Below, in pieces: positions 1-64,000 of a stretch of DNA of 64,000 bases. Positions within the stretch are counted from its first letter, which is position 1. The number at the start of each line of letters is the position of its first letter. Location of the stretch: positions 3,168,001 through 3,232,000 of the forward strand of contig OY761614.1 of assembly GCA_963664825.1 (NCBI GenBank), given 5' to 3'. The position numbers were made by a program, and so were the translations under genes. The notes under the pieces are model-generated. The model was not told the origin of the DNA, made no database searches, and worked only from the letters and a program-made list of their open reading frames with translations. The DNA is from an uncultured Holophaga sp. Lineage in GTDB: Bacteria; Acidobacteriota; Holophagae; Holophagales; Holophagaceae.

Positions 1-1040
1 TTGGGGTTCTTGGGGTCCGCGGTGGCATTGGGCTCCCAGGGCTCCGGGCGCTGTTTGCTCGCCTCGTAGGCCACGTCTGATGTGTAGTATTCGTCGGCCA
101 GGCCCGCGAAGTGGTGGCCGAATTCGTGGACGAAGATGTAGGGGCTGAAGGCGTTATCCGAGGCCACGGTGCCGTAGAGGCCGAAGATGCCGCCGCCTCC
201 GTAGGTCTGGCCGTTCACCAGGATCTCCATGAACTCGTAGGGGGCGAAGGAGGCCGCATCGCGCACCGCGCGGTTTTCGAACGTGAGCACGTAGCGTTCG
301 CTGCCGAAGGTGTCATAGGCGCATCCCAGGGGTGATCGGCGCTGGAGGCCCGTGGAGGGCCGAGCGATCCCGGATTCCCGGGCCAGGGGGCAGAGGGCCC
401 AGACGTTGAAGTCCTGGCGGTGCTCCTTGTAGGGCGAAGTGGCGAAGAGCTGCTCCACGAGGCGCCGGGCATCCTTCTCGAACTTGGGCCGTTCCGCCTG
501 GGTGTAGCCGTCGCCGAGGATCAGGAAGTCCACCTTGTGGGCGGGATCCCCGCTCTGTTGCAGGGCGATGAGGTCTCCGGGAGAGGGGGGCAGGGCCCGA
601 TCGATGAACATGTCCTTGGGATCCAGCGTGAAGGACCAGACTTCCTTGAAGGTGTTCTGGGCGTCGCGCTTCTTCACGTTGATCTGCACGGGGCCGCTCG
701 GTTCGGGGAAGCGCAGGGATTCCTGGAAGGTGCGAGCCTGTTTCCGGCCTTCCTCGGTCCCCTCCCACTCGCCGTAGATGCTGCAGAAGCCCCGGGAGTA
801 GACCACCCTGTTCGTGGCCCGGTCCACCACTTCGAAGAAGTATTTCCCCAGATTGGATGCGTCCAGGTTGCTGGCGGGATGGCCGGGCCAGGGCAGGGGC
901 TCCTGGACGGTGCGGTCCAGGCTGAACTGCTCCGAGGTGGCGGTGCCCGTATGGAAGTAGTCCACGCGCAGGGTTCGCGGGGGGGCCGCAGCCAGGAAGG
1001 TCGCGATCAGGGTCAGGCCGAGGGTTCGGAGTGCATTCAT
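1..1040 (-). CDS. Peptidase M64 (IgA peptidase-like) zinc metalloprotease, secreted; 3' end runs off the window
   Basis: Not in the ORF track; translated by hand from ATG at 1040: MNALRTLGLTLIATFLAAAPPRTLRVDYFHTG...KVDFLILGDGYT...YGGGGIFG...YIFVHEFGHHFAGLADEYY. Signal peptide plus HExxH..E motif typical of M64. Confidence 0.85.
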   Translation of the reverse strand, partial: MNALRTLGLTLIATFLAAAPPRTLRVDYFHTGTATSEQFSLDRTVQEPLPWPGHPASNLDASNLGKYFFEVVDRATNRVVYSRGFCSIYGEWEGTEEGRKQARTFQESLRFPEPSGPVQINVKKRDAQNTFKEVWSFTLDPKDMFIDRALPPSPGDLIALQQSGDPAHKVDFLILGDGYTQAERPKFEKDARRLVEQLFATSPYKEHRQDFNVWALCPLARESGIARPSTGLQRRSPLGCAYDTFGSERYVLTFENRAVRDAASFAPYEFMEILVNGQTYGGGGIFGLYGTVASDNAFSPYIFVHEFGHHFAGLADEYYTSDVAYEASKQRPEPWEPNATADPKNP

Positions 1041-1100
1041 ATGGGTACCTCCCGGCCAGGATACTCCGGGTCGTGGGACAATGGCCGGTCCGGAGGCACC

Positions 1101-1397
1101 ATGCTCACGCCCAAACAGCGCCAGTTCCTGAAGGCCGAGGCCCATCACTTGAAACCTGTTGTCCACATCGGGAAAGCCGGTGTGACCGAGGCGCTGGTCC
1201 AGGAGCTGGATGTCATGCTCGAGAGCCTGGAACTCATCAAGCTCAAGCTCAACCAGAACACCTTCGAGGATCTGGAGACCACCGTGGAGGCTCTCACTCG
1301 CAAGATCGAGGGCCTTCAGCATGTGTGGACCATCGGCCGGACGGTCCTGGTCTTCCGGGCCAGCCGGAACAAACCGACGGCATTCCCTTTACCTTGA
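1101..1397 (+). CDS. yhbY: YhbY family (CRM domain) RNA-binding protein
   Basis: MLTPKQRQFLKAEAHHLKPVVHIGKAG...ELIKLK...IGRTVLVFR; GGAGG precedes ATG 1101. This is the 3' part of the 420..1397 ORF. Confidence 0.9.
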   Translation: MLTPKQRQFLKAEAHHLKPVVHIGKAGVTEALVQELDVMLESLELIKLKLNQNTFEDLETTVEALTRKIEGLQHVWTIGRTVLVFRASRNKPTAFPLP

Positions 1398-1433
1398 GGG
1401 AAATCGTCCGATAAGACTCCAGAGGGGGTACGT

Positions 1434-3536
1434 CTGTCTTATCTTTCGTGGTCTGAGGGGGATCATCTCCAGCGCCATGCGCTCGAGAAGGATGGCCTAT
1501 TGGGCCGGGATCCCGGGGAATGCGAATTCAACTTCCCCGGGGAGAATAGCGTCTCCCGTCGGCATGCGGAGATCATCCGGGTCCAGGATGCTTGGTGGAT
1601 CCGGGACCTGGATTCAAAAAATGGCACGCGCCTCAATGGGGTGGCCCTCAGCGCCCCCGAGGGCCATCCCCTCGCCGATGGGGACGAGATCCTCCTGGGG
1701 GATATTCCCCTCCATTTTACGGCGGGCTTCCCCGGGCTGGATCCGGCGCTCTTCATCGAACACGTGGGGGATCTCTTTTCCGAAGCCTGGTCGGAACCCT
1801 CTCAGGCCTCCATCCTGCTCCGGGGCCTCGAACTGCTGCACCACTCCACGGGCATCTTGCTGCAAGAGACTTCCTTTTCCGCGCTCATCCAGAGTCTCCT
1901 GAGCGAGGCCCTCAAGCTCCTGGCGGCGGAGCGCGGCTTCGTGGTGATGGTGGGCCGCGATGGCAGTTGGCACACAGCCTACCGCATTGGCGATGTGAAG
2001 GATCAGACGGGACTCTCCCACTCCGTCTTGCGCTATGCGATCACCCACCGGACCGGTGTGCTCTCCAACGCGCCCATGGCCGATCCCCGCTTCGGGGGCG
2101 TGAGCCTGGTGGAACTCCATCGGGGGGCCCTCCTCTGCGCGCCCATGGAGATCGAAGACGAAGTGAAGGGCGTGCTCTATCTGGACCGGATGGGGGAGGG
2201 ACGCCCCTTCACGCGCTTCGATCTCTCCCTGGTCCAGGCCTTCGTGCGCCAGGGCGCGGTGGCCCTTCGCCATGCCCATCTGGCCCAGCAGGCCCTTGTC
2301 CAGGCGGAGATCCAGGGGGAAATGCTCCGACTGCGCTGTCTCAACGAGCGGGTGATCTCCCGCACGGGAGAGATCCTCGCGGCCATGGCCTCCTCCCTCC
2401 GCTGGCTCCAGAGCTATGGAGAGAAGGCCCACGGGGAGACCTCCGAGACCCTGCGTCACCAGGTGGACCGCCTGCACTATCTGGTCGAGGCCGCGGCCCA
2501 GGAGGCCCTCCTGGAGACGCCCAGGGAGGCCTCCAGCGCCTCCAGTCTGGAGACGCTCCTCGGGGCGCTGGAACCCGCCTGGCAGAACCTGGTGAAGATC
2601 CGCGGCGCCGAATTGGAACTGGAACCCGTGCCGAAGGGCACGATCTGGATCGCGGGCAGCCTGGCGGTCCAGGCCGTGGCGGGGCTGGTGGAACCCATGC
2701 TCATGGCGCTGCCGGAAGCCCAGAGGGTGTGTGGGCGCTGGCAGGAAGAGGGCGGCAATTGGGTGCTCCGCCTGGCCTTTCCCATGGGTAGCCATGGCCC
2801 GGCGCCGGATCTCTGGACTACTCAGAGCCTTCAGAACTCCGGGATCGTGTGGCGCTGGTCGGACCAAGCCCTCTCTATCACCTTTCCCCGGGGCCTCGAT
2901 ACCGCTCCGGAGCTGCCCCCCCTGCCGCTGCTGGGCCTCGTCACCGAGGAGCTGGAACTGATGGGGCTCTTCCAGAGCGTGGCCGAGGCGGGCCAGCTCA
3001 GCATCTTTCCCCTGGAGGAAGAGCCTCCGCTGCCGCCGCTGCCCTATTTCCGCTACCTGGTGATCGATGCCCTCGGCGTCAAGGACACGGTGACCTGCAT
3101 CCAGGCCTACCGGCGGCATCCCAATTTCACCACGGTGCCGATCCTGGTGGTGCGCGCTCCCGAGGAGCTCTTCTCCACGCTGCTGGCGGCCGGAGCCACG
3201 GACTGGCTGCCCGAGGGCTTCCGCTGGGAGACCCTCCATCATCGCCTGCAGGTGCTCAAGGGGCACGAGGAGTTGCAGCGCAAGGCCTTGGCCGCCGAGC
3301 GTCTGGATTCCTTCCGGCAGATGGCGGGCACCCTCAAGCACGAGATCAATAACCCCCTGGCGATCATTTCCCTCCAGGTGGAGCTCCTGGAACGGAAATA
3401 CCCCGAGGAGTCCAAGCTGGGGAAGATCGGCGAGATGATCGAGCGCATCCGGGCCCTGATGCAGGTCCTTCAGAAGATGCGCGAGATGCCGGTGGAGGAT
3501 TATCCCGATGGGAGCAGCATCCTCAAATTGAGGTGA
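1434..3536 (+). CDS. FHA-GAF-(degenerate kinase)-receiver-like-HisKA signalling protein
   Basis: FHA motifs GR..SRRHA..SKNGT; GAF (LCAPMEIEDEVKGVLYLD); receiver-like segment (YLVIDALG..PILVV..AGATDW); C-terminal H-box TLKHEINNPL. Start placed at CTG 1434 after GAGGGGG; the track starts at TTG 1500, which cuts into the FHA domain. Confidence 0.8.
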   Translation: MSYLSWSEGDHLQRHALEKDGLLGRDPGECEFNFPGENSVSRRHAEIIRVQDAWWIRDLDSKNGTRLNGVALSAPEGHPLADGDEILLGDIPLHFTAGFPGLDPALFIEHVGDLFSEAWSEPSQASILLRGLELLHHSTGILLQETSFSALIQSLLSEALKLLAAERGFVVMVGRDGSWHTAYRIGDVKDQTGLSHSVLRYAITHRTGVLSNAPMADPRFGGVSLVELHRGALLCAPMEIEDEVKGVLYLDRMGEGRPFTRFDLSLVQAFVRQGAVALRHAHLAQQALVQAEIQGEMLRLRCLNERVISRTGEILAAMASSLRWLQSYGEKAHGETSETLRHQVDRLHYLVEAAAQEALLETPREASSASSLETLLGALEPAWQNLVKIRGAELELEPVPKGTIWIAGSLAVQAVAGLVEPMLMALPEAQRVCGRWQEEGGNWVLRLAFPMGSHGPAPDLWTTQSLQNSGIVWRWSDQALSITFPRGLDTAPELPPLPLLGLVTEELELMGLFQSVAEAGQLSIFPLEEEPPLPPLPYFRYLVIDALGVKDTVTCIQAYRRHPNFTTVPILVVRAPEELFSTLLAAGATDWLPEGFRWETLHHRLQVLKGHEELQRKALAAERLDSFRQMAGTLKHEINNPLAIISLQVELLERKYPEESKLGKIGEMIERIRALMQVLQKMREMPVEDYPDGSSILKLR

Positions 3537-4086
3537 GGTCCCTGAACCAGGTCAGGCCCTCTTCCGTCATCAGGCCCTGCACCGGCAGATCCTGGGGGGA
3601 GATGGGCAGGCGGGGGGCCTGCTGGATGGAAAATCCGACACCGAGTGTGATCACGTCTTCGGAGAGATGTCCCAGCAGGGCATCGTAGAAGCCCTTGCCG
3701 TAGCCCAGGCGGAAGCCCTCCCCATCGAAGGCGAGGCCCGGCACCAGCAGCAGCTGCGCAGGGGGCAGGAAGTGTTGGGCGAGAACTGGCTCCAGGAGGC
3801 CGAAGAGGCCGGGCTCCAGGGGCTCGGGCCCCCAGGCCAGGCGGGGTGGGCTCGTGGAGGTGATGCGGGGGAAGGTGAAGGTCCATTCCGGGTGGGCCTG
3901 GACGAGGGGGCGCAGATCGATCTCGGAACCCAGGGGCCAGAAGGCCCCGATGCGCCGGATGCGCCGGCTGGTGCAGAAGGCCCCGAGGCGTCCGCAGATG
4001 GCCTGCGACCACGCCTCTCGCATCTCCAGCGGGGCCCCGTTGCGCAGTGCCTTGAAATGTGCTCGGAATTCGGACTTGGTCTCCAT
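3523..4086 (-). CDS. 5-formyltetrahydrofolate cyclo-ligase
   Basis: LLLVPGLAFDGEGFRLGYGKGFYD signature; ATG at 4086 (METKSEFR). Confidence 0.9.
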   Translation of the reverse strand: METKSEFRAHFKALRNGAPLEMREAWSQAICGRLGAFCTSRRIRRIGAFWPLGSEIDLRPLVQAHPEWTFTFPRITSTSPPRLAWGPEPLEPGLFGLLEPVLAQHFLPPAQLLLVPGLAFDGEGFRLGYGKGFYDALLGHLSEDVITLGVGFSIQQAPRLPISPQDLPVQGLMTEEGLTWFRDLTSI

Positions 4087-4174
4087 GGGTTCCAGGAGAC
4101 CAGAGGGGGCAGGGGGCGTCAACCGGGCCCGGGCGTTCCGGGGGGCTGGGGTATCCTCGCTATGGAGGTTCCTC

Positions 4175-5374
4175 GTGATCTATGGTTGGCGCTGGTCTCG
4201 TGTCTTGGGTGGGGCCGTCCTGGGCCTTTCCACTGTCGTCCTGGTCGCGCTGCCTCCCGCCCCTGGGACGACGCGCTTGGTGCAATCGGCGCCCGTGGAG
4301 ACGGAGCTGGCCTCCCCGGAACTGCCCTTCGCCAAGGATGTGTGGGTGGACATGATTCGCTCGGCGACGCGTCGCCTGGATTTCGCCCAGTTCTACGTCA
4401 TGAACCACCCTGGGAGCGCGCTGGAACCGGTGTTTCAGGAACTGGAAAAGGCGGCGGCCCGGGGGGTCCGCATCCGTTTCCTGCTCTCCTCCAAGATGCT
4501 GGATCAGGATCCGGCTTCCGTGGCGCGGCTGCGGGGCCTGAAGGGGGCCGAGGTGCGGAGCTTCGATCTCCAGAAGATCTCCGAGGGGATCCTGCACGCC
4601 AAGTATTTCCTGGTGGATGGCTGGGAGGCCTTCCTGGGCAGCCAGAATTTCGATTGGCGGGCCCTGGAGCACATCCACGAGATGGGTGTGCGGACCACCG
4701 AAGCCGCCATCACCGGCAAGCTGCAGGAACTCTTTGACATCGACTGGCGCTTCGCGGAGACGGGTGCACTCCCCCACCTGGCCGGGAAGCCTTTCCCGGT
4801 TGGGCTCCGACCCGCCGTGGAACTGGTGGCCAGCCCGCCCTTCCTGACGCCTCCGGATGTGCGGCCTGCCCTGCCTGCGCTCTTGGAATTGCTGGGCCAG
4901 GCTCAGAAAAATATCCGGATCCAGCTCCTCACCTATTCGCCCCTCTCGGGCAGGGAGGGCTACTGGCCTGTCCTGGATGATGCCCTGCGGGCCGCCGCCG
5001 TGCGGGGCGTGAAGGTGCAGATGCTGGTCTCCGACTGGGCCCTGGGCGGCCGCGCCCTGGATCATCTCAAATCCCTCACCCTACTTCCCAATTGCGAGGT
5101 CCGGATCGTCTCCATTCCCGAGGCCTCCGCGGGCCACATCCCCTTCGCGCGCACCGTGCACAGCAAGTATCTGGTCGTGGACGAGGAGATCCTGTGGCTG
5201 GGCACCAGTAACTGGGAGAAGGATTACTTCGTGGCCTCGCGCAATATCGAACTGATCTTCCGGGATGGCGCACTCGCGTCCCAGGGTCTGCGGATCTTCG
5301 GGAGGGTCTGGAACAGCGCCTACGCCAGACCCCTGGAGCCGCTCCGGCACTACGAAAGACGGAAGGTCGATTAG
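4175..5374 (+). CDS. Phospholipase D superfamily protein with two HKD motifs (PLD3-like), N-terminal signal/anchor
   Basis: LHAKYFLVDG..GSQN and VHSKYLVVDE..GTSN; GTG at 4175 after GGAGG. Confidence 0.85.
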   Translation: MIYGWRWSRVLGGAVLGLSTVVLVALPPAPGTTRLVQSAPVETELASPELPFAKDVWVDMIRSATRRLDFAQFYVMNHPGSALEPVFQELEKAAARGVRIRFLLSSKMLDQDPASVARLRGLKGAEVRSFDLQKISEGILHAKYFLVDGWEAFLGSQNFDWRALEHIHEMGVRTTEAAITGKLQELFDIDWRFAETGALPHLAGKPFPVGLRPAVELVASPPFLTPPDVRPALPALLELLGQAQKNIRIQLLTYSPLSGREGYWPVLDDALRAAAVRGVKVQMLVSDWALGGRALDHLKSLTLLPNCEVRIVSIPEASAGHIPFARTVHSKYLVVDEEILWLGTSNWEKDYFVASRNIELIFRDGALASQGLRIFGRVWNSAYARPLEPLRHYERRKVD

Positions 5375-5391
5375 GTTCCCGAGGGAAGGGG

Positions 5392-5430
5392 TTGACCTTC
5401 TGATGGCCCCAATCGATAATTTCTTATCGA
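5392..5430 (+). promoter_or_regulatory. Sigma70-type promoter of the kal-bcd-etfBA operon with an overlapping palindromic operator
   Basis: TTGACC-17nt-GATAAT; inverted repeat TCGATAA-TTTC-TTATCGA (5413-5430) covers the -10 box. Confidence 0.6.
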
Positions 5431-5542
5431 GACGCAGGCCTCGGTCTTTACCTTCCGGCGATCTCGCTGCGGGGTAAGGTGGGGCGGGTGTTTCTCCCGC
5501 TCCTGCGAGGCTTGAGCCGATTCCAGGACCTGGGGGTATTAC

Positions 5543-5938
5543 ATGTCGCACAAATCAATGATCCGACTCCGCATGAGTAGCCACGATGCCCATTACGGCG
5601 GCAATTTGGTGGACGGGGCCCGGATGCTGGGACTCTTCGGGGATGTGGCCACGGAGCTCCTCATCCTTCAGGACGGTGACGAGGGGCTCTTCGCGGGTTA
5701 CGAGCAGGTGGAATTCCTGGCCCCTGTATTTGCCGGGGACTTCATCGAAGCCGTGGGCGAGATCGTCAAAGTCGGCAATTCCTCCCGGAAGATGACCTTC
5801 GAGGCCCGGAAGGTCATCGTGCCCAGGCCCGACCTCAACGACTCCGCAGCCGACGCTCTGGCTGAGCCGATCGTGGTATGCAGGGCCGTGGGCACCTGCG
5901 TGGTGCCCAAGGGCAAGCAGCGCAAGGGCGCTTGTTAG
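5543..5938 (+). CDS. kal: 3-aminobutyryl-CoA ammonia lyase (hotdog fold)
   Basis: [69 protein letters not shown], characteristic of Kal; other lysine-pathway genes are in the window. Confidence 0.88.
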
Positions 5939-5962
5939 AACGGAAATCCGCCGAGGTCCCAG

Positions 5963-7102
5963 ATGCAATTTCAGCTTGATCGGGAGCATCAGCTCCTGGT
6001 GCAGATGTACCGTACCTTCGCGCAGACCGAGGTCCGGCCCTTGGCCAAGGAGGTCGACGAAGCGGAGCGCTTCCCCCTGGAGACCGTCCAGAAGATGGTC
6101 GGGCTGGGGTTCATGGGCATTCCCTTCCCCAGGGAATACGGGGGCCAGGGTGGGGATAATCTCGCCTACACCCTGGCGGTGGAGGAACTCTCCAAGGCCT
6201 GCGGCACCACGGGCGTGATCCTCTCGGCCCATACTTCCCTCTGTGCGGCGCCCATCTTCGAACATGGCACCGAGGCCCAGAAACAGCAGTTTCTGGTGCC
6301 CCTGGCCAAGGGCGAGAAGCTGGGCGCCTTCGCGCTCACCGAGCCCAACGCGGGCACCGACGCCAGCGGCCAGCAGACCACCGCCGAACGCCAGGGCGAT
6401 CACTTCCTCGTCAACGGCAGCAAGATCTTCATCACCAACGCCGAGTACGCCGATATCTACATCGTCTTCGCCATGACCGACAAGACCAAGGGTACCCGCG
6501 GGATTTCGGCCTTCATCCTGGAAAAGGGCATGCCCGGGTTCCGGGTGGGCAAGAAGGAAGCAAAGATGGGGATCCGCGGATCGGCCACCTGCGAACTCAT
6601 CTTCGAGAATGTGCCGGTGCCCTTGGAAAACCTGCTGGGCAAGGAGGGGGGCGGATTCGGCATCGCCATGAAGACCCTGGATGGCGGGCGCATCGGCATC
6701 GCGGCCCAGGCCCTTGGGTTGGCCCAGGGCTCCATCGATGAGACTGTGGCCTACACCAAGGAACGCAAGCAGTTCGGCAAGGTGCTCTCCGCCTTCCAGA
6801 ACACCCAGTTCCAGCTGGCGGATATGCAGACTCGGACCGACGCGGCGAGGCTGCTGGTCTATCGCGCGGCCTCCCACAAGGATGCCAAGTTGCCCTATGG
6901 CGTGGAGGCGGCCATGGCCAAGCTCTTCGCGTCAGAGACGGCCATGGACGTGACGAGCCGGGCCGTGCAGCTCCACGGCGGCTATGGCTACACCCGGGAA
7001 TATCCCGTCGAACGCATGATGCGGGACGCCAAGATCACGGAAATCTACGAAGGAACCTCGGAAGTCCAGCGCATGGTCATTTCCGCGTCAATGCTCCGCT
7101 AG
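5963..7102 (+). CDS. bcd: Butyryl-CoA (acyl-CoA) dehydrogenase
   Basis: GAFALTEPNAGTDA, GSKIFITN, TLDGGRIGIAAQ, QLHGGYGY, KITEIYEGTSEVQR; followed by etfBA. Confidence 0.9.
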   Translation: MQFQLDREHQLLVQMYRTFAQTEVRPLAKEVDEAERFPLETVQKMVGLGFMGIPFPREYGGQGGDNLAYTLAVEELSKACGTTGVILSAHTSLCAAPIFEHGTEAQKQQFLVPLAKGEKLGAFALTEPNAGTDASGQQTTAERQGDHFLVNGSKIFITNAEYADIYIVFAMTDKTKGTRGISAFILEKGMPGFRVGKKEAKMGIRGSATCELIFENVPVPLENLLGKEGGGFGIAMKTLDGGRIGIAAQALGLAQGSIDETVAYTKERKQFGKVLSAFQNTQFQLADMQTRTDAARLLVYRAASHKDAKLPYGVEAAMAKLFASETAMDVTSRAVQLHGGYGYTREYPVERMMRDAKITEIYEGTSEVQRMVISASMLR

Positions 7103-7127
7103 GGCTCCGCTGAAGGGGGGTTTGAAC

Positions 7128-7907
7128 ATGAAGATTGTCGTTTGCATCAAGCAGGTGCCCGATACCACGGAAGTCCGCATCGATCCGGTCACCGGGACTC
7201 TGATCCGCGATGGCATTCCCAGCATCATCAATCCCGATGACAAGAGCGGGCTCGAGGCGGCCCTGGTCCTCAAGGAACAGATGGGCGCGACGGTGACGGT
7301 GCTCTGCATGGGGCCCTCCCAGGCCGATATCGCCCTACGGGAGGCCCTGGCCATGGGGGCCGACGAGGCCGTGCTCGTCTCGGACCGGCGCTTCGGCGGG
7401 GCCGACACCTGGGCCACCTCCATCACGCTGGCCTCGGCCCTCCGGAAGCTCGGCTTTGATCTCATCATCTGCGGCCGTCAGGCCATCGATGGCGATACGG
7501 CCCAGGTGGGCCCCCAGATCGCCGAGCACCTGGGCATCCCCCATGTGAGCTACGTCAACGAACTGGCATTGGCCGGGCAGCACATCCTCGTCAAACGGAT
7601 GTTCGAGGATGGCTACCACCGCATCAAGGCTCCCATGCCCTGCCTGATCACGGTGCTCAAGGACATGAACGAGCCCCGCTACATGTCCGTGGGGGGCGTC
7701 TACGACGCCTTCCGCAAGGACATCCCCGTCTGGACCGCGGAAGACCTGGATGTGGATCGTTCCCAGATCGGCCTCAAGGGTTCTCCCACCCGGGTGAAGA
7801 AGTCCTATACCAAGGGCACCAAGTCCGCAGGGCAGGTCTTTGAAGTGGATCCCCGGGAGGGGGCCCGGATCATCGTCGAAAAACTGAAAGAGAAATTCAT
7901 CATTTGA
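7128..7907 (+). CDS. etfB: Electron transfer flavoprotein beta subunit
   Basis: MKIVVCIKQVPDT, GADTWAT, GRQAIDGDTAQVGP. Confidence 0.95.
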   Translation: MKIVVCIKQVPDTTEVRIDPVTGTLIRDGIPSIINPDDKSGLEAALVLKEQMGATVTVLCMGPSQADIALREALAMGADEAVLVSDRRFGGADTWATSITLASALRKLGFDLIICGRQAIDGDTAQVGPQIAEHLGIPHVSYVNELALAGQHILVKRMFEDGYHRIKAPMPCLITVLKDMNEPRYMSVGGVYDAFRKDIPVWTAEDLDVDRSQIGLKGSPTRVKKSYTKGTKSAGQVFEVDPREGARIIVEKLKEKFII

Positions 7908-7921
7908 ACGCGGAGCGGGCC

Positions 7922-8935
7922 ATGGATATTTCGAACTACCACGGCGTTCTGGTGTTCGCGGAACAGCGGCGCGGCCAGATCCAGAAGGTGGCCTTTGAGC
8001 TGCTGGGCATCGGTCGCCAGATCGCCGATACCCTCGAAGAACCCCTGATGGCGGTGCTCATCGGGAGCGAGCTGACCCAGGCCCACAGCGCTGATCTCAT
8101 CGCCCTGGGCGCGGACCGGGTTATCCTGGTGGATCATCCCCATCTGGAGATCTATCGCACGGAGCCCTACACCAAGGCTCTGGCGCAAGTCATCGACGCC
8201 TTCAAGCCCGGGATCGTCTTCGTGGGGGCCACCACCCTCGGCAGGGATCTCGCGCCGCGGGTCTCGGCCCGGGTGAAGACGGGGCTGACCGCGGATTGCA
8301 CCTCCCTTGGCATCGAGGATGGTTCCCGCAACCTGCTCATGACCCGGCCCGCCTTCGGCGGCAATATCATGGCCACCATCATCTGCCCCGAGCACAGGCC
8401 CCAGATGTCGACCGTGCGCCCCGGCGTCATGCGCAAGCTGGAGCGGGACGATGCGCGGAAGGGCGCAGTCATTTCGTTTGCCGCTGAACTCGGCCCCGAT
8501 AACCTGAATGTGGAAGTCCTGGAGGTGGTCCTGGAACAGGCCACCCTGAAAAATATCGAAGATGCCACGGTGCTGGTGGCCGGGGGCCGAGGGCTGGGCA
8601 GCGCTTCGAACTTTGCGCATCTACAGGGAGTGGCCTCCCAACTGGGTGGCATGGTCGCGGCCTCCCGGGGCGCGGTGGACGCGGGCTGGGTGGGGACCGA
8701 AAGCCAGGTGGGGCAGACGGGCAAGACCGTGAGGCCCGATCTCTACATCGCCTGCGGCATCTCGGGCATGATCCAGCACGTCGCGGGCATGGAGGATTCC
8801 CAGTACATCGTGGCGGTGAACAAGAATGCCGATGCACCCATCTTCGAATACGCCGATCTGGGCATCGTGACAGACGTCAACAAGCTTCTGCCGGCCCTGG
8901 TCGAGGAGCTGAGGCTGGCCAAGGCTGGGGCCTGA
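7922..8935 (+). CDS. etfA: Electron transfer flavoprotein alpha subunit
   Basis: GLTADCT, RPAFGGN, QVGQTGKTVRPDLYIACGISG.IQH.AGM. Confidence 0.95.
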   Translation: MDISNYHGVLVFAEQRRGQIQKVAFELLGIGRQIADTLEEPLMAVLIGSELTQAHSADLIALGADRVILVDHPHLEIYRTEPYTKALAQVIDAFKPGIVFVGATTLGRDLAPRVSARVKTGLTADCTSLGIEDGSRNLLMTRPAFGGNIMATIICPEHRPQMSTVRPGVMRKLERDDARKGAVISFAAELGPDNLNVEVLEVVLEQATLKNIEDATVLVAGGRGLGSASNFAHLQGVASQLGGMVAASRGAVDAGWVGTESQVGQTGKTVRPDLYIACGISGMIQHVAGMEDSQYIVAVNKNADAPIFEYADLGIVTDVNKLLPALVEELRLAKAGA

Positions 8936-9271
8936 TGCCCTCTTCTGCAAGGAAAGACATGAATTCAGCCCACGGGACGCCCCTGGATCTTCGGACAACG
9001 CTCCGCAAACGCAGGATGCGGCTTCTGCAAGCGAGGGCGGTGGAGCCTCCCAGCAGATCCAAGCTCCCCGAAGTTCCAGGCGCCGCTTTGGTGCTGCCCT
9101 TCAATTCTAGGGTGTGGGTCCTAGCCCCGGATTGGGATGCGAGGGGATCGCTGCCTCGGGCGCCGGAGACCCTGCCCGCGGCGTCTGAAGATGCCCACCG
9201 AGGTTAAAGCCGCCCGGCGGCGCTGGATATCCTGAAAGTGGACGAATGCTATACTTCGCCGGAGTCTGCCC

Positions 9272-9700
9272 ATGAAAGCCCTTTTTCCATGCTTGGCCCT
9301 GGCGGCGCTGGGGCACGCCGTCTACCACATGGGACAGAAGAGCATGCCCGCCTCGGTCAACCCCATGGCCCTGCTGATGGGGGGCTACGCCGTGGCCTTC
9401 CTGCTGGCGACCCTGGCCATGCCCTTTTTCCGCGCCCCCGGGGATGCCATCTGGACGGCTCCGGCCTTCAATCTGCCGGTCCTGGTGCTGGGTGTGGGCG
9501 CCGTGCTCATCGAACTGGGCTTCCTCCTGATCTATCGCCGGGGCGGGGGACTCCAGTGGACCGCCGCGGCCGTGAGCGGCCTGTCGGCCCTCATCCTGGT
9601 GCCCGTGGGGATCGCCTATTTCAGGGAAGGCCTCTCCGTGGGCCGTCTCCTGGGTGTGGCCATGACCCTGGCGGGGCTGGTGCTGGTGGTGAGGAAATAA
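9272..9700 (+). CDS. Small DMT/EamA-family membrane protein
   Basis: 142 aa, about five hydrophobic helices, YHMGQK near the N-terminus and FREGLS near the C-terminus. Confidence 0.7.
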   Translation: MKALFPCLALAALGHAVYHMGQKSMPASVNPMALLMGGYAVAFLLATLAMPFFRAPGDAIWTAPAFNLPVLVLGVGAVLIELGFLLIYRRGGGLQWTAAAVSGLSALILVPVGIAYFREGLSVGRLLGVAMTLAGLVLVVRK

Positions 9701-9822
9701 CCTAGGAACCTTGCTCCCTGGTGGCCGATACGGCCACCGCACGCCATCCGTGGTCCCATCAAACAGAGGCGGATTATCCATGGTGTGAGCTGTAATTCGC
9801 AAATTGCCTGACGGATTCAAAC

Positions 9823-9850
9823 TTATGTTTCAGCAAGGAATGACCGATAA
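9823..9850 (+). promoter_or_regulatory. Putative sigma28 (FliA) promoter
   Basis: TTATGTTT-12nt-ACCGATAA versus consensus TAAAGTTT-N11-GCCGATAA, about 60 nt upstream of an MCP gene. Confidence 0.45.
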
Positions 9851-9908
9851 ACAAGCAGTGCGCTTCTATACTCAATTGTGAGGGAAGCTTAGAGCATGGA
9901 GCGTCAAG

Positions 9909-11501
9909 ATGGCGAGATGGTTTCGAAATCTTCCTGTCAGGATTCGTGTGGCCCTTTGTTTTGCCTGCGTCCTGCTCTTGTTGGCTATGTCCGTTATCAT
10001 TGGTCTAGCCGCCCAGAAGCACTCCTTCCGACAGTCTGAGGGAATTTTCCGAGAAAACCTCACGCCCTTAGCTCAATTGGGGGATATCAGCACGGCGCGG
10101 TTGCGGATGCAATACCGGATGGCTTTGCAAGCCATCTCCAAGACGCCTGCAGATATCGCAAAGTACGAATCGTTTTGCCGTGAACATGATGGCGAGGTGC
10201 TTGCGGCCCTGGCAGCCTTTGAAACGAGCGTCAACACCGACGAAGAACGTGCCTGTGTCATCAAGTTCAAACAAGCCTATATGAAAATTGTGGATGTTCG
10301 AGATCACGAAGCTTTCCCAGCTTCCCGTGCGGGACAAAAGGAACAGGCTTCTAACATCCTTGAATTTAAAATTGCGCCGCTTACGACCGAATTGAGCGGG
10401 TATGAGGATGGCCTGAAGAAATGGCAGCTTCAACAAGCCCGTGAGGCCATTCAGACCGTCGATCACTTGTATTCTCAGACATTTCTGTGGCTCTTGCTCC
10501 TTGGTCTGGCTGCGGTTGGTTTAAGCCTTGTGCTTGGCATCGCCCTGGAACGCAGCATCAATGAACCCCTTCAAGAGTTTGAGCATGTCTTTGAGGCCAT
10601 TGTGGCAGGTGACCTGACCGTGCGAAGCAGGCTGAATACTCGGGATGAGTTTGGTTCCATGGCTTCCAAACTTAATGTAATGAATGCGCATCTTCACAAG
10701 ACTCTTGGGGTCGTGCAGGAATCGGTTGCGCGCATCGCCAGCGGGGCACAGCAGCTTGCAGCATCCGCAGAACAGATGTCGGCCAGTACGAATGAAATTG
10801 CCCGAATGACGGAATCCCAAAAAATGGGCTCTGAGGGTATGGCAGCTGCCATTACCGAATTGTCAGCCAGCATTTCAGAGGTAGCCTCAAGCGCGCACGA
10901 GACCCAGAAAAAGTTGGCAGAAGCCGAACAGGCCGCTCAGAGTGGTGTGACTGCGGGGGGGGATACCAGTTTGGCCATGGTCGGTATCACCCAAACTGCC
11001 GGGGACATCTCCAAGGCCGTCACGGTGATCCAGGAAATCGCCCGTCAGACGAATCTCCTGAGTCTTAATGCGGCCATCGAAGCCGCCAAGGCTGGGAATA
11101 TGGGAAAAGGATTCGCTGTAGTTGCCGAAGAAGTTCGTAAATTGGCGGAGCGCTCCGGTGTATCCGCAAAAGAAATTGCTGTCCTGGTTCAAGAAGCGAA
11201 GACTGCCGTGAGTCGGGGGGAGGATACCGTCGGAGCTACCGTGGCATCCTTGAAATCGATTCGGGAAAGTCTGGACGTTTTTGAACGCTTGGCTGCTCAT
11301 ATTGCCCAGGCGACCGCTGAACAATCTCGAACCGGCGAGGAGGCTGCACAACGGGTCGAACAGGGGCTCGGGGAAGCGGTCCAGACAGCCTCGGCCACTC
11401 TTGAACTCTCCGCCACCACAGAGGAGGTGGCTAGCACCGCCCAAGAATTGGCTTCTGTGGCCGACAATCTGGCTCGGGAACTGGCGTCCTTTAAAGTCTG
11501 A
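9909..11501 (+). CDS. Methyl-accepting chemotaxis protein (four-helix sensor, HAMP, signalling domain)
   Basis: Two TM segments, HAMP (DEFGSMA), [38 protein letters not shown]; visibly lower GC than its neighbours. Confidence 0.95.
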
Positions 11502-11554
11502 CTACACCCGACGTGCTCGTTTGACAATGGCTACCGGGTTCCGTGAACGGCCCT

Positions 11555-12691
11555 TCAGACCGCTGTGTAGGTCTTGTAGAGGTTGTCCCGCTCCAGGGGC
11601 TGGAATCCGGCCTCGCCGATGAGGCGCTCCAGATGCCCCTTCGTGAGGCCCTGGGGCGTCTTGGCGCCGGCGAGATGGGCGATCTCTTCGGCGATGATGG
11701 TGCCATCCAGATCATCGGCCCCGTAGTTCAGGCCCACCTGGGCCAAGCCTTCCGTGATCATCACCCAGTAGGCCTTGATGTGCGGCACGTTGTCCAGGAG
11801 CAGGCGCGCCACGGCGATCTCCCGGAGATCCTGGACGCCGGTGGTCTCGAAAAGCGTGCGGCTGCGGCTCAGTTCGTTGTCCTCCACCTGGTACGCCAGG
11901 GGGATGTAGGCGAGGAAGCCATGCGTGCGGTCCTGGAGTGCCCTCAGGCGCAGCAGATGCTCTACGCGATGCCTGGATTCCTCGATGTGGCCATAGAGCA
12001 TGGTGGCGTTGGTGGGGATGCCCCGGCGATGACAGATCTCGGCCACCCGGAGCCAGACGTCGGCTTCCTTCTTCCCGACGCAGATCTGTTCCCGAATGCC
12101 CTCGTCAAATATCTCGGCCCCCCCTCCCGGGCAGCTCTCCAGCCCTGCGGCCACGCAGCGATCGAGGAAGGCTTCGACGCTGAGGCCCGAGACCCGGGCG
12201 TAGTAGTCCATCTCCACCATGGTGAAGACCTTGAGATGGATGTCGGGGAAGCGCGCCTTGACCTTGCGGAACAAGTCCTCGAAGTAATCGATCTTCAGCT
12301 TGGGGTTGTGACCGGAGGTCATGTGCAGCTCGCGAACGCCCAGGTTCTCGGGCTTCTCCAGCTCCCGGACGATATCCTCGGCGCTGAGCACGTAGGCCCT
12401 TGGGTCGCCGGGCTTGGCCTGGAAGGCGCAGAACTGGCAGTGGGTGTGGCAGATATTGGTGTAGGAAATGCGGCGGCTCACGACATAGTAGGTCTTGAGG
12501 CCATGCTTCTGGAGCCGCACATGATGGGCCATGGCGCCCAGGCCCGTGAGATCGGGCGTCTCGTAGAGTCGCAAACCGTCCTCGAAGGAGAGGCGTTCCC
12601 CCTTCAGGACCTTCTCGCAGATCGGCAGCAGCTGGGGATCGGTGATGTAGCGCCTCAGGGGCAGATTCAGGCCGGGCATGGGCTTCTCCAT
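11555..12691 (-). CDS. mqnE: Aminofutalosine synthase (radical SAM, futalosine menaquinone pathway)
   Basis: CHTHCQFCAF, PGGGAEIF, TNATMLYGHIE, ARLLLDNVPHIKAYW, GADDLDGT. Confidence 0.85.
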   Translation of the reverse strand: MEKPMPGLNLPLRRYITDPQLLPICEKVLKGERLSFEDGLRLYETPDLTGLGAMAHHVRLQKHGLKTYYVVSRRISYTNICHTHCQFCAFQAKPGDPRAYVLSAEDIVRELEKPENLGVRELHMTSGHNPKLKIDYFEDLFRKVKARFPDIHLKVFTMVEMDYYARVSGLSVEAFLDRCVAAGLESCPGGGAEIFDEGIREQICVGKKEADVWLRVAEICHRRGIPTNATMLYGHIEESRHRVEHLLRLRALQDRTHGFLAYIPLAYQVEDNELSRSRTLFETTGVQDLREIAVARLLLDNVPHIKAYWVMITEGLAQVGLNYGADDLDGTIIAEEIAHLAGAKTPQGLTKGHLERLIGEAGFQPLERDNLYKTYTAV

Positions 12692-12758
12692 GGACCAGTG
12701 TAGTGGATCCCAATCTCGCCGCCTCCTGCGTCGGCAGCTACCGGGAGCTGCACCTTGA

Positions 12759-13889
12759 TCACGCCATGGTCTTCTTGAAACGCCCGGCGGCGAGGATCAG
12801 CATGGCGCTGCCCAGGAGGGCCAGGGCCAGCATCTGGGGCCAGAGCACATGAAGGCCCAGGCCCTTCAGGAAGACGCCCCGGATGATCACCAGGTAGTAG
12901 CGCAAGGGGTTCAAGAAGGTCAGCCACTGCACGACCACGGGCATGTTGGCGATGGGGTATACGAAGCCCGAGAGCATGAAAGCCGGGAGCACGAAGAAGA
13001 AGGTCGTCATCATGGCCTGCTGCTGGGTGGCGCTCACGGTGGAGATGAAGAGGCCCACGCCCAGCGTGCTGAGCAGGTACAGGCCCGTGCCGAAAAAGAG
13101 CAGGAGGGGGTTGCCCAGGAGGGGCACCTGGAACCAGAAGACGGCGATGAGGGCGATGAGGGCCACGTCGATGAAGCCCAGAAGCCCGAAGGGGATGGTC
13201 TTGCCCAGGATGAATTCCAGGCGTCCGATGGGTGTGACCATGATCTGATCCATGGTGCCGATCTCCCGCTCGCGCACGATGGCCATGCTGGAGAGGATGA
13301 TGGAGATCACGGCCACGAGTATGGCCAGGACACCCGGCACGAAGAAATTGCGGCTATCGAGATTGGGGTTGAACCAGTTCCGGGACACCAGTTCCACAGG
13401 GGTCGCCTCCAGACGCAGGCCCGCCGTGCGGGAGAAGCGCTGCTCCATCACCGTCCGGTTGAAATCCGCCGTGATGCGGGAGGCGTAGCCCAGGACGACG
13501 CTGGCTGTGTTGGAGTCCGAACCGTCCAGCAGGAGCTGGAGGGATGCGCTGCGGCCTCCCTGCGGGTCCTCCGAGAACCCGCGGTTGAAGCGCAGCACGA
13601 CCTTGGCCTCGCCTGAATCCAACACCTCCCGGATCTCGGGTTCCGAGGTGATCCGGCGCGCCACATCGAAGCATCCGGAACCTTCGAAGCGCGCCACTAG
13701 GTCGCGGCTGGCGGGGGTGCGGTCCAGGTCGCAGACGGCCATGGGCACGTGGCGCACATCCGTGTTCACCGCATAGCCGATGACGAGCACCTGGACCACG
13801 GGGAGCAGGAAGACGACGGCCCGCATCCTCGGGTCCCGGAGGACCTGAATGAATTCTTTGACGAGCATGCGGTAGAGGCGTTCGAGCAT
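12759..13889 (-). CDS. ABC-2 transporter permease (YbhR-like)
   Basis: KEFIQVLRD, WFNPNL, VREREIGT, LSGFVYPI. Confidence 0.9.
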   Translation of the reverse strand: MLERLYRMLVKEFIQVLRDPRMRAVVFLLPVVQVLVIGYAVNTDVRHVPMAVCDLDRTPASRDLVARFEGSGCFDVARRITSEPEIREVLDSGEAKVVLRFNRGFSEDPQGGRSASLQLLLDGSDSNTASVVLGYASRITADFNRTVMEQRFSRTAGLRLEATPVELVSRNWFNPNLDSRNFFVPGVLAILVAVISIILSSMAIVREREIGTMDQIMVTPIGRLEFILGKTIPFGLLGFIDVALIALIAVFWFQVPLLGNPLLLFFGTGLYLLSTLGVGLFISTVSATQQQAMMTTFFFVLPAFMLSGFVYPIANMPVVVQWLTFLNPLRYYLVIIRGVFLKGLGLHVLWPQMLALALLGSAMLILAAGRFKKTMA

Positions 13890-13890
13890 A

Positions 13891-15030
13891 TCAAGCCAGC
13901 CGTTTCTTGAAACTGTGGATGGCGAGCAGGAGCATGAGGACGGCGAAGGCCACCATGAGCAGGCATTCGGGCCACAACTGGGCCAGCCCCGTGCCCTTGA
14001 GGTAGAGGCCCCGCAGGAAGGTCACGAAGTAGCGGGCGGGGACGAGGTAGGTCACCACCTGCATGCCCTTGGGCATATTCCCGATCTCGAACATGAAGCC
14101 CGAGAGCAGGAAGGCCGGCAGGAAGGTGGCCACGAAGGCCGCCTGGCTGGCCAGGAGCTGCCCCTTGGCCAGGGCGCTGATGAGGATCCCCAGCGCCAGC
14201 GCACCCACCAGGTAGATGGCCGAGACGCCGAAGAGGAGGAGAAGGCTGCCCCGGATGGGCACCTCGAAGAGGAAGCGTCCCGCCAGTACCGAGAGCGCCA
14301 TGTCCACCATGCCGATGGCGAAATAGGGTGCGAGCTTGCCGAGGATCAGTTCGCTTCGGCGGATGGGCGTGGAGATGAGCTGTTCCATGGTGCCGGTCTC
14401 CCACTCCCGGGCCACGGTCAGCGAGGTGAGCAGGGCGGCGATGAGCATCATGATCACGGCGATGAGGCCGGGCACGATGAAGATGCGCGATTCCATATCC
14501 CGGTTGAACCAGGCCCGGGGGCGCAGCTCCAGGGGCGGCACGGGGACTCGGCCCGTCATGCGGGTGGCTTTTTCCACCAGGATCTCCTGGGAGTAGGTGC
14601 GCACGATGGATTCGGCGTAGGAGAGGGCCAGGGTGGTCGTATTGGCGTCGGTGCCATCATTGAGCATCTGCACCTGGGCCTTGCGCTCCGAGGCCACCCG
14701 GCCTCCGAAATCGGTGGGGATCACCAGGGCCATCATGGCCCGGCCCTCTTCGATGGAGCTCTCCACCTCCCGGTAGCTCCGGGGCCTGGATACGACGGAG
14801 AAGTAGCGCGATCCCTCGAAACGCCCCACCAGCTCTCGGCTCTGGGGCGTGCGGCTCTGATCCCAGATGGCCAGGGGCACCCGGTCCAGATCCAGGGTGA
14901 GGGCATATCCGAAGATCATCAGCATGATCATGGGCAGCAGGATGGCGATGCCCAGGGCTCGCGGGTCCCGCAGGACGTGGATGAACTCCTTCCGGGCCAC
15001 GGCCCCCAGGCGGCGCGCATGGATCTTCAC
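13891..15030 (-). CDS. ABC-2 transporter permease (YbhS-like)
   Basis: KEFIHVLRD, AREWETGTMEQL, LLSGFMFEI. Confidence 0.9.
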   Translation of the reverse strand: MKIHARRLGAVARKEFIHVLRDPRALGIAILLPMIMLMIFGYALTLDLDRVPLAIWDQSRTPQSRELVGRFEGSRYFSVVSRPRSYREVESSIEEGRAMMALVIPTDFGGRVASERKAQVQMLNDGTDANTTTLALSYAESIVRTYSQEILVEKATRMTGRVPVPPLELRPRAWFNRDMESRIFIVPGLIAVIMMLIAALLTSLTVAREWETGTMEQLISTPIRRSELILGKLAPYFAIGMVDMALSVLAGRFLFEVPIRGSLLLLFGVSAIYLVGALALGILISALAKGQLLASQAAFVATFLPAFLLSGFMFEIGNMPKGMQVVTYLVPARYFVTFLRGLYLKGTGLAQLWPECLLMVAFAVLMLLLAIHSFKKRLA

Positions 15031-15989
15031 GATGCGAACTCCTTCTGGGCGCCATCGGCCCGGTCCCGGGCCTCGATGAGGGAGACGAAGACATCCTCCA
15101 GGGAGGGTGTGATGCGTTCGACGCTGCCGACACGGAAGCCGGAGGTCTCCAACGCTTCTTTCAGCAGGGGGGCGAGGGCCTCCGCATCCTCGGTCATGAG
15201 GTGGAGATCGCGCCCGAAGAGGGCCGCGTCCCGGACACCCTCCACACTGGAAGCCACGGCCAGGGCTTCGTGGGCGCGGTCGCAGGCCACACAGAGCACC
15301 TGGTCGGCCATGAGATGTCCCTTCATCTCCGAAGGCGTTCCCAGGGCCACCAGTCCGCCCCGGTAGATGAGGCCCAGCCGGTCGCAGTACTCGGCCTCTT
15401 CCATGTAATGGGTCGTCACGAAGACCGTCACGCCGCGACCTGCCATGTCGTAGATGAGATCCCAGAACGTGCGGCGGCTCAAGGGGTCCACACCCGAGGT
15501 GGGCTCATCCAGGAAGAGGATCCTCGGTTCGTGGAGCAGGGCGCAGCCCAGCGAAAGCCGCTGTTTCCAGCCTCCCGGAAGCAGGCCCGTCCGGGACTTG
15601 CGATGCTCCTGGAGGCCGGCCATCTCCAGCACCCAGGCCTTCCGTTCGGCCTTCTTGCCACCGGGAATGCCGTAGATGCCGCTGTAGAAATCGATGTTCT
15701 CCGCAACCGTGAGATCGTCGTAGAGGCTGAACTTCTGGCTCATGTAGCCGATGACCCGCTTGATCTCTTCACGCTGGGTGAGGATGTCGTAGCCCGCCAC
15801 CGTGCCGCTTCCGCCGGAGGGCTCCAGCAGGCCGCAGAGCATGCGGATGGTGGTGGACTTGCCCGCGCCGTTGGGTCCCAGGAATCCGAAGATCTCACCC
15901 TGGCGCACATCCAGGCTGATGCCATGGACGGCGATGAAGTCTCCGAAGCGCCGCTCCAGGTCCCGCAGTGTGACGGCCAGTTCGCTCAA
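15027..15989 (-). CDS. ABC transporter ATP-binding protein
   Basis: Walker A GPNGAGKS, LPGGWKQR, ILFLDEPTSGVD. Confidence 0.92.
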   Translation of the reverse strand: MSELAVTLRDLERRFGDFIAVHGISLDVRQGEIFGFLGPNGAGKSTTIRMLCGLLEPSGGSGTVAGYDILTQREEIKRVIGYMSQKFSLYDDLTVAENIDFYSGIYGIPGGKKAERKAWVLEMAGLQEHRKSRTGLLPGGWKQRLSLGCALLHEPRILFLDEPTSGVDPLSRRTFWDLIYDMAGRGVTVFVTTHYMEEAEYCDRLGLIYRGGLVALGTPSEMKGHLMADQVLCVACDRAHEALAVASSVEGVRDAALFGRDLHLMTEDAEALAPLLKEALETSGFRVGSVERITPSLEDVFVSLIEARDRADGAQKEFAS

Positions 15990-16906
15990 TGGCTACCTCC
16001 GGGAAGGGCCGAAGTGAACACATCCTCCAGGGTGGGCTCGATCACGCGCAGTTCCTGGCAGGGGATGCCCTCCTTGCGTAGGACCGCTTCGATGGCCGTG
16101 CGCTCGCGCTCCGCATCCTCCGTCAGCACGTGGAGGCGATCGCCGAAGAGGGTGACAGCGCCTGGGAGAACGGCCCGCAGCATGGGCAGGGCCTTCCGGG
16201 GGGCCTCGCAGCGCACCTCCAGGAGCGTGCCCTTCAGCAGGGCCTTCACGCCCTCCACGGTGTCGCAGGCCAGGAGGCGGCCCTGGTGGAGGAGGCCGAT
16301 GCGGTTGCAGCGCTCCGCCTCGTCCAGATAGGCGGTGGAGACGAAGATGGTCACCCGTTCCTGCTGGAGCTGGTAGAGGATCCGCCAGAAGTCCCGGCGG
16401 GACACGGGGTCGACGCCATTGGTGGGCTCATCCAGAAAGAGCACCCGGGGGGTGTGGATGAGGGCACAGGCCAGGCCCAGTTTCTGTTTCATGCCTCCCG
16501 AGAGATTGCCCGCCCGGCGGCGCTTGAAGGGCGTGAGATTGCTGAAGGCCAGGAGGCGCTCTGTGCGCTGATCCCGTCCCTTCCGGGGGACTTCGTAGAG
16601 CTCGGCATAGAAGTCGATATTTTCGAGCACCGTGAGATCCGGGTAGAGCCCGAAGCGCTGGGCCATGTAGCCGATGCGGTCTTTGATGGGCTCGGCATCC
16701 CGCACGGCGTGGAGCCCATCCACCCAGGCCTCGCCGGAGCTGGGCTCCAGGATGCCCGTCAGCAGGCGCATGGTGGTGGTCTTGCCGGCGCCATCGGGCC
16801 CCACCAGGCCGAAGATCTCCCCTTCTTCCACCGACAGGGTCAATTGATCCAGGGCTGTGGCCTCTCCGAAATGGCGGGTCAGCGCCTGGGTCCGGATGGT
16901 CTCCAT
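15986..16906 (-). CDS. ABC transporter ATP-binding protein
   Basis: GPDGAGKT, LSGGMKQK, VLFLDEPTNGVD; ATG 16906 overlaps the upstream gene's stop. Confidence 0.92.
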   Translation of the reverse strand: METIRTQALTRHFGEATALDQLTLSVEEGEIFGLVGPDGAGKTTTMRLLTGILEPSSGEAWVDGLHAVRDAEPIKDRIGYMAQRFGLYPDLTVLENIDFYAELYEVPRKGRDQRTERLLAFSNLTPFKRRRAGNLSGGMKQKLGLACALIHTPRVLFLDEPTNGVDPVSRRDFWRILYQLQQERVTIFVSTAYLDEAERCNRIGLLHQGRLLACDTVEGVKALLKGTLLEVRCEAPRKALPMLRAVLPGAVTLFGDRLHVLTEDAERERTAIEAVLRKEGIPCQELRVIEPTLEDVFTSALPGGSH

Positions 16907-17871
16907 CACCGGCCTTCCAGGGGGATCTCGGCATCCACGGGCATGCCGGGCTTGAGCTCCATGGCGGGATTGGGCACATCGATTTTGATGCGGTAGACGA
17001 GTTTGGAGCGTTCCTTGCGCGTCTGGACGCTCTTGGGTGTGAATTCGGCCTCGGAGGCCAGGAAGGAGACACGGCCCTCGTAGCGCTTGCCCGGGTAGGT
17101 ATCGGTGCTGAGATAGGCCTTCTGGCCCACTTTCACACGGCCCAGGTCGGATTCCTCCACATAGGCTCTCAGCCACACCTGGCCGAGGTTGGCCAGGGTC
17201 ACCACCGATGTCCCCGGGGCCACGTATTCCATGGGCTCGATGTTCTTGGAGAGGATCACGCCGGAGGTGGGAGCCGTGAGCGTGGCGTAGCCCAACTGGG
17301 TCTGAGCCAGGCCTAGCGCCTGTTGGGCCTGCTCGAAGCGGGCCCGGGCCTGATCGATATCCTCTTTCCGGGGCCCCTTCCGCACGAGGGCGTACTGCTG
17401 GTCGGTCTGGCGCACCTTGGCCCGGGCGGCCTCCAGGGCGGCGCGACTGGCCTCGAAGTCCCGCTTGGAGACGATGCCCTTCTGGTGGAGGTCGCGAATG
17501 CGGGCCTCGTCGGGCTCCAGGCGCCGGAGATCGGCGTTGGCCTGCTCCAGGGTGGCCTTGGAGGCTTCGATCTCCTCCCGGCGCGAGCCCGCCAGCAGGG
17601 CGGCCAGGGCGGCCTTGGCCGTGGCGGCATCCGCCTGGCGCATGGCGACCTGCTGTTCCAGATCCCTGGCATCCAGGCGCGCCAGGAGCTGGCCTGCGCG
17701 AACCACCTGGCCCTCGTCCACCGGGCGCTCCAGGACCCTGCCGGCCACCCGGAAGCTGGCCTCCACCTGGATCACTTCGATGTTGCCCGAGAGCTTGAGG
17801 GGCTCCTCCCGGTGGTTCCGGCAGGAGACGACCAGCAGGGCGGGAAGGATGAGTCTGAGCGTTCGTTTCAT
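16906..17871 (-). CDS. HlyD-family membrane fusion protein (YbhG-like), lipoprotein
   Basis: Lipobox LVVSC, coiled-coil hairpin, AEFTPKSVQT. Confidence 0.9.
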   Translation of the reverse strand: MKRTLRLILPALLVVSCRNHREEPLKLSGNIEVIQVEASFRVAGRVLERPVDEGQVVRAGQLLARLDARDLEQQVAMRQADAATAKAALAALLAGSRREEIEASKATLEQANADLRRLEPDEARIRDLHQKGIVSKRDFEASRAALEAARAKVRQTDQQYALVRKGPRKEDIDQARARFEQAQQALGLAQTQLGYATLTAPTSGVILSKNIEPMEYVAPGTSVVTLANLGQVWLRAYVEESDLGRVKVGQKAYLSTDTYPGKRYEGRVSFLASEAEFTPKSVQTRKERSKLVYRIKIDVPNPAMELKPGMPVDAEIPLEGR

Positions 17872-18572
17872 GGATGGATCTCCTCGGTCTCAGGCAGGAA
17901 GGGCAGGGGGGTTTCGGGGTGGGTGGCGATGCCGCGCCAGAAGAGGCGGAACCAGGCCCGCTCGGCCATGGGCACGGCGCGCTCCGCCGAGATGCCCGCG
18001 ACGTGCGGTCCCAGGACGGGGATCAGGTCCAGGATCTCCAGCTCCATGCGGGCCAGGAAGAAGGTCGAGAAGAGCGGCAGCGTGTCCTTCCGGATCTCGC
18101 CCCGCTCGATGCCCAGGTCGATCAGGCGCCCGATGGATCCCAGGGCGGGGAAGATGCGTTGGGCGATGCTCTCCTGGATGCCTTCGGCACCCCGGATGAT
18201 CTCTCCCCGCACCACATCGCGCAGTCCGGCGCTGCCTGCCAGGTGAGTATGGTAGATGCGGATGACCGTCCAGAGCCGCTCGGCGACGCTGCGGGGATCC
18301 TGGGGATCGCCCAAAAGGGAAAGTTCGGCCACCACCGGACCGAGGGTGCGATCCAGGAGGGCTTCGAACATGCCCTCCTTCCCATGGAAGTGGTAGTAGA
18401 GCAGGGAGGGGTCGCAGTCCGCCTCCCGGGCGATGGCGCGGATGCTGGCACCCTGGATGCCTTCCCGGGCGAAGACGGCCTGGGCGGCGTCCAGGAGGTG
18501 CGCCTGGGGGACCTTGGTGGCCTTGGGACCCCGGGAGCGGACGGGAGGAGGATGGGGCAAGGGGGACTCCAT
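17868..18572 (-). CDS. TetR-family transcriptional regulator
   Basis: HTH LLDAAQAVFAREG..ASIRAIAREADCDPSLLYYHFHGKE; ATG at 18572. Confidence 0.9.
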   Translation of the reverse strand: MESPLPHPPPVRSRGPKATKVPQAHLLDAAQAVFAREGIQGASIRAIAREADCDPSLLYYHFHGKEGMFEALLDRTLGPVVAELSLLGDPQDPRSVAERLWTVIRIYHTHLAGSAGLRDVVRGEIIRGAEGIQESIAQRIFPALGSIGRLIDLGIERGEIRKDTLPLFSTFFLARMELEILDLIPVLGPHVAGISAERAVPMAERAWFRLFWRGIATHPETPLPFLPETEEIHP

Positions 18573-18647
18573 TTCAACGACTGTTGAATATTGGGGTCGG
18601 CCATGGATCTTGGCAAGGGGATATTTCATCGAACGTTGAAATATCCC
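18571..18647. promoter_or_regulatory. Two related palindromic TetR-type operators flanking a putative promoter
   Basis: TTCAAC-GACT-GTTGAA (18573-18588) and GGGATATTTCA-TCGAACGT-TGAAATATCCC (18618-18647); shared core ATTTCAWCGANNGTTGAA; minus-strand TTGCCA at 18616-18611. Confidence 0.7.
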
Positions 18648-18656
18648 TGGGTACGC

Positions 18657-18680
18657 GAAAAGAGCCCCGAAGGGCTCTTC
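18657..18680 (-). terminator. Intrinsic terminator after rpoZ
   Basis: Minus strand AAGAGCCC-TTCG-GGGCTCTT-TT hairpin with a short U run. Confidence 0.7.
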
Positions 18681-18698
18681 CGAAAGGTGCGCTATGGG

Positions 18699-18983
18699 CT
18701 ATTCCACCGAGATGGGAACCTCTGTTGTGTAGTCGAAGATGGTGATCTCGGGGGTCTCGAAGGCGATGCGGCTCTCCTCGACTTCCGTGATGGCGAACTG
18801 GGACCAGAAGGAGGCCAGCTTGGGGGCATCCTGGGCCTGGCCCAGCTTGTTCATGGGCACGATCACCTCGACCTTGGGGTAGGCACCGCGCTGGAGCTGC
18901 TCGCAGCGCTTACCGGCCACCATGACGAAGCGGTACTTGTTGCCGATTTCTTCAGGAATGCGAATGACGGGTCGTTGGCTCAT
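18699..18983 (-). CDS. rpoZ: RNA polymerase omega subunit
   Basis: IGNKYRFVMVAGKRCEQLQRGA matches the omega N-terminal motif. Confidence 0.8.
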   Translation of the reverse strand: MSQRPVIRIPEEIGNKYRFVMVAGKRCEQLQRGAYPKVEVIVPMNKLGQAQDAPKLASFWSQFAITEVEESRIAFETPEITIFDYTTEVPISVE

Positions 18984-19080
18984 GGACGGTCCTCAGGGCC
19001 GCTCAGTCTATCACGGGACCCCGTGTAAATAAACGGGAAAGCCTGAAGACGGGGTACCATGGCGGGATCTGGGAGCTCTT

Positions 19081-20295
19081 ATGAAGATCCTGTTGGGCGT
19101 GACGGGGGGCATCGCGGCCTACAAGGCCTGCGAACTCGCGCGGATGCTGGTGAAACGAGGCCACGTGGTGCGCTGTTGCCTGACGGAGGCCGGGAGCCGC
19201 TTCATCACGCCCCTGACGCTCGCGACCCTGACCGGAGAACCCTGTTTCGGCGCCAACCCCGAATACCATGAATGGCGGGCCAATCCCCGGGTGGAGCATG
19301 TGGATCTGGCCCGCTGGGCCGATCTGGTGGCGGTGGTCCCGGCCACGGCCGATATCCTCGGCAAGACCGCCCGCGGGCTGGCCGACGATCTACTCTCCAC
19401 GATCCTGCTGGCCACCACGGCCAAGGTGCTCTGGGCCCCGGCCATGAACCGGGCCATGTGGGCCCACCCGGCCGTCCAGGCCAATGTGCGAGCCCTGCGC
19501 GGCTTCGGCCACCTCCTGGTGGAACCCGCCGAGGGCCTCCTGGCCTGTGGTGAGGAGGGGGCGGGCAAGCTGGCGGAACTGGACCTGATCCTCGAGGCCA
19601 TCGAAGCCAGTGGGCTGCCCCATCACCGGAGGCTGGAGGGAGTGCCCATCCTCGTGACGGCCGGTCCCACCCGGGAGGATCTGGACCCCGTGCGCACGCT
19701 CACCAATCGCTCCACCGGGGCCATGGGCATCGAGATCGCCCGGGCCCTGTGTCAGGCCGGCGCCCGGGTGCATCTGGTCCTGGGGGGGGAACTGGCCGCC
19801 CCGGCGGGGGTCGAGACCACCCGGGTCCGCAGCGCCGATGAGATGCTGGCGGCATGTCGGGCCTGCTGGCCCGGGATGGGCGGTCTGGTGGCCGCGGCGG
19901 CGGTGGCCGATCAGCGCCCCGAGACCTTCTCCAGCCAGAAGGTCAAGAAGCGGGAGGGGCCCGAGACGCTTGTGCTGGTGCGCACTCCCGATATCCTGGC
20001 CACCCTGGTCGCCGAAGGCAGGCCCGCACAGTGGGCCATCGGCTTCGCCGCCGAGAGCGAGGATCACCTGGCCAACGCCGCGTCCAAGCTCCGGAAGAAG
20101 GGGCTGGACGCGGTGCTGGTCAACGATATCTCCGAGGGCCAGGGCTTCGGCGCCCAGGCCAACACCCTGACCCCCGTCACGGCAGAGGGCCCAGGCCTGC
20201 GACTGGGCCCCCTGCCCAAGGATCGTCTGGCCCAGGCCGTGGTGGCCTGGCTGGGGGATTTCCTGGAAGGCCGGGAGCCCTCAGGAGGCCTGTAG
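19081..20295 (+). CDS. coaBC: Bifunctional phosphopantothenoylcysteine decarboxylase/synthetase
   Basis: GVTGGIAAYKA, PATA, PAMN, LACGEEG.GK, TAGPTREDLDPVR.LTNRSTG.MG, GFAAE. Confidence 0.95.
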   Translation: MKILLGVTGGIAAYKACELARMLVKRGHVVRCCLTEAGSRFITPLTLATLTGEPCFGANPEYHEWRANPRVEHVDLARWADLVAVVPATADILGKTARGLADDLLSTILLATTAKVLWAPAMNRAMWAHPAVQANVRALRGFGHLLVEPAEGLLACGEEGAGKLAELDLILEAIEASGLPHHRRLEGVPILVTAGPTREDLDPVRTLTNRSTGAMGIEIARALCQAGARVHLVLGGELAAPAGVETTRVRSADEMLAACRACWPGMGGLVAAAAVADQRPETFSSQKVKKREGPETLVLVRTPDILATLVAEGRPAQWAIGFAAESEDHLANAASKLRKKGLDAVLVNDISEGQGFGAQANTLTPVTAEGPGLRLGPLPKDRLAQAVVAWLGDFLEGREPSGGL

Positions 20296-20547
20296 CTAGT
20301 GCCCGAAGACCATCTCCTTGACCTCGAGGCCTTCGATGGCGGCGAGCTGCTGGGCCATCTCCTTCCGGATTTTCGCTTCTCCCACGATCTCCAGCAGCAC
20401 CAGGCCCTCGGGCGAGCTGCCGATCTCGTGCAGGCCCAGGCGGGTCTTGATGTGATCGCCGAAATGAGTGAAGACCTTCTGGAGCGCCCCGGCCTCCTTC
20501 ATGCGGTCGGTGACGTGGATGCCGAGAATGACATGGTCCGGCTTCAT
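20296..20547 (-). CDS. Small ACT/NikR-C-like protein resembling the TM1266/hydrogenase-maturation-associated family
   Basis: 83 aa, ILGIHVTDR..LQKVFT.FG..IKTRLGLHE..GLVLLE; AGGAGG upstream. Confidence 0.55.
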   Translation of the reverse strand: MKPDHVILGIHVTDRMKEAGALQKVFTHFGDHIKTRLGLHEIGSSPEGLVLLEIVGEAKIRKEMAQQLAAIEGLEVKEMVFGH

Positions 20548-20688
20548 GGGGCCTCCTGGATGTGGGTGGGATGGGCCCCCATGCTAGGGCCATGGTTGCG
20601 GAATGGCAAGGCCGCCCTGGCAGGGCCGCAGCCTGGGGAAATGGGCTATTCAAGGGTAAAGTGAAGGCGCCCCTTCTCCCAGGACCCC

Positions 20689-23600
20689 ATGCTCGAACTG
20701 ACCTATTCCAATCGCACCGAGGCCCTGCTCGAGCGCCTCGCCGAGCGGGTGAAGGCCGATCGGGCCCAGGGCAAGGGCCCCTGGGAGCCCATCGCGGTGG
20801 TGGTGCCCAATCCCTACCTCAAGGAATACCTTCGCCTGGGTCTGGCCCGGCGCCTGGGCATCGCCGCCAATCTCCACTTCAGCTACCTGGCCGGACTCTG
20901 GAAGGAACTCCTGGGCGAAGGCGCCCATTCGATCCTCGACTTTGCCGTGCTGCGGGCCGGGTTGCTGCGGGTGCTGGGGGATCGGGAACGCCTCTCCCAG
21001 GAGGAACTGAAGCCCGTCCTGGATTACCTGGGGCCCCAGGAGGGGAGCCTGAAGCGCGTCCAACTGGCCCGGGAACTGGCCAAGGTCTTCGAGGAATACC
21101 AATTGAGCCGCCCGGACTGGATCGAGGCCTGGCGCGCCGGGAAGCACGCCAAGGGCGCCGATCCCGTCCTGGAGGCCTGGCAGTCGCGGCTATGGATGGA
21201 CGTGGTGCAGGCGCTGGACGCCTCGACTCAAGGAGGGCCACACCTCACGCTCCTGGAGCGGGTCCGGCAGGGCGGCTTCCAGGGGATGCAGCTGCCCCGG
21301 TCCATCCATGCCTTCGGATTGAGCCATGTGGCCCAGGCCTACCAGGAGATCTATCGGGCCTTCGTGCCCCTGGAGGACACGACCCTCCACATCTACGCCC
21401 TGAATCCCTGCTGCGAATTCTGGGAGGACCTGACATCAATGGATCTCCCCTCCCGGGAAAAGGCCCGGATGGGGGCCTGGGACGAGACTTCGGAGGACTT
21501 CTACGCCCTGTCCTCCCAGGGGCCCCGGGCGCTTCGCCTCTGGGGGCGGCCGGGCCGGGAGAATATCCGGCTGCTCAACGAAGTCAGCGAATGCGATTTC
21601 ACGCCCGAATTCGAGATCCCTCTGCAGCCCACGCTGCTGGGGCAGATGCAGCGGGATATCCTGCACTTCGAGGAGCCCTCGACGGGAGACGCCCAGCCCG
21701 ACGGGAGCATCCGCTGTCTGGCCTGTCCGAGCCTGCGCCGGGAGGCCGAGGTCGTGGCCACGGAGATCTGGCGCCTGCTGGAGCTGCACGGGCCAACGGA
21801 GGCGCCCCTGCGTTTCTCGGACATCGCCGTGGTGGTGCCTCCGGGGGAGCAGGAGGCCTACCAGGCCCATCTCCAGGCGGCTTTCCACGATGCCCACCGT
21901 ATCCCCATGGTCCAGAGCGACCGGGCGCTGCCGGTCATGCGCCAGACCCTCGAGGCTGTCCAGATGCTGCTGGCGCTGCCCACCTCCGGCCTGACCCGCT
22001 CGGCCCTCCTGGGCGTGCTCCAGCACCCTGGCCTCCGGCGGCGTTTCCCCCAGATCGACCCCAGCCTTTGGGGGCGATGGTGCGAGGAATACGGCATCGT
22101 CCGGGGCGCGGACCGGGCCGCCTGGGCGGGCACCTACCTGGACCGGGATGTGCTGAACTGGGACCAGGGCCTCAAGCGGTTGGCGCTGGGAGCCTTCATG
22201 ACCGAGGAAGCCGAGTTCCAGCTGGAGGCCGAATCCTATCGCGTCAATGGGGCCAGGGAACAAGGTTCTGTGGCCACCTTCATGGCCCTTGTCCGGGGGC
22301 TCTGCGCCGATGCCCAGGGCCTCCTAGCCACCAAGACCGATCCCCAGAGCTGGATCCAGCGCCTCTGGCGCTACCTGGAGAGGTGGCTGGAAATCGATGA
22401 AGGGGAGGAGGCCGAAGCGGTGCTCAAGGCCCTGGACCGGATCCGGACCTATCTCGAGCGCATGTTCGAGGGGGTCCCGGTGGAGCTGGAGATGGCCGGG
22501 ATCGATTTCACCGCGGCGCGCCACCTGGCGCTGGAGGCCCTGGAACGGCTCCAGGACGAGCAGCCCGCCAATCTCACCAAGGGCGTCGTGATCGCCACCT
22601 ATGCCACCATGCGGGCCATTCCCTTCCGGGCCATTTTCCTCATGGGCCTGGGAGAGGGGAGCTTCCCCACCCGCAATACCCGGAGCGCCCTGGATCTGCG
22701 GGCCAAGGGAAGGCGCCCGGGGGACGTGAGCCAGACGGAAAAGGAGAAGTATCTCTTCCTGGAGCTGCTGCTCTCGGCGAGGGAACACCTAGCCTTGAGC
22801 CACGTGGCCCTGGACGAGCTGAGCGGCGAGGCCTTCGAAGCCTCCGGGCTCTACAAGGAATTCCGCTCCCTGCTGGGGGATTACCTGGCGCCAGTCTGGG
22901 CGCCTTCAAACCAGGGCGATCCCTTCCTGGAAACCCATCCCCTGCGGCGCTTCGACCCGGTCTATTTCCCCGAATGGTTTCCCCAAGACGCCGCCCAGTC
23001 AGGGCTTCGCTCCTATTCGGCCCTCGCCGAAGGCGAGGCCCGGGCCCTCTGGCTGGGTTCGGAGGCTCGGCGCCACCGGATCCTCCTGCCCTCGACGGTG
23101 GGCGAGCTGGAACTGGATGGCCAGGACCTGGCCCGGCTCCGGGAGCTCCTGGCCACTCCCGGGTTGCCCAAGGGCCATGGGGAGGGGGAGGTCCTCGCCC
23201 TGAGCCTTCAGGATCTCAGGACCTTCCTGGAATGCCCCTTGTCGGGCGCGGCCGCCGTGCGCCTGGGTTTGCGGAGACGGGACCTGGAGGACCGGAATTC
23301 CCTGGAGGACGAACCCTTCGAAAGCGAATTCCTGGAGGCCTGGTCCCTCCAGCGGGACGTGGCCTTGGGAGCCCTGCGGGGGGGCGCTTCCCCGGAAGCG
23401 ATCTACGACCAGCATCTGCGGCGCCGCCAGGACGAGGGCGCCGCCCCCTTCGGCGTGTTCTCCCAGGTGGAAAGGGACCGGAACCTCCAGCCCATCGAGG
23501 CCTGGGTGGCCTATCTGAAGGGCCATGGGGAGGGGCAGATGCCCAGTTCCTGGCGCCTGGGGACCCCTGGGGCGGGGAGGGACCCGGCCGACCATGTCCT

Positions 23601-24210
23601 CCCGCCGCTGGTCTTCAACCTCAGCCTGGATGGGCGGCCCCGCAGGGTGGAACTGAGGGGCGATCTGCGGGTGCAATTGGGGGGGTCCCTCTACCTGGAA
23701 TCGGGCAAGGTCCCCAGTGAGGGATCCATGGACCGGCTCCGGAAGAAGGCCCTTTCCGCCTTTATCGATCATCTCGTCCTGGCCTGCGTGGATCCCGCCC
23801 ACGGCGAGCACCGGGCCCGCTTCGTCTTCGAGAAGTCCAAGAAGGCTCCCAAGGGCGCTAGTGAGCCCATCCAGGAAGCCCAGTTCTGTTTCCCGGCCCT
23901 GGAGCGATCCGAGGCCGAGGGGCAGCTCCAGGCCTGGATCCAGGATCTGCTCACCGGGGACCACGGGGTGCTGCTGCCCATCGAGGCCGTGCTGGACGCC
24001 TGGGCCAAAAAGGAACTCAGCGCCGATTCCATCCGGGCCTTCGTGGATGAGGCACTGGAGAAGGGCGAGCGGTCCTACCTCAGCACCCTGAGGGGCCCCG
24101 TGCCCGATCCCACGCGCTTCCCGCCGCCTCCGGAGCCCACGGCCCTGGTCGAAAGACGGCTGGGTGCCTTCCTGAGGGTGGTGTGTCCCACCCTCCAGGA
24201 GCAGCCCTGA
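20689..24210 (+). CDS. recC: Exodeoxyribonuclease V gamma subunit
   Basis: YSNRTEAL, VVVPN, NPCCEFWED, REAEV, RAIPFRAIFLMGL..G.FP, YLFLELLLSARE. Confidence 0.9.
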   Translation: MLELTYSNRTEALLERLAERVKADRAQGKGPWEPIAVVVPNPYLKEYLRLGLARRLGIAANLHFSYLAGLWKELLGEGAHSILDFAVLRAGLLRVLGDRERLSQEELKPVLDYLGPQEGSLKRVQLARELAKVFEEYQLSRPDWIEAWRAGKHAKGADPVLEAWQSRLWMDVVQALDASTQGGPHLTLLERVRQGGFQGMQLPRSIHAFGLSHVAQAYQEIYRAFVPLEDTTLHIYALNPCCEFWEDLTSMDLPSREKARMGAWDETSEDFYALSSQGPRALRLWGRPGRENIRLLNEVSECDFTPEFEIPLQPTLLGQMQRDILHFEEPSTGDAQPDGSIRCLACPSLRREAEVVATEIWRLLELHGPTEAPLRFSDIAVVVPPGEQEAYQAHLQAAFHDAHRIPMVQSDRALPVMRQTLEAVQMLLALPTSGLTRSALLGVLQHPGLRRRFPQIDPSLWGRWCEEYGIVRGADRAAWAGTYLDRDVLNWDQGLKRLALGAFMTEEAEFQLEAESYRVNGAREQGSVATFMALVRGLCADAQGLLATKTDPQSWIQRLWRYLERWLEIDEGEEAEAVLKALDRIRTYLERMFEGVPVELEMAGIDFTAARHLALEALERLQDEQPANLTKGVVIATYATMRAIPFRAIFLMGLGEGSFPTRNTRSALDLRAKGRRPGDVSQTEKEKYLFLELLLSAREHLALSHVALDELSGEAFEASGLYKEFRSLLGDYLAPVWAPSNQGDPFLETHPLRRFDPVYFPEWFPQDAAQSGLRSYSALAEGEARALWLGSEARRHRILLPSTVGELELDGQDLARLRELLATPGLPKGHGEGEVLALSLQDLRTFLECPLSGAAAVRLGLRRRDLEDRNSLEDEPFESEFLEAWSLQRDVALGALRGGASPEAIYDQHLRRRQDEGAAPFGVFSQVERDRNLQPIEAWVAYLKGHGEGQMPSSWRLGTPGAGRDPADHVLPPLVFNLSLDGRPRRVELRGDLRVQLGGSLYLESGKVPSEGSMDRLRKKALSAFIDHLVLACVDPAHGEHRARFVFEKSKKAPKGASEPIQEAQFCFPALERSEAEGQLQAWIQDLLTGDHGVLLPIEAVLDAWAKKELSADSIRAFVDEALEKGERSYLSTLRGPVPDPTRFPPPPEPTALVERRLGAFLRVVCPTLQEQP

Positions 24211-27200
24211 TGGTCCGCTACGCGAAGCCCGAGCTCCTGGAGCACCTGGGCCCCTCCCACTGCGCCATCGAGGCCAGCGCAGGCACCGGCAAGACCTATA
24301 CCCTCGAGCACCTCGTCATCCAACTGATCCTGGAAGGGGTGCCCCTGGAACAGATCCTGGTGGTGACTTTCACCCGGAAGGCCACCCTGGAACTGATGGC
24401 CCGGGTCCGGGAGAAACTGGCGGAATTGGTGGCCCTCCGCGTCGACAAGGCGCCGGAGGGGAGCCCCTTCTGGGACCTCACGCCCACCCGGGTGGAACTC
24501 CTCCGGGAAGCCCTGCTGGGCTTCGATCGGGCCACCATTTCGACCATCCACGGGTTCTGCCAGCAGGTGCTCCAGGATGCCGCCTTCGAGGGGGGGCGGC
24601 TCTTCCAGCAGGAGGCCGTGGCCAGCGAAGAGGCCTTTGATCGGGCCTTCACGACCCTCCTGCGCACCCACTACGCCACCGAGCAGAAGGGACTGCTGGA
24701 AGTGGCCCTGCGCACCCAGGGCGGGCTCCAGGGGATCCGCCAGCTCCTCCAGGCCGCCCTTTCGGAATCCGGGGGCCTGGATCTGCCCTCGTTCAGGGAT
24801 GGCCGCAGCTGCCTGGAAGCCTTTCCCGCGGATCTCGCCCAGGCCTTTTTGGAGAATCCCCAGCGGATTCAGGCCGCCTTCCCGAAAGGCTTCAAGGCTA
24901 TCGGCAGCCGCTTGGCAGAGCTCCTCCAGCGCCGGGAGGAGGCGCTGGATTCGGCATTCCCGGAGGCCTTCTGGCTGGATACGGATTGGCTCAAGGACAA
25001 ACTCCTGGAGGACCTCGGCAAGATCCCCCAAGAGGGCCTGGAAGAGGAGGCCGGGACCCTGCTCCGGGCCATGGCCGCAGTGGGCAATTTTCAGGGCCTC
25101 CTGGTGGCGGCCTGCCTGCCCCCGCTCCAGGAGGAACTGCGGCGCTTCAAGACCGAAGAGGGCCTCTACGACTTCGACGACATGATCACCCTGGTGGCCG
25201 AAACCCTCCAGGGGCCCCGGGGGGGGGGTCTTGTGAAGCGGCTCCGGGAGCGCTTCCGGGTCGCCCTGATCGACGAATTCCAGGACACGGATCGCAGGCA
25301 ATGGGAGATCTTCCGCCGGATCTTCCTGGATTCTCCCGAGGGCCATCGCCTCTTCCTGGTGGGGGATCCCAAGCAGGCCATCTACGGCTTCCGGGGGGGC
25401 GATCTGCCCACCTACGGGGCCGCCCTGGAGGCGGTGCGGGAGCGGACGGGGCAGGAGCCCCTGGCCCTGGACCGGAATTTCCGGTCGACCCCTGGGCTCA
25501 TCGAGGCCACCAACGCCATGTTCGAGGCCTCCTTCTTCTCCGAGGCCAATGCCGATCACTACCGGCACCCCGTCACCTGCGGGAGGCCCTCCCTGCGTCT
25601 CACAGACAGGGAAGGGCGGGAGCTCCCGGCCATCCGTACCGTCGATGTCCCCACCGGCAGGGCTAAGGCGCGGCAGACCAAGCTCCAGGCGGCCCGCGCC
25701 CTGGCCGCGGCCCTTCAGGAGACCCTCGCCACCGGGCAGTTCAACGGGACCGGCCCCCGGAAGGCCCTGCGCTTCGAAGATGTCTTCGTCCTGACCCAGA
25801 CCCTCAAGGAGGGCAGGCCCATGGCCCAGGCCCTGCGGGAGCTGGGCATTCCCTCGGCCCTTTATCGCCAGGGCGGGCTCTTCGAGGGGCCGGAGGCCGA
25901 GGCCTGCCGGGATATCCTGCTAGCCATCGAGTCGCCCCTGGATGAATGCCGGCGGGCCAAGGCTCTGTTGGGGCCATTTTTCGGGCTCTCCTTCGGGGAA
26001 GCCGAGAGGGCCCGGGAATTGCCCGAAGGCCATCCCATCCTGGCCCTCCTCTTCGGGTGGCGGGAGCTGGCCCAGCAGGGGCGCTTCGGGGAACTGTTCA
26101 ATCGCCTCGTCTCCGAGAGCGGCCTCAGCCTGCGCCTCCTCTTCCTGGAGGAGGGCCAGCGCACCCTCACCAATCTGCTGCACATCCTGGAGCTGCTCCA
26201 GCAGGAAGCCCTGGGATGCCACTGCACCCTGGCCGATCTGGCGATCCGGGTGCAGCGGTGGATCGAGGGCCAGGACCGGCCCGCCGCCGAGGATGGGGAT
26301 ACCCAGCGCCTGGAGCGCCAGGGCGGAGCGGTCCAGATCCTCACCATGCACAAGGCCAAGGGCCTCCAGGCCCCGGTCGTCGTGCTCTTCGGGGGCAGAG
26401 CCAAGGGCAAGGAAGGCCCCATCCACCGCTATCACGCCGAAGGGGACCGCAGGGCCTGGGTGGGGCCGGTGAAGGCCGCGCCTGCTGAGGTCCAGGCCTG
26501 GATCCAGCAGGAACAGCGGGAGGAATGGGAGCGCCTGGCCTACGTGGCCCTCACCCGGGCCGAGGCCCAATTGCTGCTGCCCCGCTACGTGCCTGGGGAG
26601 GAAGACCCCTCCCCTCACGGGAATTTCGATAAGACCGGCAACCCCAGGGAGGGGCTCTACCGGGTCCTGAATCTCCGCCTCCAGGCCCCCTTGGGTCCGG
26701 CAGAGGAGAAGATCGATCGGATTCCGGTGGGCCCCTGGGCCCCGGAAACGCCTGTCGCTGCGCCCACACCCTGGACGCTCGCCTTGCCCACGCCCTGGCC
26801 TCGGCCCGATTTCGAGGCCCTGCGCCGCCGGGGATGCCCGGTCTGGATGTTCAGTTTCTCGGGGCTCCAGCAGGGGCTGGGAGGGGAGGAGGCTCCTTCC
26901 GAAGAGGCGCGGGAGCCCGTGCTTCCGGGAGGGCCCAAGGGGGGGACGAAATTCGGCACCCAGGTCCATGCCCTGCTCCAGCGGGTGGATCCCACTTCCT
27001 TCCAGGGCCGGGACCCGGCCTCCTGGATGGCCCTGCCGGGGTCCATCGCCCTGGCCGAACAGCTCTCCCCGGAGGATCGGCCTGAAGCCCTGCGCTGGGC
27101 TTACCTGGCCATGACGCGGCCCATCCCGCTGCCCCAGGGCGGGACGGCCAGCCTGTATCAGGCGGAGGAATGCCTGCGGGAACTGGATTTCGTGACCCCC

Positions 27201-27587
27201 TACCCGGAGCGCCAGGATCTCCTCACAGGTTCCATGGATCTGCTCTTCCAGGCCGGAGGGCGGACCCATGTGCTGGACTGGAAGACGAACCGCTTGGCGG
27301 CCTACGACGAGGCCCATCTGGAGGAGGCGGTGCAGGGGCACTACCTCCTCCAGGTGAAGATCTATGCCCTGACCACCTGCCGCTTCCTGGGCATCCAGGA
27401 CCGGGAGGCATACGAGCGGGCCTTCGGCGGCATCGTCTACGTATTCCTGCGGGGCCTGCCCCTGGAGGAGGGCGTTTGGACCTATCGCCCCTCCTGGGAG
27501 GAACTTCAGGGCTGGGAACGGGATCTCGCGGCCCTTCAGCCCCAGCGGCTGATCCCGGCCCATGCGGGAGGCGAGCGCCATGGCTGA
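24210..27587 (+). CDS. recB: Exodeoxyribonuclease V beta subunit (helicase/nuclease)
   Basis: EASAGTGKTY, VVTFT, TIHGFC, DEFQDTD, VGDPKQAIYGFRG, TMHKAKGL, YVALTRA; nuclease motif G.MDLLF..LDWKTN. Confidence 0.93.
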   Translation: MVRYAKPELLEHLGPSHCAIEASAGTGKTYTLEHLVIQLILEGVPLEQILVVTFTRKATLELMARVREKLAELVALRVDKAPEGSPFWDLTPTRVELLREALLGFDRATISTIHGFCQQVLQDAAFEGGRLFQQEAVASEEAFDRAFTTLLRTHYATEQKGLLEVALRTQGGLQGIRQLLQAALSESGGLDLPSFRDGRSCLEAFPADLAQAFLENPQRIQAAFPKGFKAIGSRLAELLQRREEALDSAFPEAFWLDTDWLKDKLLEDLGKIPQEGLEEEAGTLLRAMAAVGNFQGLLVAACLPPLQEELRRFKTEEGLYDFDDMITLVAETLQGPRGGGLVKRLRERFRVALIDEFQDTDRRQWEIFRRIFLDSPEGHRLFLVGDPKQAIYGFRGGDLPTYGAALEAVRERTGQEPLALDRNFRSTPGLIEATNAMFEASFFSEANADHYRHPVTCGRPSLRLTDREGRELPAIRTVDVPTGRAKARQTKLQAARALAAALQETLATGQFNGTGPRKALRFEDVFVLTQTLKEGRPMAQALRELGIPSALYRQGGLFEGPEAEACRDILLAIESPLDECRRAKALLGPFFGLSFGEAERARELPEGHPILALLFGWRELAQQGRFGELFNRLVSESGLSLRLLFLEEGQRTLTNLLHILELLQQEALGCHCTLADLAIRVQRWIEGQDRPAAEDGDTQRLERQGGAVQILTMHKAKGLQAPVVVLFGGRAKGKEGPIHRYHAEGDRRAWVGPVKAAPAEVQAWIQQEQREEWERLAYVALTRAEAQLLLPRYVPGEEDPSPHGNFDKTGNPREGLYRVLNLRLQAPLGPAEEKIDRIPVGPWAPETPVAAPTPWTLALPTPWPRPDFEALRRRGCPVWMFSFSGLQQGLGGEEAPSEEAREPVLPGGPKGGTKFGTQVHALLQRVDPTSFQGRDPASWMALPGSIALAEQLSPEDRPEALRWAYLAMTRPIPLPQGGTASLYQAEECLRELDFVTPYPERQDLLTGSMDLLFQAGGRTHVLDWKTNRLAAYDEAHLEEAVQGHYLLQVKIYALTTCRFLGIQDREAYERAFGGIVYVFLRGLPLEEGVWTYRPSWEELQGWERDLAALQPQRLIPAHAGGERHG

Positions 27588-29487
27588 GGAACTCCTGCGG
27601 CTTCATCCGGGCTGGGCCCGGCTCCCGGCCAGGGCGCTGGATCTGGTGAGGGAACTCAACCAGGGCGGTGCCTCTCTTGTTTTGGCCTGGGAGCTGAGCG
27701 GTCTCATTCCGGGCTTGGACCTCCCCACCCGGGAGCGCTGCTTTGCCGTGGGCCTGGCCCTCCAGATCGTCCAAGGGCAGGGGCATACGCGCATGGCCCT
27801 GGTCCCGGCCCCAGGCAGTGCCACCGAGGCCCTCTTCCAGGCCCTGGGCTTGGGGGATTGCGATCTCGGGGGCTTCCTGCAAACTCCTGCCTTGGCCCCC
27901 CTGGTGGGCGAGCCGGGGGAGGCCAAGCCGCTGATCCTGCATGGAGGCTGGCTCTACTCCCAGCGGCTGCTGGGGCACGAGCGGGAGCTCTCCGAGCGGA
28001 TCACGGGGCTCTGCTCGGCGGCTCCTCGGGCCGTGGTGGCCGTGGATGAAGCGGTGTTCCGGGATCCCGTCACCCTCAATGGTGAGCAGCGCCAGGCGGT
28101 GGCCATGGCCCTGGAAAGCCCCCTGACCCTTCTCACGGGGGGGCCGGGCACCGGCAAGACCTCCATCGTCATCTCCATGCTTCGGGCCCTGCTCCGCCAG
28201 CCAGACATTGGCTTGGAGGATATTGCCCTGGCGGCGCCCACGGGGAAGGCCGCCCAGCGCATGGGCGAGGCCATCCGCAGATCCCTGGGGGCCCTGAAGG
28301 CGCCCTCCGACGTCGATCAGATGCTCGGGACGGCCCTCGAACCGAGAACACTCCACCGCCTCCTGGCCTGGCATCCGCTGGCGGAGCGCTTCTGCCATGG
28401 CCCCGGGAATCCGCTGCCGGCGCGGGTCGTGATCGTGGACGAGGCCTCCATGATCAGCCAAGAACACATGGGGCGGCTCCTGGCGGCCCTGGCTCCCGGC
28501 GCGCGCCTCGTTCTGCTGGGGGATGCCGACCAGCTGCCCAGCGTGGAAGCCGGGTGCGCCTTCCGGGACATGGTTTCCAGCCTGGCCGGGCACCGCGTGG
28601 AACTGCTCCAGAGCTACCGCATGAGCGATGAGGATCCCGAGGGACGCAATATCCTGTCGGTGGCCCGGGCCCTCAATCACGCTGAAATTGACAGCCTCTG
28701 GGAGGGGCCGGAGCCCATCCATTGCCGCGAGAGCCTCGCCCAGCTCCGCTTTGCCCAGGTGGAACTCCTGGAACCGGCCCAAGTGGGGATGGGGGCCTTC
28801 CTGGAACATTGGTTCGAGCACCAGGTGACGGGCCTTCCCGGCTTCCAGGCCCGGGTCCGGCGGGTATTCAACTTCCTGGAGGGCTCCTGGGCTACCGGGG
28901 AGGAGGAGGCCCTGGGCGGGCTCTTCGAACACTTCGACGGGTTCCGCATCCTCTGTGCCCTGCGGGAGGGGGAAGATCTGCGGGGCGTCCAGTCGATCAA
29001 CGAACGCCTCCACGGCTGGATGCTGCACCTCACCGGAGAAGGGCTCCGTGGCCAGACTCCCTTCTGCGCGGGGGAGCCGGTCCTCATGACCACCAACGAC
29101 TACCGGCGGGGGATCTTCAACGGGGATCAGGGGCTGATCCTGAAGGTGCGCTTCGAGGACCAGATCCGCCAGGCCGCCGTGTTTCCGCGATCCGGTGGCT
29201 GGACGGCCTTTCCCCTGGAGCCCCTGAAACAGCAGCTGGAGCATGCCTACGCCATGACCATCCACAAGGCCCAGGGTTCCGAATACACCCGCATCGCCAT
29301 CGTCCTGCCCCGGGCCAATCATCGCGCCCTCACCCGGGAACTCCTCTACACGGGCCTCACCCGGGCCCGGCAATCCGTCCTCCTGCTCACGGAACGGGAG
29401 CGGGTCTCCTTCGCTTCCAATAATCCCACCCGGCGGGATTCGGGATTGGCGGAGCGGCTTAGGGGCCGTGGCCGCGATGTAGGGTAA
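27580..29487 (+). CDS. recD: Exodeoxyribonuclease V alpha subunit
   Basis: TGGPGTGKT, APTGKAA, DEASM, GDADQLPSVEAG, AYAMTIHKAQGSE, ELLYTGLTRAR. Confidence 0.93.
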   Translation: MAEELLRLHPGWARLPARALDLVRELNQGGASLVLAWELSGLIPGLDLPTRERCFAVGLALQIVQGQGHTRMALVPAPGSATEALFQALGLGDCDLGGFLQTPALAPLVGEPGEAKPLILHGGWLYSQRLLGHERELSERITGLCSAAPRAVVAVDEAVFRDPVTLNGEQRQAVAMALESPLTLLTGGPGTGKTSIVISMLRALLRQPDIGLEDIALAAPTGKAAQRMGEAIRRSLGALKAPSDVDQMLGTALEPRTLHRLLAWHPLAERFCHGPGNPLPARVVIVDEASMISQEHMGRLLAALAPGARLVLLGDADQLPSVEAGCAFRDMVSSLAGHRVELLQSYRMSDEDPEGRNILSVARALNHAEIDSLWEGPEPIHCRESLAQLRFAQVELLEPAQVGMGAFLEHWFEHQVTGLPGFQARVRRVFNFLEGSWATGEEEALGGLFEHFDGFRILCALREGEDLRGVQSINERLHGWMLHLTGEGLRGQTPFCAGEPVLMTTNDYRRGIFNGDQGLILKVRFEDQIRQAAVFPRSGGWTAFPLEPLKQQLEHAYAMTIHKAQGSEYTRIAIVLPRANHRALTRELLYTGLTRARQSVLLLTERERVSFASNNPTRRDSGLAERLRGRGRDVG

Positions 29488-29514
29488 TCCTGACTTTTTG
29501 AGTAGACTTTGGCC

Positions 29515-30408
29515 ATGGCCCGTCCTTCCCTCCTCCCCGGTCCCCGTCCCCCTTGGCTGAAGATCAAGGTGCCCGCTGCCGAGATCACCTTGGAGGTGGC
29601 CCGCCTGATGCGCTCCAAGCAGCTCGTCACGGTCTGCGAGGAGGCCCGCTGCCCCAACCAACAGGAATGCTGGGGCGTGCACCGCACGGCCACCTTTATG
29701 CTGCTGGGGGATGTCTGCACCCGGCACTGCGGCTTCTGCAATGTTACCAAGGGCAAGCCCGGCCAAATCGATCCCCTGGAGCCTCAGCGCGTGGCGGAGG
29801 CCGTGGCGACCCTGGGGCTGAAATTCGCGGTGGTCACCAGCGTGAACCGGGATGATCTGGCCGATGGCGGCGCGGAGCACTTCGCCCAGACCATCGGCTG
29901 GATCCGCACCCTTTCACCTGGATGCGGCGTGGAAGTGCTCATCCCGGACTTCCAGGGGCGCCAGGCCGATCTGCTCAGGGTGCTGGAGGCACGGCCCCAG
30001 GTGCTCAACCACAACGTGGAGACCATCCCCCGGCTCTACCGGCGCGTGCGCCCTGACGCCGACTACCTCCAGAGCATGACGCTGCTCTCCCGGGCCGCGG
30101 CCTGGCGGGACATCCATGCGCCGGAGCTGCGCACCAAGAGCGGCATCATGGTGGGGCTCGGAGAAAGCCCCGAAGAAGTGCTGGACCTGATGAAGGACTG
30201 GCGGGCCGCTCGGGTCGATATCGCCACCCTCGGCCAGTATCTGCCCCCCTCGGAGCATCATCTGCCCCTGGTGCGTTTCGTGGAACCCGGTGAATTCGAG
30301 ATGTTCCGCCTCAAGGGCCTTGAAATGGGCTTTCAGAGGGTGGAGTCCGCGCCCCTGGTGCGCAGCAGCTACCATGCCGGGGAGGGCTACGCCCCCCCGC
30401 TGGGGTGA
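29515..30408 (+). CDS. lipA: Lipoyl synthase
   Basis: CEEARCPNQQECW, CTRHCGFC, NHNVET, VRSSY. Confidence 0.95.
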   Translation: MARPSLLPGPRPPWLKIKVPAAEITLEVARLMRSKQLVTVCEEARCPNQQECWGVHRTATFMLLGDVCTRHCGFCNVTKGKPGQIDPLEPQRVAEAVATLGLKFAVVTSVNRDDLADGGAEHFAQTIGWIRTLSPGCGVEVLIPDFQGRQADLLRVLEARPQVLNHNVETIPRLYRRVRPDADYLQSMTLLSRAAAWRDIHAPELRTKSGIMVGLGESPEEVLDLMKDWRAARVDIATLGQYLPPSEHHLPLVRFVEPGEFEMFRLKGLEMGFQRVESAPLVRSSYHAGEGYAPPLG

Positions 30409-31367
30409 GGGCTTTCCCTGGCTAAGGGATGGGTGGGGTCTGGGCCGATATCCTGCAACCAGCCCCCCAGGTTCTCGAGGATGCCCATGCGGCTCATGTG
30501 ATGGAAGTGCTCGTGGGCCGTGGCGTCGAAGATGCGAATCTGGCCCAGACGGCCGCCCCAGGTCTCGATGCGACGCCGCAGGATCCGGAGATCCAGGGGA
30601 TCCGAGAAGACGAGATCGAAGCATGTGTCGGGTCGATCGGCCGTGATGCCCAGCAGGCGCGCCACTCGGTGCTCGGGGTCAGCCGAGACTTCAGCGGCGC
30701 TCTTGGCGAGCTGGGCCCAGTCTTTCCGAGCGATGGTTCGGAAGTACATGGCCATGTCCTGCATGAGGGTGGCGCTGAGCCTCCCCTCCGAACTGGCTTT
30801 CACCACCCGGGATACGAAGCCCTTGTGGGCTTCCTGGTTGCGGGCCAAGCCCCGGCTGGTGGCGGCGTGGAAGGAGGCCGTGATGCGGCTGGTGATGAAA
30901 CAAGAATTCGCATGGACATTCATTTCCGCCAGGACCACACGGACGAGGGGCCATGACGCCTCCAAGCTGGCCAGCACCTCCACGCTCAGATCGCTGCCGA
31001 AGGAAAACCCATAGAGGATCACCTCCTGGGCGGGGTGTTCGGCCAGGAAATGCGCCATGAAGGCCGCCACCTGCTTGCCCTGTTCGGCCATGGAGAAGCT
31101 GGAATCCGGGATCCGGTCCTTCCCGTTCTCGAAGCCCGGCACCGTCAGGGCCACATGATATCCATGCCAGTAGGGGTAATTGGCGGGGGCCTTGTCCAGG
31201 GTCTGGATGGCCTCCCAGAAACCCTCCAAGTCCAGGCCAATGCCATTGAGGAAGAACACGGCGCTGGGGGCGACGGCGGCGGCCGGGGAGGCTCCCCCAG
31301 GAAGATTCCAGCGGTGCAGGATTCCGGTGAGGGGGCAGCGGCAGGGCTTTTCGGGAGATGAGGGCAT
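30387..31367 (-). CDS. Alpha/beta-hydrolase-fold protein of unknown function
   Basis: FFLNGIG followed by nucleophile-elbow-like YGFSFG; start uncertain. Confidence 0.55.
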   Translation of the reverse strand: MPSSPEKPCRCPLTGILHRWNLPGGASPAAAVAPSAVFFLNGIGLDLEGFWEAIQTLDKAPANYPYWHGYHVALTVPGFENGKDRIPDSSFSMAEQGKQVAAFMAHFLAEHPAQEVILYGFSFGSDLSVEVLASLEASWPLVRVVLAEMNVHANSCFITSRITASFHAATSRGLARNQEAHKGFVSRVVKASSEGRLSATLMQDMAMYFRTIARKDWAQLAKSAAEVSADPEHRVARLLGITADRPDTCFDLVFSDPLDLRILRRRIETWGGRLGQIRIFDATAHEHFHHMSRMGILENLGGWLQDIGPDPTHPLARESPHPSGGA

Positions 31368-31503
31368 GGGGATCAGGGCCGAAAGGGCCGGGGGGGAGAG
31401 GGCCCCGGAAGCCCACCATACATCCCTTGGACCTCGTCCGCATGGGCTCAGTTCCCTGGGGCCTCACTTGCGCCGACCCTTTCTTTCGTTCCAGACTCCT
31501 CCC

Positions 31504-32448
31504 ATGCGCCGCCTCGCCGTGATCCATCATCAGCACCGGGAATGGGTGTCCGCCCTGGGGGAGGCCGAGCCCCGGTTGGAGATCCGAGGCTGGCACCCCA
31601 AGGATGCCCTGGAGGCCGATGGCCCCTGGCTGGCGGAGGCCGAGGCGCTCTTCACCTGGCGCTTTCCCTCAGGGCTCCTGGCGCGGATGCCCCGGCTGAC
31701 ATGGATCCAGAACAGCGGCGCGGGCGTGGATCAGCTGCTGGGCAACCCGGAAATCGGCGCCGAGATCCTCATCACCCGAGCCGATGGGGCCTTCGGCTTC
31801 TGGATGGCCCGCTACGTCGTGGGACACCTGCTGTCGGAAGCCCAGCGGATGGAGGAATGCCGGGCATCTCAAGAGAGTCGAACCTGGAATGCCGGGCTGA
31901 TCCCCGAGGACCTCCGCGGCCGAATGGCCCTGGTCGTGGGTTTCGGCCGCATCGGCCGCCAGATCGGGAGGGCCCTGCGGGAGCTGGGCCTGGAGGTGCA
32001 TGGCTTCGTGCGGACCCCGAGAACCGAGGATGAATTTCCCCTGCATCACACGGCCGATCTCCCGGAGCTCCTGCCCCAGGCGCGACTGCTGGTGCTCTGC
32101 GCCCCCCTCACGGCCGCCACCCGGGGGCTGGTGGATGGCCGCCTGCTGGCCCACGGAAACGCCGAATTGACCCTCATCAACGTGGGGCGGGGTGAGCAGG
32201 TGGTGCTGCCTGATCTCATAGTGGCCCTGGATTCCGGGTACCTTCACCGGGCCGTGCTGGATGTCTTTCCCGTGGAACCCCTGGCTGGGGATTCCCCCCT
32301 GTGGCGCCATCCGGGGATCACCATCACCCCTCATCACAGCGGTCCCTCGACGCCTCGCGCCATGATCCCCGATCTCCTGCCCAATCTGCGACGCTACGCG
32401 GAGGGACTGCCTCCCGAACGGGCGGTGGACCGGGTGAGAGGCTACTGA
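31504..32448 (+). CDS. D-2-hydroxyacid dehydrogenase (GhrA-like)
   Basis: GAGVD, VGFGRIG, INVGRG, LDVFPVEPL, ITPH. Confidence 0.88.
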   Translation: MRRLAVIHHQHREWVSALGEAEPRLEIRGWHPKDALEADGPWLAEAEALFTWRFPSGLLARMPRLTWIQNSGAGVDQLLGNPEIGAEILITRADGAFGFWMARYVVGHLLSEAQRMEECRASQESRTWNAGLIPEDLRGRMALVVGFGRIGRQIGRALRELGLEVHGFVRTPRTEDEFPLHHTADLPELLPQARLLVLCAPLTAATRGLVDGRLLAHGNAELTLINVGRGEQVVLPDLIVALDSGYLHRAVLDVFPVEPLAGDSPLWRHPGITITPHHSGPSTPRAMIPDLLPNLRRYAEGLPPERAVDRVRGY

Positions 32449-32882
32449 TGAGGGCCGTCATCCAGCGCGTGAAGCGGGCCCGAGTGAGCGCCGGAGGGCT
32501 CGAGGCCGCCATCGGCCCGGGACTGCTGGTGCTGGTGGGTCTGGAGACGGGGGATACCGAGGCCACCTGCGCCTGGGCCGCCGCCAAGATCGCCAGCCTG
32601 CGCATCTTCGAAGATGGGGACGGGAAGATGAACCTGGGCCTTCAGGACATCGGCGGCGAGATCCTGGCCATCAGCCAGTTCACCCTGGCGGGCAACCTCG
32701 CCAAGGGACGCCGTCCCTCCTTCGAGGGGGCCATGGACCCCGATTCCGCCCGGAGCCTCTTCCGGCGCTTCCTGGAGTTCCTGGATGTCCAGCATCCAGG
32801 TGTGAAATGCGGCTTCTTCCAGGAGCACATGGAGGTGGAACTGGTGAACGACGGGCCCGTGACCTTCGTATTGGAACGCTAG
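32448..32882 (+). CDS. dtd: D-aminoacyl-tRNA deacylase
   Basis: MRAVIQRV, SQFTL, NDGPVT. Confidence 0.95.
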   Translation: MRAVIQRVKRARVSAGGLEAAIGPGLLVLVGLETGDTEATCAWAAAKIASLRIFEDGDGKMNLGLQDIGGEILAISQFTLAGNLAKGRRPSFEGAMDPDSARSLFRRFLEFLDVQHPGVKCGFFQEHMEVELVNDGPVTFVLER

Positions 32883-32890
32883 GCGCGCCA

Positions 32891-33553
32891 CTAGGCCTTG
32901 CCTCCTCCCCTCTTCAGGGGCAGGAAGACGACGGCTTCGAGAGCCTGGAACTGTCGGTGCCCTCGGCGCTTTCGGGCGAGGACCAGTTGATGAGGCCCTT
33001 CCGGGGGGCCCAGGGGGAGCAGGAGGCGGCCTCCCTCCCCGAGCTGTGCCCATAGGGCTCCAGGGATCTCTGGGGCCGCGCAACTGAGGAAGACCGCTTC
33101 GAAGGGGGCCTCCTCGGACCAACCCAGGTTCCCGTCGCCCTGGCGCAGATGGACGTTCTGGAAGCCCAGCTCTTCCAGCGTTCGGGTGGCCCGATGCACC
33201 AGACCCCCCTCCAGTTCGAGGCCGTAGACTTCGCGGCAGAGCTGCGAGACCACGGCGGCGGCATAGCCGCATCCCGAGCCGATTTCCAACACGCGCTCCC
33301 AGCCCTGCAATGCCAGGCTCTCGGCCATGGAGGCCACGATGTAGGGCTGGCTGATGGTCTGCGCGGGCCCGATGGGCAGGGGATGGTCCGCGTAGGCCTG
33401 GCTCCAGAGTTCCCTGGGGACGAAGCGGTGGCGAGGCACGCGGCCCATGGCCTCCAGGACCCGAGGATCGCGGATGCCCCGGGCCTCGATCTGCTCCCGG
33501 ACCATGGCCTGGCGGTTGGGCAGGAAGGGATCCTCTGCGGTCTCAGGGTCCAT
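32891..33553 (-). CDS. pcm: Protein-L-isoaspartate O-methyltransferase
   Basis: VPRHRFV, QTISQPYIVA, VLEIGSGCGY. Confidence 0.92.
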   Translation of the reverse strand: MDPETAEDPFLPNRQAMVREQIEARGIRDPRVLEAMGRVPRHRFVPRELWSQAYADHPLPIGPAQTISQPYIVASMAESLALQGWERVLEIGSGCGYAAAVVSQLCREVYGLELEGGLVHRATRTLEELGFQNVHLRQGDGNLGWSEEAPFEAVFLSCAAPEIPGALWAQLGEGGRLLLPLGPPEGPHQLVLARKRRGHRQFQALEAVVFLPLKRGGGKA

Positions 33554-33647
33554 GGACTCTAAGTTGGCGCAAAATTCCAGCGTCGCCAGGCATCCAAGGG
33601 GTTTGGCCCCTCTGGGGACGTAGAATGGTCCTTTGCCCGGAGTCCGG

Positions 33648-34532
33648 ATGAAACGCCTTCTCCTTGCCGCCCTCGCCACGGGTTTCGCGCTTTTCGGCGC
33701 GGAGCCCGATGGCAGCATCTTCCCCAAGTTGAGTCCCGAGGCCACCGTCAGCCAGACCATCGGCACCACCACCGTCTCCATCGACTACCATCGTCCCCAG
33801 GTCCGGGGCCGGAAGATCTGGGGCGAACTGGTGCCCTTTGGCCAGGTGTGGCGCACGGGCGCCAACGAGGCCACCACCCTAAAGTTCTCGGATCCTGTGC
33901 GGGTGAACGGCCATCCGGTGCCCGCGGGCACCTACGCGCTCTTCTCCATCCCCGGGCCCGAACAGTGGACGCTCATCCTGAACAAGCGCTGGCGGCAGTT
34001 CGGCAGCTTCGAATACCAGCCCAAGGAGGACCTGCTGCGCTTCGACGTGAAGGCCAAGGCCGTCAAGGAACATTCGGAATGGCTCACCTACGAGGTCTAT
34101 CCCGCCAGCCGCAGCAGCGCCTACGTGGATCTCTACTGGGAGAAGCTGAGGGTCAGCTTCCTGGTGGATGTGGACGTGGACGCCATGGTGACGGCGCGGA
34201 TGAAGCGCGCCATGGGCCGAGCCGGCGAACGGGATTGGAAGCTCTATGCGGAGGCCGCCGAGTACTTCGTGGAGCAGGAGAAGGAGCTCAAGCAGGCTCT
34301 CACCTGGGCTGAGAAATCCATCCGCATCCAGGAGAACCCCACCAACCTCTCCGTGAAGGCCCGGATCCTGCGCGCCATCGGCCAGCCCGCCCAGGCCTAC
34401 CAGACCATGGAAAGGGCCCTGCGCATCGCCAGGGCCCAGAATGCGGGAGGAGCCGTCACGGGCCCCATCCAGGGCACGCTGGAAATGTGGAAGCGGCAGA
34501 ACGGCGGCAGCGCGCCCACTCAACGGAAATGA
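33648..34532 (+). CDS. DUF2911 family exported protein with C-terminal TPR-like helices
   Basis: Signal peptide; SP.ATVSQTIG, YHRP..RGRKIWG.LVPFG.VWRTGANEAT, AGTYALF.IP. Confidence 0.85.
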   Translation: MKRLLLAALATGFALFGAEPDGSIFPKLSPEATVSQTIGTTTVSIDYHRPQVRGRKIWGELVPFGQVWRTGANEATTLKFSDPVRVNGHPVPAGTYALFSIPGPEQWTLILNKRWRQFGSFEYQPKEDLLRFDVKAKAVKEHSEWLTYEVYPASRSSAYVDLYWEKLRVSFLVDVDVDAMVTARMKRAMGRAGERDWKLYAEAAEYFVEQEKELKQALTWAEKSIRIQENPTNLSVKARILRAIGQPAQAYQTMERALRIARAQNAGGAVTGPIQGTLEMWKRQNGGSAPTQRK

Positions 34533-34877
34533 GGGCGAAACCTCTTCGGGCTGGATCCCGAGGGGGACGAGGGGCTCGGAGGGGGGTCTCCTTGGTTGAA
34601 ACGTGAAATAAATATTTAAAATATCGCACCGCTTTTGGTTTTCCCGATTTCCAGAGGAAACGCCGCCCTTCCCCTGTGGCGAAGCTAGTGCTTGTTTGCT
34701 GAATGATGGGGGTCATCCTCCGTGGGGGGGGATTCCCGGGTGAGGCCCCTTCTGAGGGGGGTTAACCCTAATTAATAACTTTATTTTGGGGGTGTTTTTT
34801 GACTCAATACGCGTGATACGTTGATTTTTGGAAACCGGCTGATCGGTACTCCAATTCCTGTCTCAAAGGAGATAGCC

Positions 34878-35915
34878 ATGCCCATGGGCTGCAAATACGG
34901 ATCCCACCGCGTGCTCGTGCCGAAAGGCGCCCTTCCTCAGCCCGCGCAGAAACTCAATAACGATTTCTCGACGGTCTACGACAACGAGATCCTCGTGGAC
35001 GTGATCGCCCTGAACATCGATAGCGCCAGCTTCACTCAGATCGAGGAAGAAGCCGGCCACGATGTGGAGAAGATCGGCGCCAAGATCCTCTCCATCGTCG
35101 GCGAGCGCGGCAAGCAGCAGAACCCGGTCACGGGTTCCGGCGGCATGTTCATCGGCAAGGTGGCCAAGATCGGCGCCGCCCTCAAGGATCGCGATCTCAA
35201 GGTGGGCGATAAGATCGCCTCCCTGGTCTCCCTGAGCCTCACCCCTCTGAAGATCAACAAGATCCTCAAGATCCACCCCAAGATCGACCGGGTGGAAATC
35301 GAGGGCCAGGCCATCCTCTTCGAGAGCGGCATCTACGCCAAGCTCCCCGAGGACATGACCGAGAGCCTGGCCCTGGCGGCCTTGGATGTTGCGGGCGCAC
35401 CCGCCCAGACTGCCAAGCTCGTGCGGCCCGGCCATAGCGTCCTGGTCATTGGCGCCGGCGGCAAGTCCGGCATGCTCTGCTGCTACGAAGCCATGAAGCG
35501 CGTGGGCCCCACGGGCCGCGTGGTGGGCAACGTGCACTCCGCCCGGGATATCAAGACCCTGATGGATCTTGGGCTCTGCCATGAGGCTGTGCAGGGCGAT
35601 GCCTCCAGCCCCATCGAATTCCTGGATATCGTGACGAAGGCCAACCTGGGCCGGGAATACGACGTGGTCATTACCTGCGTGAACGTGGCCAATTGCGAGA
35701 TGGGCAGCATCCTGCCCTGCAAGGATGATGGGGTCGTCTACTTCTTCAGCATGGCCACCAGCTTCACCAAGGCGGCTCTGGGCGCCGAGGGCGTGGGCAA
35801 GGACGTCACCATGATCGTCGGCAACGGCTACACCAAGGATCACGCCGAGATCACCCTGTGGGAACTGCGGGAGAATCCTAAGCTCCGCAAGCTCTTCGAA
35901 GAACGCTACCTCTAA
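34878..35915 (+). CDS. kdd: L-erythro-3,5-diaminohexanoate dehydrogenase
   Basis: GCKYGSHRV..P.G.LPQPA, LNIDSASF, NPVTGSGGM, LVSLSLTPL, LDVAGAPAQ, FFSMATSF; AAGGAG RBS. Confidence 0.92.
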   Translation: MPMGCKYGSHRVLVPKGALPQPAQKLNNDFSTVYDNEILVDVIALNIDSASFTQIEEEAGHDVEKIGAKILSIVGERGKQQNPVTGSGGMFIGKVAKIGAALKDRDLKVGDKIASLVSLSLTPLKINKILKIHPKIDRVEIEGQAILFESGIYAKLPEDMTESLALAALDVAGAPAQTAKLVRPGHSVLVIGAGGKSGMLCCYEAMKRVGPTGRVVGNVHSARDIKTLMDLGLCHEAVQGDASSPIEFLDIVTKANLGREYDVVITCVNVANCEMGSILPCKDDGVVYFFSMATSFTKAALGAEGVGKDVTMIVGNGYTKDHAEITLWELRENPKLRKLFEERYL

Positions 35916-36019
35916 TAAGTCCCACCGCCAGGACGCCAGGGAAGGTTCTTCCTCTGGCGTCTTGGCATGTTTCCAGATAGAGGAAAATGCAGGACGGTTC
36001 ATCTTTCACGGAGGAAACC

Positions 36020-37276
36020 ATGGTTCAGGCAGCGCCGAAGCTCAATCTGACCAGGTCCATGAAGATGTATGAGGAGAGCCAGAGGCTTTCCCCCGGTGGG
36101 ATGATGGGCATCCGTCGGCCGTACAACTTCGTTGTCGGCGAGTACCCGATCTTCCTGGAACGCGGCTATGGCGGCCACATCGTGGATGTGGACGGCAACG
36201 ACTACATCGATATGCTCTGCGCCTACGGGCCGATCATCCTGGGCTACAACGAGCCCGAGATCAACGAGGCCGTGAAGGCGCAGATGGAGAAGGGCTTCTG
36301 CTTTTCGCTGGTTCAGCCCATCCAGAACGAGCTGGAGCGCAAGCTCATCGAGCTCATTCCCAGTGCCGAGCGCGTCATCCTGGTCAAAACCGGATCCGAC
36401 GCGACGACCCTTGCCACGCGCATCGCCCGGGGCTACACGGACCGGACTAAGATCCTGCGCTGCGGCTATCACGGCTGGCACGACTGGGCGGTGGAGGTGC
36501 ATGGCGGTGTGCCCCCCTGCGTGCAGGAGCTCACCATCGAATTCGAGTATGGCGATTTAAATGACCTGGAGGCCAAGCTGAAGGCGAACCAGGGAGAGGT
36601 GGCCTGCATCATCATCACGCCCGTGGGTCATCCACTGGCCAAGCCAGTCATTCCGCCTCCCGAGGGCTACCTGGAGGGGGTCCGGGAGCTGGCGGATCGC
36701 TACAAGGTCGTGCTCATCTTCGACGAGATCCGCACGGGCTTCCGGGTGGCCCTGGGGGGGGCCCAGGAGCGCTATGGTGTCACGCCGGATCTCTCTACCT
36801 TCGGCAAGGCCATGGCCAATGGCTACGCCCTCAGCGCCGTGGTGGGCAAGGCCGAATTCATGAACGTCTGCGAGAAGAAGGTCTTCGTCTCCTCCACCTT
36901 CTTCCCCAATAGCCTGGAGATGGCCGCCGCGCTGAAGTGCATCGAGATCCTCCAGCGGGACAAGATCCTCGATCAGGTCTGGGAAAAGGGCGCGTGGTTC
37001 CTGCAGGCGTTGAAGACCGTAGTGGCGGCCTCCAAGGTGCCCGTGAGCGTCAATGGCATCCCTCCCATGCCCTTCCTGTCTTTCGAAAAAGTGGACGGTT
37101 TCCACAAGGAACGCCGCGAGACGTTCTATACCGAGACCATCCGCCGGGGCCTGTTCATCCAGCCCTACCACCACTGGTACATCAGCGCCCGCCACACCCA
37201 GGCCGATCTAGACAAGGCCGTCTGGGCCATCACCGAGGCGCTGGCCATCGTGAACGCGCACTACCCGGTCAACTAA
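36020..37276 (+). CDS. kat: Class III PLP aminotransferase, probable 3-aminobutyryl-CoA aminotransferase
   Basis: GIRRPYNFV, DVDGNDYID, KTGSDAT, GYHGWHDW, FDEIRTGFR, STFGKAMANG; position between kdd and kce matches Kat. Confidence 0.75.
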   Translation: MVQAAPKLNLTRSMKMYEESQRLSPGGMMGIRRPYNFVVGEYPIFLERGYGGHIVDVDGNDYIDMLCAYGPIILGYNEPEINEAVKAQMEKGFCFSLVQPIQNELERKLIELIPSAERVILVKTGSDATTLATRIARGYTDRTKILRCGYHGWHDWAVEVHGGVPPCVQELTIEFEYGDLNDLEAKLKANQGEVACIIITPVGHPLAKPVIPPPEGYLEGVRELADRYKVVLIFDEIRTGFRVALGGAQERYGVTPDLSTFGKAMANGYALSAVVGKAEFMNVCEKKVFVSSTFFPNSLEMAAALKCIEILQRDKILDQVWEKGAWFLQALKTVVAASKVPVSVNGIPPMPFLSFEKVDGFHKERRETFYTETIRRGLFIQPYHHWYISARHTQADLDKAVWAITEALAIVNAHYPVN

Positions 37277-37311
37277 AAGTCATAACCGAACCCCGATACA
37301 GGAGCCCAGCC

Positions 37312-38136
37312 ATGGACAACAAGCTCATCATCACCTGCGCGGTCACGGGCGCGGAGACGACCAAGGAAATGCAGCCCGCCCTGCCTGTCACGCCCGAGGA
37401 GATTGCCACCAGCACCCTGGAGGCCTATGAGGCGGGGGCTTCCGTGCTCCACCTGCATGTCCGCCAAGCCGATGGCACCCCCACCCAGGACGTGGCCATA
37501 TTCCAGAAGGCCATCGAACTGGTGCGCGCCAAGTGCGACATCGTCATCGAATGCACCACCGGCGGCGCGGCCTGGATGACGCCCGAGGAGCGGCTCCAGC
37601 CCGTGACGCTCAAGCCGGAGATGGCCAGCCTGGATTGCGGAACTGTGAATTTTGGCGACGAGTACATCGTCAACACGCTGCCCATCATGCGCCAGTTCGC
37701 CGAGGCCATGCGGGATGGCGGTGTGCGCCCCACCCTGGAATGCTTCGATCTGGGGCATGTCTACGCCAGCCACATCCTCATCAAGGAGGGACTGCTGCAG
37801 GAGCCCTTCCACTACGGCCTGGTGCTCAACGTGCCCGGCGCCGCCAAGTACGATGTGGATGTGCTGGAATTCCTGGTCCGCAAGCTGCCCAAGGGGGCCT
37901 TCTGGACGGCCTTCGGCATCGGCGGCAAGGCCAACGTCGATAGCATCTACGCCACCATCGCCCTGGGCGGCAATCTCCGCGTGGGCTTCGAGGACAACAT
38001 CTACTACGGCAAGGGCCGCTTGGCCAAGTCCAACGCCGAGCTGGTGGAGCGGGCGGCCCGCATCGGCAAGGATTGCGGCCGCGAATTGGCCCGCCCCGAC
38101 GATGTCCGGCAGATGCTCCAGCTTAGGAAGGCCTGA
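37312..38136 (+). CDS. kce: 3-keto-5-aminohexanoate cleavage enzyme
   Basis: IITCAVTGAE, HLHVR, TTGGA, MASLDCGTVNFG, RVGFEDN. Confidence 0.92.
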   Translation: MDNKLIITCAVTGAETTKEMQPALPVTPEEIATSTLEAYEAGASVLHLHVRQADGTPTQDVAIFQKAIELVRAKCDIVIECTTGGAAWMTPEERLQPVTLKPEMASLDCGTVNFGDEYIVNTLPIMRQFAEAMRDGGVRPTLECFDLGHVYASHILIKEGLLQEPFHYGLVLNVPGAAKYDVDVLEFLVRKLPKGAFWTAFGIGGKANVDSIYATIALGGNLRVGFEDNIYYGKGRLAKSNAELVERAARIGKDCGRELARPDDVRQMLQLRKA

Positions 38137-38269
38137 CATGAGGGTGCAGCTCCCGGCAGCCGCCTTCTGAAAGAGGCTGCTGCCGGGAGTGCCCGACTGG
38201 AACCTTCGCCCCTGGTGCCGGGATCGGCATGGAAACGGACTCCTCTCCCATTTTTTTAGCGAGAATTTC

Positions 38270-39532
38270 ATGAGATACAACTCTGTAGACTGGCGCTCCA
38301 TCGATCTCTTCAAGAATGTCACCGCGGAAGAGTGGAACGACTGGCGCTGGCAGCTCAAGCACGGCATCCACGACGTGGAGACCCTTGAGAAGGTCATCGC
38401 CCTCACCGACCAGGAGCGCGCGCACCTGCAGGAGTGCCTCAAGAAGTTCACCATGGCCATCACGCCCTACTACGCGGCTCTCATGGATCGCAATGATCCC
38501 AATTGCCCGGTGCGCATGCAGTCCGTGCCGCGCCTGGCCGAGCTGCACGACGATCCTTCGGATCTCGCCGACCCGCTCCACGAGGATGTGGATAGCCCCG
38601 TCCCCGGGCTCACTCATCGCTATCCCGACCGGGTGCTCCTGCTGGTGACCAACATCTGCTCCATGAATTGCCGCCACTGCACCCGGCGTCGCTTCGTGGG
38701 GGATACGGACGTGGATATGCCCGAGGAGCAGATCGCCAAGGCCATCGAATACATCCGGAAGACCGAGACCGTGCGGGACGTCCTCATCTCCGGCGGCGAT
38801 CCGCTGGTATTGGGCGACGATCAGCTGGAATCCATCCTCAAGCGGCTCCGGGCCATCGATCACGTGGAGATCATCCGCATCGGCACGCGCACGCCCGTGG
38901 TGATGCCCCAGAGGATCACCGATTCGCTGGTGGCCATGCTCAAGAAATACCACCCGGTCTTCATCAATACGCACTTCAACCATGCCAAGGAGATCACCCA
39001 GGAATCCCGGACCGCCTGCGCCAAGCTGGCCGACGCCGGCATTCCCCTGGGCAACCAGAGCGTGCTCCTGCGCGGCGTCAACGATCAGACCGAAGTGATG
39101 AAGCAGCTCGTCCACAAGCTGCTGACCATCCGCGTGCGCCCCTACTACATCTACCAGTGTGATCTCTCCCTGGGCATCTCCCACTTCCGCACGACGGTGG
39201 ACAAGGGCATCGAGATCATCGAGGGCCTTCGCGGGCACACGACGGGCCTGGCCGTGCCCACCTTCGTGGTGGACGCTCCCGGGGGCGGCGGCAAGATCCC
39301 CGTCATGCCCAACTACCTCATCAGCCGGGGCGAACACCGGGTGGTGCTGCGGAACTACGAGGGCGTCATCACCACCTACACCGAACCCGTGCATACGACG
39401 GCGGCGCCTGTGGCCAAGCTCGAACCCAGCCACAAGGTCTACAAGGCCCTGGATGGGGTGGCCACCCTGTTGTCCGGGGAGAGGCTATGCCTCGAACCGG
39501 CGGAACTCTCCCGCAAACAGCGGAAGTTCTAG
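38270..39532 (+). CDS. kamA: L-lysine 2,3-aminomutase (radical SAM/PLP)
   Basis: [52 protein letters not shown]. Confidence 0.95.
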
Positions 39533-39549
39533 CAGGGATCGGGGGATTC

Positions 39550-40407
39550 ATGGCGGGCATCGAGGGCGCAGCGGGGGCGGTGACGGCGATCACCGGCTTC
39601 GAGAAGGGGTCGGGCAAGACGACCTTCCTGAACTACGCCCTGCCGCTGGTGCGCCAGGCCGGGCCCGTGGCCGTCTTCTCCATCGGCGTGGACGGCGCCC
39701 TGAAGGCCAGGGCCACCAGCGCCCCGCCTCCCGAGATCCGCGTGGAGGCAGGCGACCTGGTGATGACCACCGATGCCTTTGCCAGGGCTGCCACGGCTCG
39801 TTTTGAAATCCTCGAGGCCATCCCCGGGCGGAGCACCCTGGGGCGCCTCTTCCTGGGGCGGGCCCTGCGGGGAGGCACGGTGACCCTGGTGGGCAGCGAA
39901 CACTTGAGCGTCCTGGCCGAACTCATCGCGCAGATCCGCCGGGAGGGCTGGGCCGCCTCCGTGCTCGTGGATGGCGCCGTGAGCCGCATCACCCAGGTCG
40001 CCGCCCTGGGGGATCTGGGATTCGTCTTCACCGCCCGCATCGACCGGGGCAATCTCCAGAGAGCCGCCGCCCGCATCCGCAACCTGGGCCTGCTGGCGGC
40101 CCTCCCCGTGGAACCGCATCCCTCGCCGGAGGTGCTGCGGATCGAGGGGCCTCTCCTCCCGGCTCACCTGACCGACCTTCCCAAGGGCACCCAGAGGCTT
40201 TCCGTGGAGGACTTCACCAAGGTCTTCCTGGAACCCGCGGAACTCGAACGGACGCTCCGCCACCTGGCGATCAGCGTGCGCCGGGAATTCCGCCTCCTCT
40301 GCTGCGCGGTGGCCCTGCGGGATATCACCCGCGCGGAGTTCCTCCAGGCCGTGGGTGAAAGCCTGGGGGATGCCATCCTGTTCAATCCCTTCGAGGTCGC
40401 CTGCTGA
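39550..40407 (+). CDS. kamB: KamB-like subunit of the lysine 5,6-aminomutase reactivating factor
   Basis: N-terminal P-loop-like GFEKGSGKTT, SIGVDG, LVDGA; located between kamA and kamC. Confidence 0.7.
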   Translation: MAGIEGAAGAVTAITGFEKGSGKTTFLNYALPLVRQAGPVAVFSIGVDGALKARATSAPPPEIRVEAGDLVMTTDAFARAATARFEILEAIPGRSTLGRLFLGRALRGGTVTLVGSEHLSVLAELIAQIRREGWAASVLVDGAVSRITQVAALGDLGFVFTARIDRGNLQRAAARIRNLGLLAALPVEPHPSPEVLRIEGPLLPAHLTDLPKGTQRLSVEDFTKVFLEPAELERTLRHLAISVRREFRLLCCAVALRDITRAEFLQAVGESLGDAILFNPFEVAC

Positions 40408-42005
40408 TGCGCGATTTCATTGGCTACGCTCAATTCGAGATGCTCTGGGAGCGCTTCCTGCCCGAGACCCCCTTCGGGCGCAGGGCCAAGGAATCCATGA
40501 CCGTCTTGGCGGAGCCTGAGGCTCTGACGCGCATCTGGGAGGAGACGGACCAGGCCCTCACGCTCCTCCAGGGGCTGGACGAGGATAGCGTCCGACTGAG
40601 CCGGATCCAGCATCACCTCAAGCGCTTGCCCCGGTTTTGCGAGGACTCCAAGCCCCTCTACGATGAAGTGGAGATCTTCCAGTTCAAGAAGTTCCTCCAC
40701 AACTACAAGAGCCTCGGGGAGTTGCTGGACCCGGAGACGCGCCGTGCCTTCGGCCTCCATTACGCATCCGAGGCCCTGGAACGGCTTCTGGATACGGGCC
40801 GTCAGAGCGCCGAGTCCTTCTACGTGGCCGACGCCTATTCCGAGAGCCTGGCCGAACTGCGGGCCGCACTCCGCGAGACGGATGCCGCCCTCAAGGCCCT
40901 GCAGGCGCGCCGGGCGTCTGAAATCCGGGCGCGGTGGGGCTTCGACTTCGGCAGCCGCGCCTTCCTGCTGGTGCCCAGGGATGCCCTGGGCCCTCTGGAA
41001 AAAGCCAGCGATCTGCTCCGGGTGGAGCCCTTCGACGAAACCAAATATGCCATCCGGATGCAGGCCTCGGGGGAGGAATTCGCCCTCCTGGAGCGCCGGA
41101 CCGCCCTGCTTTCCAGGGAACGCTCCGCCGAGGATGACGTGTTGGAGACGCTCTCCGAGGCCTTGCGGCAGGAAGGGGCGCGCTTTGCGCAGTACCGCCA
41201 AGCCGTCACGGGCTTCGATCTGGCCTTCGCCCGGGCGGGGCTGGCGCGGGAATTCCGCCTCAGGCGCCCTGCGCTTAAGAATGGGCCCATCGAGATCCGC
41301 GGAGGCCGCTTCCTGCCCTGCGAAGAAGCCTGTAGGGAGCTGGGCACCGAGTACGTGGCCCTGGACGCTCTTTTCGATGCGCAGGCCACCGTGATATTCG
41401 GGTCCAATATGGGCGGCAAGACCATTGTATTGAAGACCCTGGCCTTCCTCCAGCTCTGCGTCCAGATGGGGCTCTTCGTTCCCGCCGAGGCCTTCACCAC
41501 CCACCTCTTCGGCCATTTCCACTATCTCGGCGAGGGCCACGCCACGGCGGTGGCCCAGGGGCTCTCGGGCTTCGGGTTCGAGATCCGGCAGTTCGTGGAG
41601 GCCTCCCAGGATTTCAAGACTCCGACGCTGGTGCTCTTCGATGAATTCGCCCGCACCACCAATTCCCTGGAGGCCGAGGCCATCCTCTCGGCGGTCCTGG
41701 AATCTGTGGCCTCCCAGGCGGGGGTGGTGGCCCTCTTCAGCACCCATTTCCGGGGGGTGCGGCGTTTCCCGGGGGTCCGCTACCTGCGGATGAAGGGCCT
41801 GAACCGGGAGGGGCTGGACCTGGATCTGGCCTCCGGCACGGCGCTAGAGGCCCGCATCCGTCTCATCGACCAGCGCATGGAATACCATCTCGTCGCTGAC
41901 GAAGGCGGCTCGGGGGTTTCGGACGCCATCGCGGTGGCCAGCCTGCTGGGGCTGGATCCGGCCATCACGCGGCGGGCCGCCGATTTCTTCAATAACGGAC
42001 ACTGA
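40407..42005 (+). CDS. kamC: KamC, MutS-domain-V ATPase (aminomutase reactivating factor)
   Basis: GSNMGGKT, GLSGFGFE, LFDEFARTTN, FSTHF; directly upstream of kamDE. Confidence 0.78.
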   Translation: MRDFIGYAQFEMLWERFLPETPFGRRAKESMTVLAEPEALTRIWEETDQALTLLQGLDEDSVRLSRIQHHLKRLPRFCEDSKPLYDEVEIFQFKKFLHNYKSLGELLDPETRRAFGLHYASEALERLLDTGRQSAESFYVADAYSESLAELRAALRETDAALKALQARRASEIRARWGFDFGSRAFLLVPRDALGPLEKASDLLRVEPFDETKYAIRMQASGEEFALLERRTALLSRERSAEDDVLETLSEALRQEGARFAQYRQAVTGFDLAFARAGLAREFRLRRPALKNGPIEIRGGRFLPCEEACRELGTEYVALDALFDAQATVIFGSNMGGKTIVLKTLAFLQLCVQMGLFVPAEAFTTHLFGHFHYLGEGHATAVAQGLSGFGFEIRQFVEASQDFKTPTLVLFDEFARTTNSLEAEAILSAVLESVASQAGVVALFSTHFRGVRRFPGVRYLRMKGLNREGLDLDLASGTALEARIRLIDQRMEYHLVADEGGSGVSDAIAVASLLGLDPAITRRAADFFNNGH

Positions 42006-42022
42006 GTCACACAGGAGTGAAC

Positions 42023-43582
42023 ATGGAAACCAAACTGGCGCTCTCGGAAGAACGGATTGCTCGGGCCCGGGAACTCTCCTCGCGCATCGTGGAACCCGTC
42101 GGCATCTTCGTGGATGCCCACACGACGGTCACCGTGGAGCGGGCCACACTGCGCCTGGCGGGGGCGGACCTGGCCGATGCCGATGGCGTGCCTGTGCCCA
42201 ATCTCGTGGTGGACCAGCTGAAGGGCCGCCTGGAGAATGGCGCGCTCCTCACCTACGTGAACGCCCTGGTGAAGACGGGCGAGACCGTGGACGGTCTCAA
42301 CCGGAAGATCGCCGAAGGGTTGAATATCGCCGAACTGCCCTTGGGCGATCGCGCCACGCTGGAGGCCAAGGCCCAGGAACTGGTGCGGGTCTTCGCCACT
42401 CGGGTGAAGGGAAACCGCGCCCATCGCGAGGCCAAGCTTCAGGAGTTCGAAGGGAAGAACCACTCGCCCTTGCTCTACCTCATCGTGGCCACCGGCAATA
42501 TTTTTGAAGATGTGAAGCAGGCCCAGGCCGCTGCCGAACAAGGCGCCGACGTGGTGGCCGTCATCCGCACCACCGCCCAGTCGCTCCTCGATTACGTGCC
42601 CCAGGGGGCCACCACGGAAGGTTTCGGTGGGACCTACGCCACCCAGGAAAATTTCCGCATCATGCGCGCGGCCCTCGACGAGGCCGTGGAGAAGCAGGGC
42701 CGCTACATCTACCTCACCAACTACGCCTCCGGTCTCTGCATGCCGGAGATCGCGGCCATGGGCGCTTTGGAGCGCCTGGACATGATGCTCAACGATTCGA
42801 TGTACGGGATCCTCTTCCGCGATATCAACATGTACCGCACCTTCGTGGACCAGAAGTTCAGTCGCATGATCAATGCCTTCGCCGGCGTCATCATCAACAC
42901 CGGCGAGGACAACTACCTCACCACCTCCGACGCTGTCGAGAAGGCCTACACGGTTCTGGCCAGCCAGTTCCTGAACGAGCGCTTCGCCTATATTGCGGGC
43001 TTGCCCGCCAAGCTGATGGGCTTGGGACACGCCTTCGAGATGGACCCCACCATTAAGAACGGCTTCCTACTGGAGCTGGCCCAGGCCCAGATGGCCCGGG
43101 AGATCTTCCCCGAGGCGCCCCTGAAATACATGCCGCCGACGAAATTCATGACCGGCGATATCTTCAAGGGCGTGGTGCAAAACGCGCTCTTTAATTTCGT
43201 CTCCCAAGCCACGGGGCAGGGCATCCACCTGCTGGGCATGCTGACGGAGGCCATCCACACGCCCTACATGCAGGACCGCTCCCTGGCTCTCGAGAACGCA
43301 AATTACGTCATGAACACCATGGCCGATCTGGGCAGCGAGATCGAGTTCAAGAAGGACGGCATCATCGTGAATCGCGCCCACCAGGTGTTGGACGAGGCCG
43401 TTGAGTTCCTGGAGAAGATCGAGAAGGTCGGCCTCATGGACGCCATGGAACAGGGGGAATTCGCCGATATCAAGCGTCCCCGGGATATGGGCAAGGGCCT
43501 CGATGGCCTGGTGAAGAAGGGGCCCGAATACTGCAACCCCTTCGAGGCCTACCTGAAGGCCGAGCTCGGTCTGGATAAGTAA
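42023..43582 (+). CDS. kamD: Lysine 5,6-aminomutase alpha subunit
   Basis: HTTVTVER, YLIVATGNIF, VIRTTAQSLLDYVP, NYASGLCMPE, INTGEDNYL, KYMPPTK. Confidence 0.95.
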   Translation: METKLALSEERIARARELSSRIVEPVGIFVDAHTTVTVERATLRLAGADLADADGVPVPNLVVDQLKGRLENGALLTYVNALVKTGETVDGLNRKIAEGLNIAELPLGDRATLEAKAQELVRVFATRVKGNRAHREAKLQEFEGKNHSPLLYLIVATGNIFEDVKQAQAAAEQGADVVAVIRTTAQSLLDYVPQGATTEGFGGTYATQENFRIMRAALDEAVEKQGRYIYLTNYASGLCMPEIAAMGALERLDMMLNDSMYGILFRDINMYRTFVDQKFSRMINAFAGVIINTGEDNYLTTSDAVEKAYTVLASQFLNERFAYIAGLPAKLMGLGHAFEMDPTIKNGFLLELAQAQMAREIFPEAPLKYMPPTKFMTGDIFKGVVQNALFNFVSQATGQGIHLLGMLTEAIHTPYMQDRSLALENANYVMNTMADLGSEIEFKKDGIIVNRAHQVLDEAVEFLEKIEKVGLMDAMEQGEFADIKRPRDMGKGLDGLVKKGPEYCNPFEAYLKAELGLDK

Positions 43583-43614
43583 GTGGACTTTCATTCTGGA
43601 AATGAGGTGACGAC

Positions 43615-44352
43615 ATGATCATTCGACCCTATGGCGATACGCTCGATGACGGTGCGGTGCAGCTCTCCTTCACGCTGCCGGTGGCCGACGGTCCCAGGGG
43701 CCGGGAGGCCGCCCGGGTATTTGTCGAGAAGCTGGGCTTCAAACATGCGGAAATCGTCCACTCCCACGCCATGGCCGAAGGCTTCTCCTTCTACGTGGCC
43801 TATGGCCGCACCGAGATCTCCGTGGACTTCGACACCATCCATATCGAAGAGGCCACCGGCGAGAAGATCTACACCATGGACGAGGCCTGCCAGGTGATCC
43901 GCGAGCAGCTGGGCCGCAAGGTCATCATCGTGGGCGCCTGCACGGGCTTCGACGCCCATACCGTGGGCATCGACGCCATCATGAACATGAAGGGCTACAA
44001 CCATCACTACGGGCTGGAGCGCTACCAGGAGATCGAGGCTCACAACCTGGGCGCCCAGGTGCCCAACGACAAGCTGATCGACTACGCCCTGAAGGTGAAT
44101 GCCGACGCCATCCTGGTGAGCCAGATCGTCACCCAGAAGGATGTCCACATCCAGAACATGACCGAACTCATCGAGCTCTTGCAGGCTCGCGGACTGCGGG
44201 AGCGCTTCATCGTCATCGCCGGGGGCACGCGCATCGGCAACAAGCTGGCCGTGGAACTCGGCTACGACGGAGGCTTCGGCAAGGGCAGCTATGCCGATCA
44301 TGTGGCGACTTTCATCGTGGACCGGCTCATCGAACACAAACAGAATCACTGA
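43615..44352 (+). CDS. kamE: Lysine 5,6-aminomutase beta subunit (B12-binding)
   Basis: PYGDTLDDG.VQLSFTLP; DAHTVGIDAIMNMKG (DxHxxG plus PLP lysine). Confidence 0.95.
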   Translation: MIIRPYGDTLDDGAVQLSFTLPVADGPRGREAARVFVEKLGFKHAEIVHSHAMAEGFSFYVAYGRTEISVDFDTIHIEEATGEKIYTMDEACQVIREQLGRKVIIVGACTGFDAHTVGIDAIMNMKGYNHHYGLERYQEIEAHNLGAQVPNDKLIDYALKVNADAILVSQIVTQKDVHIQNMTELIELLQARGLRERFIVIAGGTRIGNKLAVELGYDGGFGKGSYADHVATFIVDRLIEHKQNH

Positions 44353-44466
44353 AAAGATCCACCCGGAGGCCTAGATCACGAAGACCGATCCTCTCCGTCC
44401 GAAGTCCCCTATGCAGTGAAACAGCATCACCTTTCCGTTCCCTTAACGCCCAGTAGGAGGAATCCC

Positions 44467-45153
44467 ATGGTCAAGAAACCCATCATTTCCGCGGCCGAAG
44501 CCGTGGCCAAGGTGCGGGAAGGAGATGTCGTCATGATCGGCGGCTTCCTCGCCTGCGGTTCGCCGCACACGCTCATCCAGGCCCTGAAGGCTCAGGGCAC
44601 CAAGGACATGACCCTGATCTGCAACGACACGGCGGCCCACGACTTCAAGTCGGGCAAGATCAATGGCGTCGGTCACCTGGTGCAGGGACGGCAGTTCAAG
44701 AAGATCATTGCCAGCCATATCGGCCTCAACCAGGAGACCCAGCGGCAGATGAATGCCGGTGAGACCGAGGTTGAGCTCGTGGCCCAGGGATCCCTGGCCG
44801 AGCAGATCCGGGCCGCGGGCGTGGGCCTGGGGGGCATCCTCACGCCCACGGGCATCGGCACCGAGGTGGAGCAGGGCAAGCAGGTCATCACCGTGGGCGA
44901 CCGGCCCTACCTGTTGGAGCTGCCCATCAAGGGCGACGTGGCCCTCATCAAGGCCAAGAAGGCCGATACGGTCGGCAACTTGGTCTATGCGGCCACGGCC
45001 CAGAACTTCAACCCTCTGATGGCCATGGCGGCCTCCCTGGTCATCGCGGAGGTGGAGGAGATCGTGGAAGTGGGCGAGATCGATCCCAACGAGGTCCAGA
45101 CCCCTTCGATCTTCGTGGATTTCCTGGTCAAGGCCGAACGGCTGGAATGGTGA
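44467..45153 (+). CDS. atoD: Butyrate/acetoacetate CoA-transferase alpha subunit
   Basis: MIGGF, ICND, QGSLAEQIRAAG.GLGG, GNLVY, NFNPLMA. Confidence 0.88.
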   Translation: MVKKPIISAAEAVAKVREGDVVMIGGFLACGSPHTLIQALKAQGTKDMTLICNDTAAHDFKSGKINGVGHLVQGRQFKKIIASHIGLNQETQRQMNAGETEVELVAQGSLAEQIRAAGVGLGGILTPTGIGTEVEQGKQVITVGDRPYLLELPIKGDVALIKAKKADTVGNLVYAATAQNFNPLMAMAASLVIAEVEEIVEVGEIDPNEVQTPSIFVDFLVKAERLEW

Positions 45154-45160
45154 GGCGGAA

Positions 45161-45826
45161 ATGGAATACGTAGCCAACAAGAACATCATCGCCAAGCGCA
45201 TCGCCCAGATCTTCAAGTCCGGCGATGTGGTCAATCTCGGCATCGGCCTGCCCACCCTGGTGGGCAACTACATCCCCGAGGACGTCACCCTCATCCTCCA
45301 GTCCGAGAACGGCATGCTGGGCCTGGGCCCGGCGCCAGAGAAGGGCCACGAGAACTGGGACCTCACCAACGCGGGCAGCGCGCCCGTCTCCGTGAAACCC
45401 GGCGGCTGTTTCTTCGATAGCGCCACGAGCTTCGGCATCATCCGGGGCGGGCACGTGGACTTCACGGTGCTGGGCGTGTTGGAAGTCGACCAGGAGGGCA
45501 ACCTGGCCAACTACAAGATCCCTGGCAAGATGGTGCCCGGCATGGGCGGCGCCATGGATCTCACGGCGGGTTCCCGGGAGGTTATCGCCGCCACCCTGCA
45601 CTTCGAGCCCTCGGGCGCTTCGCGCCTGAAGCGGCGCTGCACACTGCCCCTCACGGCGGCGCGGGAGGTGAATTTCGTCGTCACGGATCTGGGGTACTTC
45701 GAAATCGTGGGCGATCGCTTCCATCTCCGGGAATGCTTCGCGCCCTACACCCCCGAGTGGATCAAGGAACACACGGACGCCGAGGTCGTCATCCCCAACG
45801 ACTGCCGGATCGTGAGCTTCGATTAG
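45161..45826 (+). CDS. atoA: Butyrate/acetoacetate CoA-transferase beta subunit
   Basis: VNLGIGLPT, catalytic QSENG, GMGGAMDL. Confidence 0.88.
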   Translation: MEYVANKNIIAKRIAQIFKSGDVVNLGIGLPTLVGNYIPEDVTLILQSENGMLGLGPAPEKGHENWDLTNAGSAPVSVKPGGCFFDSATSFGIIRGGHVDFTVLGVLEVDQEGNLANYKIPGKMVPGMGGAMDLTAGSREVIAATLHFEPSGASRLKRRCTLPLTAAREVNFVVTDLGYFEIVGDRFHLRECFAPYTPEWIKEHTDAEVVIPNDCRIVSFD

Positions 45827-45851
45827 ACCCTCTTCCATTAAGGAGAATTAC

Positions 45852-47114
45852 ATGAGTGCAGTCAGCATCGTCGGCGCCTGCAACACCAAGTTCGGTTCCC
45901 TGGTCAAACGGAACAAGGAGACCGGCGAGATCACCGACCTGAAATCCATCTACGACCTAATGATCGAGGCGGGCCAGGGCGCCCTGGCCGACGCGGGCGT
46001 GACCGGCAAGGATATCGATGGCGTGTGGGTGGGTTCCTGCGCACCGGGCATCTTTGCCAACCAGGAGCACCTGGCCGCCTTCGCCACCGAGATCGATCCC
46101 GAGGGCCTGCGCTTCAAACCCATGACCCGCTGCGAGGATGCCTGCGCCTCGGGTTCCGTAGCCCTCTATGACGCCCTCTACGCCGTGGAATCCGGCCGCG
46201 CCAAGGTGGCGCTGGTGCTGGGCGTGGAGAAGATGAACCTCCTGGACACCAAGGGCGTGACCCACGCCCTTGGCACCTGCTCCTACTGGCCCGAGGAAGG
46301 CGCCCACGGCATGACCTTCCCCAGCCTCTTCGCGGAATACGCCAAGGGCTATCGGGATCACTACAAGCTCTCCGACGATGAACTGGCCCGCATGTTGGCC
46401 CATGTCTCCGCCCTCTGCTACCGGAACGGCGTCGACAATCCCCTGGCCCACTTCAGCAAGGGCGGTCCCTCGGATAAGCTGGGTCTCTTCACCGCCGAGG
46501 CCATCCTGAATCTGCCCCCGGAGAAGAACCCCGTCATCGCAGAGCCCCTCAAGCTCCACGACTGCTCGCTGGTGACCGACGGCGCCGCGGCGCTGGTGAT
46601 CATGCGCACCGACCAGGCCCGGAAGAGCGGTAAGAATATCGTGGAGATCGCGGGCATTGGCCACGCCAACGAGCGCATGGGCCTCTCCATGCGCCCCAAC
46701 ATGTATGAACTCATGGCCGGCAAGGAGGCCGTGCGCCGCGCCTTTGCCGAAGCCAAGATCACCATTGCCGATGTGGATATCGCCGAAGTGCACGACTGCT
46801 TCACCATCAATCAGCTGCTCTGCACGGAAGCTCTCGGCCTCTCCAAGGATGGCCGCGCGGGCCACGACTACATGGCGGGCCGCTTCACCCGGGACGACGC
46901 ACACTGCGCCGTGAACCTCAGCGGCGGCCTCAAGGCCAAGGGCCATCCCGTGGGCGCCACCGGCGTCTCCATGCATGCCCTGCTCTACAAACAGCTGGTG
47001 GGTGAGCCCATCGGTGCCACCCTCACGAAGAAGACCCCCCAGATCGGCGTCTCCTTCAATGTGGGCGGCAGCTCCGTGACCAATTGCGTGACGGTGCTGA
47101 AGCGGCTGAAGTAG
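45852..47114 (+). CDS. Thiolase, SCP2/archaeal type
   Basis: EDACASG, AEVHDCF, GGLKAKGHPVGATG, FNVGG. Confidence 0.85.
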   Translation: MSAVSIVGACNTKFGSLVKRNKETGEITDLKSIYDLMIEAGQGALADAGVTGKDIDGVWVGSCAPGIFANQEHLAAFATEIDPEGLRFKPMTRCEDACASGSVALYDALYAVESGRAKVALVLGVEKMNLLDTKGVTHALGTCSYWPEEGAHGMTFPSLFAEYAKGYRDHYKLSDDELARMLAHVSALCYRNGVDNPLAHFSKGGPSDKLGLFTAEAILNLPPEKNPVIAEPLKLHDCSLVTDGAAALVIMRTDQARKSGKNIVEIAGIGHANERMGLSMRPNMYELMAGKEAVRRAFAEAKITIADVDIAEVHDCFTINQLLCTEALGLSKDGRAGHDYMAGRFTRDDAHCAVNLSGGLKAKGHPVGATGVSMHALLYKQLVGEPIGATLTKKTPQIGVSFNVGGSSVTNCVTVLKRLK

Positions 47115-47131
47115 CACCCCGCTTCAACCCC

Positions 47132-47159
47132 GCAGAGGCCGCCGCAAGGCGGCTTCTGC
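47132..47159 (+). terminator. Strong hairpin at the end of the lysine operon
   Basis: GCAGAGGCCGCC-GCAA-GGCGGCTTCTGC with a GNRA loop; no U tract. Confidence 0.55.
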
Positions 47160-47263
47160 ATAGGGTGAACTGGCCAGATGCCAGCCCATGGGCCTATGCT
47201 TAGGAATTACCGGAAGTTCAAGGGATTGACCTCTGGCTCGCGGGGTACCACCAACAGCGCGAA

Positions 47264-48085
47264 ATGGACGTGACTTCGATGTGGAAGACTCGATTACTGG
47301 CCTGGGCCCTCATGTTCGCGTTTCCGCTCCTGGCTCAAGGGGCGCCTGCGCCTCCCAAGGCCGAGGCTCCGGTCCTGTTGCCCGGGGAAGGCTTGGCCGT
47401 GGCGGGGCCGGATGGGAAGATCTTCACCTATGGCGAGGCCGTCCGGGAGACGCCCATGGGCAGCCTGGCCAAGCTGCTCTGGATGCGCCTTGAGGGGGAC
47501 GAATGGTCCTCCCTGGGCGTCGAGTTCAAGTGCAAGGGCGAATGGAACGGCTATCACTGCTGGCTCGCCAAGGGGCATGGCCGGGTGGATCTGGGCAAGG
47601 CGCTGCAGGAGAGCTGCAACCTAGCCTTTCTGGCTTGGGTCCAGATGAGCGCGGCACGATGGCGGTACTACTACGGTGAGGGCGTGGCACGGGTTCGTCT
47701 GGACGAGGTCTTCGCGCCCTTCCTGGGGAACCGCCTCAAGGCCGGAGACGGCCTTCCCGAATTCGGTCCCGAATGGATCGGTGACGGGGACCTGCTGCGC
47801 ACCAGCCCCGAGGCCCTGTTGAAGTGGATGCTGGATCCCCATCAGGAGGAGGCCCTGAGGCTCTGTCGCCAGCATCTCCTGGGCTTCACCGGAAGCATGA
47901 TCCGGGAGCAGACCTGGTGGGCAAAGACGGGCACGGCGCCGGTGCCTGGTGCGCCAGGAGAGACTTCGGCCTGGGTGGCGGGCAGTAACGATGCCGTAAC
48001 CTGCGTGCTGCGGCTTCCCCGGGGAAAGGGCAGGGCCGATGGCCTGGCGCGCTTCCGCACCCTGATGAAGATCCCCGGCAAGTGA
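47264..48085 (+). CDS. Exported penicillin-binding/transpeptidase-fold protein
   Basis: Signal peptide; SxxK (GSLAK), SxN (ESCN) and KTG (AKTGT) in the canonical order. Confidence 0.7.
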   Translation: MDVTSMWKTRLLAWALMFAFPLLAQGAPAPPKAEAPVLLPGEGLAVAGPDGKIFTYGEAVRETPMGSLAKLLWMRLEGDEWSSLGVEFKCKGEWNGYHCWLAKGHGRVDLGKALQESCNLAFLAWVQMSAARWRYYYGEGVARVRLDEVFAPFLGNRLKAGDGLPEFGPEWIGDGDLLRTSPEALLKWMLDPHQEEALRLCRQHLLGFTGSMIREQTWWAKTGTAPVPGAPGETSAWVAGSNDAVTCVLRLPRGKGRADGLARFRTLMKIPGK

Positions 48086-49548
48086 TGCTTCTTTGGATTG
48101 CGCCTCTTCCGGTGCCCCCCGTCCTCTCGGGGGATCCGGAGGCCGCCCTGCACCTGGAGGAACCCCTTCGCGCGGCCATGGCAGCAACCGAGGGCTACGG
48201 CCCCTGGCCCTCGGGGCGCTGGGAGCTGTTCCTCCATCCGGACGCCGCTAGCTTCGAAGGGACCATGCGGGCCACTCCCCGGCGCGGAGCGCAGTGGATC
48301 GGGAGCATCCTGCATCTGCGCCCCTGGGAACAGATGAAGCGCCGAGATTTGGGCGCCCTCCTGCGGCACGAACTGGTCCATCGCCGCCTCGCGGCGCTGC
48401 GCCTGCGCTCCTGGGAGGAGGAGGCCCGCTGCCTCCACGCGGAGACCCACGTGCGTCCACCCTCGCGGTGGCCCCTGCCTCCGGCCGCGGTGATGCAGGA
48501 ACGCCTGGACCGGGCGCTCCGGGGCGGTGCCACGCGCGAGCAGGCCTGGGCCTACGGGGCGCTCCGCGCCTGGGTGGCGGGGAAGCCATTGCCGCCTCCT
48601 CCCGTGCAACTGGGCCGGACTCTGGAAACGTGGCGAAAGGAGGCGATGGCCCTCGGGAACCGGGTCCTCGTGACCTGGCCCGCCGAGAGACTTCCCGAGG
48701 ACCTGGAGATCAATGGACAGCGGTTGTCCCAGTTGCGGGGAAACACCTTCCTGTTCCGGGGTGAAGTCCGTTTCGGCGAAAACACACATCTCGGAAGGCT
48801 GCGGGGAACCGTGAAGGCCACACGGGCGGGCCGGGGCTGGAACCTGCGGTGGGTCACCACGCCCGAGGCCTGGGTGGCGGCGGCCACGGATGGGGAACTG
48901 GGCCGGGACGCGCCCTTCGAGGCCCGGCGCGCCCTGGCCTCCGTTCTGAAGCGCTGGATCGAGGGGCATCCCAGGGGGAACCATGCGGATGGTTCCCTCT
49001 GTCCCCTCACCCACTGCGCCGTGATCCGAGGCGAGGGTTCCGAGGCTACCCAACAGGCTATGCGCACTTCCCCAGACCTCAAGTTGGATGCGCGTTGGGC
49101 CTTCTTCTGCGGTTCCAAGGGAGGCGTGTCGCTCAGCCCCCGGGAGGCATGGGGGGATGGACCCGATATCAAGGAAGGCGCCGAGGCCATTCCCAGCGAC
49201 CGATGGCAGATTTGGGAGCGGACGCTGACGGCAGCCCAGGTGAAGCTGCTCAAGGGCAGTGTCCGACCCGGGCTCAGGCCGGGTCAAAAGGGGCTCATGC
49301 TGGGCGCCTCGGGCCCCTATCCCGTGGAGGAGCTCCGCCTGGCGGCGGGCCGCGCCTTCGGATGGCCCGCCTGGCCGAGCAACGCCTGTGAAGGCGAAGT
49401 GGATGCGGAAGGGCGGTTGCACCTCCAGGGCCATGGATGGGGCCACAACGTGGGGCTCTGCCTCGCGACGGCCTCCTGGCAGGCCCGCCGAGGCCAGAAG
49501 GCGGAAACGATCCTCGCGGGAGCCTTCGGACTGGAGGCTCTGGAGTGA
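48082..49548 (+). CDS. SpoIID/LytB domain protein
   Basis: HADGSLCPLTHC, ELRLAAGRAFGW, C-terminal LQGHGWGHNVGLC..A..G..AETIL; overlaps the upstream gene (GTGA). Confidence 0.7.
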   Translation: MMLLWIAPLPVPPVLSGDPEAALHLEEPLRAAMAATEGYGPWPSGRWELFLHPDAASFEGTMRATPRRGAQWIGSILHLRPWEQMKRRDLGALLRHELVHRRLAALRLRSWEEEARCLHAETHVRPPSRWPLPPAAVMQERLDRALRGGATREQAWAYGALRAWVAGKPLPPPPVQLGRTLETWRKEAMALGNRVLVTWPAERLPEDLEINGQRLSQLRGNTFLFRGEVRFGENTHLGRLRGTVKATRAGRGWNLRWVTTPEAWVAAATDGELGRDAPFEARRALASVLKRWIEGHPRGNHADGSLCPLTHCAVIRGEGSEATQQAMRTSPDLKLDARWAFFCGSKGGVSLSPREAWGDGPDIKEGAEAIPSDRWQIWERTLTAAQVKLLKGSVRPGLRPGQKGLMLGASGPYPVEELRLAAGRAFGWPAWPSNACEGEVDAEGRLHLQGHGWGHNVGLCLATASWQARRGQKAETILAGAFGLEALE

Positions 49549-49871
49549 ACGGAGGCCCGTGGTCCGTCTACCTCCTGCGCTGCGGCGACGGGACGCTCTA
49601 CTGCGGCATCGCCCTGGATGTGCAGGCCCGTCTGGAAGCCCATGGGGCCGGGAAGGGGGCCAAGTACACCCGGGGACGGGGGCCGCTGGAACTGGCGTAC
49701 TCCGAAGTCTGCGGATCCAAGGGGGAGGCCCTGCGCCGGGAACAGGCGATCAAGGCCATGCCCAGGCCATCCAAGCTGGCCCTCATCGCGGGTGACGCGA
49801 ACGTGCGGACAAGGGGCGGATCTTTCCACCGCGAAGAGCGCAAAGAACGCAAGGGTGAGGCGCAGAAGTAG
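49545..49871 (+). CDS. GIY-YIG nuclease family protein (UPF0213/YhbQ)
   Basis: WSVYLLRCGDGTLYCGIA..RL..H..GKGAKYTRGRGP..ALRREQAIK. Confidence 0.88.
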   Translation: MNGGPWSVYLLRCGDGTLYCGIALDVQARLEAHGAGKGAKYTRGRGPLELAYSEVCGSKGEALRREQAIKAMPRPSKLALIAGDANVRTRGGSFHREERKERKGEAQK

Positions 49872-50015
49872 ACCATCGCGATCTGGCGGAGCGCTTGGAC
49901 AGGCACCGCCAAGCGGCCCGGAGGGGATTACAGAAAGGAGTGCGAGGGGAGGGGGCCCACCACACTGTCCATCACTGTCTATGTTTGGCGTTCTCGGCGT
50001 TCTTTGCGGTGAAAA
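49823..50015. repeat. Imperfect inverted repeat pair built from 9-nt units (REP-like)
   Basis: CACCGC-GAAGAGCGC-AAAGAACGC-AA at 49823-49852; the reverse complement of 49985-50015 reads CACCGC-AAAGAACGC-CGAGAACGC-CAA. Confidence 0.7.
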
Positions 50016-50067
50016 ACTATTCTGGAAAGGCCCTCCAGCGGATCGCTTGCGGCTACCGGGTTAAGCC

Positions 50068-51537
50068 CAATACGGTTCACTTAAGGTTTTGAATGGAGAT
50101 GGCGGGGGTGCAGTGGGCGTTGCATTTGATGGTTCTGTCGCGGACGTTCCAATTGCTCATTTTACGCTTGACCCCTCGGGGATTGGTGCGATTTCGACTG
50201 GAACTAGCCGGTTCCTTCACGAGCTCTTGCAGGATGGCGTTGTGGGCGATCAGGCGTTGGGCTGGGGGGAGAGAGCCGCGAAGTGCGGCAGGGTGCGGCG
50301 GATGACCCTCACGGCATGGATGAACGATAGTCGATCCGGGTCGATCTCGGCCTGGAGTGCGGCTTCATGCATGAGGCCCCGAATGGCGAAATGGGCCATC
50401 ATCAGGCCGTAGAACTCCTGGCGGATGAGATCGGGGGTCTTGCTGCGCAGCAGCATCTGGCGGCCTCGGAGGTGGGTCTTCAGCTCGTCGAAGGCGGACT
50501 CGATCTCCCAGCGTTCGGGATAGAGCGCGGCCAACTCGACGGCCGGGGCGATCTTGGGATCCAGGAGGGTGGTGATGAGACGGTAGGTGGTTTCGCCCTC
50601 GGAATCGGGGGGCATTGGAATGCCCTGGAGTGTGTAGGCGATGACTCGCACCCGAACGCCTTTTGAGGGGTGTCGATATTCACGGGTGGGATACAGGGTG
50701 GAGAGGTAGGAGCCGTCTTCGAGTTCCTCTTCCCTGGGCAGGCCGAGCTTTGCATTGACCCTCCAGAGGAGGTCGGCACCGGTGGCCTTGGCTTTGTTCC
50801 AAAACTCGAAGCCGTAGAAACCGCGATCGGCGAGACAGAGCATTCCTGGGGTCAGGGCCGGGAGGAGTTGGTGGGCGATGGCTTTCTCGCTGGTGTTGAA
50901 GCCCTCCATGCGGGAAGCAAAGAGGACATGGGTACCGCTCTCGACCAGGGAGACGAAGCGCACCTGCGGATAGGCGCTGGTTCCTCGGGCAACGCCGGGG
51001 CGGCCGAACTCCGTTTCGATGGCGGGGGCCTCGGGAACATCCAGGGTGCTGCCGTCGATGCTGACAATGCGCCACTGGCGGTACCAGGCCCCGGGGGTGT
51101 CCGGGGTGGCGATGGGCTGGACAACCTTGTCGTGAAGGCGCTGGAGAGGTTCCCAGCCGAGACGGGACCTGGCCTGAGAGATGGCGGACTTCCCGGCGAT
51201 ATGCAGGTCCTCGGGGGTACCCTGCAGCCACCGGAGGCCCTCCATGAGGCAGCGCAGGACCTCTCGGCAGGAGGCCTGGGTGAAGAGGGCCAGAGCGATG
51301 ACGTAGTAGATCACCACATGCGCCGGCAGATCTCGGTGGCGTTGACTCGCCCGCCCAGTCTCCTTGAGCACCGCTTCCACCTGGTGCGTGGGGAAGAGCC
51401 GGGCCACCACCCCCAGGGTGATGAAGTCCGAGATTCGCGTTCCACCCTCGAGCGTAGCTGGTGTCCTGGCCATTGTGAGCCCTACACCGAATCTAGGCAG
51501 TCGCACAGGCCTGTCAAGGCTTAAGTGAACGGTATTA
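50068..51537 (-). mobile_element. Complete IS4-family insertion sequence
   Basis: 18-bp TIRs CAATACGGTTCACTTAAG (50068-50085) and, as reverse complement, TAATACCGTTCACTTAAG (51520-51537); target duplication GGGTTAAGCC(C) at 50058-50067 and 51538-51547. Confidence 0.95.
50250..51473 (-). CDS. IS4 family DDE transposase
   Basis: SIDGST, LADRGF, YPERWEIESAFDELK (YREK motif); putative promoter TTGACA-16nt-TAGATT at 51517-51490. Confidence 0.95.
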   Translation of the reverse strand: MARTPATLEGGTRISDFITLGVVARLFPTHQVEAVLKETGRASQRHRDLPAHVVIYYVIALALFTQASCREVLRCLMEGLRWLQGTPEDLHIAGKSAISQARSRLGWEPLQRLHDKVVQPIATPDTPGAWYRQWRIVSIDGSTLDVPEAPAIETEFGRPGVARGTSAYPQVRFVSLVESGTHVLFASRMEGFNTSEKAIAHQLLPALTPGMLCLADRGFYGFEFWNKAKATGADLLWRVNAKLGLPREEELEDGSYLSTLYPTREYRHPSKGVRVRVIAYTLQGIPMPPDSEGETTYRLITTLLDPKIAPAVELAALYPERWEIESAFDELKTHLRGRQMLLRSKTPDLIRQEFYGLMMAHFAIRGLMHEAALQAEIDPDRLSFIHAVRVIRRTLPHFAALSPQPNA

Positions 51538-52219
51538 GGGTTAAGCCCTTCTTCATCTCCGAGAGCAGCTCCCGGATGGCCCGCAGGGGATCGGGGGCCT
51601 TGAATACGGCGTTGCCGGCCACCAGCACGTCCGCCCCGGCCCGCACCAGTTCCTGGGCGTTCTCCAGGCCCACGCCGCCATCCACCTGGATGAGGAATGG
51701 CACTTGGCGCTCGGTGCGCAGGGCATCCAGGCGCTTCACCTTATCGAGGGTGCGCGGGATGAAGCTCTGGCCACCGAAGCCCGGGTTCACGCTCATGAGC
51801 AGGACGAAATCAAAATCGTCCACCAGATCGATGAGGGTCTCCACCGGCGTGGCGGGGTTGAGCACGACGCCGGCCTTGGCCCCCGCGGCTTGGATGGCGC
51901 CCAGGGTCCGGTGCAGATGGGGGTCGGCCTCCTGGTGCACGCTCACCCAGTCGGCGCCGGATTTCACGAATTCCACGGCGTATTTCAGGGGTTCCACGAT
52001 CATCAGGTGGCAGTCCAGGGGCAGCCTCGTCTCCTTTCGCAGGGCGGCCACCACGGGCATTCCGAGCGTGATATTGGGGACGAAGCGCCCGTCCATCACG
52101 TCCACGTGCACGCTGCAGCCTCCGGCCTGCTCCAGCAGCCTCAGCGCGTCTGCGAGACGTGCGAAATCCGCCGAGAGAATAGAAGGGGCCAGGAGGGGTT
52201 CGGAAGGGCGGAGGGACAT
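51521..52219 (-). CDS. rpe: Ribulose-phosphate 3-epimerase (stop codon supplied by the IS end)
   Basis: APSILSADF, HVDVMDG.FVPN, DCHLMI, MSVNPGFGGQ, VDGGV. Confidence 0.95.
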   Translation of the reverse strand: MSLRPSEPLLAPSILSADFARLADALRLLEQAGGCSVHVDVMDGRFVPNITLGMPVVAALRKETRLPLDCHLMIVEPLKYAVEFVKSGADWVSVHQEADPHLHRTLGAIQAAGAKAGVVLNPATPVETLIDLVDDFDFVLLMSVNPGFGGQSFIPRTLDKVKRLDALRTERQVPFLIQVDGGVGLENAQELVRAGADVLVAGNAVFKAPDPLRAIRELLSEMKKGLTLIPFT

Positions 52220-52276
52220 GGGCTCACATCAGAAAAGGAAGAAGAAGGGAAAGATACCAGGGCTATTATCCCCCGC

Positions 52277-53935
52277 TCACCGGGATTCCGAAGCGCTGAA
52301 GATCTCCCGGCCATCGACCCACATCCGGCCGGGCTTGAGGTGGCGCAGTTCCTCGGGGCTCAGGGTCAGAATGGGGGCTTGCACCCAGAGCAGATCGGCC
52401 ACGGCCCCCACCTTGAGGAGGCCGAGCTCCCTGTGCCCCAACACCTGGCCGCTGGTCTCCGTGTAGGCCCGGATGGTTTCCGATCGCGTGAGCCGATGGA
52501 GGGGCTGGAATCCCCCCGAGGGATCCCCCGCGGCATCCTGGCGCGTCTCGGCGACAGCCATTGTCGGGAAGGGATTGGCGTCGGCGATGGGCGCGTCGCT
52601 GCCGAAGACGAGGGGCGCGCCGCCCTTGAGGAAGCTGCGCCAGGGGAAGGCGCCGTCCAGGCGTTCGGGTCCCAGGCGGGCGGGGGTCCAGGCATGGTCA
52701 TCGGCCAGATGCATGGGCTGGACGGAGACCACGAGCCCGGCCTTCCCGAATGCGAGGGCATCGCTTGGGGTGACAATCTGGGCGTGTTCCACCCGGGGGG
52801 CGAAGGCATCCCCCTTGCGGCGGGCCTTGGCCAGCACGTCCAGGGCGGCGTGGTTGGCCGCGTCCCCGATGGCGTGGGCGGCGGGCTGGTACCCGGCCCG
52901 GAGGACGAGGACTGCGGCCTTCCCGAGGGCCTCGGGCTCGGTGACCCACAGCCCCTGGGTGCCCGGGGCATCCGCATAGGGCGCCAGCATCCGCGCCCCG
53001 CGGCTGCCCAGGGCGCCATCGAAGTAGAACTTCACCCCCTGCACCTGGAAGAAGGAGAGCCGCGGGGCATGGGGGCGCCTCAGCTCCCGGAGCATGAGGC
53101 GGGAATCCTGATCGAAGTAGCTGAAGACGCGGATGGGCAGGGCATTGGAAGCCGCCAAGCGGCGGTAGGTCTCCAGGGTGATGGCGTCTCCGCCCATATC
53201 GCAGGCCGAGGTGAAACCCAGGCGCTGGAGCGCCTGGAGCCCCTTCCGGATCCAGGCCTCGCGCTGGCCTGAGGTGGCGGCCGGGATCTTCGATTCCACC
53301 AGGCTCATGGCGTTATCCAGGAGGATGCCCGTGGCGTGGCCCTGGGCATCCCGCAGGATGCGGCCTCCCGTCGGGTCCTGCGTGGCGTCCTCGATGCCTG
53401 CGACTCGGAGGGCCGCCCCGTTGGCCCAGAGAGCGTGGCCGTCCACGCGCCGGAAGGAAGCCGGACGGGGGCCGGTCACCCCATCCAGACCCGCGGCCGT
53501 GGGGAAGGCCTGGGCCTCCCAGAGGTTCTGGTCCCAACCCCAGCCCAGGATCCACCCTTCGGGATTGGCTTGGGCCCAGGTCCTGATTCGGTCCAGGGCC
53601 TCCTGCCTTCTGCGGAGGCCGCGCAGATCCACCTGAGCCTCCAGCTTGCCGATGCCCTCCACGTGGCAGTGGCCCTCGATGAAGCCCGGCAGGAGTGTGC
53701 CGCCCTCCAGATGGACCACCCTGGCCTTGGGAAAACGTTTGGCGAGGGCCCCTTCCTTGGCGATGGCCGCGATCTTCCCTCCCCGGATGGCCAGGGCCTG
53801 GCCGGGGAGGGCGCCATTCTCCTGCCAGAGTTCGGCCCCGGAGAGGATGAAAAGGGCAGGGGGAGGTGGGGGCAGCAGCATGAGGCATCCGCAATGAAGG
53901 AGTCTCAAGTCTAGTGGTGCCCGCCCAAAATACAT
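52277..53935 (-). CDS. Amidohydrolase family 3 (YtcJ-like) metallohydrolase
   Basis: PGFIEGHCH, GWDQN.W, DGALGSRGA, HAIGD, VEHAQ, GSDAP; start uncertain (53908-53935). Confidence 0.85.
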   Translation of the reverse strand: MYFGRAPLDLRLLHCGCLMLLPPPPPALFILSGAELWQENGALPGQALAIRGGKIAAIAKEGALAKRFPKARVVHLEGGTLLPGFIEGHCHVEGIGKLEAQVDLRGLRRRQEALDRIRTWAQANPEGWILGWGWDQNLWEAQAFPTAAGLDGVTGPRPASFRRVDGHALWANGAALRVAGIEDATQDPTGGRILRDAQGHATGILLDNAMSLVESKIPAATSGQREAWIRKGLQALQRLGFTSACDMGGDAITLETYRRLAASNALPIRVFSYFDQDSRLMLRELRRPHAPRLSFFQVQGVKFYFDGALGSRGARMLAPYADAPGTQGLWVTEPEALGKAAVLVLRAGYQPAAHAIGDAANHAALDVLAKARRKGDAFAPRVEHAQIVTPSDALAFGKAGLVVSVQPMHLADDHAWTPARLGPERLDGAFPWRSFLKGGAPLVFGSDAPIADANPFPTMAVAETRQDAAGDPSGGFQPLHRLTRSETIRAYTETSGQVLGHRELGLLKVGAVADLLWVQAPILTLSPEELRHLKPGRMWVDGREIFSASESR

Positions 53936-53976
53936 GAGACAGACAAAGCGCACCCTGGGCACCACGTGGCAGGGGT

Positions 53977-54116
53977 CTGGGGGCATGGCAGTGCCCCCAG
54001 AGGGATGACAGCCCGCAGACGCACTGCGTTTGCGGGCGCCAGAGGGGGCCTTGCCCCCATGGAAGTGCACCCCGCCGTCAACAAAGCTTGTACCTGTCAT
54101 TCAGGCGGGGTGCACT
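53977..54116. other. Cluster of four GC-rich hairpins in a divergent intergenic region
   Basis: CTGGGGGCA/TGCCCCCAG; GCCCGCAGACGC/GCGTTTGCGGGC; GGGGGC/GCCCCC; AGTGCACCCCGCC/GGCGGGGTGCACT. Confidence 0.7.
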
Positions 54117-54177
54117 AGCCCTTGAGGTGCTATCGATCCGGCCCCCCTGATAACCTGTGGGGAGTCCCGGAGGCCGC

Positions 54178-55833
<1,656 letters not shown>

Positions 55834-55938
55834 ACGAAACACCCCTGCCTCTGAGAGGGGCCGCTGGATCATTCCTAATGTCCTGGGCCCATGGGATCGA
55901 TGAACCCGGAAGCGGGCATTGTCGAGCCGCTCCTCCCC

Positions 55939-57135
55939 ATGAAAAAACGCATCCTCTTCGTCGCTGACGATCCCCATTCCCTCAAGGCCCTGCGGGCGAT
56001 GGTTGGCCCCATGGAGAGGGAATGGAGGATGACCTTCGCCGAAGGGGGGGCCCAGGCTCTGGAACATCTGGACCACTGTGCCTTCGATGTGGTGGTGACG
56101 GATCTGGGAATGCCCGGGGTGGACGGGCGCCAGGTGCTGGAGCACGCCCTGCGCCTCCATCCCATGGCCGTGCGCATGGTTTTTGCCGGTCCCAGCGACC
56201 AGGAACGCCTGATGGAGAGCCTGGGTGTCATCCATCAGGCCCTCTCCAAATCCTGCGGTCTGGAGGAGCTGACCGTGCTGGTGGGCAACGCCTCCCGGTT
56301 GGGCGATAGCATCCTGGACGAGGAACTCAAGAGGGCCATCGGCCACCTGGAATGTCTGCCCACCGTGCCCCAGATGTACCAGGAGCTGCGCGTCGCCCTC
56401 GAAGAAGATGGTGCGACCGTCAAGCGTGTGGCGGAGATCCTCTGTCAGGACATGGGTATGAGCGCCAAGATCCTGAGCCTGGTCAATAGCGCCTTCTTCG
56501 GCTTGCGGCGCACGGTGGAGAGCCTCCAGGAGGCCGTGGCCTTCCTGGGCACCGAGACCATCAAGGTGCTGGTGCTGGCCCACGGGCTCTTCGATCAAAC
56601 GGGCGTGTTGGAAACCAAGGTCCTCACCCTCGAGGACATCTGGCGCCATAGCCTGAGTGTTGCCTGGGGAGCCCGGGCCCTGGCGGCCATGGAGGGGCTT
56701 TCCCGTCCTCTCCATTCGGAGGCCTTCATGGGGGGCATGCTCCACGATGTGGGCATCCTCGTCTTGGCGAAGAATTTCCCTGAACGCTACGACCGGGTCG
56801 TGCAATTGAGCGCCGAGGAGCGCCTTCCGGTGTACCGCGCCGAGCACCTGGAATTTGGCCTCAGCCACGCCGAGGTGGGCGCCTATATCCTGGGCCTCTG
56901 GGGCATCCAGCCCGCCGTACTCAAGGCCGTGAGCCTCCATCACACGCCGAGCGCTCTGCGCGTGACCTCCTTCAATCCCCTCCTGGCCATCCACCTCGCC
57001 GATAATCTCTGCGGTGTGCGGGATCACCATGCCCTCTTCGAACATTCGGCGCTCGATGAGCGGGCCCTCGGCATCCTGGGGCTCCGGGAGCATCTGGCGG
57101 GCTGGCGCAAGGTGCTGGCCAAGTCTGCCTGGTAG
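55939..57135 (+). CDS. Receiver plus HDOD domain signalling protein
   Basis: ILFVADD..VVVTDLGMP; LPTVP..VNSAFFG..WRHS..LHDVG..HAEVGAYIL..W..HH. Start could be 55891. Confidence 0.88.
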   Translation: MKKRILFVADDPHSLKALRAMVGPMEREWRMTFAEGGAQALEHLDHCAFDVVVTDLGMPGVDGRQVLEHALRLHPMAVRMVFAGPSDQERLMESLGVIHQALSKSCGLEELTVLVGNASRLGDSILDEELKRAIGHLECLPTVPQMYQELRVALEEDGATVKRVAEILCQDMGMSAKILSLVNSAFFGLRRTVESLQEAVAFLGTETIKVLVLAHGLFDQTGVLETKVLTLEDIWRHSLSVAWGARALAAMEGLSRPLHSEAFMGGMLHDVGILVLAKNFPERYDRVVQLSAEERLPVYRAEHLEFGLSHAEVGAYILGLWGIQPAVLKAVSLHHTPSALRVTSFNPLLAIHLADNLCGVRDHHALFEHSALDERALGILGLREHLAGWRKVLAKSAW

Positions 57136-57177
57136 CCGCGACAGAGGGGGCCCGGTTCCTCTACAATTGGAATCACC

Positions 57178-58278
57178 ATGGCACCTGATGTCCGAAGACC
57201 CATCGACCGCTGGCTCCTGTTCTTCGCCTTCCTCCTCATGGCGGTGGGCATGGTCTGGGTCTATTCGGCCTCGGGCATGAAGAGCAGCGTGGCCACGACC
57301 TTCCTGGTCCAGCAGATGGTGGCCGGGGGGATTGGTATCGCACTGATGCTAGCCCTGAGCCAGGTGGATCTGAGGGCCCTGCGGGAGAAGCCCCGGGCGC
57401 TGCAGATCGTCTATGTCATCTTCGTGCTCCTGCTGGTGGCCGTCTTCTTCTTCCCGGATGTGAAGGGCGCCCATCGCTGGATCCGCCTCCTGGGCCAGCG
57501 CTTCCAGCCTTCGGAATTCTTCAAGCCGCTGGTGGTGCTCATCACGGCCTGGTGGATGGTGCGCTACCAGGATGTCTGGACCCGGCTCCAGGAATCCTTG
57601 CCCCGCCTCGTGCTCCTCCTGCTGATCATCGGGCTCCCCCTCGGGCTCATCCTCTTTGAACCCGATTTCGGCACCACGGTCCTGGTGTCTCTGGTGGTCT
57701 TCATGCTGGTCTTTCTCGGGGGGCTGCACCGGGCCCTGCTGGCAGGCTTCGGCGGCACCCTTGCCCTGGGGGCCGTGATGGCCGTGGTGGCGAGCCCCTA
57801 TCGACTGGCCCGGGTGATGAGCTTCCGGAATCCGGAAGCCGATCCTCTGGGAAAGGGCCACCAGGCCCTCCAGAGCCTGATCGCGGTGGGCAATGGGGGG
57901 ATCTTCGGCGTCGGGGTCGGCAACAGCATGCAGAAGCTGTTCTATCTGCCCGAGGCCCACAACGACTTCATCTTCGCCGTGATCGCCGAGGAGGCGGGCC
58001 TCGTCGGAACCGTGGCGGTGCTGCTGCTCTTCTCCGGCATCCTCTGGCGGGGCTACCGCATCAGTCGCCGGGTGAGGGATAACTATCTGCGCCTCTGCGC
58101 CATCGGCTTCACCATGATTCTGGTGGTGCAGGCCTTCATGAACATGAGCGTGGTGCTCAGCATCGCGCCCAACAAGGGCATTCCGCTGCCTTTCATCAGC
58201 TATGGCGGAACCAGCCTCATGGCCTCCCTGGCCACCCTGGGGCTGCTGCTGGCTGTAAGCAAGGAAGCGAGTGAGTGA
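57178..58278 (+). CDS. ftsW: SEDS family peptidoglycan polymerase FtsW/RodA
   Basis: GAHRWI, FQPSE, EPDFG, LPEAHNDFIF, KGIPLPFISYGGTS. Confidence 0.85.
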   Translation: MAPDVRRPIDRWLLFFAFLLMAVGMVWVYSASGMKSSVATTFLVQQMVAGGIGIALMLALSQVDLRALREKPRALQIVYVIFVLLLVAVFFFPDVKGAHRWIRLLGQRFQPSEFFKPLVVLITAWWMVRYQDVWTRLQESLPRLVLLLLIIGLPLGLILFEPDFGTTVLVSLVVFMLVFLGGLHRALLAGFGGTLALGAVMAVVASPYRLARVMSFRNPEADPLGKGHQALQSLIAVGNGGIFGVGVGNSMQKLFYLPEAHNDFIFAVIAEEAGLVGTVAVLLLFSGILWRGYRISRRVRDNYLRLCAIGFTMILVVQAFMNMSVVLSIAPNKGIPLPFISYGGTSLMASLATLGLLLAVSKEASE

Positions 58279-58285
58279 ATTGGAA

Positions 58286-58996
58286 ATGACAACTCCGAAA
58301 CAAGTCGTTATCGCTGGCGCCACCGGTCTCATCGGCCGCGAGCTGGTCCGGCAGCTCCACGAACGGCCCGATGTGGCCTTCACGGCCCTGGTGCGGAAGG
58401 AGGGGATCCTCTCGCAGCTCTCGGATCGCGTCCGGGAAGTGCGCTTCGACTTTGAGGATCCGGCCTCCTACGCCCGCATCGGCACGGAGATCCCCTGCGA
58501 TGTCCTGCTCTGCGCCCTCGGCACCACCTTGAAGAAGGCGGGCAGCCGGGAGGCCTTCCGGAAGGTGGATCTCGAGATGCCCGAGGCTCTCATCGAGAGG
58601 GCCGCTACGCTGGAATCCCGGCCGATCTTCGGGCTCGTCAGCGCCGCGGGAGCCGGTCACCCCAGGGGCTTCTACCTCCAGACCAAGGCCGAGGTGGAGA
58701 AGGCCCTCCTGGATTCAGGACTGCCCTACATCATCCTGCGGCCTTCCCTCCTCATGGGGGACCGGAAGGAATTCCGCCTGGCGGAAAGGCTCACGCTCCT
58801 ATTCCTGGCCAAGCCTTTCCTGGCCCTGGCCCGGACCTTCGCGCCGCACTCCAAGCTCGTCTGGAAATATGCCCCCATCCAGGGTGCCAAGGTGGCGGAA
58901 ACCCTCCTGCGCTATTGCGTCGACGAGCCCATCCATGCCCAGGGGCGCGTAATCAGCGGCATCGCGCTCCACCACCCGATCCTGGATCTGGACTAA
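58286..58996 (+). CDS. NAD(P)-binding Rossmann protein (YraR/TIP30-like)
   Basis: AGATGLIG, CALGTT.KKAGS, FYLQTK, RPSLL.G.R. Confidence 0.82.
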   Translation: MTTPKQVVIAGATGLIGRELVRQLHERPDVAFTALVRKEGILSQLSDRVREVRFDFEDPASYARIGTEIPCDVLLCALGTTLKKAGSREAFRKVDLEMPEALIERAATLESRPIFGLVSAAGAGHPRGFYLQTKAEVEKALLDSGLPYIILRPSLLMGDRKEFRLAERLTLLFLAKPFLALARTFAPHSKLVWKYAPIQGAKVAETLLRYCVDEPIHAQGRVISGIALHHPILDLD

Positions 58997-58997
58997 A

Positions 58998-59219
58998 TCA
59001 GACGCTCCAGTGGTTCGAAGGCGGCGCGGGGAAGCTCCGGCTCTTCCGGCCACGGGCCAACAGCTCGCTAAGCAGGACCTTGAGCCCCATGTCCACGGAG
59101 ATGCGAAGGGCCTCGTCCCGGTCACAGGGATATCCGGGCTCGACCTCCCGGAGCAGGAGCAGGAGCGCGTCCAGGCGGTCGAGGGTGCGCTGGTCCAACT
59201 GGACGCCGACGTTTCCCAT
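58998..59219 (-). CDS. Small hypothetical protein, ribbon-helix-helix-like
   Basis: ATG at 59219 preceded by AAGGGAG; MGNVGVQLDQRTLDRLDAL...RDEALRISVDMGL has a beta-helix-helix pattern. Confidence 0.5.
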   Translation of the reverse strand: MGNVGVQLDQRTLDRLDALLLLLREVEPGYPCDRDEALRISVDMGLKVLLSELLARGRKSRSFPAPPSNHWSV

Positions 59220-59331
59220 GGAACTCCCTTCCCCCGGATCGCACCAGGCTTCTGGGGATACGGAATAGGTGGCGTCGAGTTTAGCAATGTTCCCGAAAAG
59301 GGCCACTGGATTGAAGGCCCTTATGAAAAAA

Positions 59332-60714
59332 TCAGGCTCCTCCCAGGGCCATCTCCTCCAGGAGGATCGAAAGCCCGGCCTGGCTTCCATACCAGCGCAG
59401 ATCATTGCCCAGGGCCACGATGCGCGTGATGAAATCCCGCAGATTGCCTGCGAAGGTGAGGCGGTCCACGGCCTCGCAGAGGACCCCGTCGCGGATCCGA
59501 AGGCCCGAGGCGCCCACGCTGAGGTCCCCCGAGACCGGATCCACCGTATGCAGGCCCATGATCTCCGTGATGAGAACGCCGCCCTCGGCCAGGCGGTAGA
59601 GGGCTTCCACACTCTGGCTCCCGGCCTCGGGGAAGAGATTGAAGGTCGTCACACCGGGATTGCTGCCCATGCCCCTGCCGGCGCTGGCCGTGGGCGCACA
59701 TCCCATCTCGGCGGACGTCTTCAGGGTGTGGAGGTAGGTCTTGAGCACACCCTTTTCCAGCAGCACATTGCGCCGTGTGGGCAGGCCCTCGCCATCCCAG
59801 GGTTCAGAGCCCAGGCCCGCGCGCCCATCGGGGAAGACCAGGCGACCATCATCGATGAGGGTGAGCAGGGGGGAGGCGATGGGCTGTCCCAGTTTGCCCG
59901 CGAAGAGGCTCCGCTCCTTGAGCACGGCCTCGGCCGAGAGCATGCCGGCGATGAGCCCCAGCAGATCCACGGCCACTTCCGGGTGCAGCACCACGGGATA
60001 CTTCCCGGAGGGCAGGGCCTTGGGGTTGAGCTTGCGCTCGCCCTTTTCTGCGGCCTCCCTTCCGATGGCGGCCAGATCGAGGGCCCCAGGGTGGCGCCCC
60101 ACGTCCCAGTGCCAGGCGGCCTGGCGATCTTCGCCATCCTGCACGGCCAGTTCGATGGAGGCCGAACAGGAGCTTCCCAGATCGGTGGCCCTCACTCCCT
60201 TTTGCGTGAGGAGCAGGGTGGCGCCCGCCCCATCGGCCCAGGCCGATTCCCGGATGGCGGAGACCTTCGAGGAAGCCTTCCGAGCCTCGGTTTCCAGCGC
60301 AAGGGCTCGCGCGATGCGCTCCTCGGGGCTCAGGGCCTCGGCCCGTGCATCGTAGCGGATGGGCAGGTCATCGGCACCCGAGGGTTCCGCCTGGCGCTGC
60401 CAGGGATCCTCGTCCCCCAGGGCTGATATCTCCCAGGCCTGGCGGAAGAGGTCGTTGAAATTTTCCCGGGAGAGATCGGTGGTGGTGGCGATGCCCGTGC
60501 GACCGCCCCGCAGGACGCGCACACCCAGGCCTCCGCGCTTGCTGGTGCTGAGGTCCTCCAGGGCGCCATTCTGGACCTTGGCCTTGCGGCTCCGGGAAAC
60601 GGAGACGAAGGCTTCGGCCCCATCGGCCCCCATCTGGCAGGCGTGGCGGAGGGCATCCTGGAGGCGCTGTTCCAGGGGTTCGGAGATGAAGGAGCGGAAG
60701 ACGGATTCGGACAT
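59332..60714 (-). CDS. pmbA: PmbA/TldE subunit of the TldDE protease
   Basis: GLGVRV, WDGEGLP, TFNL, VSGDLSVGASG, TFAGNL; lacks HExxH. Confidence 0.9.
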   Translation of the reverse strand: MSESVFRSFISEPLEQRLQDALRHACQMGADGAEAFVSVSRSRKAKVQNGALEDLSTSKRGGLGVRVLRGGRTGIATTTDLSRENFNDLFRQAWEISALGDEDPWQRQAEPSGADDLPIRYDARAEALSPEERIARALALETEARKASSKVSAIRESAWADGAGATLLLTQKGVRATDLGSSCSASIELAVQDGEDRQAAWHWDVGRHPGALDLAAIGREAAEKGERKLNPKALPSGKYPVVLHPEVAVDLLGLIAGMLSAEAVLKERSLFAGKLGQPIASPLLTLIDDGRLVFPDGRAGLGSEPWDGEGLPTRRNVLLEKGVLKTYLHTLKTSAEMGCAPTASAGRGMGSNPGVTTFNLFPEAGSQSVEALYRLAEGGVLITEIMGLHTVDPVSGDLSVGASGLRIRDGVLCEAVDRLTFAGNLRDFITRIVALGNDLRWYGSQAGLSILLEEMALGGA

Positions 60715-61235
60715 CAGGGCAGGGCCTCGCGAAGGCCTTTCTGGTAGGCCTGATAGGTGGTGGCGTCGAAGCAGACCAGGAAGACCTTCTCGAGGATGGG
60801 GTTCTTCTGGAGGAAGGCCAGGATGCTCCGGATGGCGATGGGGGCCGCCACGTCCAAAGGGATCTGGGGCTGGCGCCCACTGCCCAGGCTGGGGAAGGCG
60901 AGAGTACGCATCCCCTGTTTCTGGGCGAGCATCAAGGCCTGGGTATAGCAGGCCGCCAGGATCTCGGGTTCCCCGTGGGCGCCGTCCATCCAGGTGGGGG
61001 CCACCGTGTGGATGACGGACTGGGCCCGGAGCTGGTAGCCCGGCGTGAGCCGCACCTCGCCAGGCTCGCAGCCTTCCAGCTTCGCGCAGGCCTGGGCCAG
61101 GGCGGGACCAGCCGCGGCGTGGACGGCCTTGTGGACAGGGCCGCCATCCAGCAGCGTGGTGTCCGTGGAATTCACCAGGGCATCGACCTCCATGGCGGTG
61201 ATATCGCCGAGTTGGAGCTGGATTCGGGAAGTCAT
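60714..61235 (-). CDS. Macro domain protein with a degenerate active site
   Basis: GDIT..VDALVN, AAAGPAL..C, TPGYQL.A..VIHTVAP, AFPSLGSG. Confidence 0.85.
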   Translation of the reverse strand: MTSRIQLQLGDITAMEVDALVNSTDTTLLDGGPVHKAVHAAAGPALAQACAKLEGCEPGEVRLTPGYQLRAQSVIHTVAPTWMDGAHGEPEILAACYTQALMLAQKQGMRTLAFPSLGSGRQPQIPLDVAAPIAIRSILAFLQKNPILEKVFLVCFDATTYQAYQKGLREALP

Positions 61236-61269
61236 GGCTGATCCTCTGGGAGGGAAGGGCGAATGTCCA

Positions 61270-63351
61270 TCAGATCACGCTGGGGAGGGCTTCGGCCGTG
61301 CCCCCCACCACCAGTGCCGGGCACAGGATGGTCGGCAATGCGTCGGAGACGGGCACCCCCTGGCCGTCCTTGCCGCAGGTGCCGATATCGAAGTGGTGCA
61401 GATCCGAGCCGATCCGGTGGAGCTGTTTCAGCACCTCGGGCCCGCAGCCGCTGAGGGTGGCGTTCTTCACGGGGTACTGGACCTCGCCCTTCTCGACCCA
61501 GAAGCCTTCGGTCACCTGGAAGACGAAATTGCCCGTCACCGTATCCACCTGGCCGCCCCCCATGTGGGTCACCAGCAGGCCGCGGTCCAGGCTCTGCAGG
61601 ATCGCTTCGGGCGTTTCATGGCCTGGCGCCAGGAAGGTATTCCGCATGCGGGGGATGGGCAGGTGGCGATAGCTCTCCCGGCGCCCGCTGCCCGTGGGTT
61701 CAACCCCCATGCGGCGGGCCGTCTTGCGGGACTGGAGGTAGCGCTTCAGGATGCCATTCTCGATGAGGACCACCCGCTGGGAGGGTTGACCCTCGTCGTC
61801 CACCGCCGCGCTGCCCCGTCGGTGGGGCAGGGTGCCGTCATCGATGATGGTCACACCTTCACTTGCCACCCGCTGCCCCAGCTTGCCGGCGAAGGCGCTC
61901 ATGCCCGCCAGGGCGAGATCGGCTTCCAGGCCGTGGCCGCAGGCCTCGTGGATCATGGTGCCCCCTGCGCTGCTGGCGAGGATCACCGGAAAGGTGCCCG
62001 CGGGGGCGGGACAGGCCGAGAGGGCCTGGATGGCAAGCCTCACGGCCTCTTCCACCGTGTGGGCCACGGCTTCTTTCGTGAAGAGCTCGAAGCCCCGACT
62101 CTCCCCCAGGGCCTGGTAGCCCGTCTGAAGCTGCTCCCCGGCCCCCGCTGTGACATTGAGGCGGAAGACGCTCTGCACGCGGCAATCCTCCACGCGTTCC
62201 GTGCGCCAGGCCCCTTCCTTGCGCTCCGCCGAAGCGATCCAGATGCGCTGGGTGCTATCCCCATAGCCCACGGCCACCTGGCGGATGGCCCCTGGCAGCA
62301 GGGATTCCCCGCGACTCCGAGCCAGGGCCTCGGCGCCCTTCACCAGGGCCACCTTCTCGCTCAAGGGCACCTCGGCGGGATCCCGCTCGATGGGGCTCGG
62401 CGTAGGATAATGGAAGGCATCCAGTTCGGGTAGGAGCGCCGCGGGAGCCGCGCCGGGAGCGGCCAGCATCCGGGCGGCCTCCAATAGTTCGGGCAGGGAA
62501 GGAGCGATGAGATCGGCGAAGCGGGTGGTCTCCCCTTCCATGAGGCGCAGGCTGGCGCCGAAGGTCTCGCTGGAGAGCACGTCCTCCATGCGGCCATCGT
62601 CCATGCCCAATCCACAGGCCCGGCGCTGTTCCACGAAGAGTTCGGCGTAGTCCCCGCCTTTGGAAAGCAGGGTCTCGAGCACTTCGTGGAATTCTTGGGG
62701 CCGGAATGGGGCAGGCATGGGGGCCCTCCAGATGCGGCCGCGCCGCAGCCTCCAGTCTGACAGAAGCCGGGCCTCGGCCTCCCTCAGGAAGTCCGTAAGA
62801 TCCCGGCCATCGTTGAGGATGAGGAGATCTCCATGCAGGGCCTTCTCGGCGGAGGTGGACTGGGCCTGGAGGCGGGTACGGACCTGGGCTGCTCCCAGGC
62901 CGTCCCGAGAGAGGACCCGTTGGATGCGCAAGGGCTCCGGCGCCTCCACGACCCAGAGGGCGTCGAAGTGGTGGCCCTTCCCCCCCTCGATCCAGAGGGC
63001 CGCGTCCAGGATGGCGCCCTTCGTCTCTCGTGGCAGCGCCGCCAGCCGGCTCGCGATGCGGGCCTCGATCCTGGGGTGGAGGAGGGCCTCCAGGCGCGCG
63101 CGCAGGGCGGGTTCCCCGAAGGCGCAGGCGCCTAAGGCGGCGCGATCCAGTGTGCCATCGGCGGCTAGGATTTCTGCACCGAAGGTCTGGACCAGGGCTT
63201 GGAGCCCCTCCGTGCACGGCGCCACCACCTCCCGGGCCACCTGATCGGCGTCGATGACGACCCAGCCCCGCTGGGCCATGAATCGAGCGATGAAGCTCTT
63301 GCCGGAGGCGATGCCCCCCGTGAGGCCGAGGATGGGGAAGGGATGGTCCAT
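61270..63351 (-). CDS. coaE-tldD: In-frame fusion of dephospho-CoA kinase (CoaE, N-terminal) and TldD metalloprotease (C-terminal)
   Basis: GLTGGIASGKS, DAD..AREVV, LDRAALG, LEALLHP; no stop before GGDYAELFVE..HEACGHGLEAD..DDEG..PRMRNTF..GGGQV..GTCGKDGQ.VPVS. Internal GGAGG-6nt-ATG at 62718. Confidence 0.88.
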   Translation of the reverse strand: MDHPFPILGLTGGIASGKSFIARFMAQRGWVVIDADQVAREVVAPCTEGLQALVQTFGAEILAADGTLDRAALGACAFGEPALRARLEALLHPRIEARIASRLAALPRETKGAILDAALWIEGGKGHHFDALWVVEAPEPLRIQRVLSRDGLGAAQVRTRLQAQSTSAEKALHGDLLILNDGRDLTDFLREAEARLLSDWRLRRGRIWRAPMPAPFRPQEFHEVLETLLSKGGDYAELFVEQRRACGLGMDDGRMEDVLSSETFGASLRLMEGETTRFADLIAPSLPELLEAARMLAAPGAAPAALLPELDAFHYPTPSPIERDPAEVPLSEKVALVKGAEALARSRGESLLPGAIRQVAVGYGDSTQRIWIASAERKEGAWRTERVEDCRVQSVFRLNVTAGAGEQLQTGYQALGESRGFELFTKEAVAHTVEEAVRLAIQALSACPAPAGTFPVILASSAGGTMIHEACGHGLEADLALAGMSAFAGKLGQRVASEGVTIIDDGTLPHRRGSAAVDDEGQPSQRVVLIENGILKRYLQSRKTARRMGVEPTGSGRRESYRHLPIPRMRNTFLAPGHETPEAILQSLDRGLLVTHMGGGQVDTVTGNFVFQVTEGFWVEKGEVQYPVKNATLSGCGPEVLKQLHRIGSDLHHFDIGTCGKDGQGVPVSDALPTILCPALVVGGTAEALPSVI

Positions 63352-63385
63352 GGGGAAAGGATACGGCCCCGTTCCACACCCTTCC

Positions 63386-63418
63386 AAAATGAAATCGCGC
63401 CCTGGGGCGCGATTTCAT
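63386..63418 (-). terminator. Intrinsic terminator after the sdhB/frdB gene
   Basis: 13-bp stem ATGAAATCGCGCC/GGCGCGATTTCAT followed by TTT on the minus strand. Confidence 0.7.
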
Positions 63419-63446
63419 GGGCTTGAGTCGGGATCAGGTTGGCGTG

Positions 63447-64000
63447 CTAGGACCTATTGGTCAGGCTCGCCCAGATGAAGTCCCTGTTCATGCGGGCGAT
63501 ATTCTCGAGTTTGATGGACTTGGGGCAGGCGGCTTCGCATTCGCCGTGGTTGGTGCAGGTGCCGAATTCCTCCTTGTCCATCTGGGCGACCATGTCCTTG
63601 ACCCGGGTGTAGCGCTCGGGCTGGCCCTGGGGCAGGAGGGCCAACTGGCTGATCTTGGCCGAGACGAAGAGCATGGCGCTGGCATTGGGACATGCCGCCA
63701 CGCAGGCCCCGCATCCGATGCAGGCGGCGGCGTCCATGGCCAAGTCAGCGCAGGTCTTCTTCACGGGGATGGCGTTGCCATCCGGGGCCGATCCCGTCGG
63801 GACGCTGACGAAGCCACCCGCGGCGATGATGCGGTCGAAGGCGCCCCGGTCCACGATCAGGTCCTTGATCACCGGGAAGGCCTTGCCCCGGAAGGGCTCG
63901 ATGGTGATCGTATCGCCGTTTTGGAAACTGCGCATGTGGAGCTGGCAGGTGGTGGTGCGCTGCCGGGGGCCGTGGGGCCTGCCGTTGATGACCAGGCCGC
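63447..64000 (-). CDS. sdhB: Succinate dehydrogenase/fumarate reductase iron-sulfur subunit, 5' end outside the window
   Basis: [45 protein letters not shown]. Confidence 0.9.

Follow-up and report, generated by a model that had tools for sequence, protein, structure and literature searches.

The lysine operon and its aminotransferase

The window—the whole stretch of 64,000 nucleotides from an uncultured Holophaga sp. that was analysed (GCA_963664825.1, OY761614.1:3168001-3232000)—bears a lysine operon at 34.9–47.1 kb, in which every gene of the order kdd-kat-kce-kamABCDE-atoDA-thiolase given by the initial annotation was found in its place with NCBIfam and Pfam models, the gene identities being established by homology. 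On the plus strand, kdd (34878..35915; 3,5-diaminohexanoate dehydrogenase; NF052381, 266.6 bits at a cut-off of 200) is followed by kat (36020..37276; 3-aminobutyryl-CoA aminotransferase), kce (37312..38136; Pfam BKACE), and kamA (ORF limits 38189..39532; lysine 2,3-aminomutase; TIGR03820, 620 versus 525). Further downstream lie kamB and kamC (39487..42005; 5,6-aminomutase reactivase), kamD and kamE (42017..44352; B12-dependent lysine 5,6-aminomutase), atoD and atoA (44467..45826; acetoacetate CoA-transferase; TIGR02429 and TIGR02428 above their subfamily cut-offs), and a thiolase of the archaeal/SCP2-like type (45852..47114), the sole thiolase found in the genome. KamC (NF052383, 364 bits versus 300), KamD (NF052384, 821 versus 600), and KamE (NF052385, 367 versus 280) exceed their NCBIfam cut-offs; Kce (NF052387, 377.7 versus 382) and KamB (NF052386, 112.8 versus 210) stay below theirs, yet are best matches and syntenic. 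A GC-rich stem-loop without a T run, read from the plus strand at 47132..47159, likely marks the end of the operon.

The protein of 36020–37276 is Kat. It shares 61% identity (249/410) with the ORF that is bracketed exactly by both published CLOAM0809 primers, and it lies between kdd and kce, as kat adjoins kdd in 16/16 loci of the family. In a tree of 98 rows—a quick tree search from which L080 was left out—the window protein and the reference Kat form sister subclades within one group of 93 rows (SH-aLRT 90), and hemL sits on a very long branch. An identity as HemL, the GSA aminomutase, is excluded by the genome's own hemL, which lies elsewhere inside a haem operon, scores 546 bits versus 282 for Kat, and is only 32% identical to it. 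The phylogeny that was proposed as a check on the aminotransferase hence came out in favour of Kat. However, a clade of 29 members that lack a lysine context falls inside the Kat family in this tree, so belonging to the family does not by itself settle the substrate; transamination of 3-aminobutyryl-CoA with 2-oxoglutarate is a prediction.

The kal-bcd-etfBA block

Kal, Bcd, and EtfBA are encoded on the same strand at a separate locus, 25.9 kb from the end of etfA (8935) to the start of kdd (34878), in agreement with the roughly 26 kb first noted. The block consists of kal (5543..5938), bcd (5963..7102), etfB (7128..7907), and etfA (ORF limits 7904..8935, with a probable start at the ATG near 7922); a phospholipase D-like gene precedes it (3854..5374, plus strand; Pfam PLDc_2, synteny), and mqnE (11555..12691, minus strand) bounds the variable stretch on its right. 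That the two operons are physically linked was rejected as a meaningful feature: in the single-contig congener G012 the kal and kdd loci are ~456 kb apart, so the spacing in the window is incidental.

Kal exceeds the cut-off of its curated equivalog model (NF052388, 195.9 bits versus 160) and is 70% identical to a kal beside kdd, 55% to the kal of a kdd-kat-kal-kce arrangement, and ~46% to Acl2, a value counted by hand, the tree having been built without Acl2. Its reading as a lysine-pathway enzyme therefore gained support: it looks like lysine-pathway Kal more than the β-alanyl-CoA lyase Acl, and its substrate preference is predicted correspondingly. Bcd is of the clostridial type, its closest solved relative being 5OL2_C (598 bits). 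For EtfB, the best matches among solved structures are 5OL2 (chain B, 381 bits), 6FAH (296 bits), and 4KPU (248 bits), which we take to be bifurcating complexes, and canonical ETFs reach at most 93 bits. The ETF thus appears to belong to the bifurcating group, and NADH/crotonyl-CoA-dependent ferredoxin reduction is predicted.

It is extremely improbable that the block serves another substrate, for example β-alanyl-CoA converted via acryloyl-CoA to propionate. Kal is indeed homologous to Acl2, and the top NCBIfam match of Bcd is AcrC, though under its cut-off (514 versus 640). Against this stand the score and the 70% identity of Kal, the proximity of Bcd to solved butyryl-CoA dehydrogenases, and the presence of kdd in 11/12 kal-bearing genomes of the family versus 24/120 overall.

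A predicted Rex operator

The initial annotation gave the kal operon its own promoter, and this is borne out by a sigma-70-like element, TTGACC-17-GATAAT (5392..5420, plus strand), which is conserved in five other genomes, with TTGAC invariant in 6/6 aligned kal promoters. Overlapping its −10 box lies an 18-bp palindrome, TCGATAA-N4-TTATCGA (5413..5430). An operator matrix trained on the kal promoters of the five other genomes yields eight matches of at least 18 bits in the present genome (G000) and none in each of 20 block-shuffled copies; seven of the eight precede Fe-ADH, kal, adhE (two), hydB (two), and rex-hydCBA, and the eighth, at 1178047, has no assigned target. Over 27 genomes, 39 sites were counted versus 4 for a reversed control, and 28 of the 34 sites outside G000 lie before rex or redox genes. 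The genome encodes rex itself (NF003994, 269.6 versus 130; all eight solved relatives are Rex-family). Promoter and operator are conserved in 6/8 genomes that carry the cassette, G005 and G011 having no site before it; rex was not found in G035, which bears a site, nor in G018, which bears two.

The architecture—two 5-bp arms that flank 8 AT-rich base pairs, positioned over a promoter—is that described in PMC5886521, where the published Firmicutes arm is TTGTT. TCGATAA is identical to TTGTTAA at 5/7 positions. Firmicutes-type consensi, allowed up to 3 mismatches, pick none of kal, adhE, and hydB in G000; at 3 mismatches they give 59 and 17 matches, mostly noise. The palindrome is a candidate Rex operator; its arm differs from the published one, and its predicted link to Rex draws on the content of the regulon. 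No description of a Rex operator for Holophagaceae was found in the literature, and the palindrome offers a candidate for this group.

Upstream of kdd, the kal-type palindrome is absent from 22/22 loci (best at least 4 mismatches), and a scan for a sigma-70 promoter before the window's kdd gave no match. A Rex-like look-alike within kdd (34954) was rejected as codon-derived and not conserved (1–6 mismatches over the 22 loci). What precedes kdd is a conserved 17-mer (34763..34779, plus strand), unique in the genome and recurring within 3 mismatches in 8/22 kdd loci at 112–125 bp before kdd; it is predicted to be the site of a regulator. Separate control of the two operons, as proposed at the outset, now has comparative support because they carry different conserved upstream motifs, but own control extends to the Kal/Bcd/Etf block only. 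Three RNA runs share 0.05–0.06 of words with the sequence; the one that was aligned gave five short pieces of 90–95%, none of them on kal-bcd-etf.

Distribution of the two branches

Kal and kat together are uncommon but recurrent. The proposed survey of their co-occurrence shows that G000 is not alone: both occur in 4 of the 27 family genomes having any kat, kal, or kdd—next to 13 with kat only (plus one with a partial kat), eight with kal only, and one with neither—and, among 50 genomes from other lineages that carry kat, in 7 (Bacillota, Spirochaetota, Cloacimonadota, and Bacteroidota), where kal lies within a bcd-etf operon in 4/7.

Within the family, the kal-bcd-etfBA block comes and goes as one unit, an observation that is new here. 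An EtfB at least 76% identical occurs in exactly the 8/27 genomes with kal-bcd-etf adjacency. G045 shows the empty site, mqnE directly abutting an FHA-GAF gene; the phospholipase D-like gene belongs to the stretch missing there and is a mere fragment in G012 and G025. Four congeners retain kat without the cassette, which is hence dispensable, and three genomes (G035, G005, and G009) combine a cassette-type kal with a kdd-kce operon lacking kat. The Kal tree (128 columns) is for the most part without resolution and favours neither gain nor loss of the cassette. The topology of the kdd tree does not track genus, which indicates recombination within the family.

Such a pattern might also arise from evolutionary overlap without joint function, in which kat took the place of kal in the operon, or vice versa, and one of the two is now a passenger being lost. 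The small number of family genomes with both enzymes and the departure of the kdd tree from genus would fit this. Nevertheless, we regard it as quite unlikely: every reading frame is intact, promoter and operator are conserved with the cassette, and the pairing recurs in four other phyla, in part with kal again in a bcd-etf operon.

Electron sinks, acceptors, and sources of crotonyl-CoA

The genome inventory comprises six FeFe-hydrogenase matches, three of the HydABC type, two glutamate dehydrogenases (GDHs), Pta, AckA, Buk, and an NfnAB-like protein; Rnf was not found in it. A menaquinone-linked chain is present, with sdhCAB, a complex-I-like nuoA-D,H-N locus without nuoEFG, cytochrome bd, and an NrfHA-like pair, and mqnE and sdhB lie in the window as first noted (NCBIfam). 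Neither a molybdopterin oxidoreductase nor a haem-copper oxidase nor a large multihaem cytochrome was found in G000, and its multihaem c proteins number only two. The proposal of an external acceptor thus has support only in part, with fumarate, nitrite, and trace O2 as possible acceptors; nitrate or Fe(III) respiration was rejected as an electron route because the inventory yielded no enzyme for either.

As no crotonase was found in G000—nor a MaoC or 2-hydroxyacyl-CoA dehydratase, nor AbfD in a weak motif scan—no source of crotonyl-CoA other than Kal is evident in this genome, although a methylglutaconyl-CoA-hydratase-like enzyme with side activity may supply some. This non-redundancy is confined to G000, since the three other both-branch genomes of the family (G012, G025, and G061) keep crotonase.

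The same inventory allows for a reading in which Kat runs in reverse and, together with Kal, replaces Hbd and crotonase: acetoacetyl-CoA and glutamate would give 3-aminobutyryl-CoA and then crotonyl-CoA and NH3, with GDH recycling glutamate. The net reaction would equal that of Hbd and Crt, and kal takes the crt-hbd place of the Rex-controlled clostridial operon. This is very unlikely in our view, as kat and the thiolase sit in the lysine operon, which is without a Rex site, and crotonase is retained in the three genomes named above. A broader version, in which acetoacetyl-CoA and crotonyl-CoA are interconverted through Kal and Kat by a reversible aminated shunt that with GDH stands in for Hbd and crotonase under Rex control, is doubtful to much the same degree as the passenger scenario. 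If true, butyrate would be reached from acetyl-CoA by a route that has so far gone unrecognised, with kal in the crt-hbd slot of the clostridial butyrate operon.

A probable built-in exit and optional overflow

The most probable reading—held with some, though not high, confidence—is that the Kat exit is built into the lysine operon and that Kal/Bcd/Etf is an optional NADH overflow released by Rex. The lysine operon would convert lysine to 3-aminobutyryl-CoA and acetoacetate. Kat and glutamate dehydrogenase would then provide an oxidative exit that yields, from each lysine, 3 acetate, 2 NAD(P)H, and 2 ATP by substrate-level phosphorylation, and kal-bcd-etfBA would provide a reductive exit under Rex repression. 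When NADH/NAD+ rises—without an acceptor and with H2 accumulating—Rex would leave its operator. Enzyme activities, Rex binding, and the direction and split of the flux are hereby what we infer from the genes and sites; as the optional block sits behind a predicted Rex site, the butyrate branch is most likely an overflow for surplus electrons, and both branches most likely run concurrently in a ratio set by redox rather than as alternatives. Book-keeping gives an NADH:ferredoxin ratio of 1:1, as a confurcating hydrogenase needs, at a Kal share of 50%, presuming NAD-linked Kdd and GDH; if these use NADP, the NfnAB-like protein could balance a Kat-only route.

Control is predicted to be one-sided, with kat co-encoded with the pathway and the Kal/Bcd/Etf block alone separately regulated. 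The initial annotation, taken in its strict form, had instead suggested an either/or switch by an external acceptor, with Kal forming butyrate when fermenting and Kat forming acetyl-CoA when respiring, which we consider unlikely. It is in line with the differing upstream motifs and the menaquinone-linked chain, and the overflow reading in part already covers it, because respiration would lower NADH and close the Rex-controlled cassette. But kat cannot be silenced apart from the pathway, the oxidoreductases and oxidases listed above are missing from the inventory, and the operator is common to H2- and ethanol-forming genes. A two-way Kal/Kat switch is not upheld, since kat lies inside the operon that both routes need, and the predicted signal is NADH/NAD+ via Rex.

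With Kal/Bcd/Etf as overflow, Kat would act as the high-ATP exit, for which an electron sink is required. This predicts that H2 pressure and the presence of a single optional block govern how much butyrate is made from lysine, a point that bears on calling butyrate potential from metagenomes. Perret et al. (PMC3149608) end by asking what the Kat variant means biologically and note that it forgoes the conservation of energy in crotonyl-CoA reduction; this question becomes testable with genomes that have both exits, together with congeners that have a single one.

Comparison with known systems

Both known lysine exits are combined in one anaerobic bacterium here; the enzymes are known, but neither their arrangement nor the way it is controlled seems to have been described. 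The Kat variant was reported for 'Ca. Cloacimonas acidaminovorans' and a digester Bacteroidetes (Perret et al. 2011, PMC3149608), and from what is accessible of that report the present operon shares with it kdd, kce, kamA, kamDE, atoAD, the thiolase, and the HemL-like Kat. There, the variant is defined by its lack of kal, and where crotonyl-CoA comes from is left open; here, in contrast, kal is present and joined to bcd-etfBA in an operon that has a predicted operator of its own.

The classical Kal fermentation of Fusobacterium nucleatum and clostridia (PMC8473912, PMC3994512, in the portions available) likewise leads via Kal, Bcd-EtfAB, and AtoAD to butyrate and acetate, but differs in that kal here lies outside the lysine operon and kat inside, and an Rnf that would re-oxidise ferredoxin was not found. 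Ammonia-oxidising archaea of marine sediments encode Kal and a putative Kat in the same lineages, as here (bioRxiv 2020.06.24.168906); according to the accessible sections, these lack the upper lysine pathway, and scavenging of intermediates was proposed rather than a redox branch point. Beyond these archaea, no further report of kal together with kat was found in the passages of the literature examined.

For control, the nearest likeness is Clostridium acetobutylicum, whose predicted Rex targets include crt-bcd-etfB-etfA, adhE2, hydA, and rex (PMC3828012, available in part). As there, a bcd-etf operon, adhE, hydrogenase, and rex stand under one predicted operator, an 18-bp palindrome with an AT-rich core; unlike there, kal rather than crt heads the operon, the arm reads TCGA(T/G) in place of TTGTT, and the host is Holophagaceae-like.

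The two lysine loci

The window comes from a genome (G000) assembled as a single 3.47-Mb contig, with a completeness of 96.6%. The gene content that the initial annotation assigned to both loci is borne out by NCBIfam and Pfam: a cassette kal-bcd-etfB-etfA at 5543–8935 and a lysine operon kdd-kat-kce-kamABCDE-atoDA-thiolase at 34878–47114. The products of kce and kamB score below their NCBIfam cut-offs, yet are best matches in the expected gene order, and all genes of both loci are present in one copy each, distant paralogues aside. In a DNA sequencing run, the kal region is represented by zero-difference contigs—one of them 3690–7241—at even depth; since this run possibly derives from the source sample, the coverage checks the assembly only.

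The thiolase (45852–47114) is archaeal/SCP2-like and the sole thiolase found; it closes the lysine operon in several genomes of the family, and a motif scan gave no DUF35 partner for it. The two ORFs behind it (47264–49548) bear no confident NCBIfam or Pfam match. On the reverse strand, a single open frame (61270–63387) encodes a dephospho-CoA kinase domain and, behind it, a TldD domain, either as a fusion or by a lost stop. A chemoreceptor gene (9909–11501) with a GC3 of 0.56 versus about 0.85 in its neighbours is missing at the same site in two congeners (G061 and G012) and looks recently acquired.

Identity of Kat, Kal, and Bcd–Etf

According to passages of Perret et al. 2011 (PMC3149608), Kat was defined in genomes without kal and is active on 3-aminobutyryl-CoA; these passages also caution that a 60% Kat homologue exists without lysine genes, and the paper closes with the question of the Kat variant's purpose. 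A reference Kat was located via the published primers, the forward one matching seven metagenome loci. Both primers are exact in four of the seven, 1220 bp apart and flanking a 414-residue ORF that adjoins a thiolase—an arrangement described in the same paper (PMC3149608) for CLOAM0809/0810. The window Kat (36020–37276) is identical to this primer-defined reference at 249 of 410 positions, and its named relatives at 78–81% identity belong to Holophaga, Holophagales, or Holophagaceae; judging from these names, the host is probably Holophagaceae-like. The true hemL of G000 sits in a haem operon and scores 546 bits with the HemL model, as compared with 282 for the window Kat and 279 for the reference Kat.

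The phylogeny proposed in the initial annotation, here a quick tree of 98 rows, places the window Kat together with Kats from lysine clusters of the family, Bacillota, and Spirochaetota, in a group that is sister to the one containing the reference Kat. Nested inside the Kat family of this quick tree is a 29-row clade without lysine context; hence, the Kat assignment rests on gene context and not on identity alone. This clade (loci L041, L044, L047–L054, L058–L073, L075, L077, and L037) is well supported and mostly of Desulfobacterota/Syntrophorhabdaceae. Some of its genes have etf, mutase, and acyl-CoA dehydrogenase genes as neighbours.

Kal (5543–5938) has an NCBIfam score of 195.9 (cut-off 160) and is 70% identical to kal genes adjoining kdd and, by hand count, ∼46% identical to the beta-alanyl-CoA lyase Acl2. 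The closest entry for both Bcd and EtfB is 5OL2, the C. difficile bifurcating complex. The bifurcating Bcd–Etf reaction involves 2 NADH, crotonyl-CoA, and ferredoxin (passage in PMC8473912).

Distribution of the two exits

Of 120 sampled genomes of the family, 16 gave a match to kat, 11 to kal, and 24 to kdd. The 27 genomes having kat, kal, or kdd, G000 included and many of them fragmented, served as the comparison set. The co-occurrence survey suggested by the initial annotation gives both kat and kal in four of these (G000, G012, G025, and G061), all of one genus; 13 carry kat only, eight kal only, one neither, and one an incomplete kat at the end of a contig. Clostridial-type EtfB (at least 76%) is present in eight of the 27, which are exactly those with kal-bcd-etf adjacency, and the eight cassettes form a single clade (support 100/100). 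In G045, mqnE directly adjoins the FHA-GAF gene and the entire block is absent. Second kal copies exist in G009 and G005 (L151 7997–10119; L101), that of G009 within a kal-crt-hbd cluster.

Outside the family, 50 kat-bearing genomes out of 80 were searched—the first 46 and four picked for lysine context or lineage—with kdd found in 43 and kal in seven; kal+kat co-occurrence is hence recurrent, not unique. In two of the seven, the genes run kdd-kat-kal-kce; in four, kal belongs to a bcd-etf operon, which in two of them also has crt-hbd; and in one, kal stands apart. A Dethiobacter and another Bacillota genome carry kdd-kat-kal-kce in one cluster (L300 8844–12479; L004). The kal+kat arrangement is real, intact, and recurrent.

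Predicted Rex control

Aligned kal upstream regions conserve TTGAC and, overlapping the −10 box, a palindrome of 18 bp (5413–5430), the predicted operator of the NADH-sensing repressor Rex. An operator matrix trained on the kal promoters of five other genomes, G000 excluded, gives eight matches of at least 18 bits on G000 and none in each of 20 block-shuffled copies. Seven of them lie upstream of kal, adhE (two), hydB (two), an iron ADH gene, and the rex-hydCBA operon. The eighth, a strong operator-like site at G000:C1:1178047 (L334 6049), has no assigned downstream gene. In C. acetobutylicum, crt-bcd-etfB-etfA, adhE2, hydA, and rex are among the predicted Rex targets (passage in PMC3828012), and a 5-8-5 operator architecture is described in PMC5886521. 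Against the Rex assignment, the palindrome arm differs from the Firmicutes Rex consensus.

A degenerate pattern, partly tuned on the G000 and G009 sites, detects 39 sites in 15 of the 27 genomes, and its reversed control four. Outside G000, 28 of 34 sites precede rex, hydrogenase/NuoEF-like, ADH, crt, kal, or HdrA-/Fdh-cytochrome-like genes, and six precede none of these rex/redox types. Four genomes of a rex-less genus bear no operator-like site. It speaks against the Rex assignment that rex was not found in G018 and G035, both of which have such sites, and that no site precedes the cassette in G005 and G011. Upstream of kdd, the palindrome is absent at 22 of 22 loci; a 17-mer there (34763–34779), distinct in sequence from the palindrome, is unique in G000 and kept at eight of the 22.

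Redox balance of the two exits

G000 encodes two GDHs, Pta, AckA, butyrate kinase, and AdhE, six FeFe-hydrogenase matches including three of HydABC type, an NfnAB-like fusion, and a Hyf-like complex. Its respiratory genes comprise sdhCAB, cytochrome bd, an NrfHA-like pair, and a nuo locus without nuoEFG; Rnf, molybdopterin oxidoreductases, haem-copper oxidase, and large multihaem cytochromes were not found. This profile is mainly fermentative and H2-forming, and passages on peat Holophaga genomes (PMC9599518), in which lysine is unmentioned, agree with it. The NrfA-like protein of the NrfHA-like pair (L281 5721–7925) has five CxxCH and no CxxCK. An oxidative ornithine pathway is present too (ord, ortB, oraE, and racemases; L222 4335–14689).

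Per lysine, Kat with GDH would yield three acetate, two NAD(P)H, and two ATP and would require an electron sink, and Kal with Bcd–Etf would yield butyrate, acetate, one ATP, and one reduced ferredoxin pair at a deficit of one NADH. An even split between the exits would supply NADH and ferredoxin at 1:1 for HydABC without Rnf, presuming NAD-linked enzymes, and with a Rex-released cassette the NADH level would govern this split. Such a redox-set division between the Kat and the Rex-released Kal/Bcd–Etf exits is the most likely working, and we consider it rather probable. The acceptor-dependent switching of the initial annotation survives in one part: an acceptor, likewise an H2-consuming partner, would close the predicted Rex-released cassette.

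Alternatively, an aminated Kat–Kal shunt might stand in for Hbd and crotonase, which appears improbable. G000 has an orphan Hbd-like gene; short-chain crotonase, present in eight of eight congeners, gives no match in G000 at 1e-30, and neither MaoC nor 2-hydroxyacyl-CoA dehydratase was found there.

Relation to known systems

Each enzyme of the pathway is already characterised. A literature search with thin coverage of subscription journals found no paper on a complete lysine fermenter with the two exits, on kal under the control of Rex, or on Holophagaceae that ferment lysine. Passages of bioRxiv 2020.06.24.168906 report Kal and a putative Kat in sediment ammonia-oxidising archaea, which differ by bearing no upper lysine pathway. 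As judged from sequence, a known lysine pathway would occur here in a new form, with a predicted and testable control logic.

Follow-up and report, generated by a model that had tools for sequence, protein, structure and literature searches.

The locus studied here lies on the minus strand of the window (the whole stretch of DNA that was analysed, 64,000 nucleotides) and comprises a fused coaE-tldD gene, a macrodomain gene, pmbA and a small open reading frame (ORF), with additional start signals nested at the join of the two fused halves. The genes and features are the following.

63358..63363, minus strand: -10-like hexamer TATCCT, 6 nt 5' of the coaE ATG
61270..63351, minus strand: fused CoaE-TldD gene (693 aa, 74.4 kDa), from profiles, genome tblastn and family search
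62719..63351, minus strand: CoaE part, aa 1-211 (Walker A G12-K18-S19; D34-A-D36; terminal helix 186-207 with W200, R204 and W208)
62754..62764, minus strand: nested promoter-like element of the extended -10 type (TG at 62762-62761, hexamer CAGACT at 62759-62754), 35 nt 5' of Met212
62725..62729, minus strand: nested Shine-Dalgarno GGAGG, with the GGAG core 7 nt before the ATG
62716..62718, minus strand: in-frame internal start ATG (Met212) of a predicted free TldD (482 aa, 51.4 kDa)
61273..62718, minus strand: TldD part, aa 212-693 (H468-E469-H473, C659, K661, E476, D478 and R568, from the alignment to E. coli TldD 5NJ5)
60714..61235, minus strand: macrodomain gene, 173 aa, remodelled MacroD type, accessory
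59332..60714, minus strand: pmbA/tldE, 460 aa, non-catalytic partner subunit without HExxxH
58998..59219, minus strand: RHH-like small ORF, 73 aa, with its own promoter-like and ribosome-site motifs

The 693-aa frame contains no stop codon from 63351 to 61270. Pfam profiles place CoaE at aa 7-182 (E 8e-47) and PmbA_TldD domains 1-3 at aa 236-684, and the active sites of both the kinase (Walker A GGIASGKS and DAD) and the protease (HEACGH and GTCGK) are intact, confirming the motifs that the preliminary description had read in the fusion. Its claim that the fusion is genuine is likewise borne out: the frame is uninterrupted in 119 of the 133 Holophagaceae genomes, and two DNA contigs, one from a run that possibly derives from the source sample (X3, 61936-63500) and one from a separate study (X5, 62698-63500), span the join with no differences. 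No true split form of coaE and tldD was found among the 133 genomes. Two candidate split forms were rejected as assembly artefacts (an NN gap in G133 and an indel-ridden assembly in G139), and five genomes with neither a junction match nor a PF01121 match (G010, G087, G114, G130 and G145) are uninformative on the fusion state. In the AlphaFold model of all 693 aa (pLDDT 85, about 89-96 across the join; pTM 0.83), CoaE is tied to TldD covalently and probably also rigidly.

A scan of 58800-63600 for consensus sigma-70 promoters, in which a -35 match was required, found none. The TATCCT hexamer is, judging from its position, probably the leaderless promoter of the fused gene; in this genome, TAnnnT before the ATG peaks at a gap of 6 nt (73 genes versus 2-23 at other gaps).

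The CoaE half passes the cut-offs of TIGR00152 (131.5 versus 65.55 bits) and PF01121 (159.7 versus 27), and PDB 6N39 is its best structure match. It shares the Walker A and DXD motifs, the lid arginines and the fold with free CoaE of these families, but it lacks their stop and runs on into the protease. A motif matching the P-loop GxxxxGKS/T is present in 79/80 loci, and the DXD motif, to which the accessible part of PMC2765170 assigns the catalytic Asp, reads DAD in 72/80 and NAD in 6/80, with no match in 2/80. Since the fused gene is the sole coaE found in the genome by tblastn, as it is the sole tldD, a dephospho-CoA kinase activity of the fusion is predicted. In other families of the phylum, free CoaE is 198-218 aa long (35 loci), and the modelled helix at aa 186-207 coincides with the usual end of these proteins. 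W200, R204 and W208 are invariant in 80/80 loci, including those without the nested signals. The region of aa 185-217 is gap-free and the linker length is invariant in the 80 loci; a linker codon lies one base from a stop in 64/80, and a stop is present in none. The linker overall is not more conserved than the CoaE core (pairwise identity 0.67 versus 0.68).

The accessible part of PMC5810440 describes E. coli TldD/TldE (PDB 5NJ5) as a heterodimeric metalloprotease and gives roles for C454, K456, E270, D272 and R362 of TldD. The TldD half has the same fold (TM 0.85 by target length), pmbA adjoins it here too, and these residues, together with H262/E263/H267, all have counterparts in the fusion, including the C-terminal Cys ligand C659 and the clamp/brace residues K661, E476, D478 and R568; HEACGH (468-473) and GTCGK are kept in 80/80 loci. 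The fusion differs from E. coli TldD in its additional N-terminal CoaE and in a shorter plug loop, from which a four-residue insertion carrying two of the three acidic E. coli residues is missing. The TldD half falls short of the cut-off of the NCBIfam equivalog PRK10735 (309 versus 513 bits): Pfam and fold put it in the family, but it is not the enterobacterial equivalog, and the E. coli substrates therefore cannot be assumed.

Downstream, the macrodomain gene overlaps pmbA by one base (TGATG), as had been noted. Its D11, which we take to be the adenine-binding Asp of the GDIT motif, is invariant in 27/27 aligned sequences. Relative to MacroD, N is changed to D25, D to H35 and Y to Q122, and one residue is inserted; the remodelled motifs are conserved over several genera. 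The protein belongs to the fold family of the MacroD/YmdB ADP-ribose hydrolases (PMC5413906, accessible part) and shares Asp11, Asn22, Gly32 and His39 with them, but lacks the distal-ribose Asn and the catalytic Asp of OiMacroD (N30 and D40) as well as the aromatic residue stacking on the distal ribose (Y134), has P33 for G38, and carries its inserted residue in the phosphate loop. Hydrolase activity may remain, because single mutants at the N30 and D40 positions of OiMacroD retain 14-28% efficiency according to the same source. pmbA lies downstream of the fusion in 73/80 loci (the remaining 7 end too soon after tldD to show it) and pgm in 58/80. As for conservation among relatives, the fusion is family-wide but the tldD-macro-pmbA order is not: of the 74 assessable loci, 40 have no gene in the macro slot and 15 have an ordinary MacroD-type gene there, and this macro query found no macro gene in 64 of the 133 genomes. 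A search of the flanks of 80 free tldD loci from metagenomes detected neither coaE nor a macro gene. The 73-aa ORF assigned to the unit in the preliminary description does exist and resembles RHH clusters, which is a lead only, with no Pfam match; however, it occurs at the locus in 0/80 loci and elsewhere in the genome in 10 of 30 relatives, and is a chance neighbour outside the conserved unit.

At the join, the extended -10, GGAG and ATG are jointly kept in 73/80 loci, all of which are kin. The ribosome site and ATG are intact in 74/80, and the Met212 codon is ATG in 76/80 and GTG in 2/80. In no locus is the nested promoter kept with the other two signals lost, and six of its seven losses fall in a single clade. 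The nested signals are present in both Geothrix fermentans DSM 14018 and Holophaga foetida DSM 6591, and a Mesoterricola-clade strain would be expected to make the long form alone. The join is also constrained at the DNA level: codons 209, 198, 214 and 196 rank highest among 697 columns in synonymous constraint (2.0-2.7; next 1.15, SD 0.35), with AGA/AGG/AGY/AAG at top-ranked codon 209 and rare synonymous codons at 196 and 198 in most loci. In this genome, TGnCAnnnT peaks at the leaderless spacing (15 versus 0-4) and GGAG at 5-8 nt before starts, and only 4 of 12,461 internal in-frame ATGs in 1,972 called genes, Met212 among them, have both signals. The nested -10 is the best-scoring site of the whole ORF in 71/80 loci by a weight matrix that was built from sites picked to match [CT]AnnnT and favours that pattern. 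The duplex energy of the nested ribosome site, in the top 4-5% of codons in 3/22 loci and at 17-78% in the others, is not decisive alone. Because these three signals are conserved and synonymously constrained, we infer transcription and translation from the nested site and predict two products, the fusion of 74 kDa and a free TldD of 51 kDa, both of which are probably made. In two metatranscriptome runs from one study (X1 and X2), contigs from a relative, with mostly 90-99% identity, span parts of tldD as far as 62721 and 62707 but nothing of coaE; this coverage fits an internal start, although contigs of a single study are no proof of one and adapter sequence ends one of them, and it was not counted. 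A sigma-54 reading of the CTGGCA motif was rejected by eye: the -12 TTGC of the sigma-54 consensus is missing, and TGTCA occurs in 21/80 loci. The nested start had been overlooked in the preliminary description.

In-frame nested genes with two promoters are known from IS50 tnp/inh. The genes infB, clpB, mcrB, speA and arcB (bioRxiv 10.1101/520783, accessible part) likewise encode two nested proteins in one frame from a conserved internal start codon with a Shine-Dalgarno sequence and raised synonymous conservation. The present locus differs in pairing a kinase-protease fusion with the bare protease, and in that the short form would be ancestral and has its own promoter-like element.

Three proteins, P0280 (G019), P0194 and P0223, retain an intact CoaE, whereas their TldD halves lack HExxxH and have shrunk by in-frame deletions with no stop. 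They sit at two places in the CoaE tree; on these sequences (P0194 and P0223 being known from one or two protein records each, with no DNA), the catalytic motifs of TldD have been lost by in-frame decay, with the fusion retained, in at least two lineages. The single-sequence fold of P0280 (pLDDT 38.5) is uninformative. G019 retains macro genes although its fused TldD is dead and pmbA is gone from the operon, and it lacks the nested promoter, so that the genes further downstream rely on the coaE transcript. In genus g4 (genomes of 0.9-1.2 Mb), a stand-alone CoaE of the same type (206-209 aa) is present, and 4/4 genomes give no PF19289 match. P0127, a candidate for an independent second fusion, has a TldD inside the Holophagaceae clade (96, long branch) and a CoaE outside it, and no relatives of it were found. 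In family f2, coaE lies about 7-8 kb from tldD; this arrangement was rejected as an ancestral link, as coaE is downstream, genes lie between, and the tldD is of another lineage.

We favour, with moderate confidence, a frozen coaE-tldD junction with two protein products, where the essential kinase has TldD as its rigid C-terminal partner. In a Holophagaceae ancestor, a tldD-(macro)-pmbA cassette would have followed coaE immediately, with the promoter and ribosome site of the cassette reaching back into the last part of coaE, and the coaE stop would then have been lost in frame. The coaE promoter would now yield the 74 kDa protein as the cell's only dephospho-CoA kinase, and the retained internal promoter free TldD and PmbA; fused and free TldD could each combine with PmbA to form the usual TldD/E shell. 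The terminal CoaE helix with W200, R204 and W208 would have come to pack on TldD's N-terminal domain, and we propose that the fusion was kept because this packing makes TldD a folding or stability partner of CoaE, with the kinase and protease sites largely independent. The decayed TldD halves that are still fused, the model confidence across the join and a mycobacterial precedent speak for this proposal. The accessible part of PMC2765170 reports that folding of M. tuberculosis CoaE requires a C-terminal partner domain, for which GST can substitute. This mycobacterial CoaE-UPF0157 fusion is, like the present one, an essential CoaE with a C-terminal partner, but in Holophagaceae that partner is an entire catalytic subunit of a protease and has a nested start, and the folding dependence is only proposed. 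Against the proposal, the stand-alone CoaE of g4 means that dependence on TldD is not absolute, W200, R204 and W208 may pack on CoaE itself (pTM being only an indirect measure), and the decayed halves could be kept open to avoid polarity on macro and pgm.

These objections feed the strongest competing explanation, a neutral frozen accident, which we regard as a serious but clearly less probable reading. On this view neither the fusion nor the nested start is in doubt, but CoaE and TldD would function without one another: a single loss of the stop was never reversed, W200-W208 serve CoaE alone, and decayed halves stay open since a premature stop silences the downstream genes. The g4 CoaE, the match of helix 186-207 to the normal end of free CoaE, the frequent presence of pgm downstream and the reliance of the G019 genes on the coaE transcript all fit this explanation. 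However, a stop at codons 201-211 would be polarity-free in the 74 loci with an intact nested ribosome site and ATG, and the stop that is one mutation away in most loci is never seen; the invariant linker length and the high model confidence across the join also count against it.

The preliminary description had proposed a ligand-linked protease with two nucleotide sensors, which did not hold up well and which we now consider unlikely. CoaE docked on TldD/E would open or block the substrate channel when its lid closes on dephospho-CoA and ATP, and the remodelled macrodomain would add an ADP-ribose-like input. The rigid-looking model, the room for another gate left by the missing plug-loop insertion and the macro motifs conserved across several genera are in its favour, and TldD should occur mainly as the fusion in the clade that lacks the nested signals. 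In most species, however, the nested start would supply free TldD that escapes the gate. The frequently empty macro slot, the macro genes kept in G019 without a working TldD/E in the operon, the free tldD loci without adjoining coaE or macro gene, and the fact that CoaE stays intact while TldD dies, and not the reverse, also speak against it. A version with two kinds of TldD/E from one gene is similarly doubtful: the two promoters would set their ratio, the kinase-bearing kind would be gated by lid closure in place of the missing plug loop, tying N-terminal proteolysis to CoA supply, and the macrodomain would be an optional reader of an ADP-linked ligand, e.g. dephospho-CoA. If kinase ligands do gate the protease, this would be a first metabolic input into TldD/E.

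It is quite improbable that the full-length protein is a precursor cut in its basic linker into separate CoaE and TldD: the Arg-rich stretch at aa 201-209 would suit such a cut, but the model makes it a helix with high confidence, surface loops lie beyond the reach of TldD/E according to PMC5810440 (accessible part), and the nested start already accounts for free TldD. A sequencing error or strain-specific stop loss, for which no support was found, has a negligible probability, refuted by the intact join across the family and by the contig of another study.

The preliminary description knew of no described CoaE-TldD fusion, and the openly accessible literature searched contained no description of one and no link between TldD and a macro domain; one supplement (PMC4921024) gave no match. 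The family-wide fusion joins an essential cofactor enzyme to a protease with few known normal substrates, and suggests how such a fusion can be tolerated, namely when the downstream gene retains a promoter and start of its own within the upstream one. These results also correct the annotation, in which the proteins are labelled 'dephospho-CoA kinase' or 'TldD protein' and the free TldD is uncalled. The family shows every stage, with the nested start kept, the nested start lost, the protease dead but attached, and the protease absent, and thus offers a clean case for asking whether structural dependence or drift locks fusions in, with Geothrix fermentans and Holophaga foetida as cultured strains.

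Translation of the fused minus-strand frame gives 693 residues without a stop, in which Pfam places CoaE at residues 7-182 and three PmbA/TldD domains at 236-684. The genes of the locus are the following:

63351..61270, minus strand: coaE-tldD fusion
Starting 34 nt past the fusion stop: macrodomain gene, 173 aa
Overlapping the macrodomain gene by one base: pmbA, 460 aa
112 nt downstream of pmbA: RHH-like ORF, 73 aa

A tblastn search of the genome found coaE, tldD, pmbA and a clear macro gene once each, all at this locus. A family search with residues 120-300, which span the join, yielded an end-to-end match without a stop in 119 of the 133 Holophagaceae genomes (the window's genome counted); the relatives with names belong to Geothrix, Holophaga and Mesoterricola, all Holophagaceae. 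The uninterrupted fusion claimed in the preliminary description was borne out by these genomes and by contigs of two DNA runs from different studies, one of which may be the source sample; these contigs cross the join with no differences. The remaining 14 genomes comprise two broken by assembly, three small genomes of genus g4 with the CoaE part only, one contig-end fragment and eight unmatched genomes, in five of which a PF01121 search also gave no match. Genomes G133 and G139 were rejected as split forms, their breaks being an NN gap and many indels, respectively (assembly faults). No fused match was found in 16 genomes of two sister families, and frames of at least 690 aa occurred only in Holophagaceae among 150 of the 280 CoaE matches listed for a 251-genome phylum sample, a tally that takes in G170, G194 and G283 (marked unpublished).

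Among the best 150 matches in a 50% representative library, four proteins contain both parts: P0121, a typical fusion; P0127, a divergent one; and P0194 and P0223, with decayed TldD. P0127 (673 aa, a single JGI record) has HEAVGH and a Cys motif, its halves are 41% and 37% identical to the window's CoaE and TldD, and it may be a deep sister or an independent fusion. CoaE appears prone to fusion: P0277, P0278 and P0279 join it to PHP domains (PF02811, PF13263) or to PF07072. CoaE fusions are a known kind, as excerpts of PMC2765170 indicate. In the record P0123 (745 aa), a TldD-like and a PmbA-like part share a single chain from which pieces are absent; it may be a misassembly. Databases name the fused protein after one part or the other. 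As the preliminary description had supposed, no CoaE-TldD pairing was found in the literature searched, and unsearched papers and supplements may mention it; an excerpt of bioRxiv 10.1101/2023.10.09.561551 does no more than name TldD in a list of peptidases.

Judged by their residues, both enzymes of the fusion look intact. The P-loop and the DXD motif (role taken from excerpts of PMC2765170) are kept in CoaE, the counterparts of E. coli H262, E263, H267, C454, K456, E270, D272 and R362 (roles from excerpts of PMC5810440) are all aligned and kept in TldD, and HEACGH and GTCGK are present in 80/80 loci. Unlike E. coli TldD, the fused TldD lacks the plug-loop insertion with D218 and E220. The AlphaFold model (127-row alignment; pLDDT 85, pTM 0.83) contains a helix at 186-207, with block means of 96, 89 and 89 over 191-220, and Foldseek matched the halves separately, one to 5NJ5 and the other to CoaE structures. 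Given that TldD alone makes up 69% of the chain, we infer from the pTM a fixed arrangement of CoaE and TldD.

Residues W200, R204 and W208, on one helix face, are kept in all 80 loci, even without the nested signals described below, and aa 185-217 show no gap. A linker codon lies one base from a stop in 64 of these 80 loci, and no linker stop was found in any of them; a tldD that has a ribosome site and a start codon (ATG) to itself would be expected to survive one. The fusion thus seems to be kept at the protein level too. Two features caution against over-reading this conservation: the linker identity overall equals that of the CoaE core, and the junction helix is CoaE's ordinary last helix, because unfused CoaE proteins from other sources are 198-218 aa long. 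A neutral fusion, whose frames polarity keeps open, is possible, though we think it rather unlikely.

At the codon of Met212, in the join (62716..62718), 76 of the 80 loci have ATG and 2 have GTG. Codon 209 is AG- in 72 of the 80 (rare Arg AGA/AGG or Ser AGY) and therefore places a GGAG 7 nt upstream of this ATG; CTT at codon 196 and GCA/TCA at codon 198 are rare in the genome (frequencies 0.067, 0.052 and 0.028), and the upstream motif TG-n-CAnACT lies 35 nt 5' of the ATG. Codons 209, 198, 214 and 196 are the most constrained of 697 columns in the same loci (2.0-2.7; SD 0.35; next 1.15), a ranking that serves as an internal control because the columns share one phylogeny. Across the window's genome, TAnnnT and TGnCAnnnT are each most frequent at a distance of 6 nt from the gene start, on its upstream side (73 and 15 of 1,972 genes called by our own script), as would be expected of leaderless promoters, and GGAG peaks at 5-8 nt. 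With a weight matrix built from 104 such sites, the junction site has the best score of the whole ORF in 71/80 loci and one of the three best in 73/80; the choice of these sites biases the matrix towards the pattern. Both signals occur at 4 of 12,461 internal in-frame ATGs, including Met212, versus 27 of 1,972 gene starts.

The three nested signals occur together in 73/80 loci. One clade of 6 loci, including a Mesoterricola record, has lost the promoter and GGAG, and the ATG in 4; one further locus has lost the promoter alone, and losses were also seen in genomes G019, G013 and G009. No locus was found with the promoter kept and the other two signals lost. From this constraint and co-occurrence, the gene probably yields free TldD (51.4 kDa) as well as the fusion (74.4 kDa); nested in-frame starts are a known kind (excerpts of bioRxiv 10.1101/520783).

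Leaderless promoters look common in this genome (104 of 1,972 called genes with [CT]AnnnT 6 nt before the ATG), which also seems to use an extended -10 whose position -12 is C (TGnCAnnnT). Three other internal in-frame ATGs with extended -10 and GGAG (codon 177 of 638, 45 of 319 and 421 of 1056) may be nested starts or mis-called starts.

The reading to which we give slightly better than even weight is that the coaE-tldD junction was frozen on loss of the coaE stop. The old tldD promoter and start would still yield free TldD and PmbA, and the fused form, as the only CoA-completing kinase, would have grown dependent on TldD at its C-terminal end as a partner. The proposed parallel is M. tuberculosis CoaE, which leans on UPF0157 (excerpts of PMC2765170).

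HEACGH and the Cys motif are gone from the fused TldD of G019, as are the nested signals, yet its CoaE remains intact and attached. Two macro genes are retained there; pmbA is no longer in the operon, and elsewhere in the genome lies another tldD-pmbA pair, which has an HExxGH motif. P0194 and P0223 have a CoaE 57-58% identical to the window's and a TldD half at about 20-36%, so that they go beyond G019; in-frame deletions have shortened this half, which nevertheless ends on the last strand. Since a quick CoaE tree places these two as sisters, away from G019, TldD has decayed at least twice. P0194, P0223, P0271 and P0280 (the G019 protein; L164:1709-3715) pair an intact CoaE with a shrinking, catalytically dead TldD, as a pseudo-protease passenger.

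Genus g4 (0.9-1.2 Mb genomes, a size reminiscent of the streamlined freshwater Acidobacteriota in PMC11561045) gave no TldD/PmbA match, with PF19289 unmatched in 4/4 genomes searched. Its stand-alone CoaE genes are:

L114:5730-6359: stand-alone CoaE
L152:3575-4213: stand-alone CoaE

Because CoaE adjoins pgm in G011 of this genus and pgm lies downstream of pmbA in 58/80 loci, deletion of the tldD cassette is suggested, an ancestral state being the alternative. In quick trees Holophagaceae TldD lies apart from sister-family TldD (AU test p 4e-6, for a group named after the first tree was seen, with outgroups picked by similarity), and the cassette may for this reason have come from elsewhere. 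In sister family f2, L112:1113-14041 carries on one strand genes for M24 peptidase, tldD, tldE, dus, M48, S41, acyl-CoA dehydrogenase, meaB, coaE and a deacetylase.

Of the 133 family genomes, 69 gave a macro match. The tldD-pmbA gap of the 80 loci contains no macro gene in 40, a remodelled one in 15, an ordinary MacroD in 15, both in tandem in 2 and an intermediate in 2 (6 not assessable), with at least six changes on the tree. In the window's macro protein, the counterparts of OiMacroD N30, D40 and Y134 (numbering mapped from excerpts of PMC5413906) are D25, H35 and Q122, and D11, N22, G32 and H39 are kept. The new motifs are themselves conserved; therefore, this is a remodelled subfamily rather than a pseudogene. 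Tandem ordinary and remodelled genes after tldD (L086:10073-10968, L109:10096-11143, L164:3715-4748, L166:1738-2768) suggest duplication followed by differential loss. The gap is an insertion hot spot, because GxxExxY-type PD-(D/E)xK genes and short palindromic repeats fill it in some loci (L054:10137-10520, a PF13366 gene; L069, L070, L096, L099, L081).

The preliminary description had proposed a ligand-linked protease system. Such gating would suit the rigid look of the model, the short plug loop of the fused TldD and the one clade that seems to have the fused form only. However, free TldD would bypass it, the macro gene is patchy, G019 keeps macro genes with a dead fused TldD and pmbA out of the operon, and coaE and macro genes are absent near 80 free tldD loci (96 loci scanned, 54 of them at least 8 kb). 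It is the boldest reading still open, and we regard it as doubtful. Cleavage of the fusion into separate proteins is very improbable, and an artefact can practically be dismissed.

The RHH-like ORF, whose label rests on Atlas look-alikes, is a real gene, found in 10/30 relatives; its placement in the operon did not extend to these, where it lies at other places (253 kb away in G007, about 9 kb in G004). At window positions 58953-59223, contigs of DNA runs X3 and X5 align with the RHH-like region at either end but leave out 164 bases, in another context.
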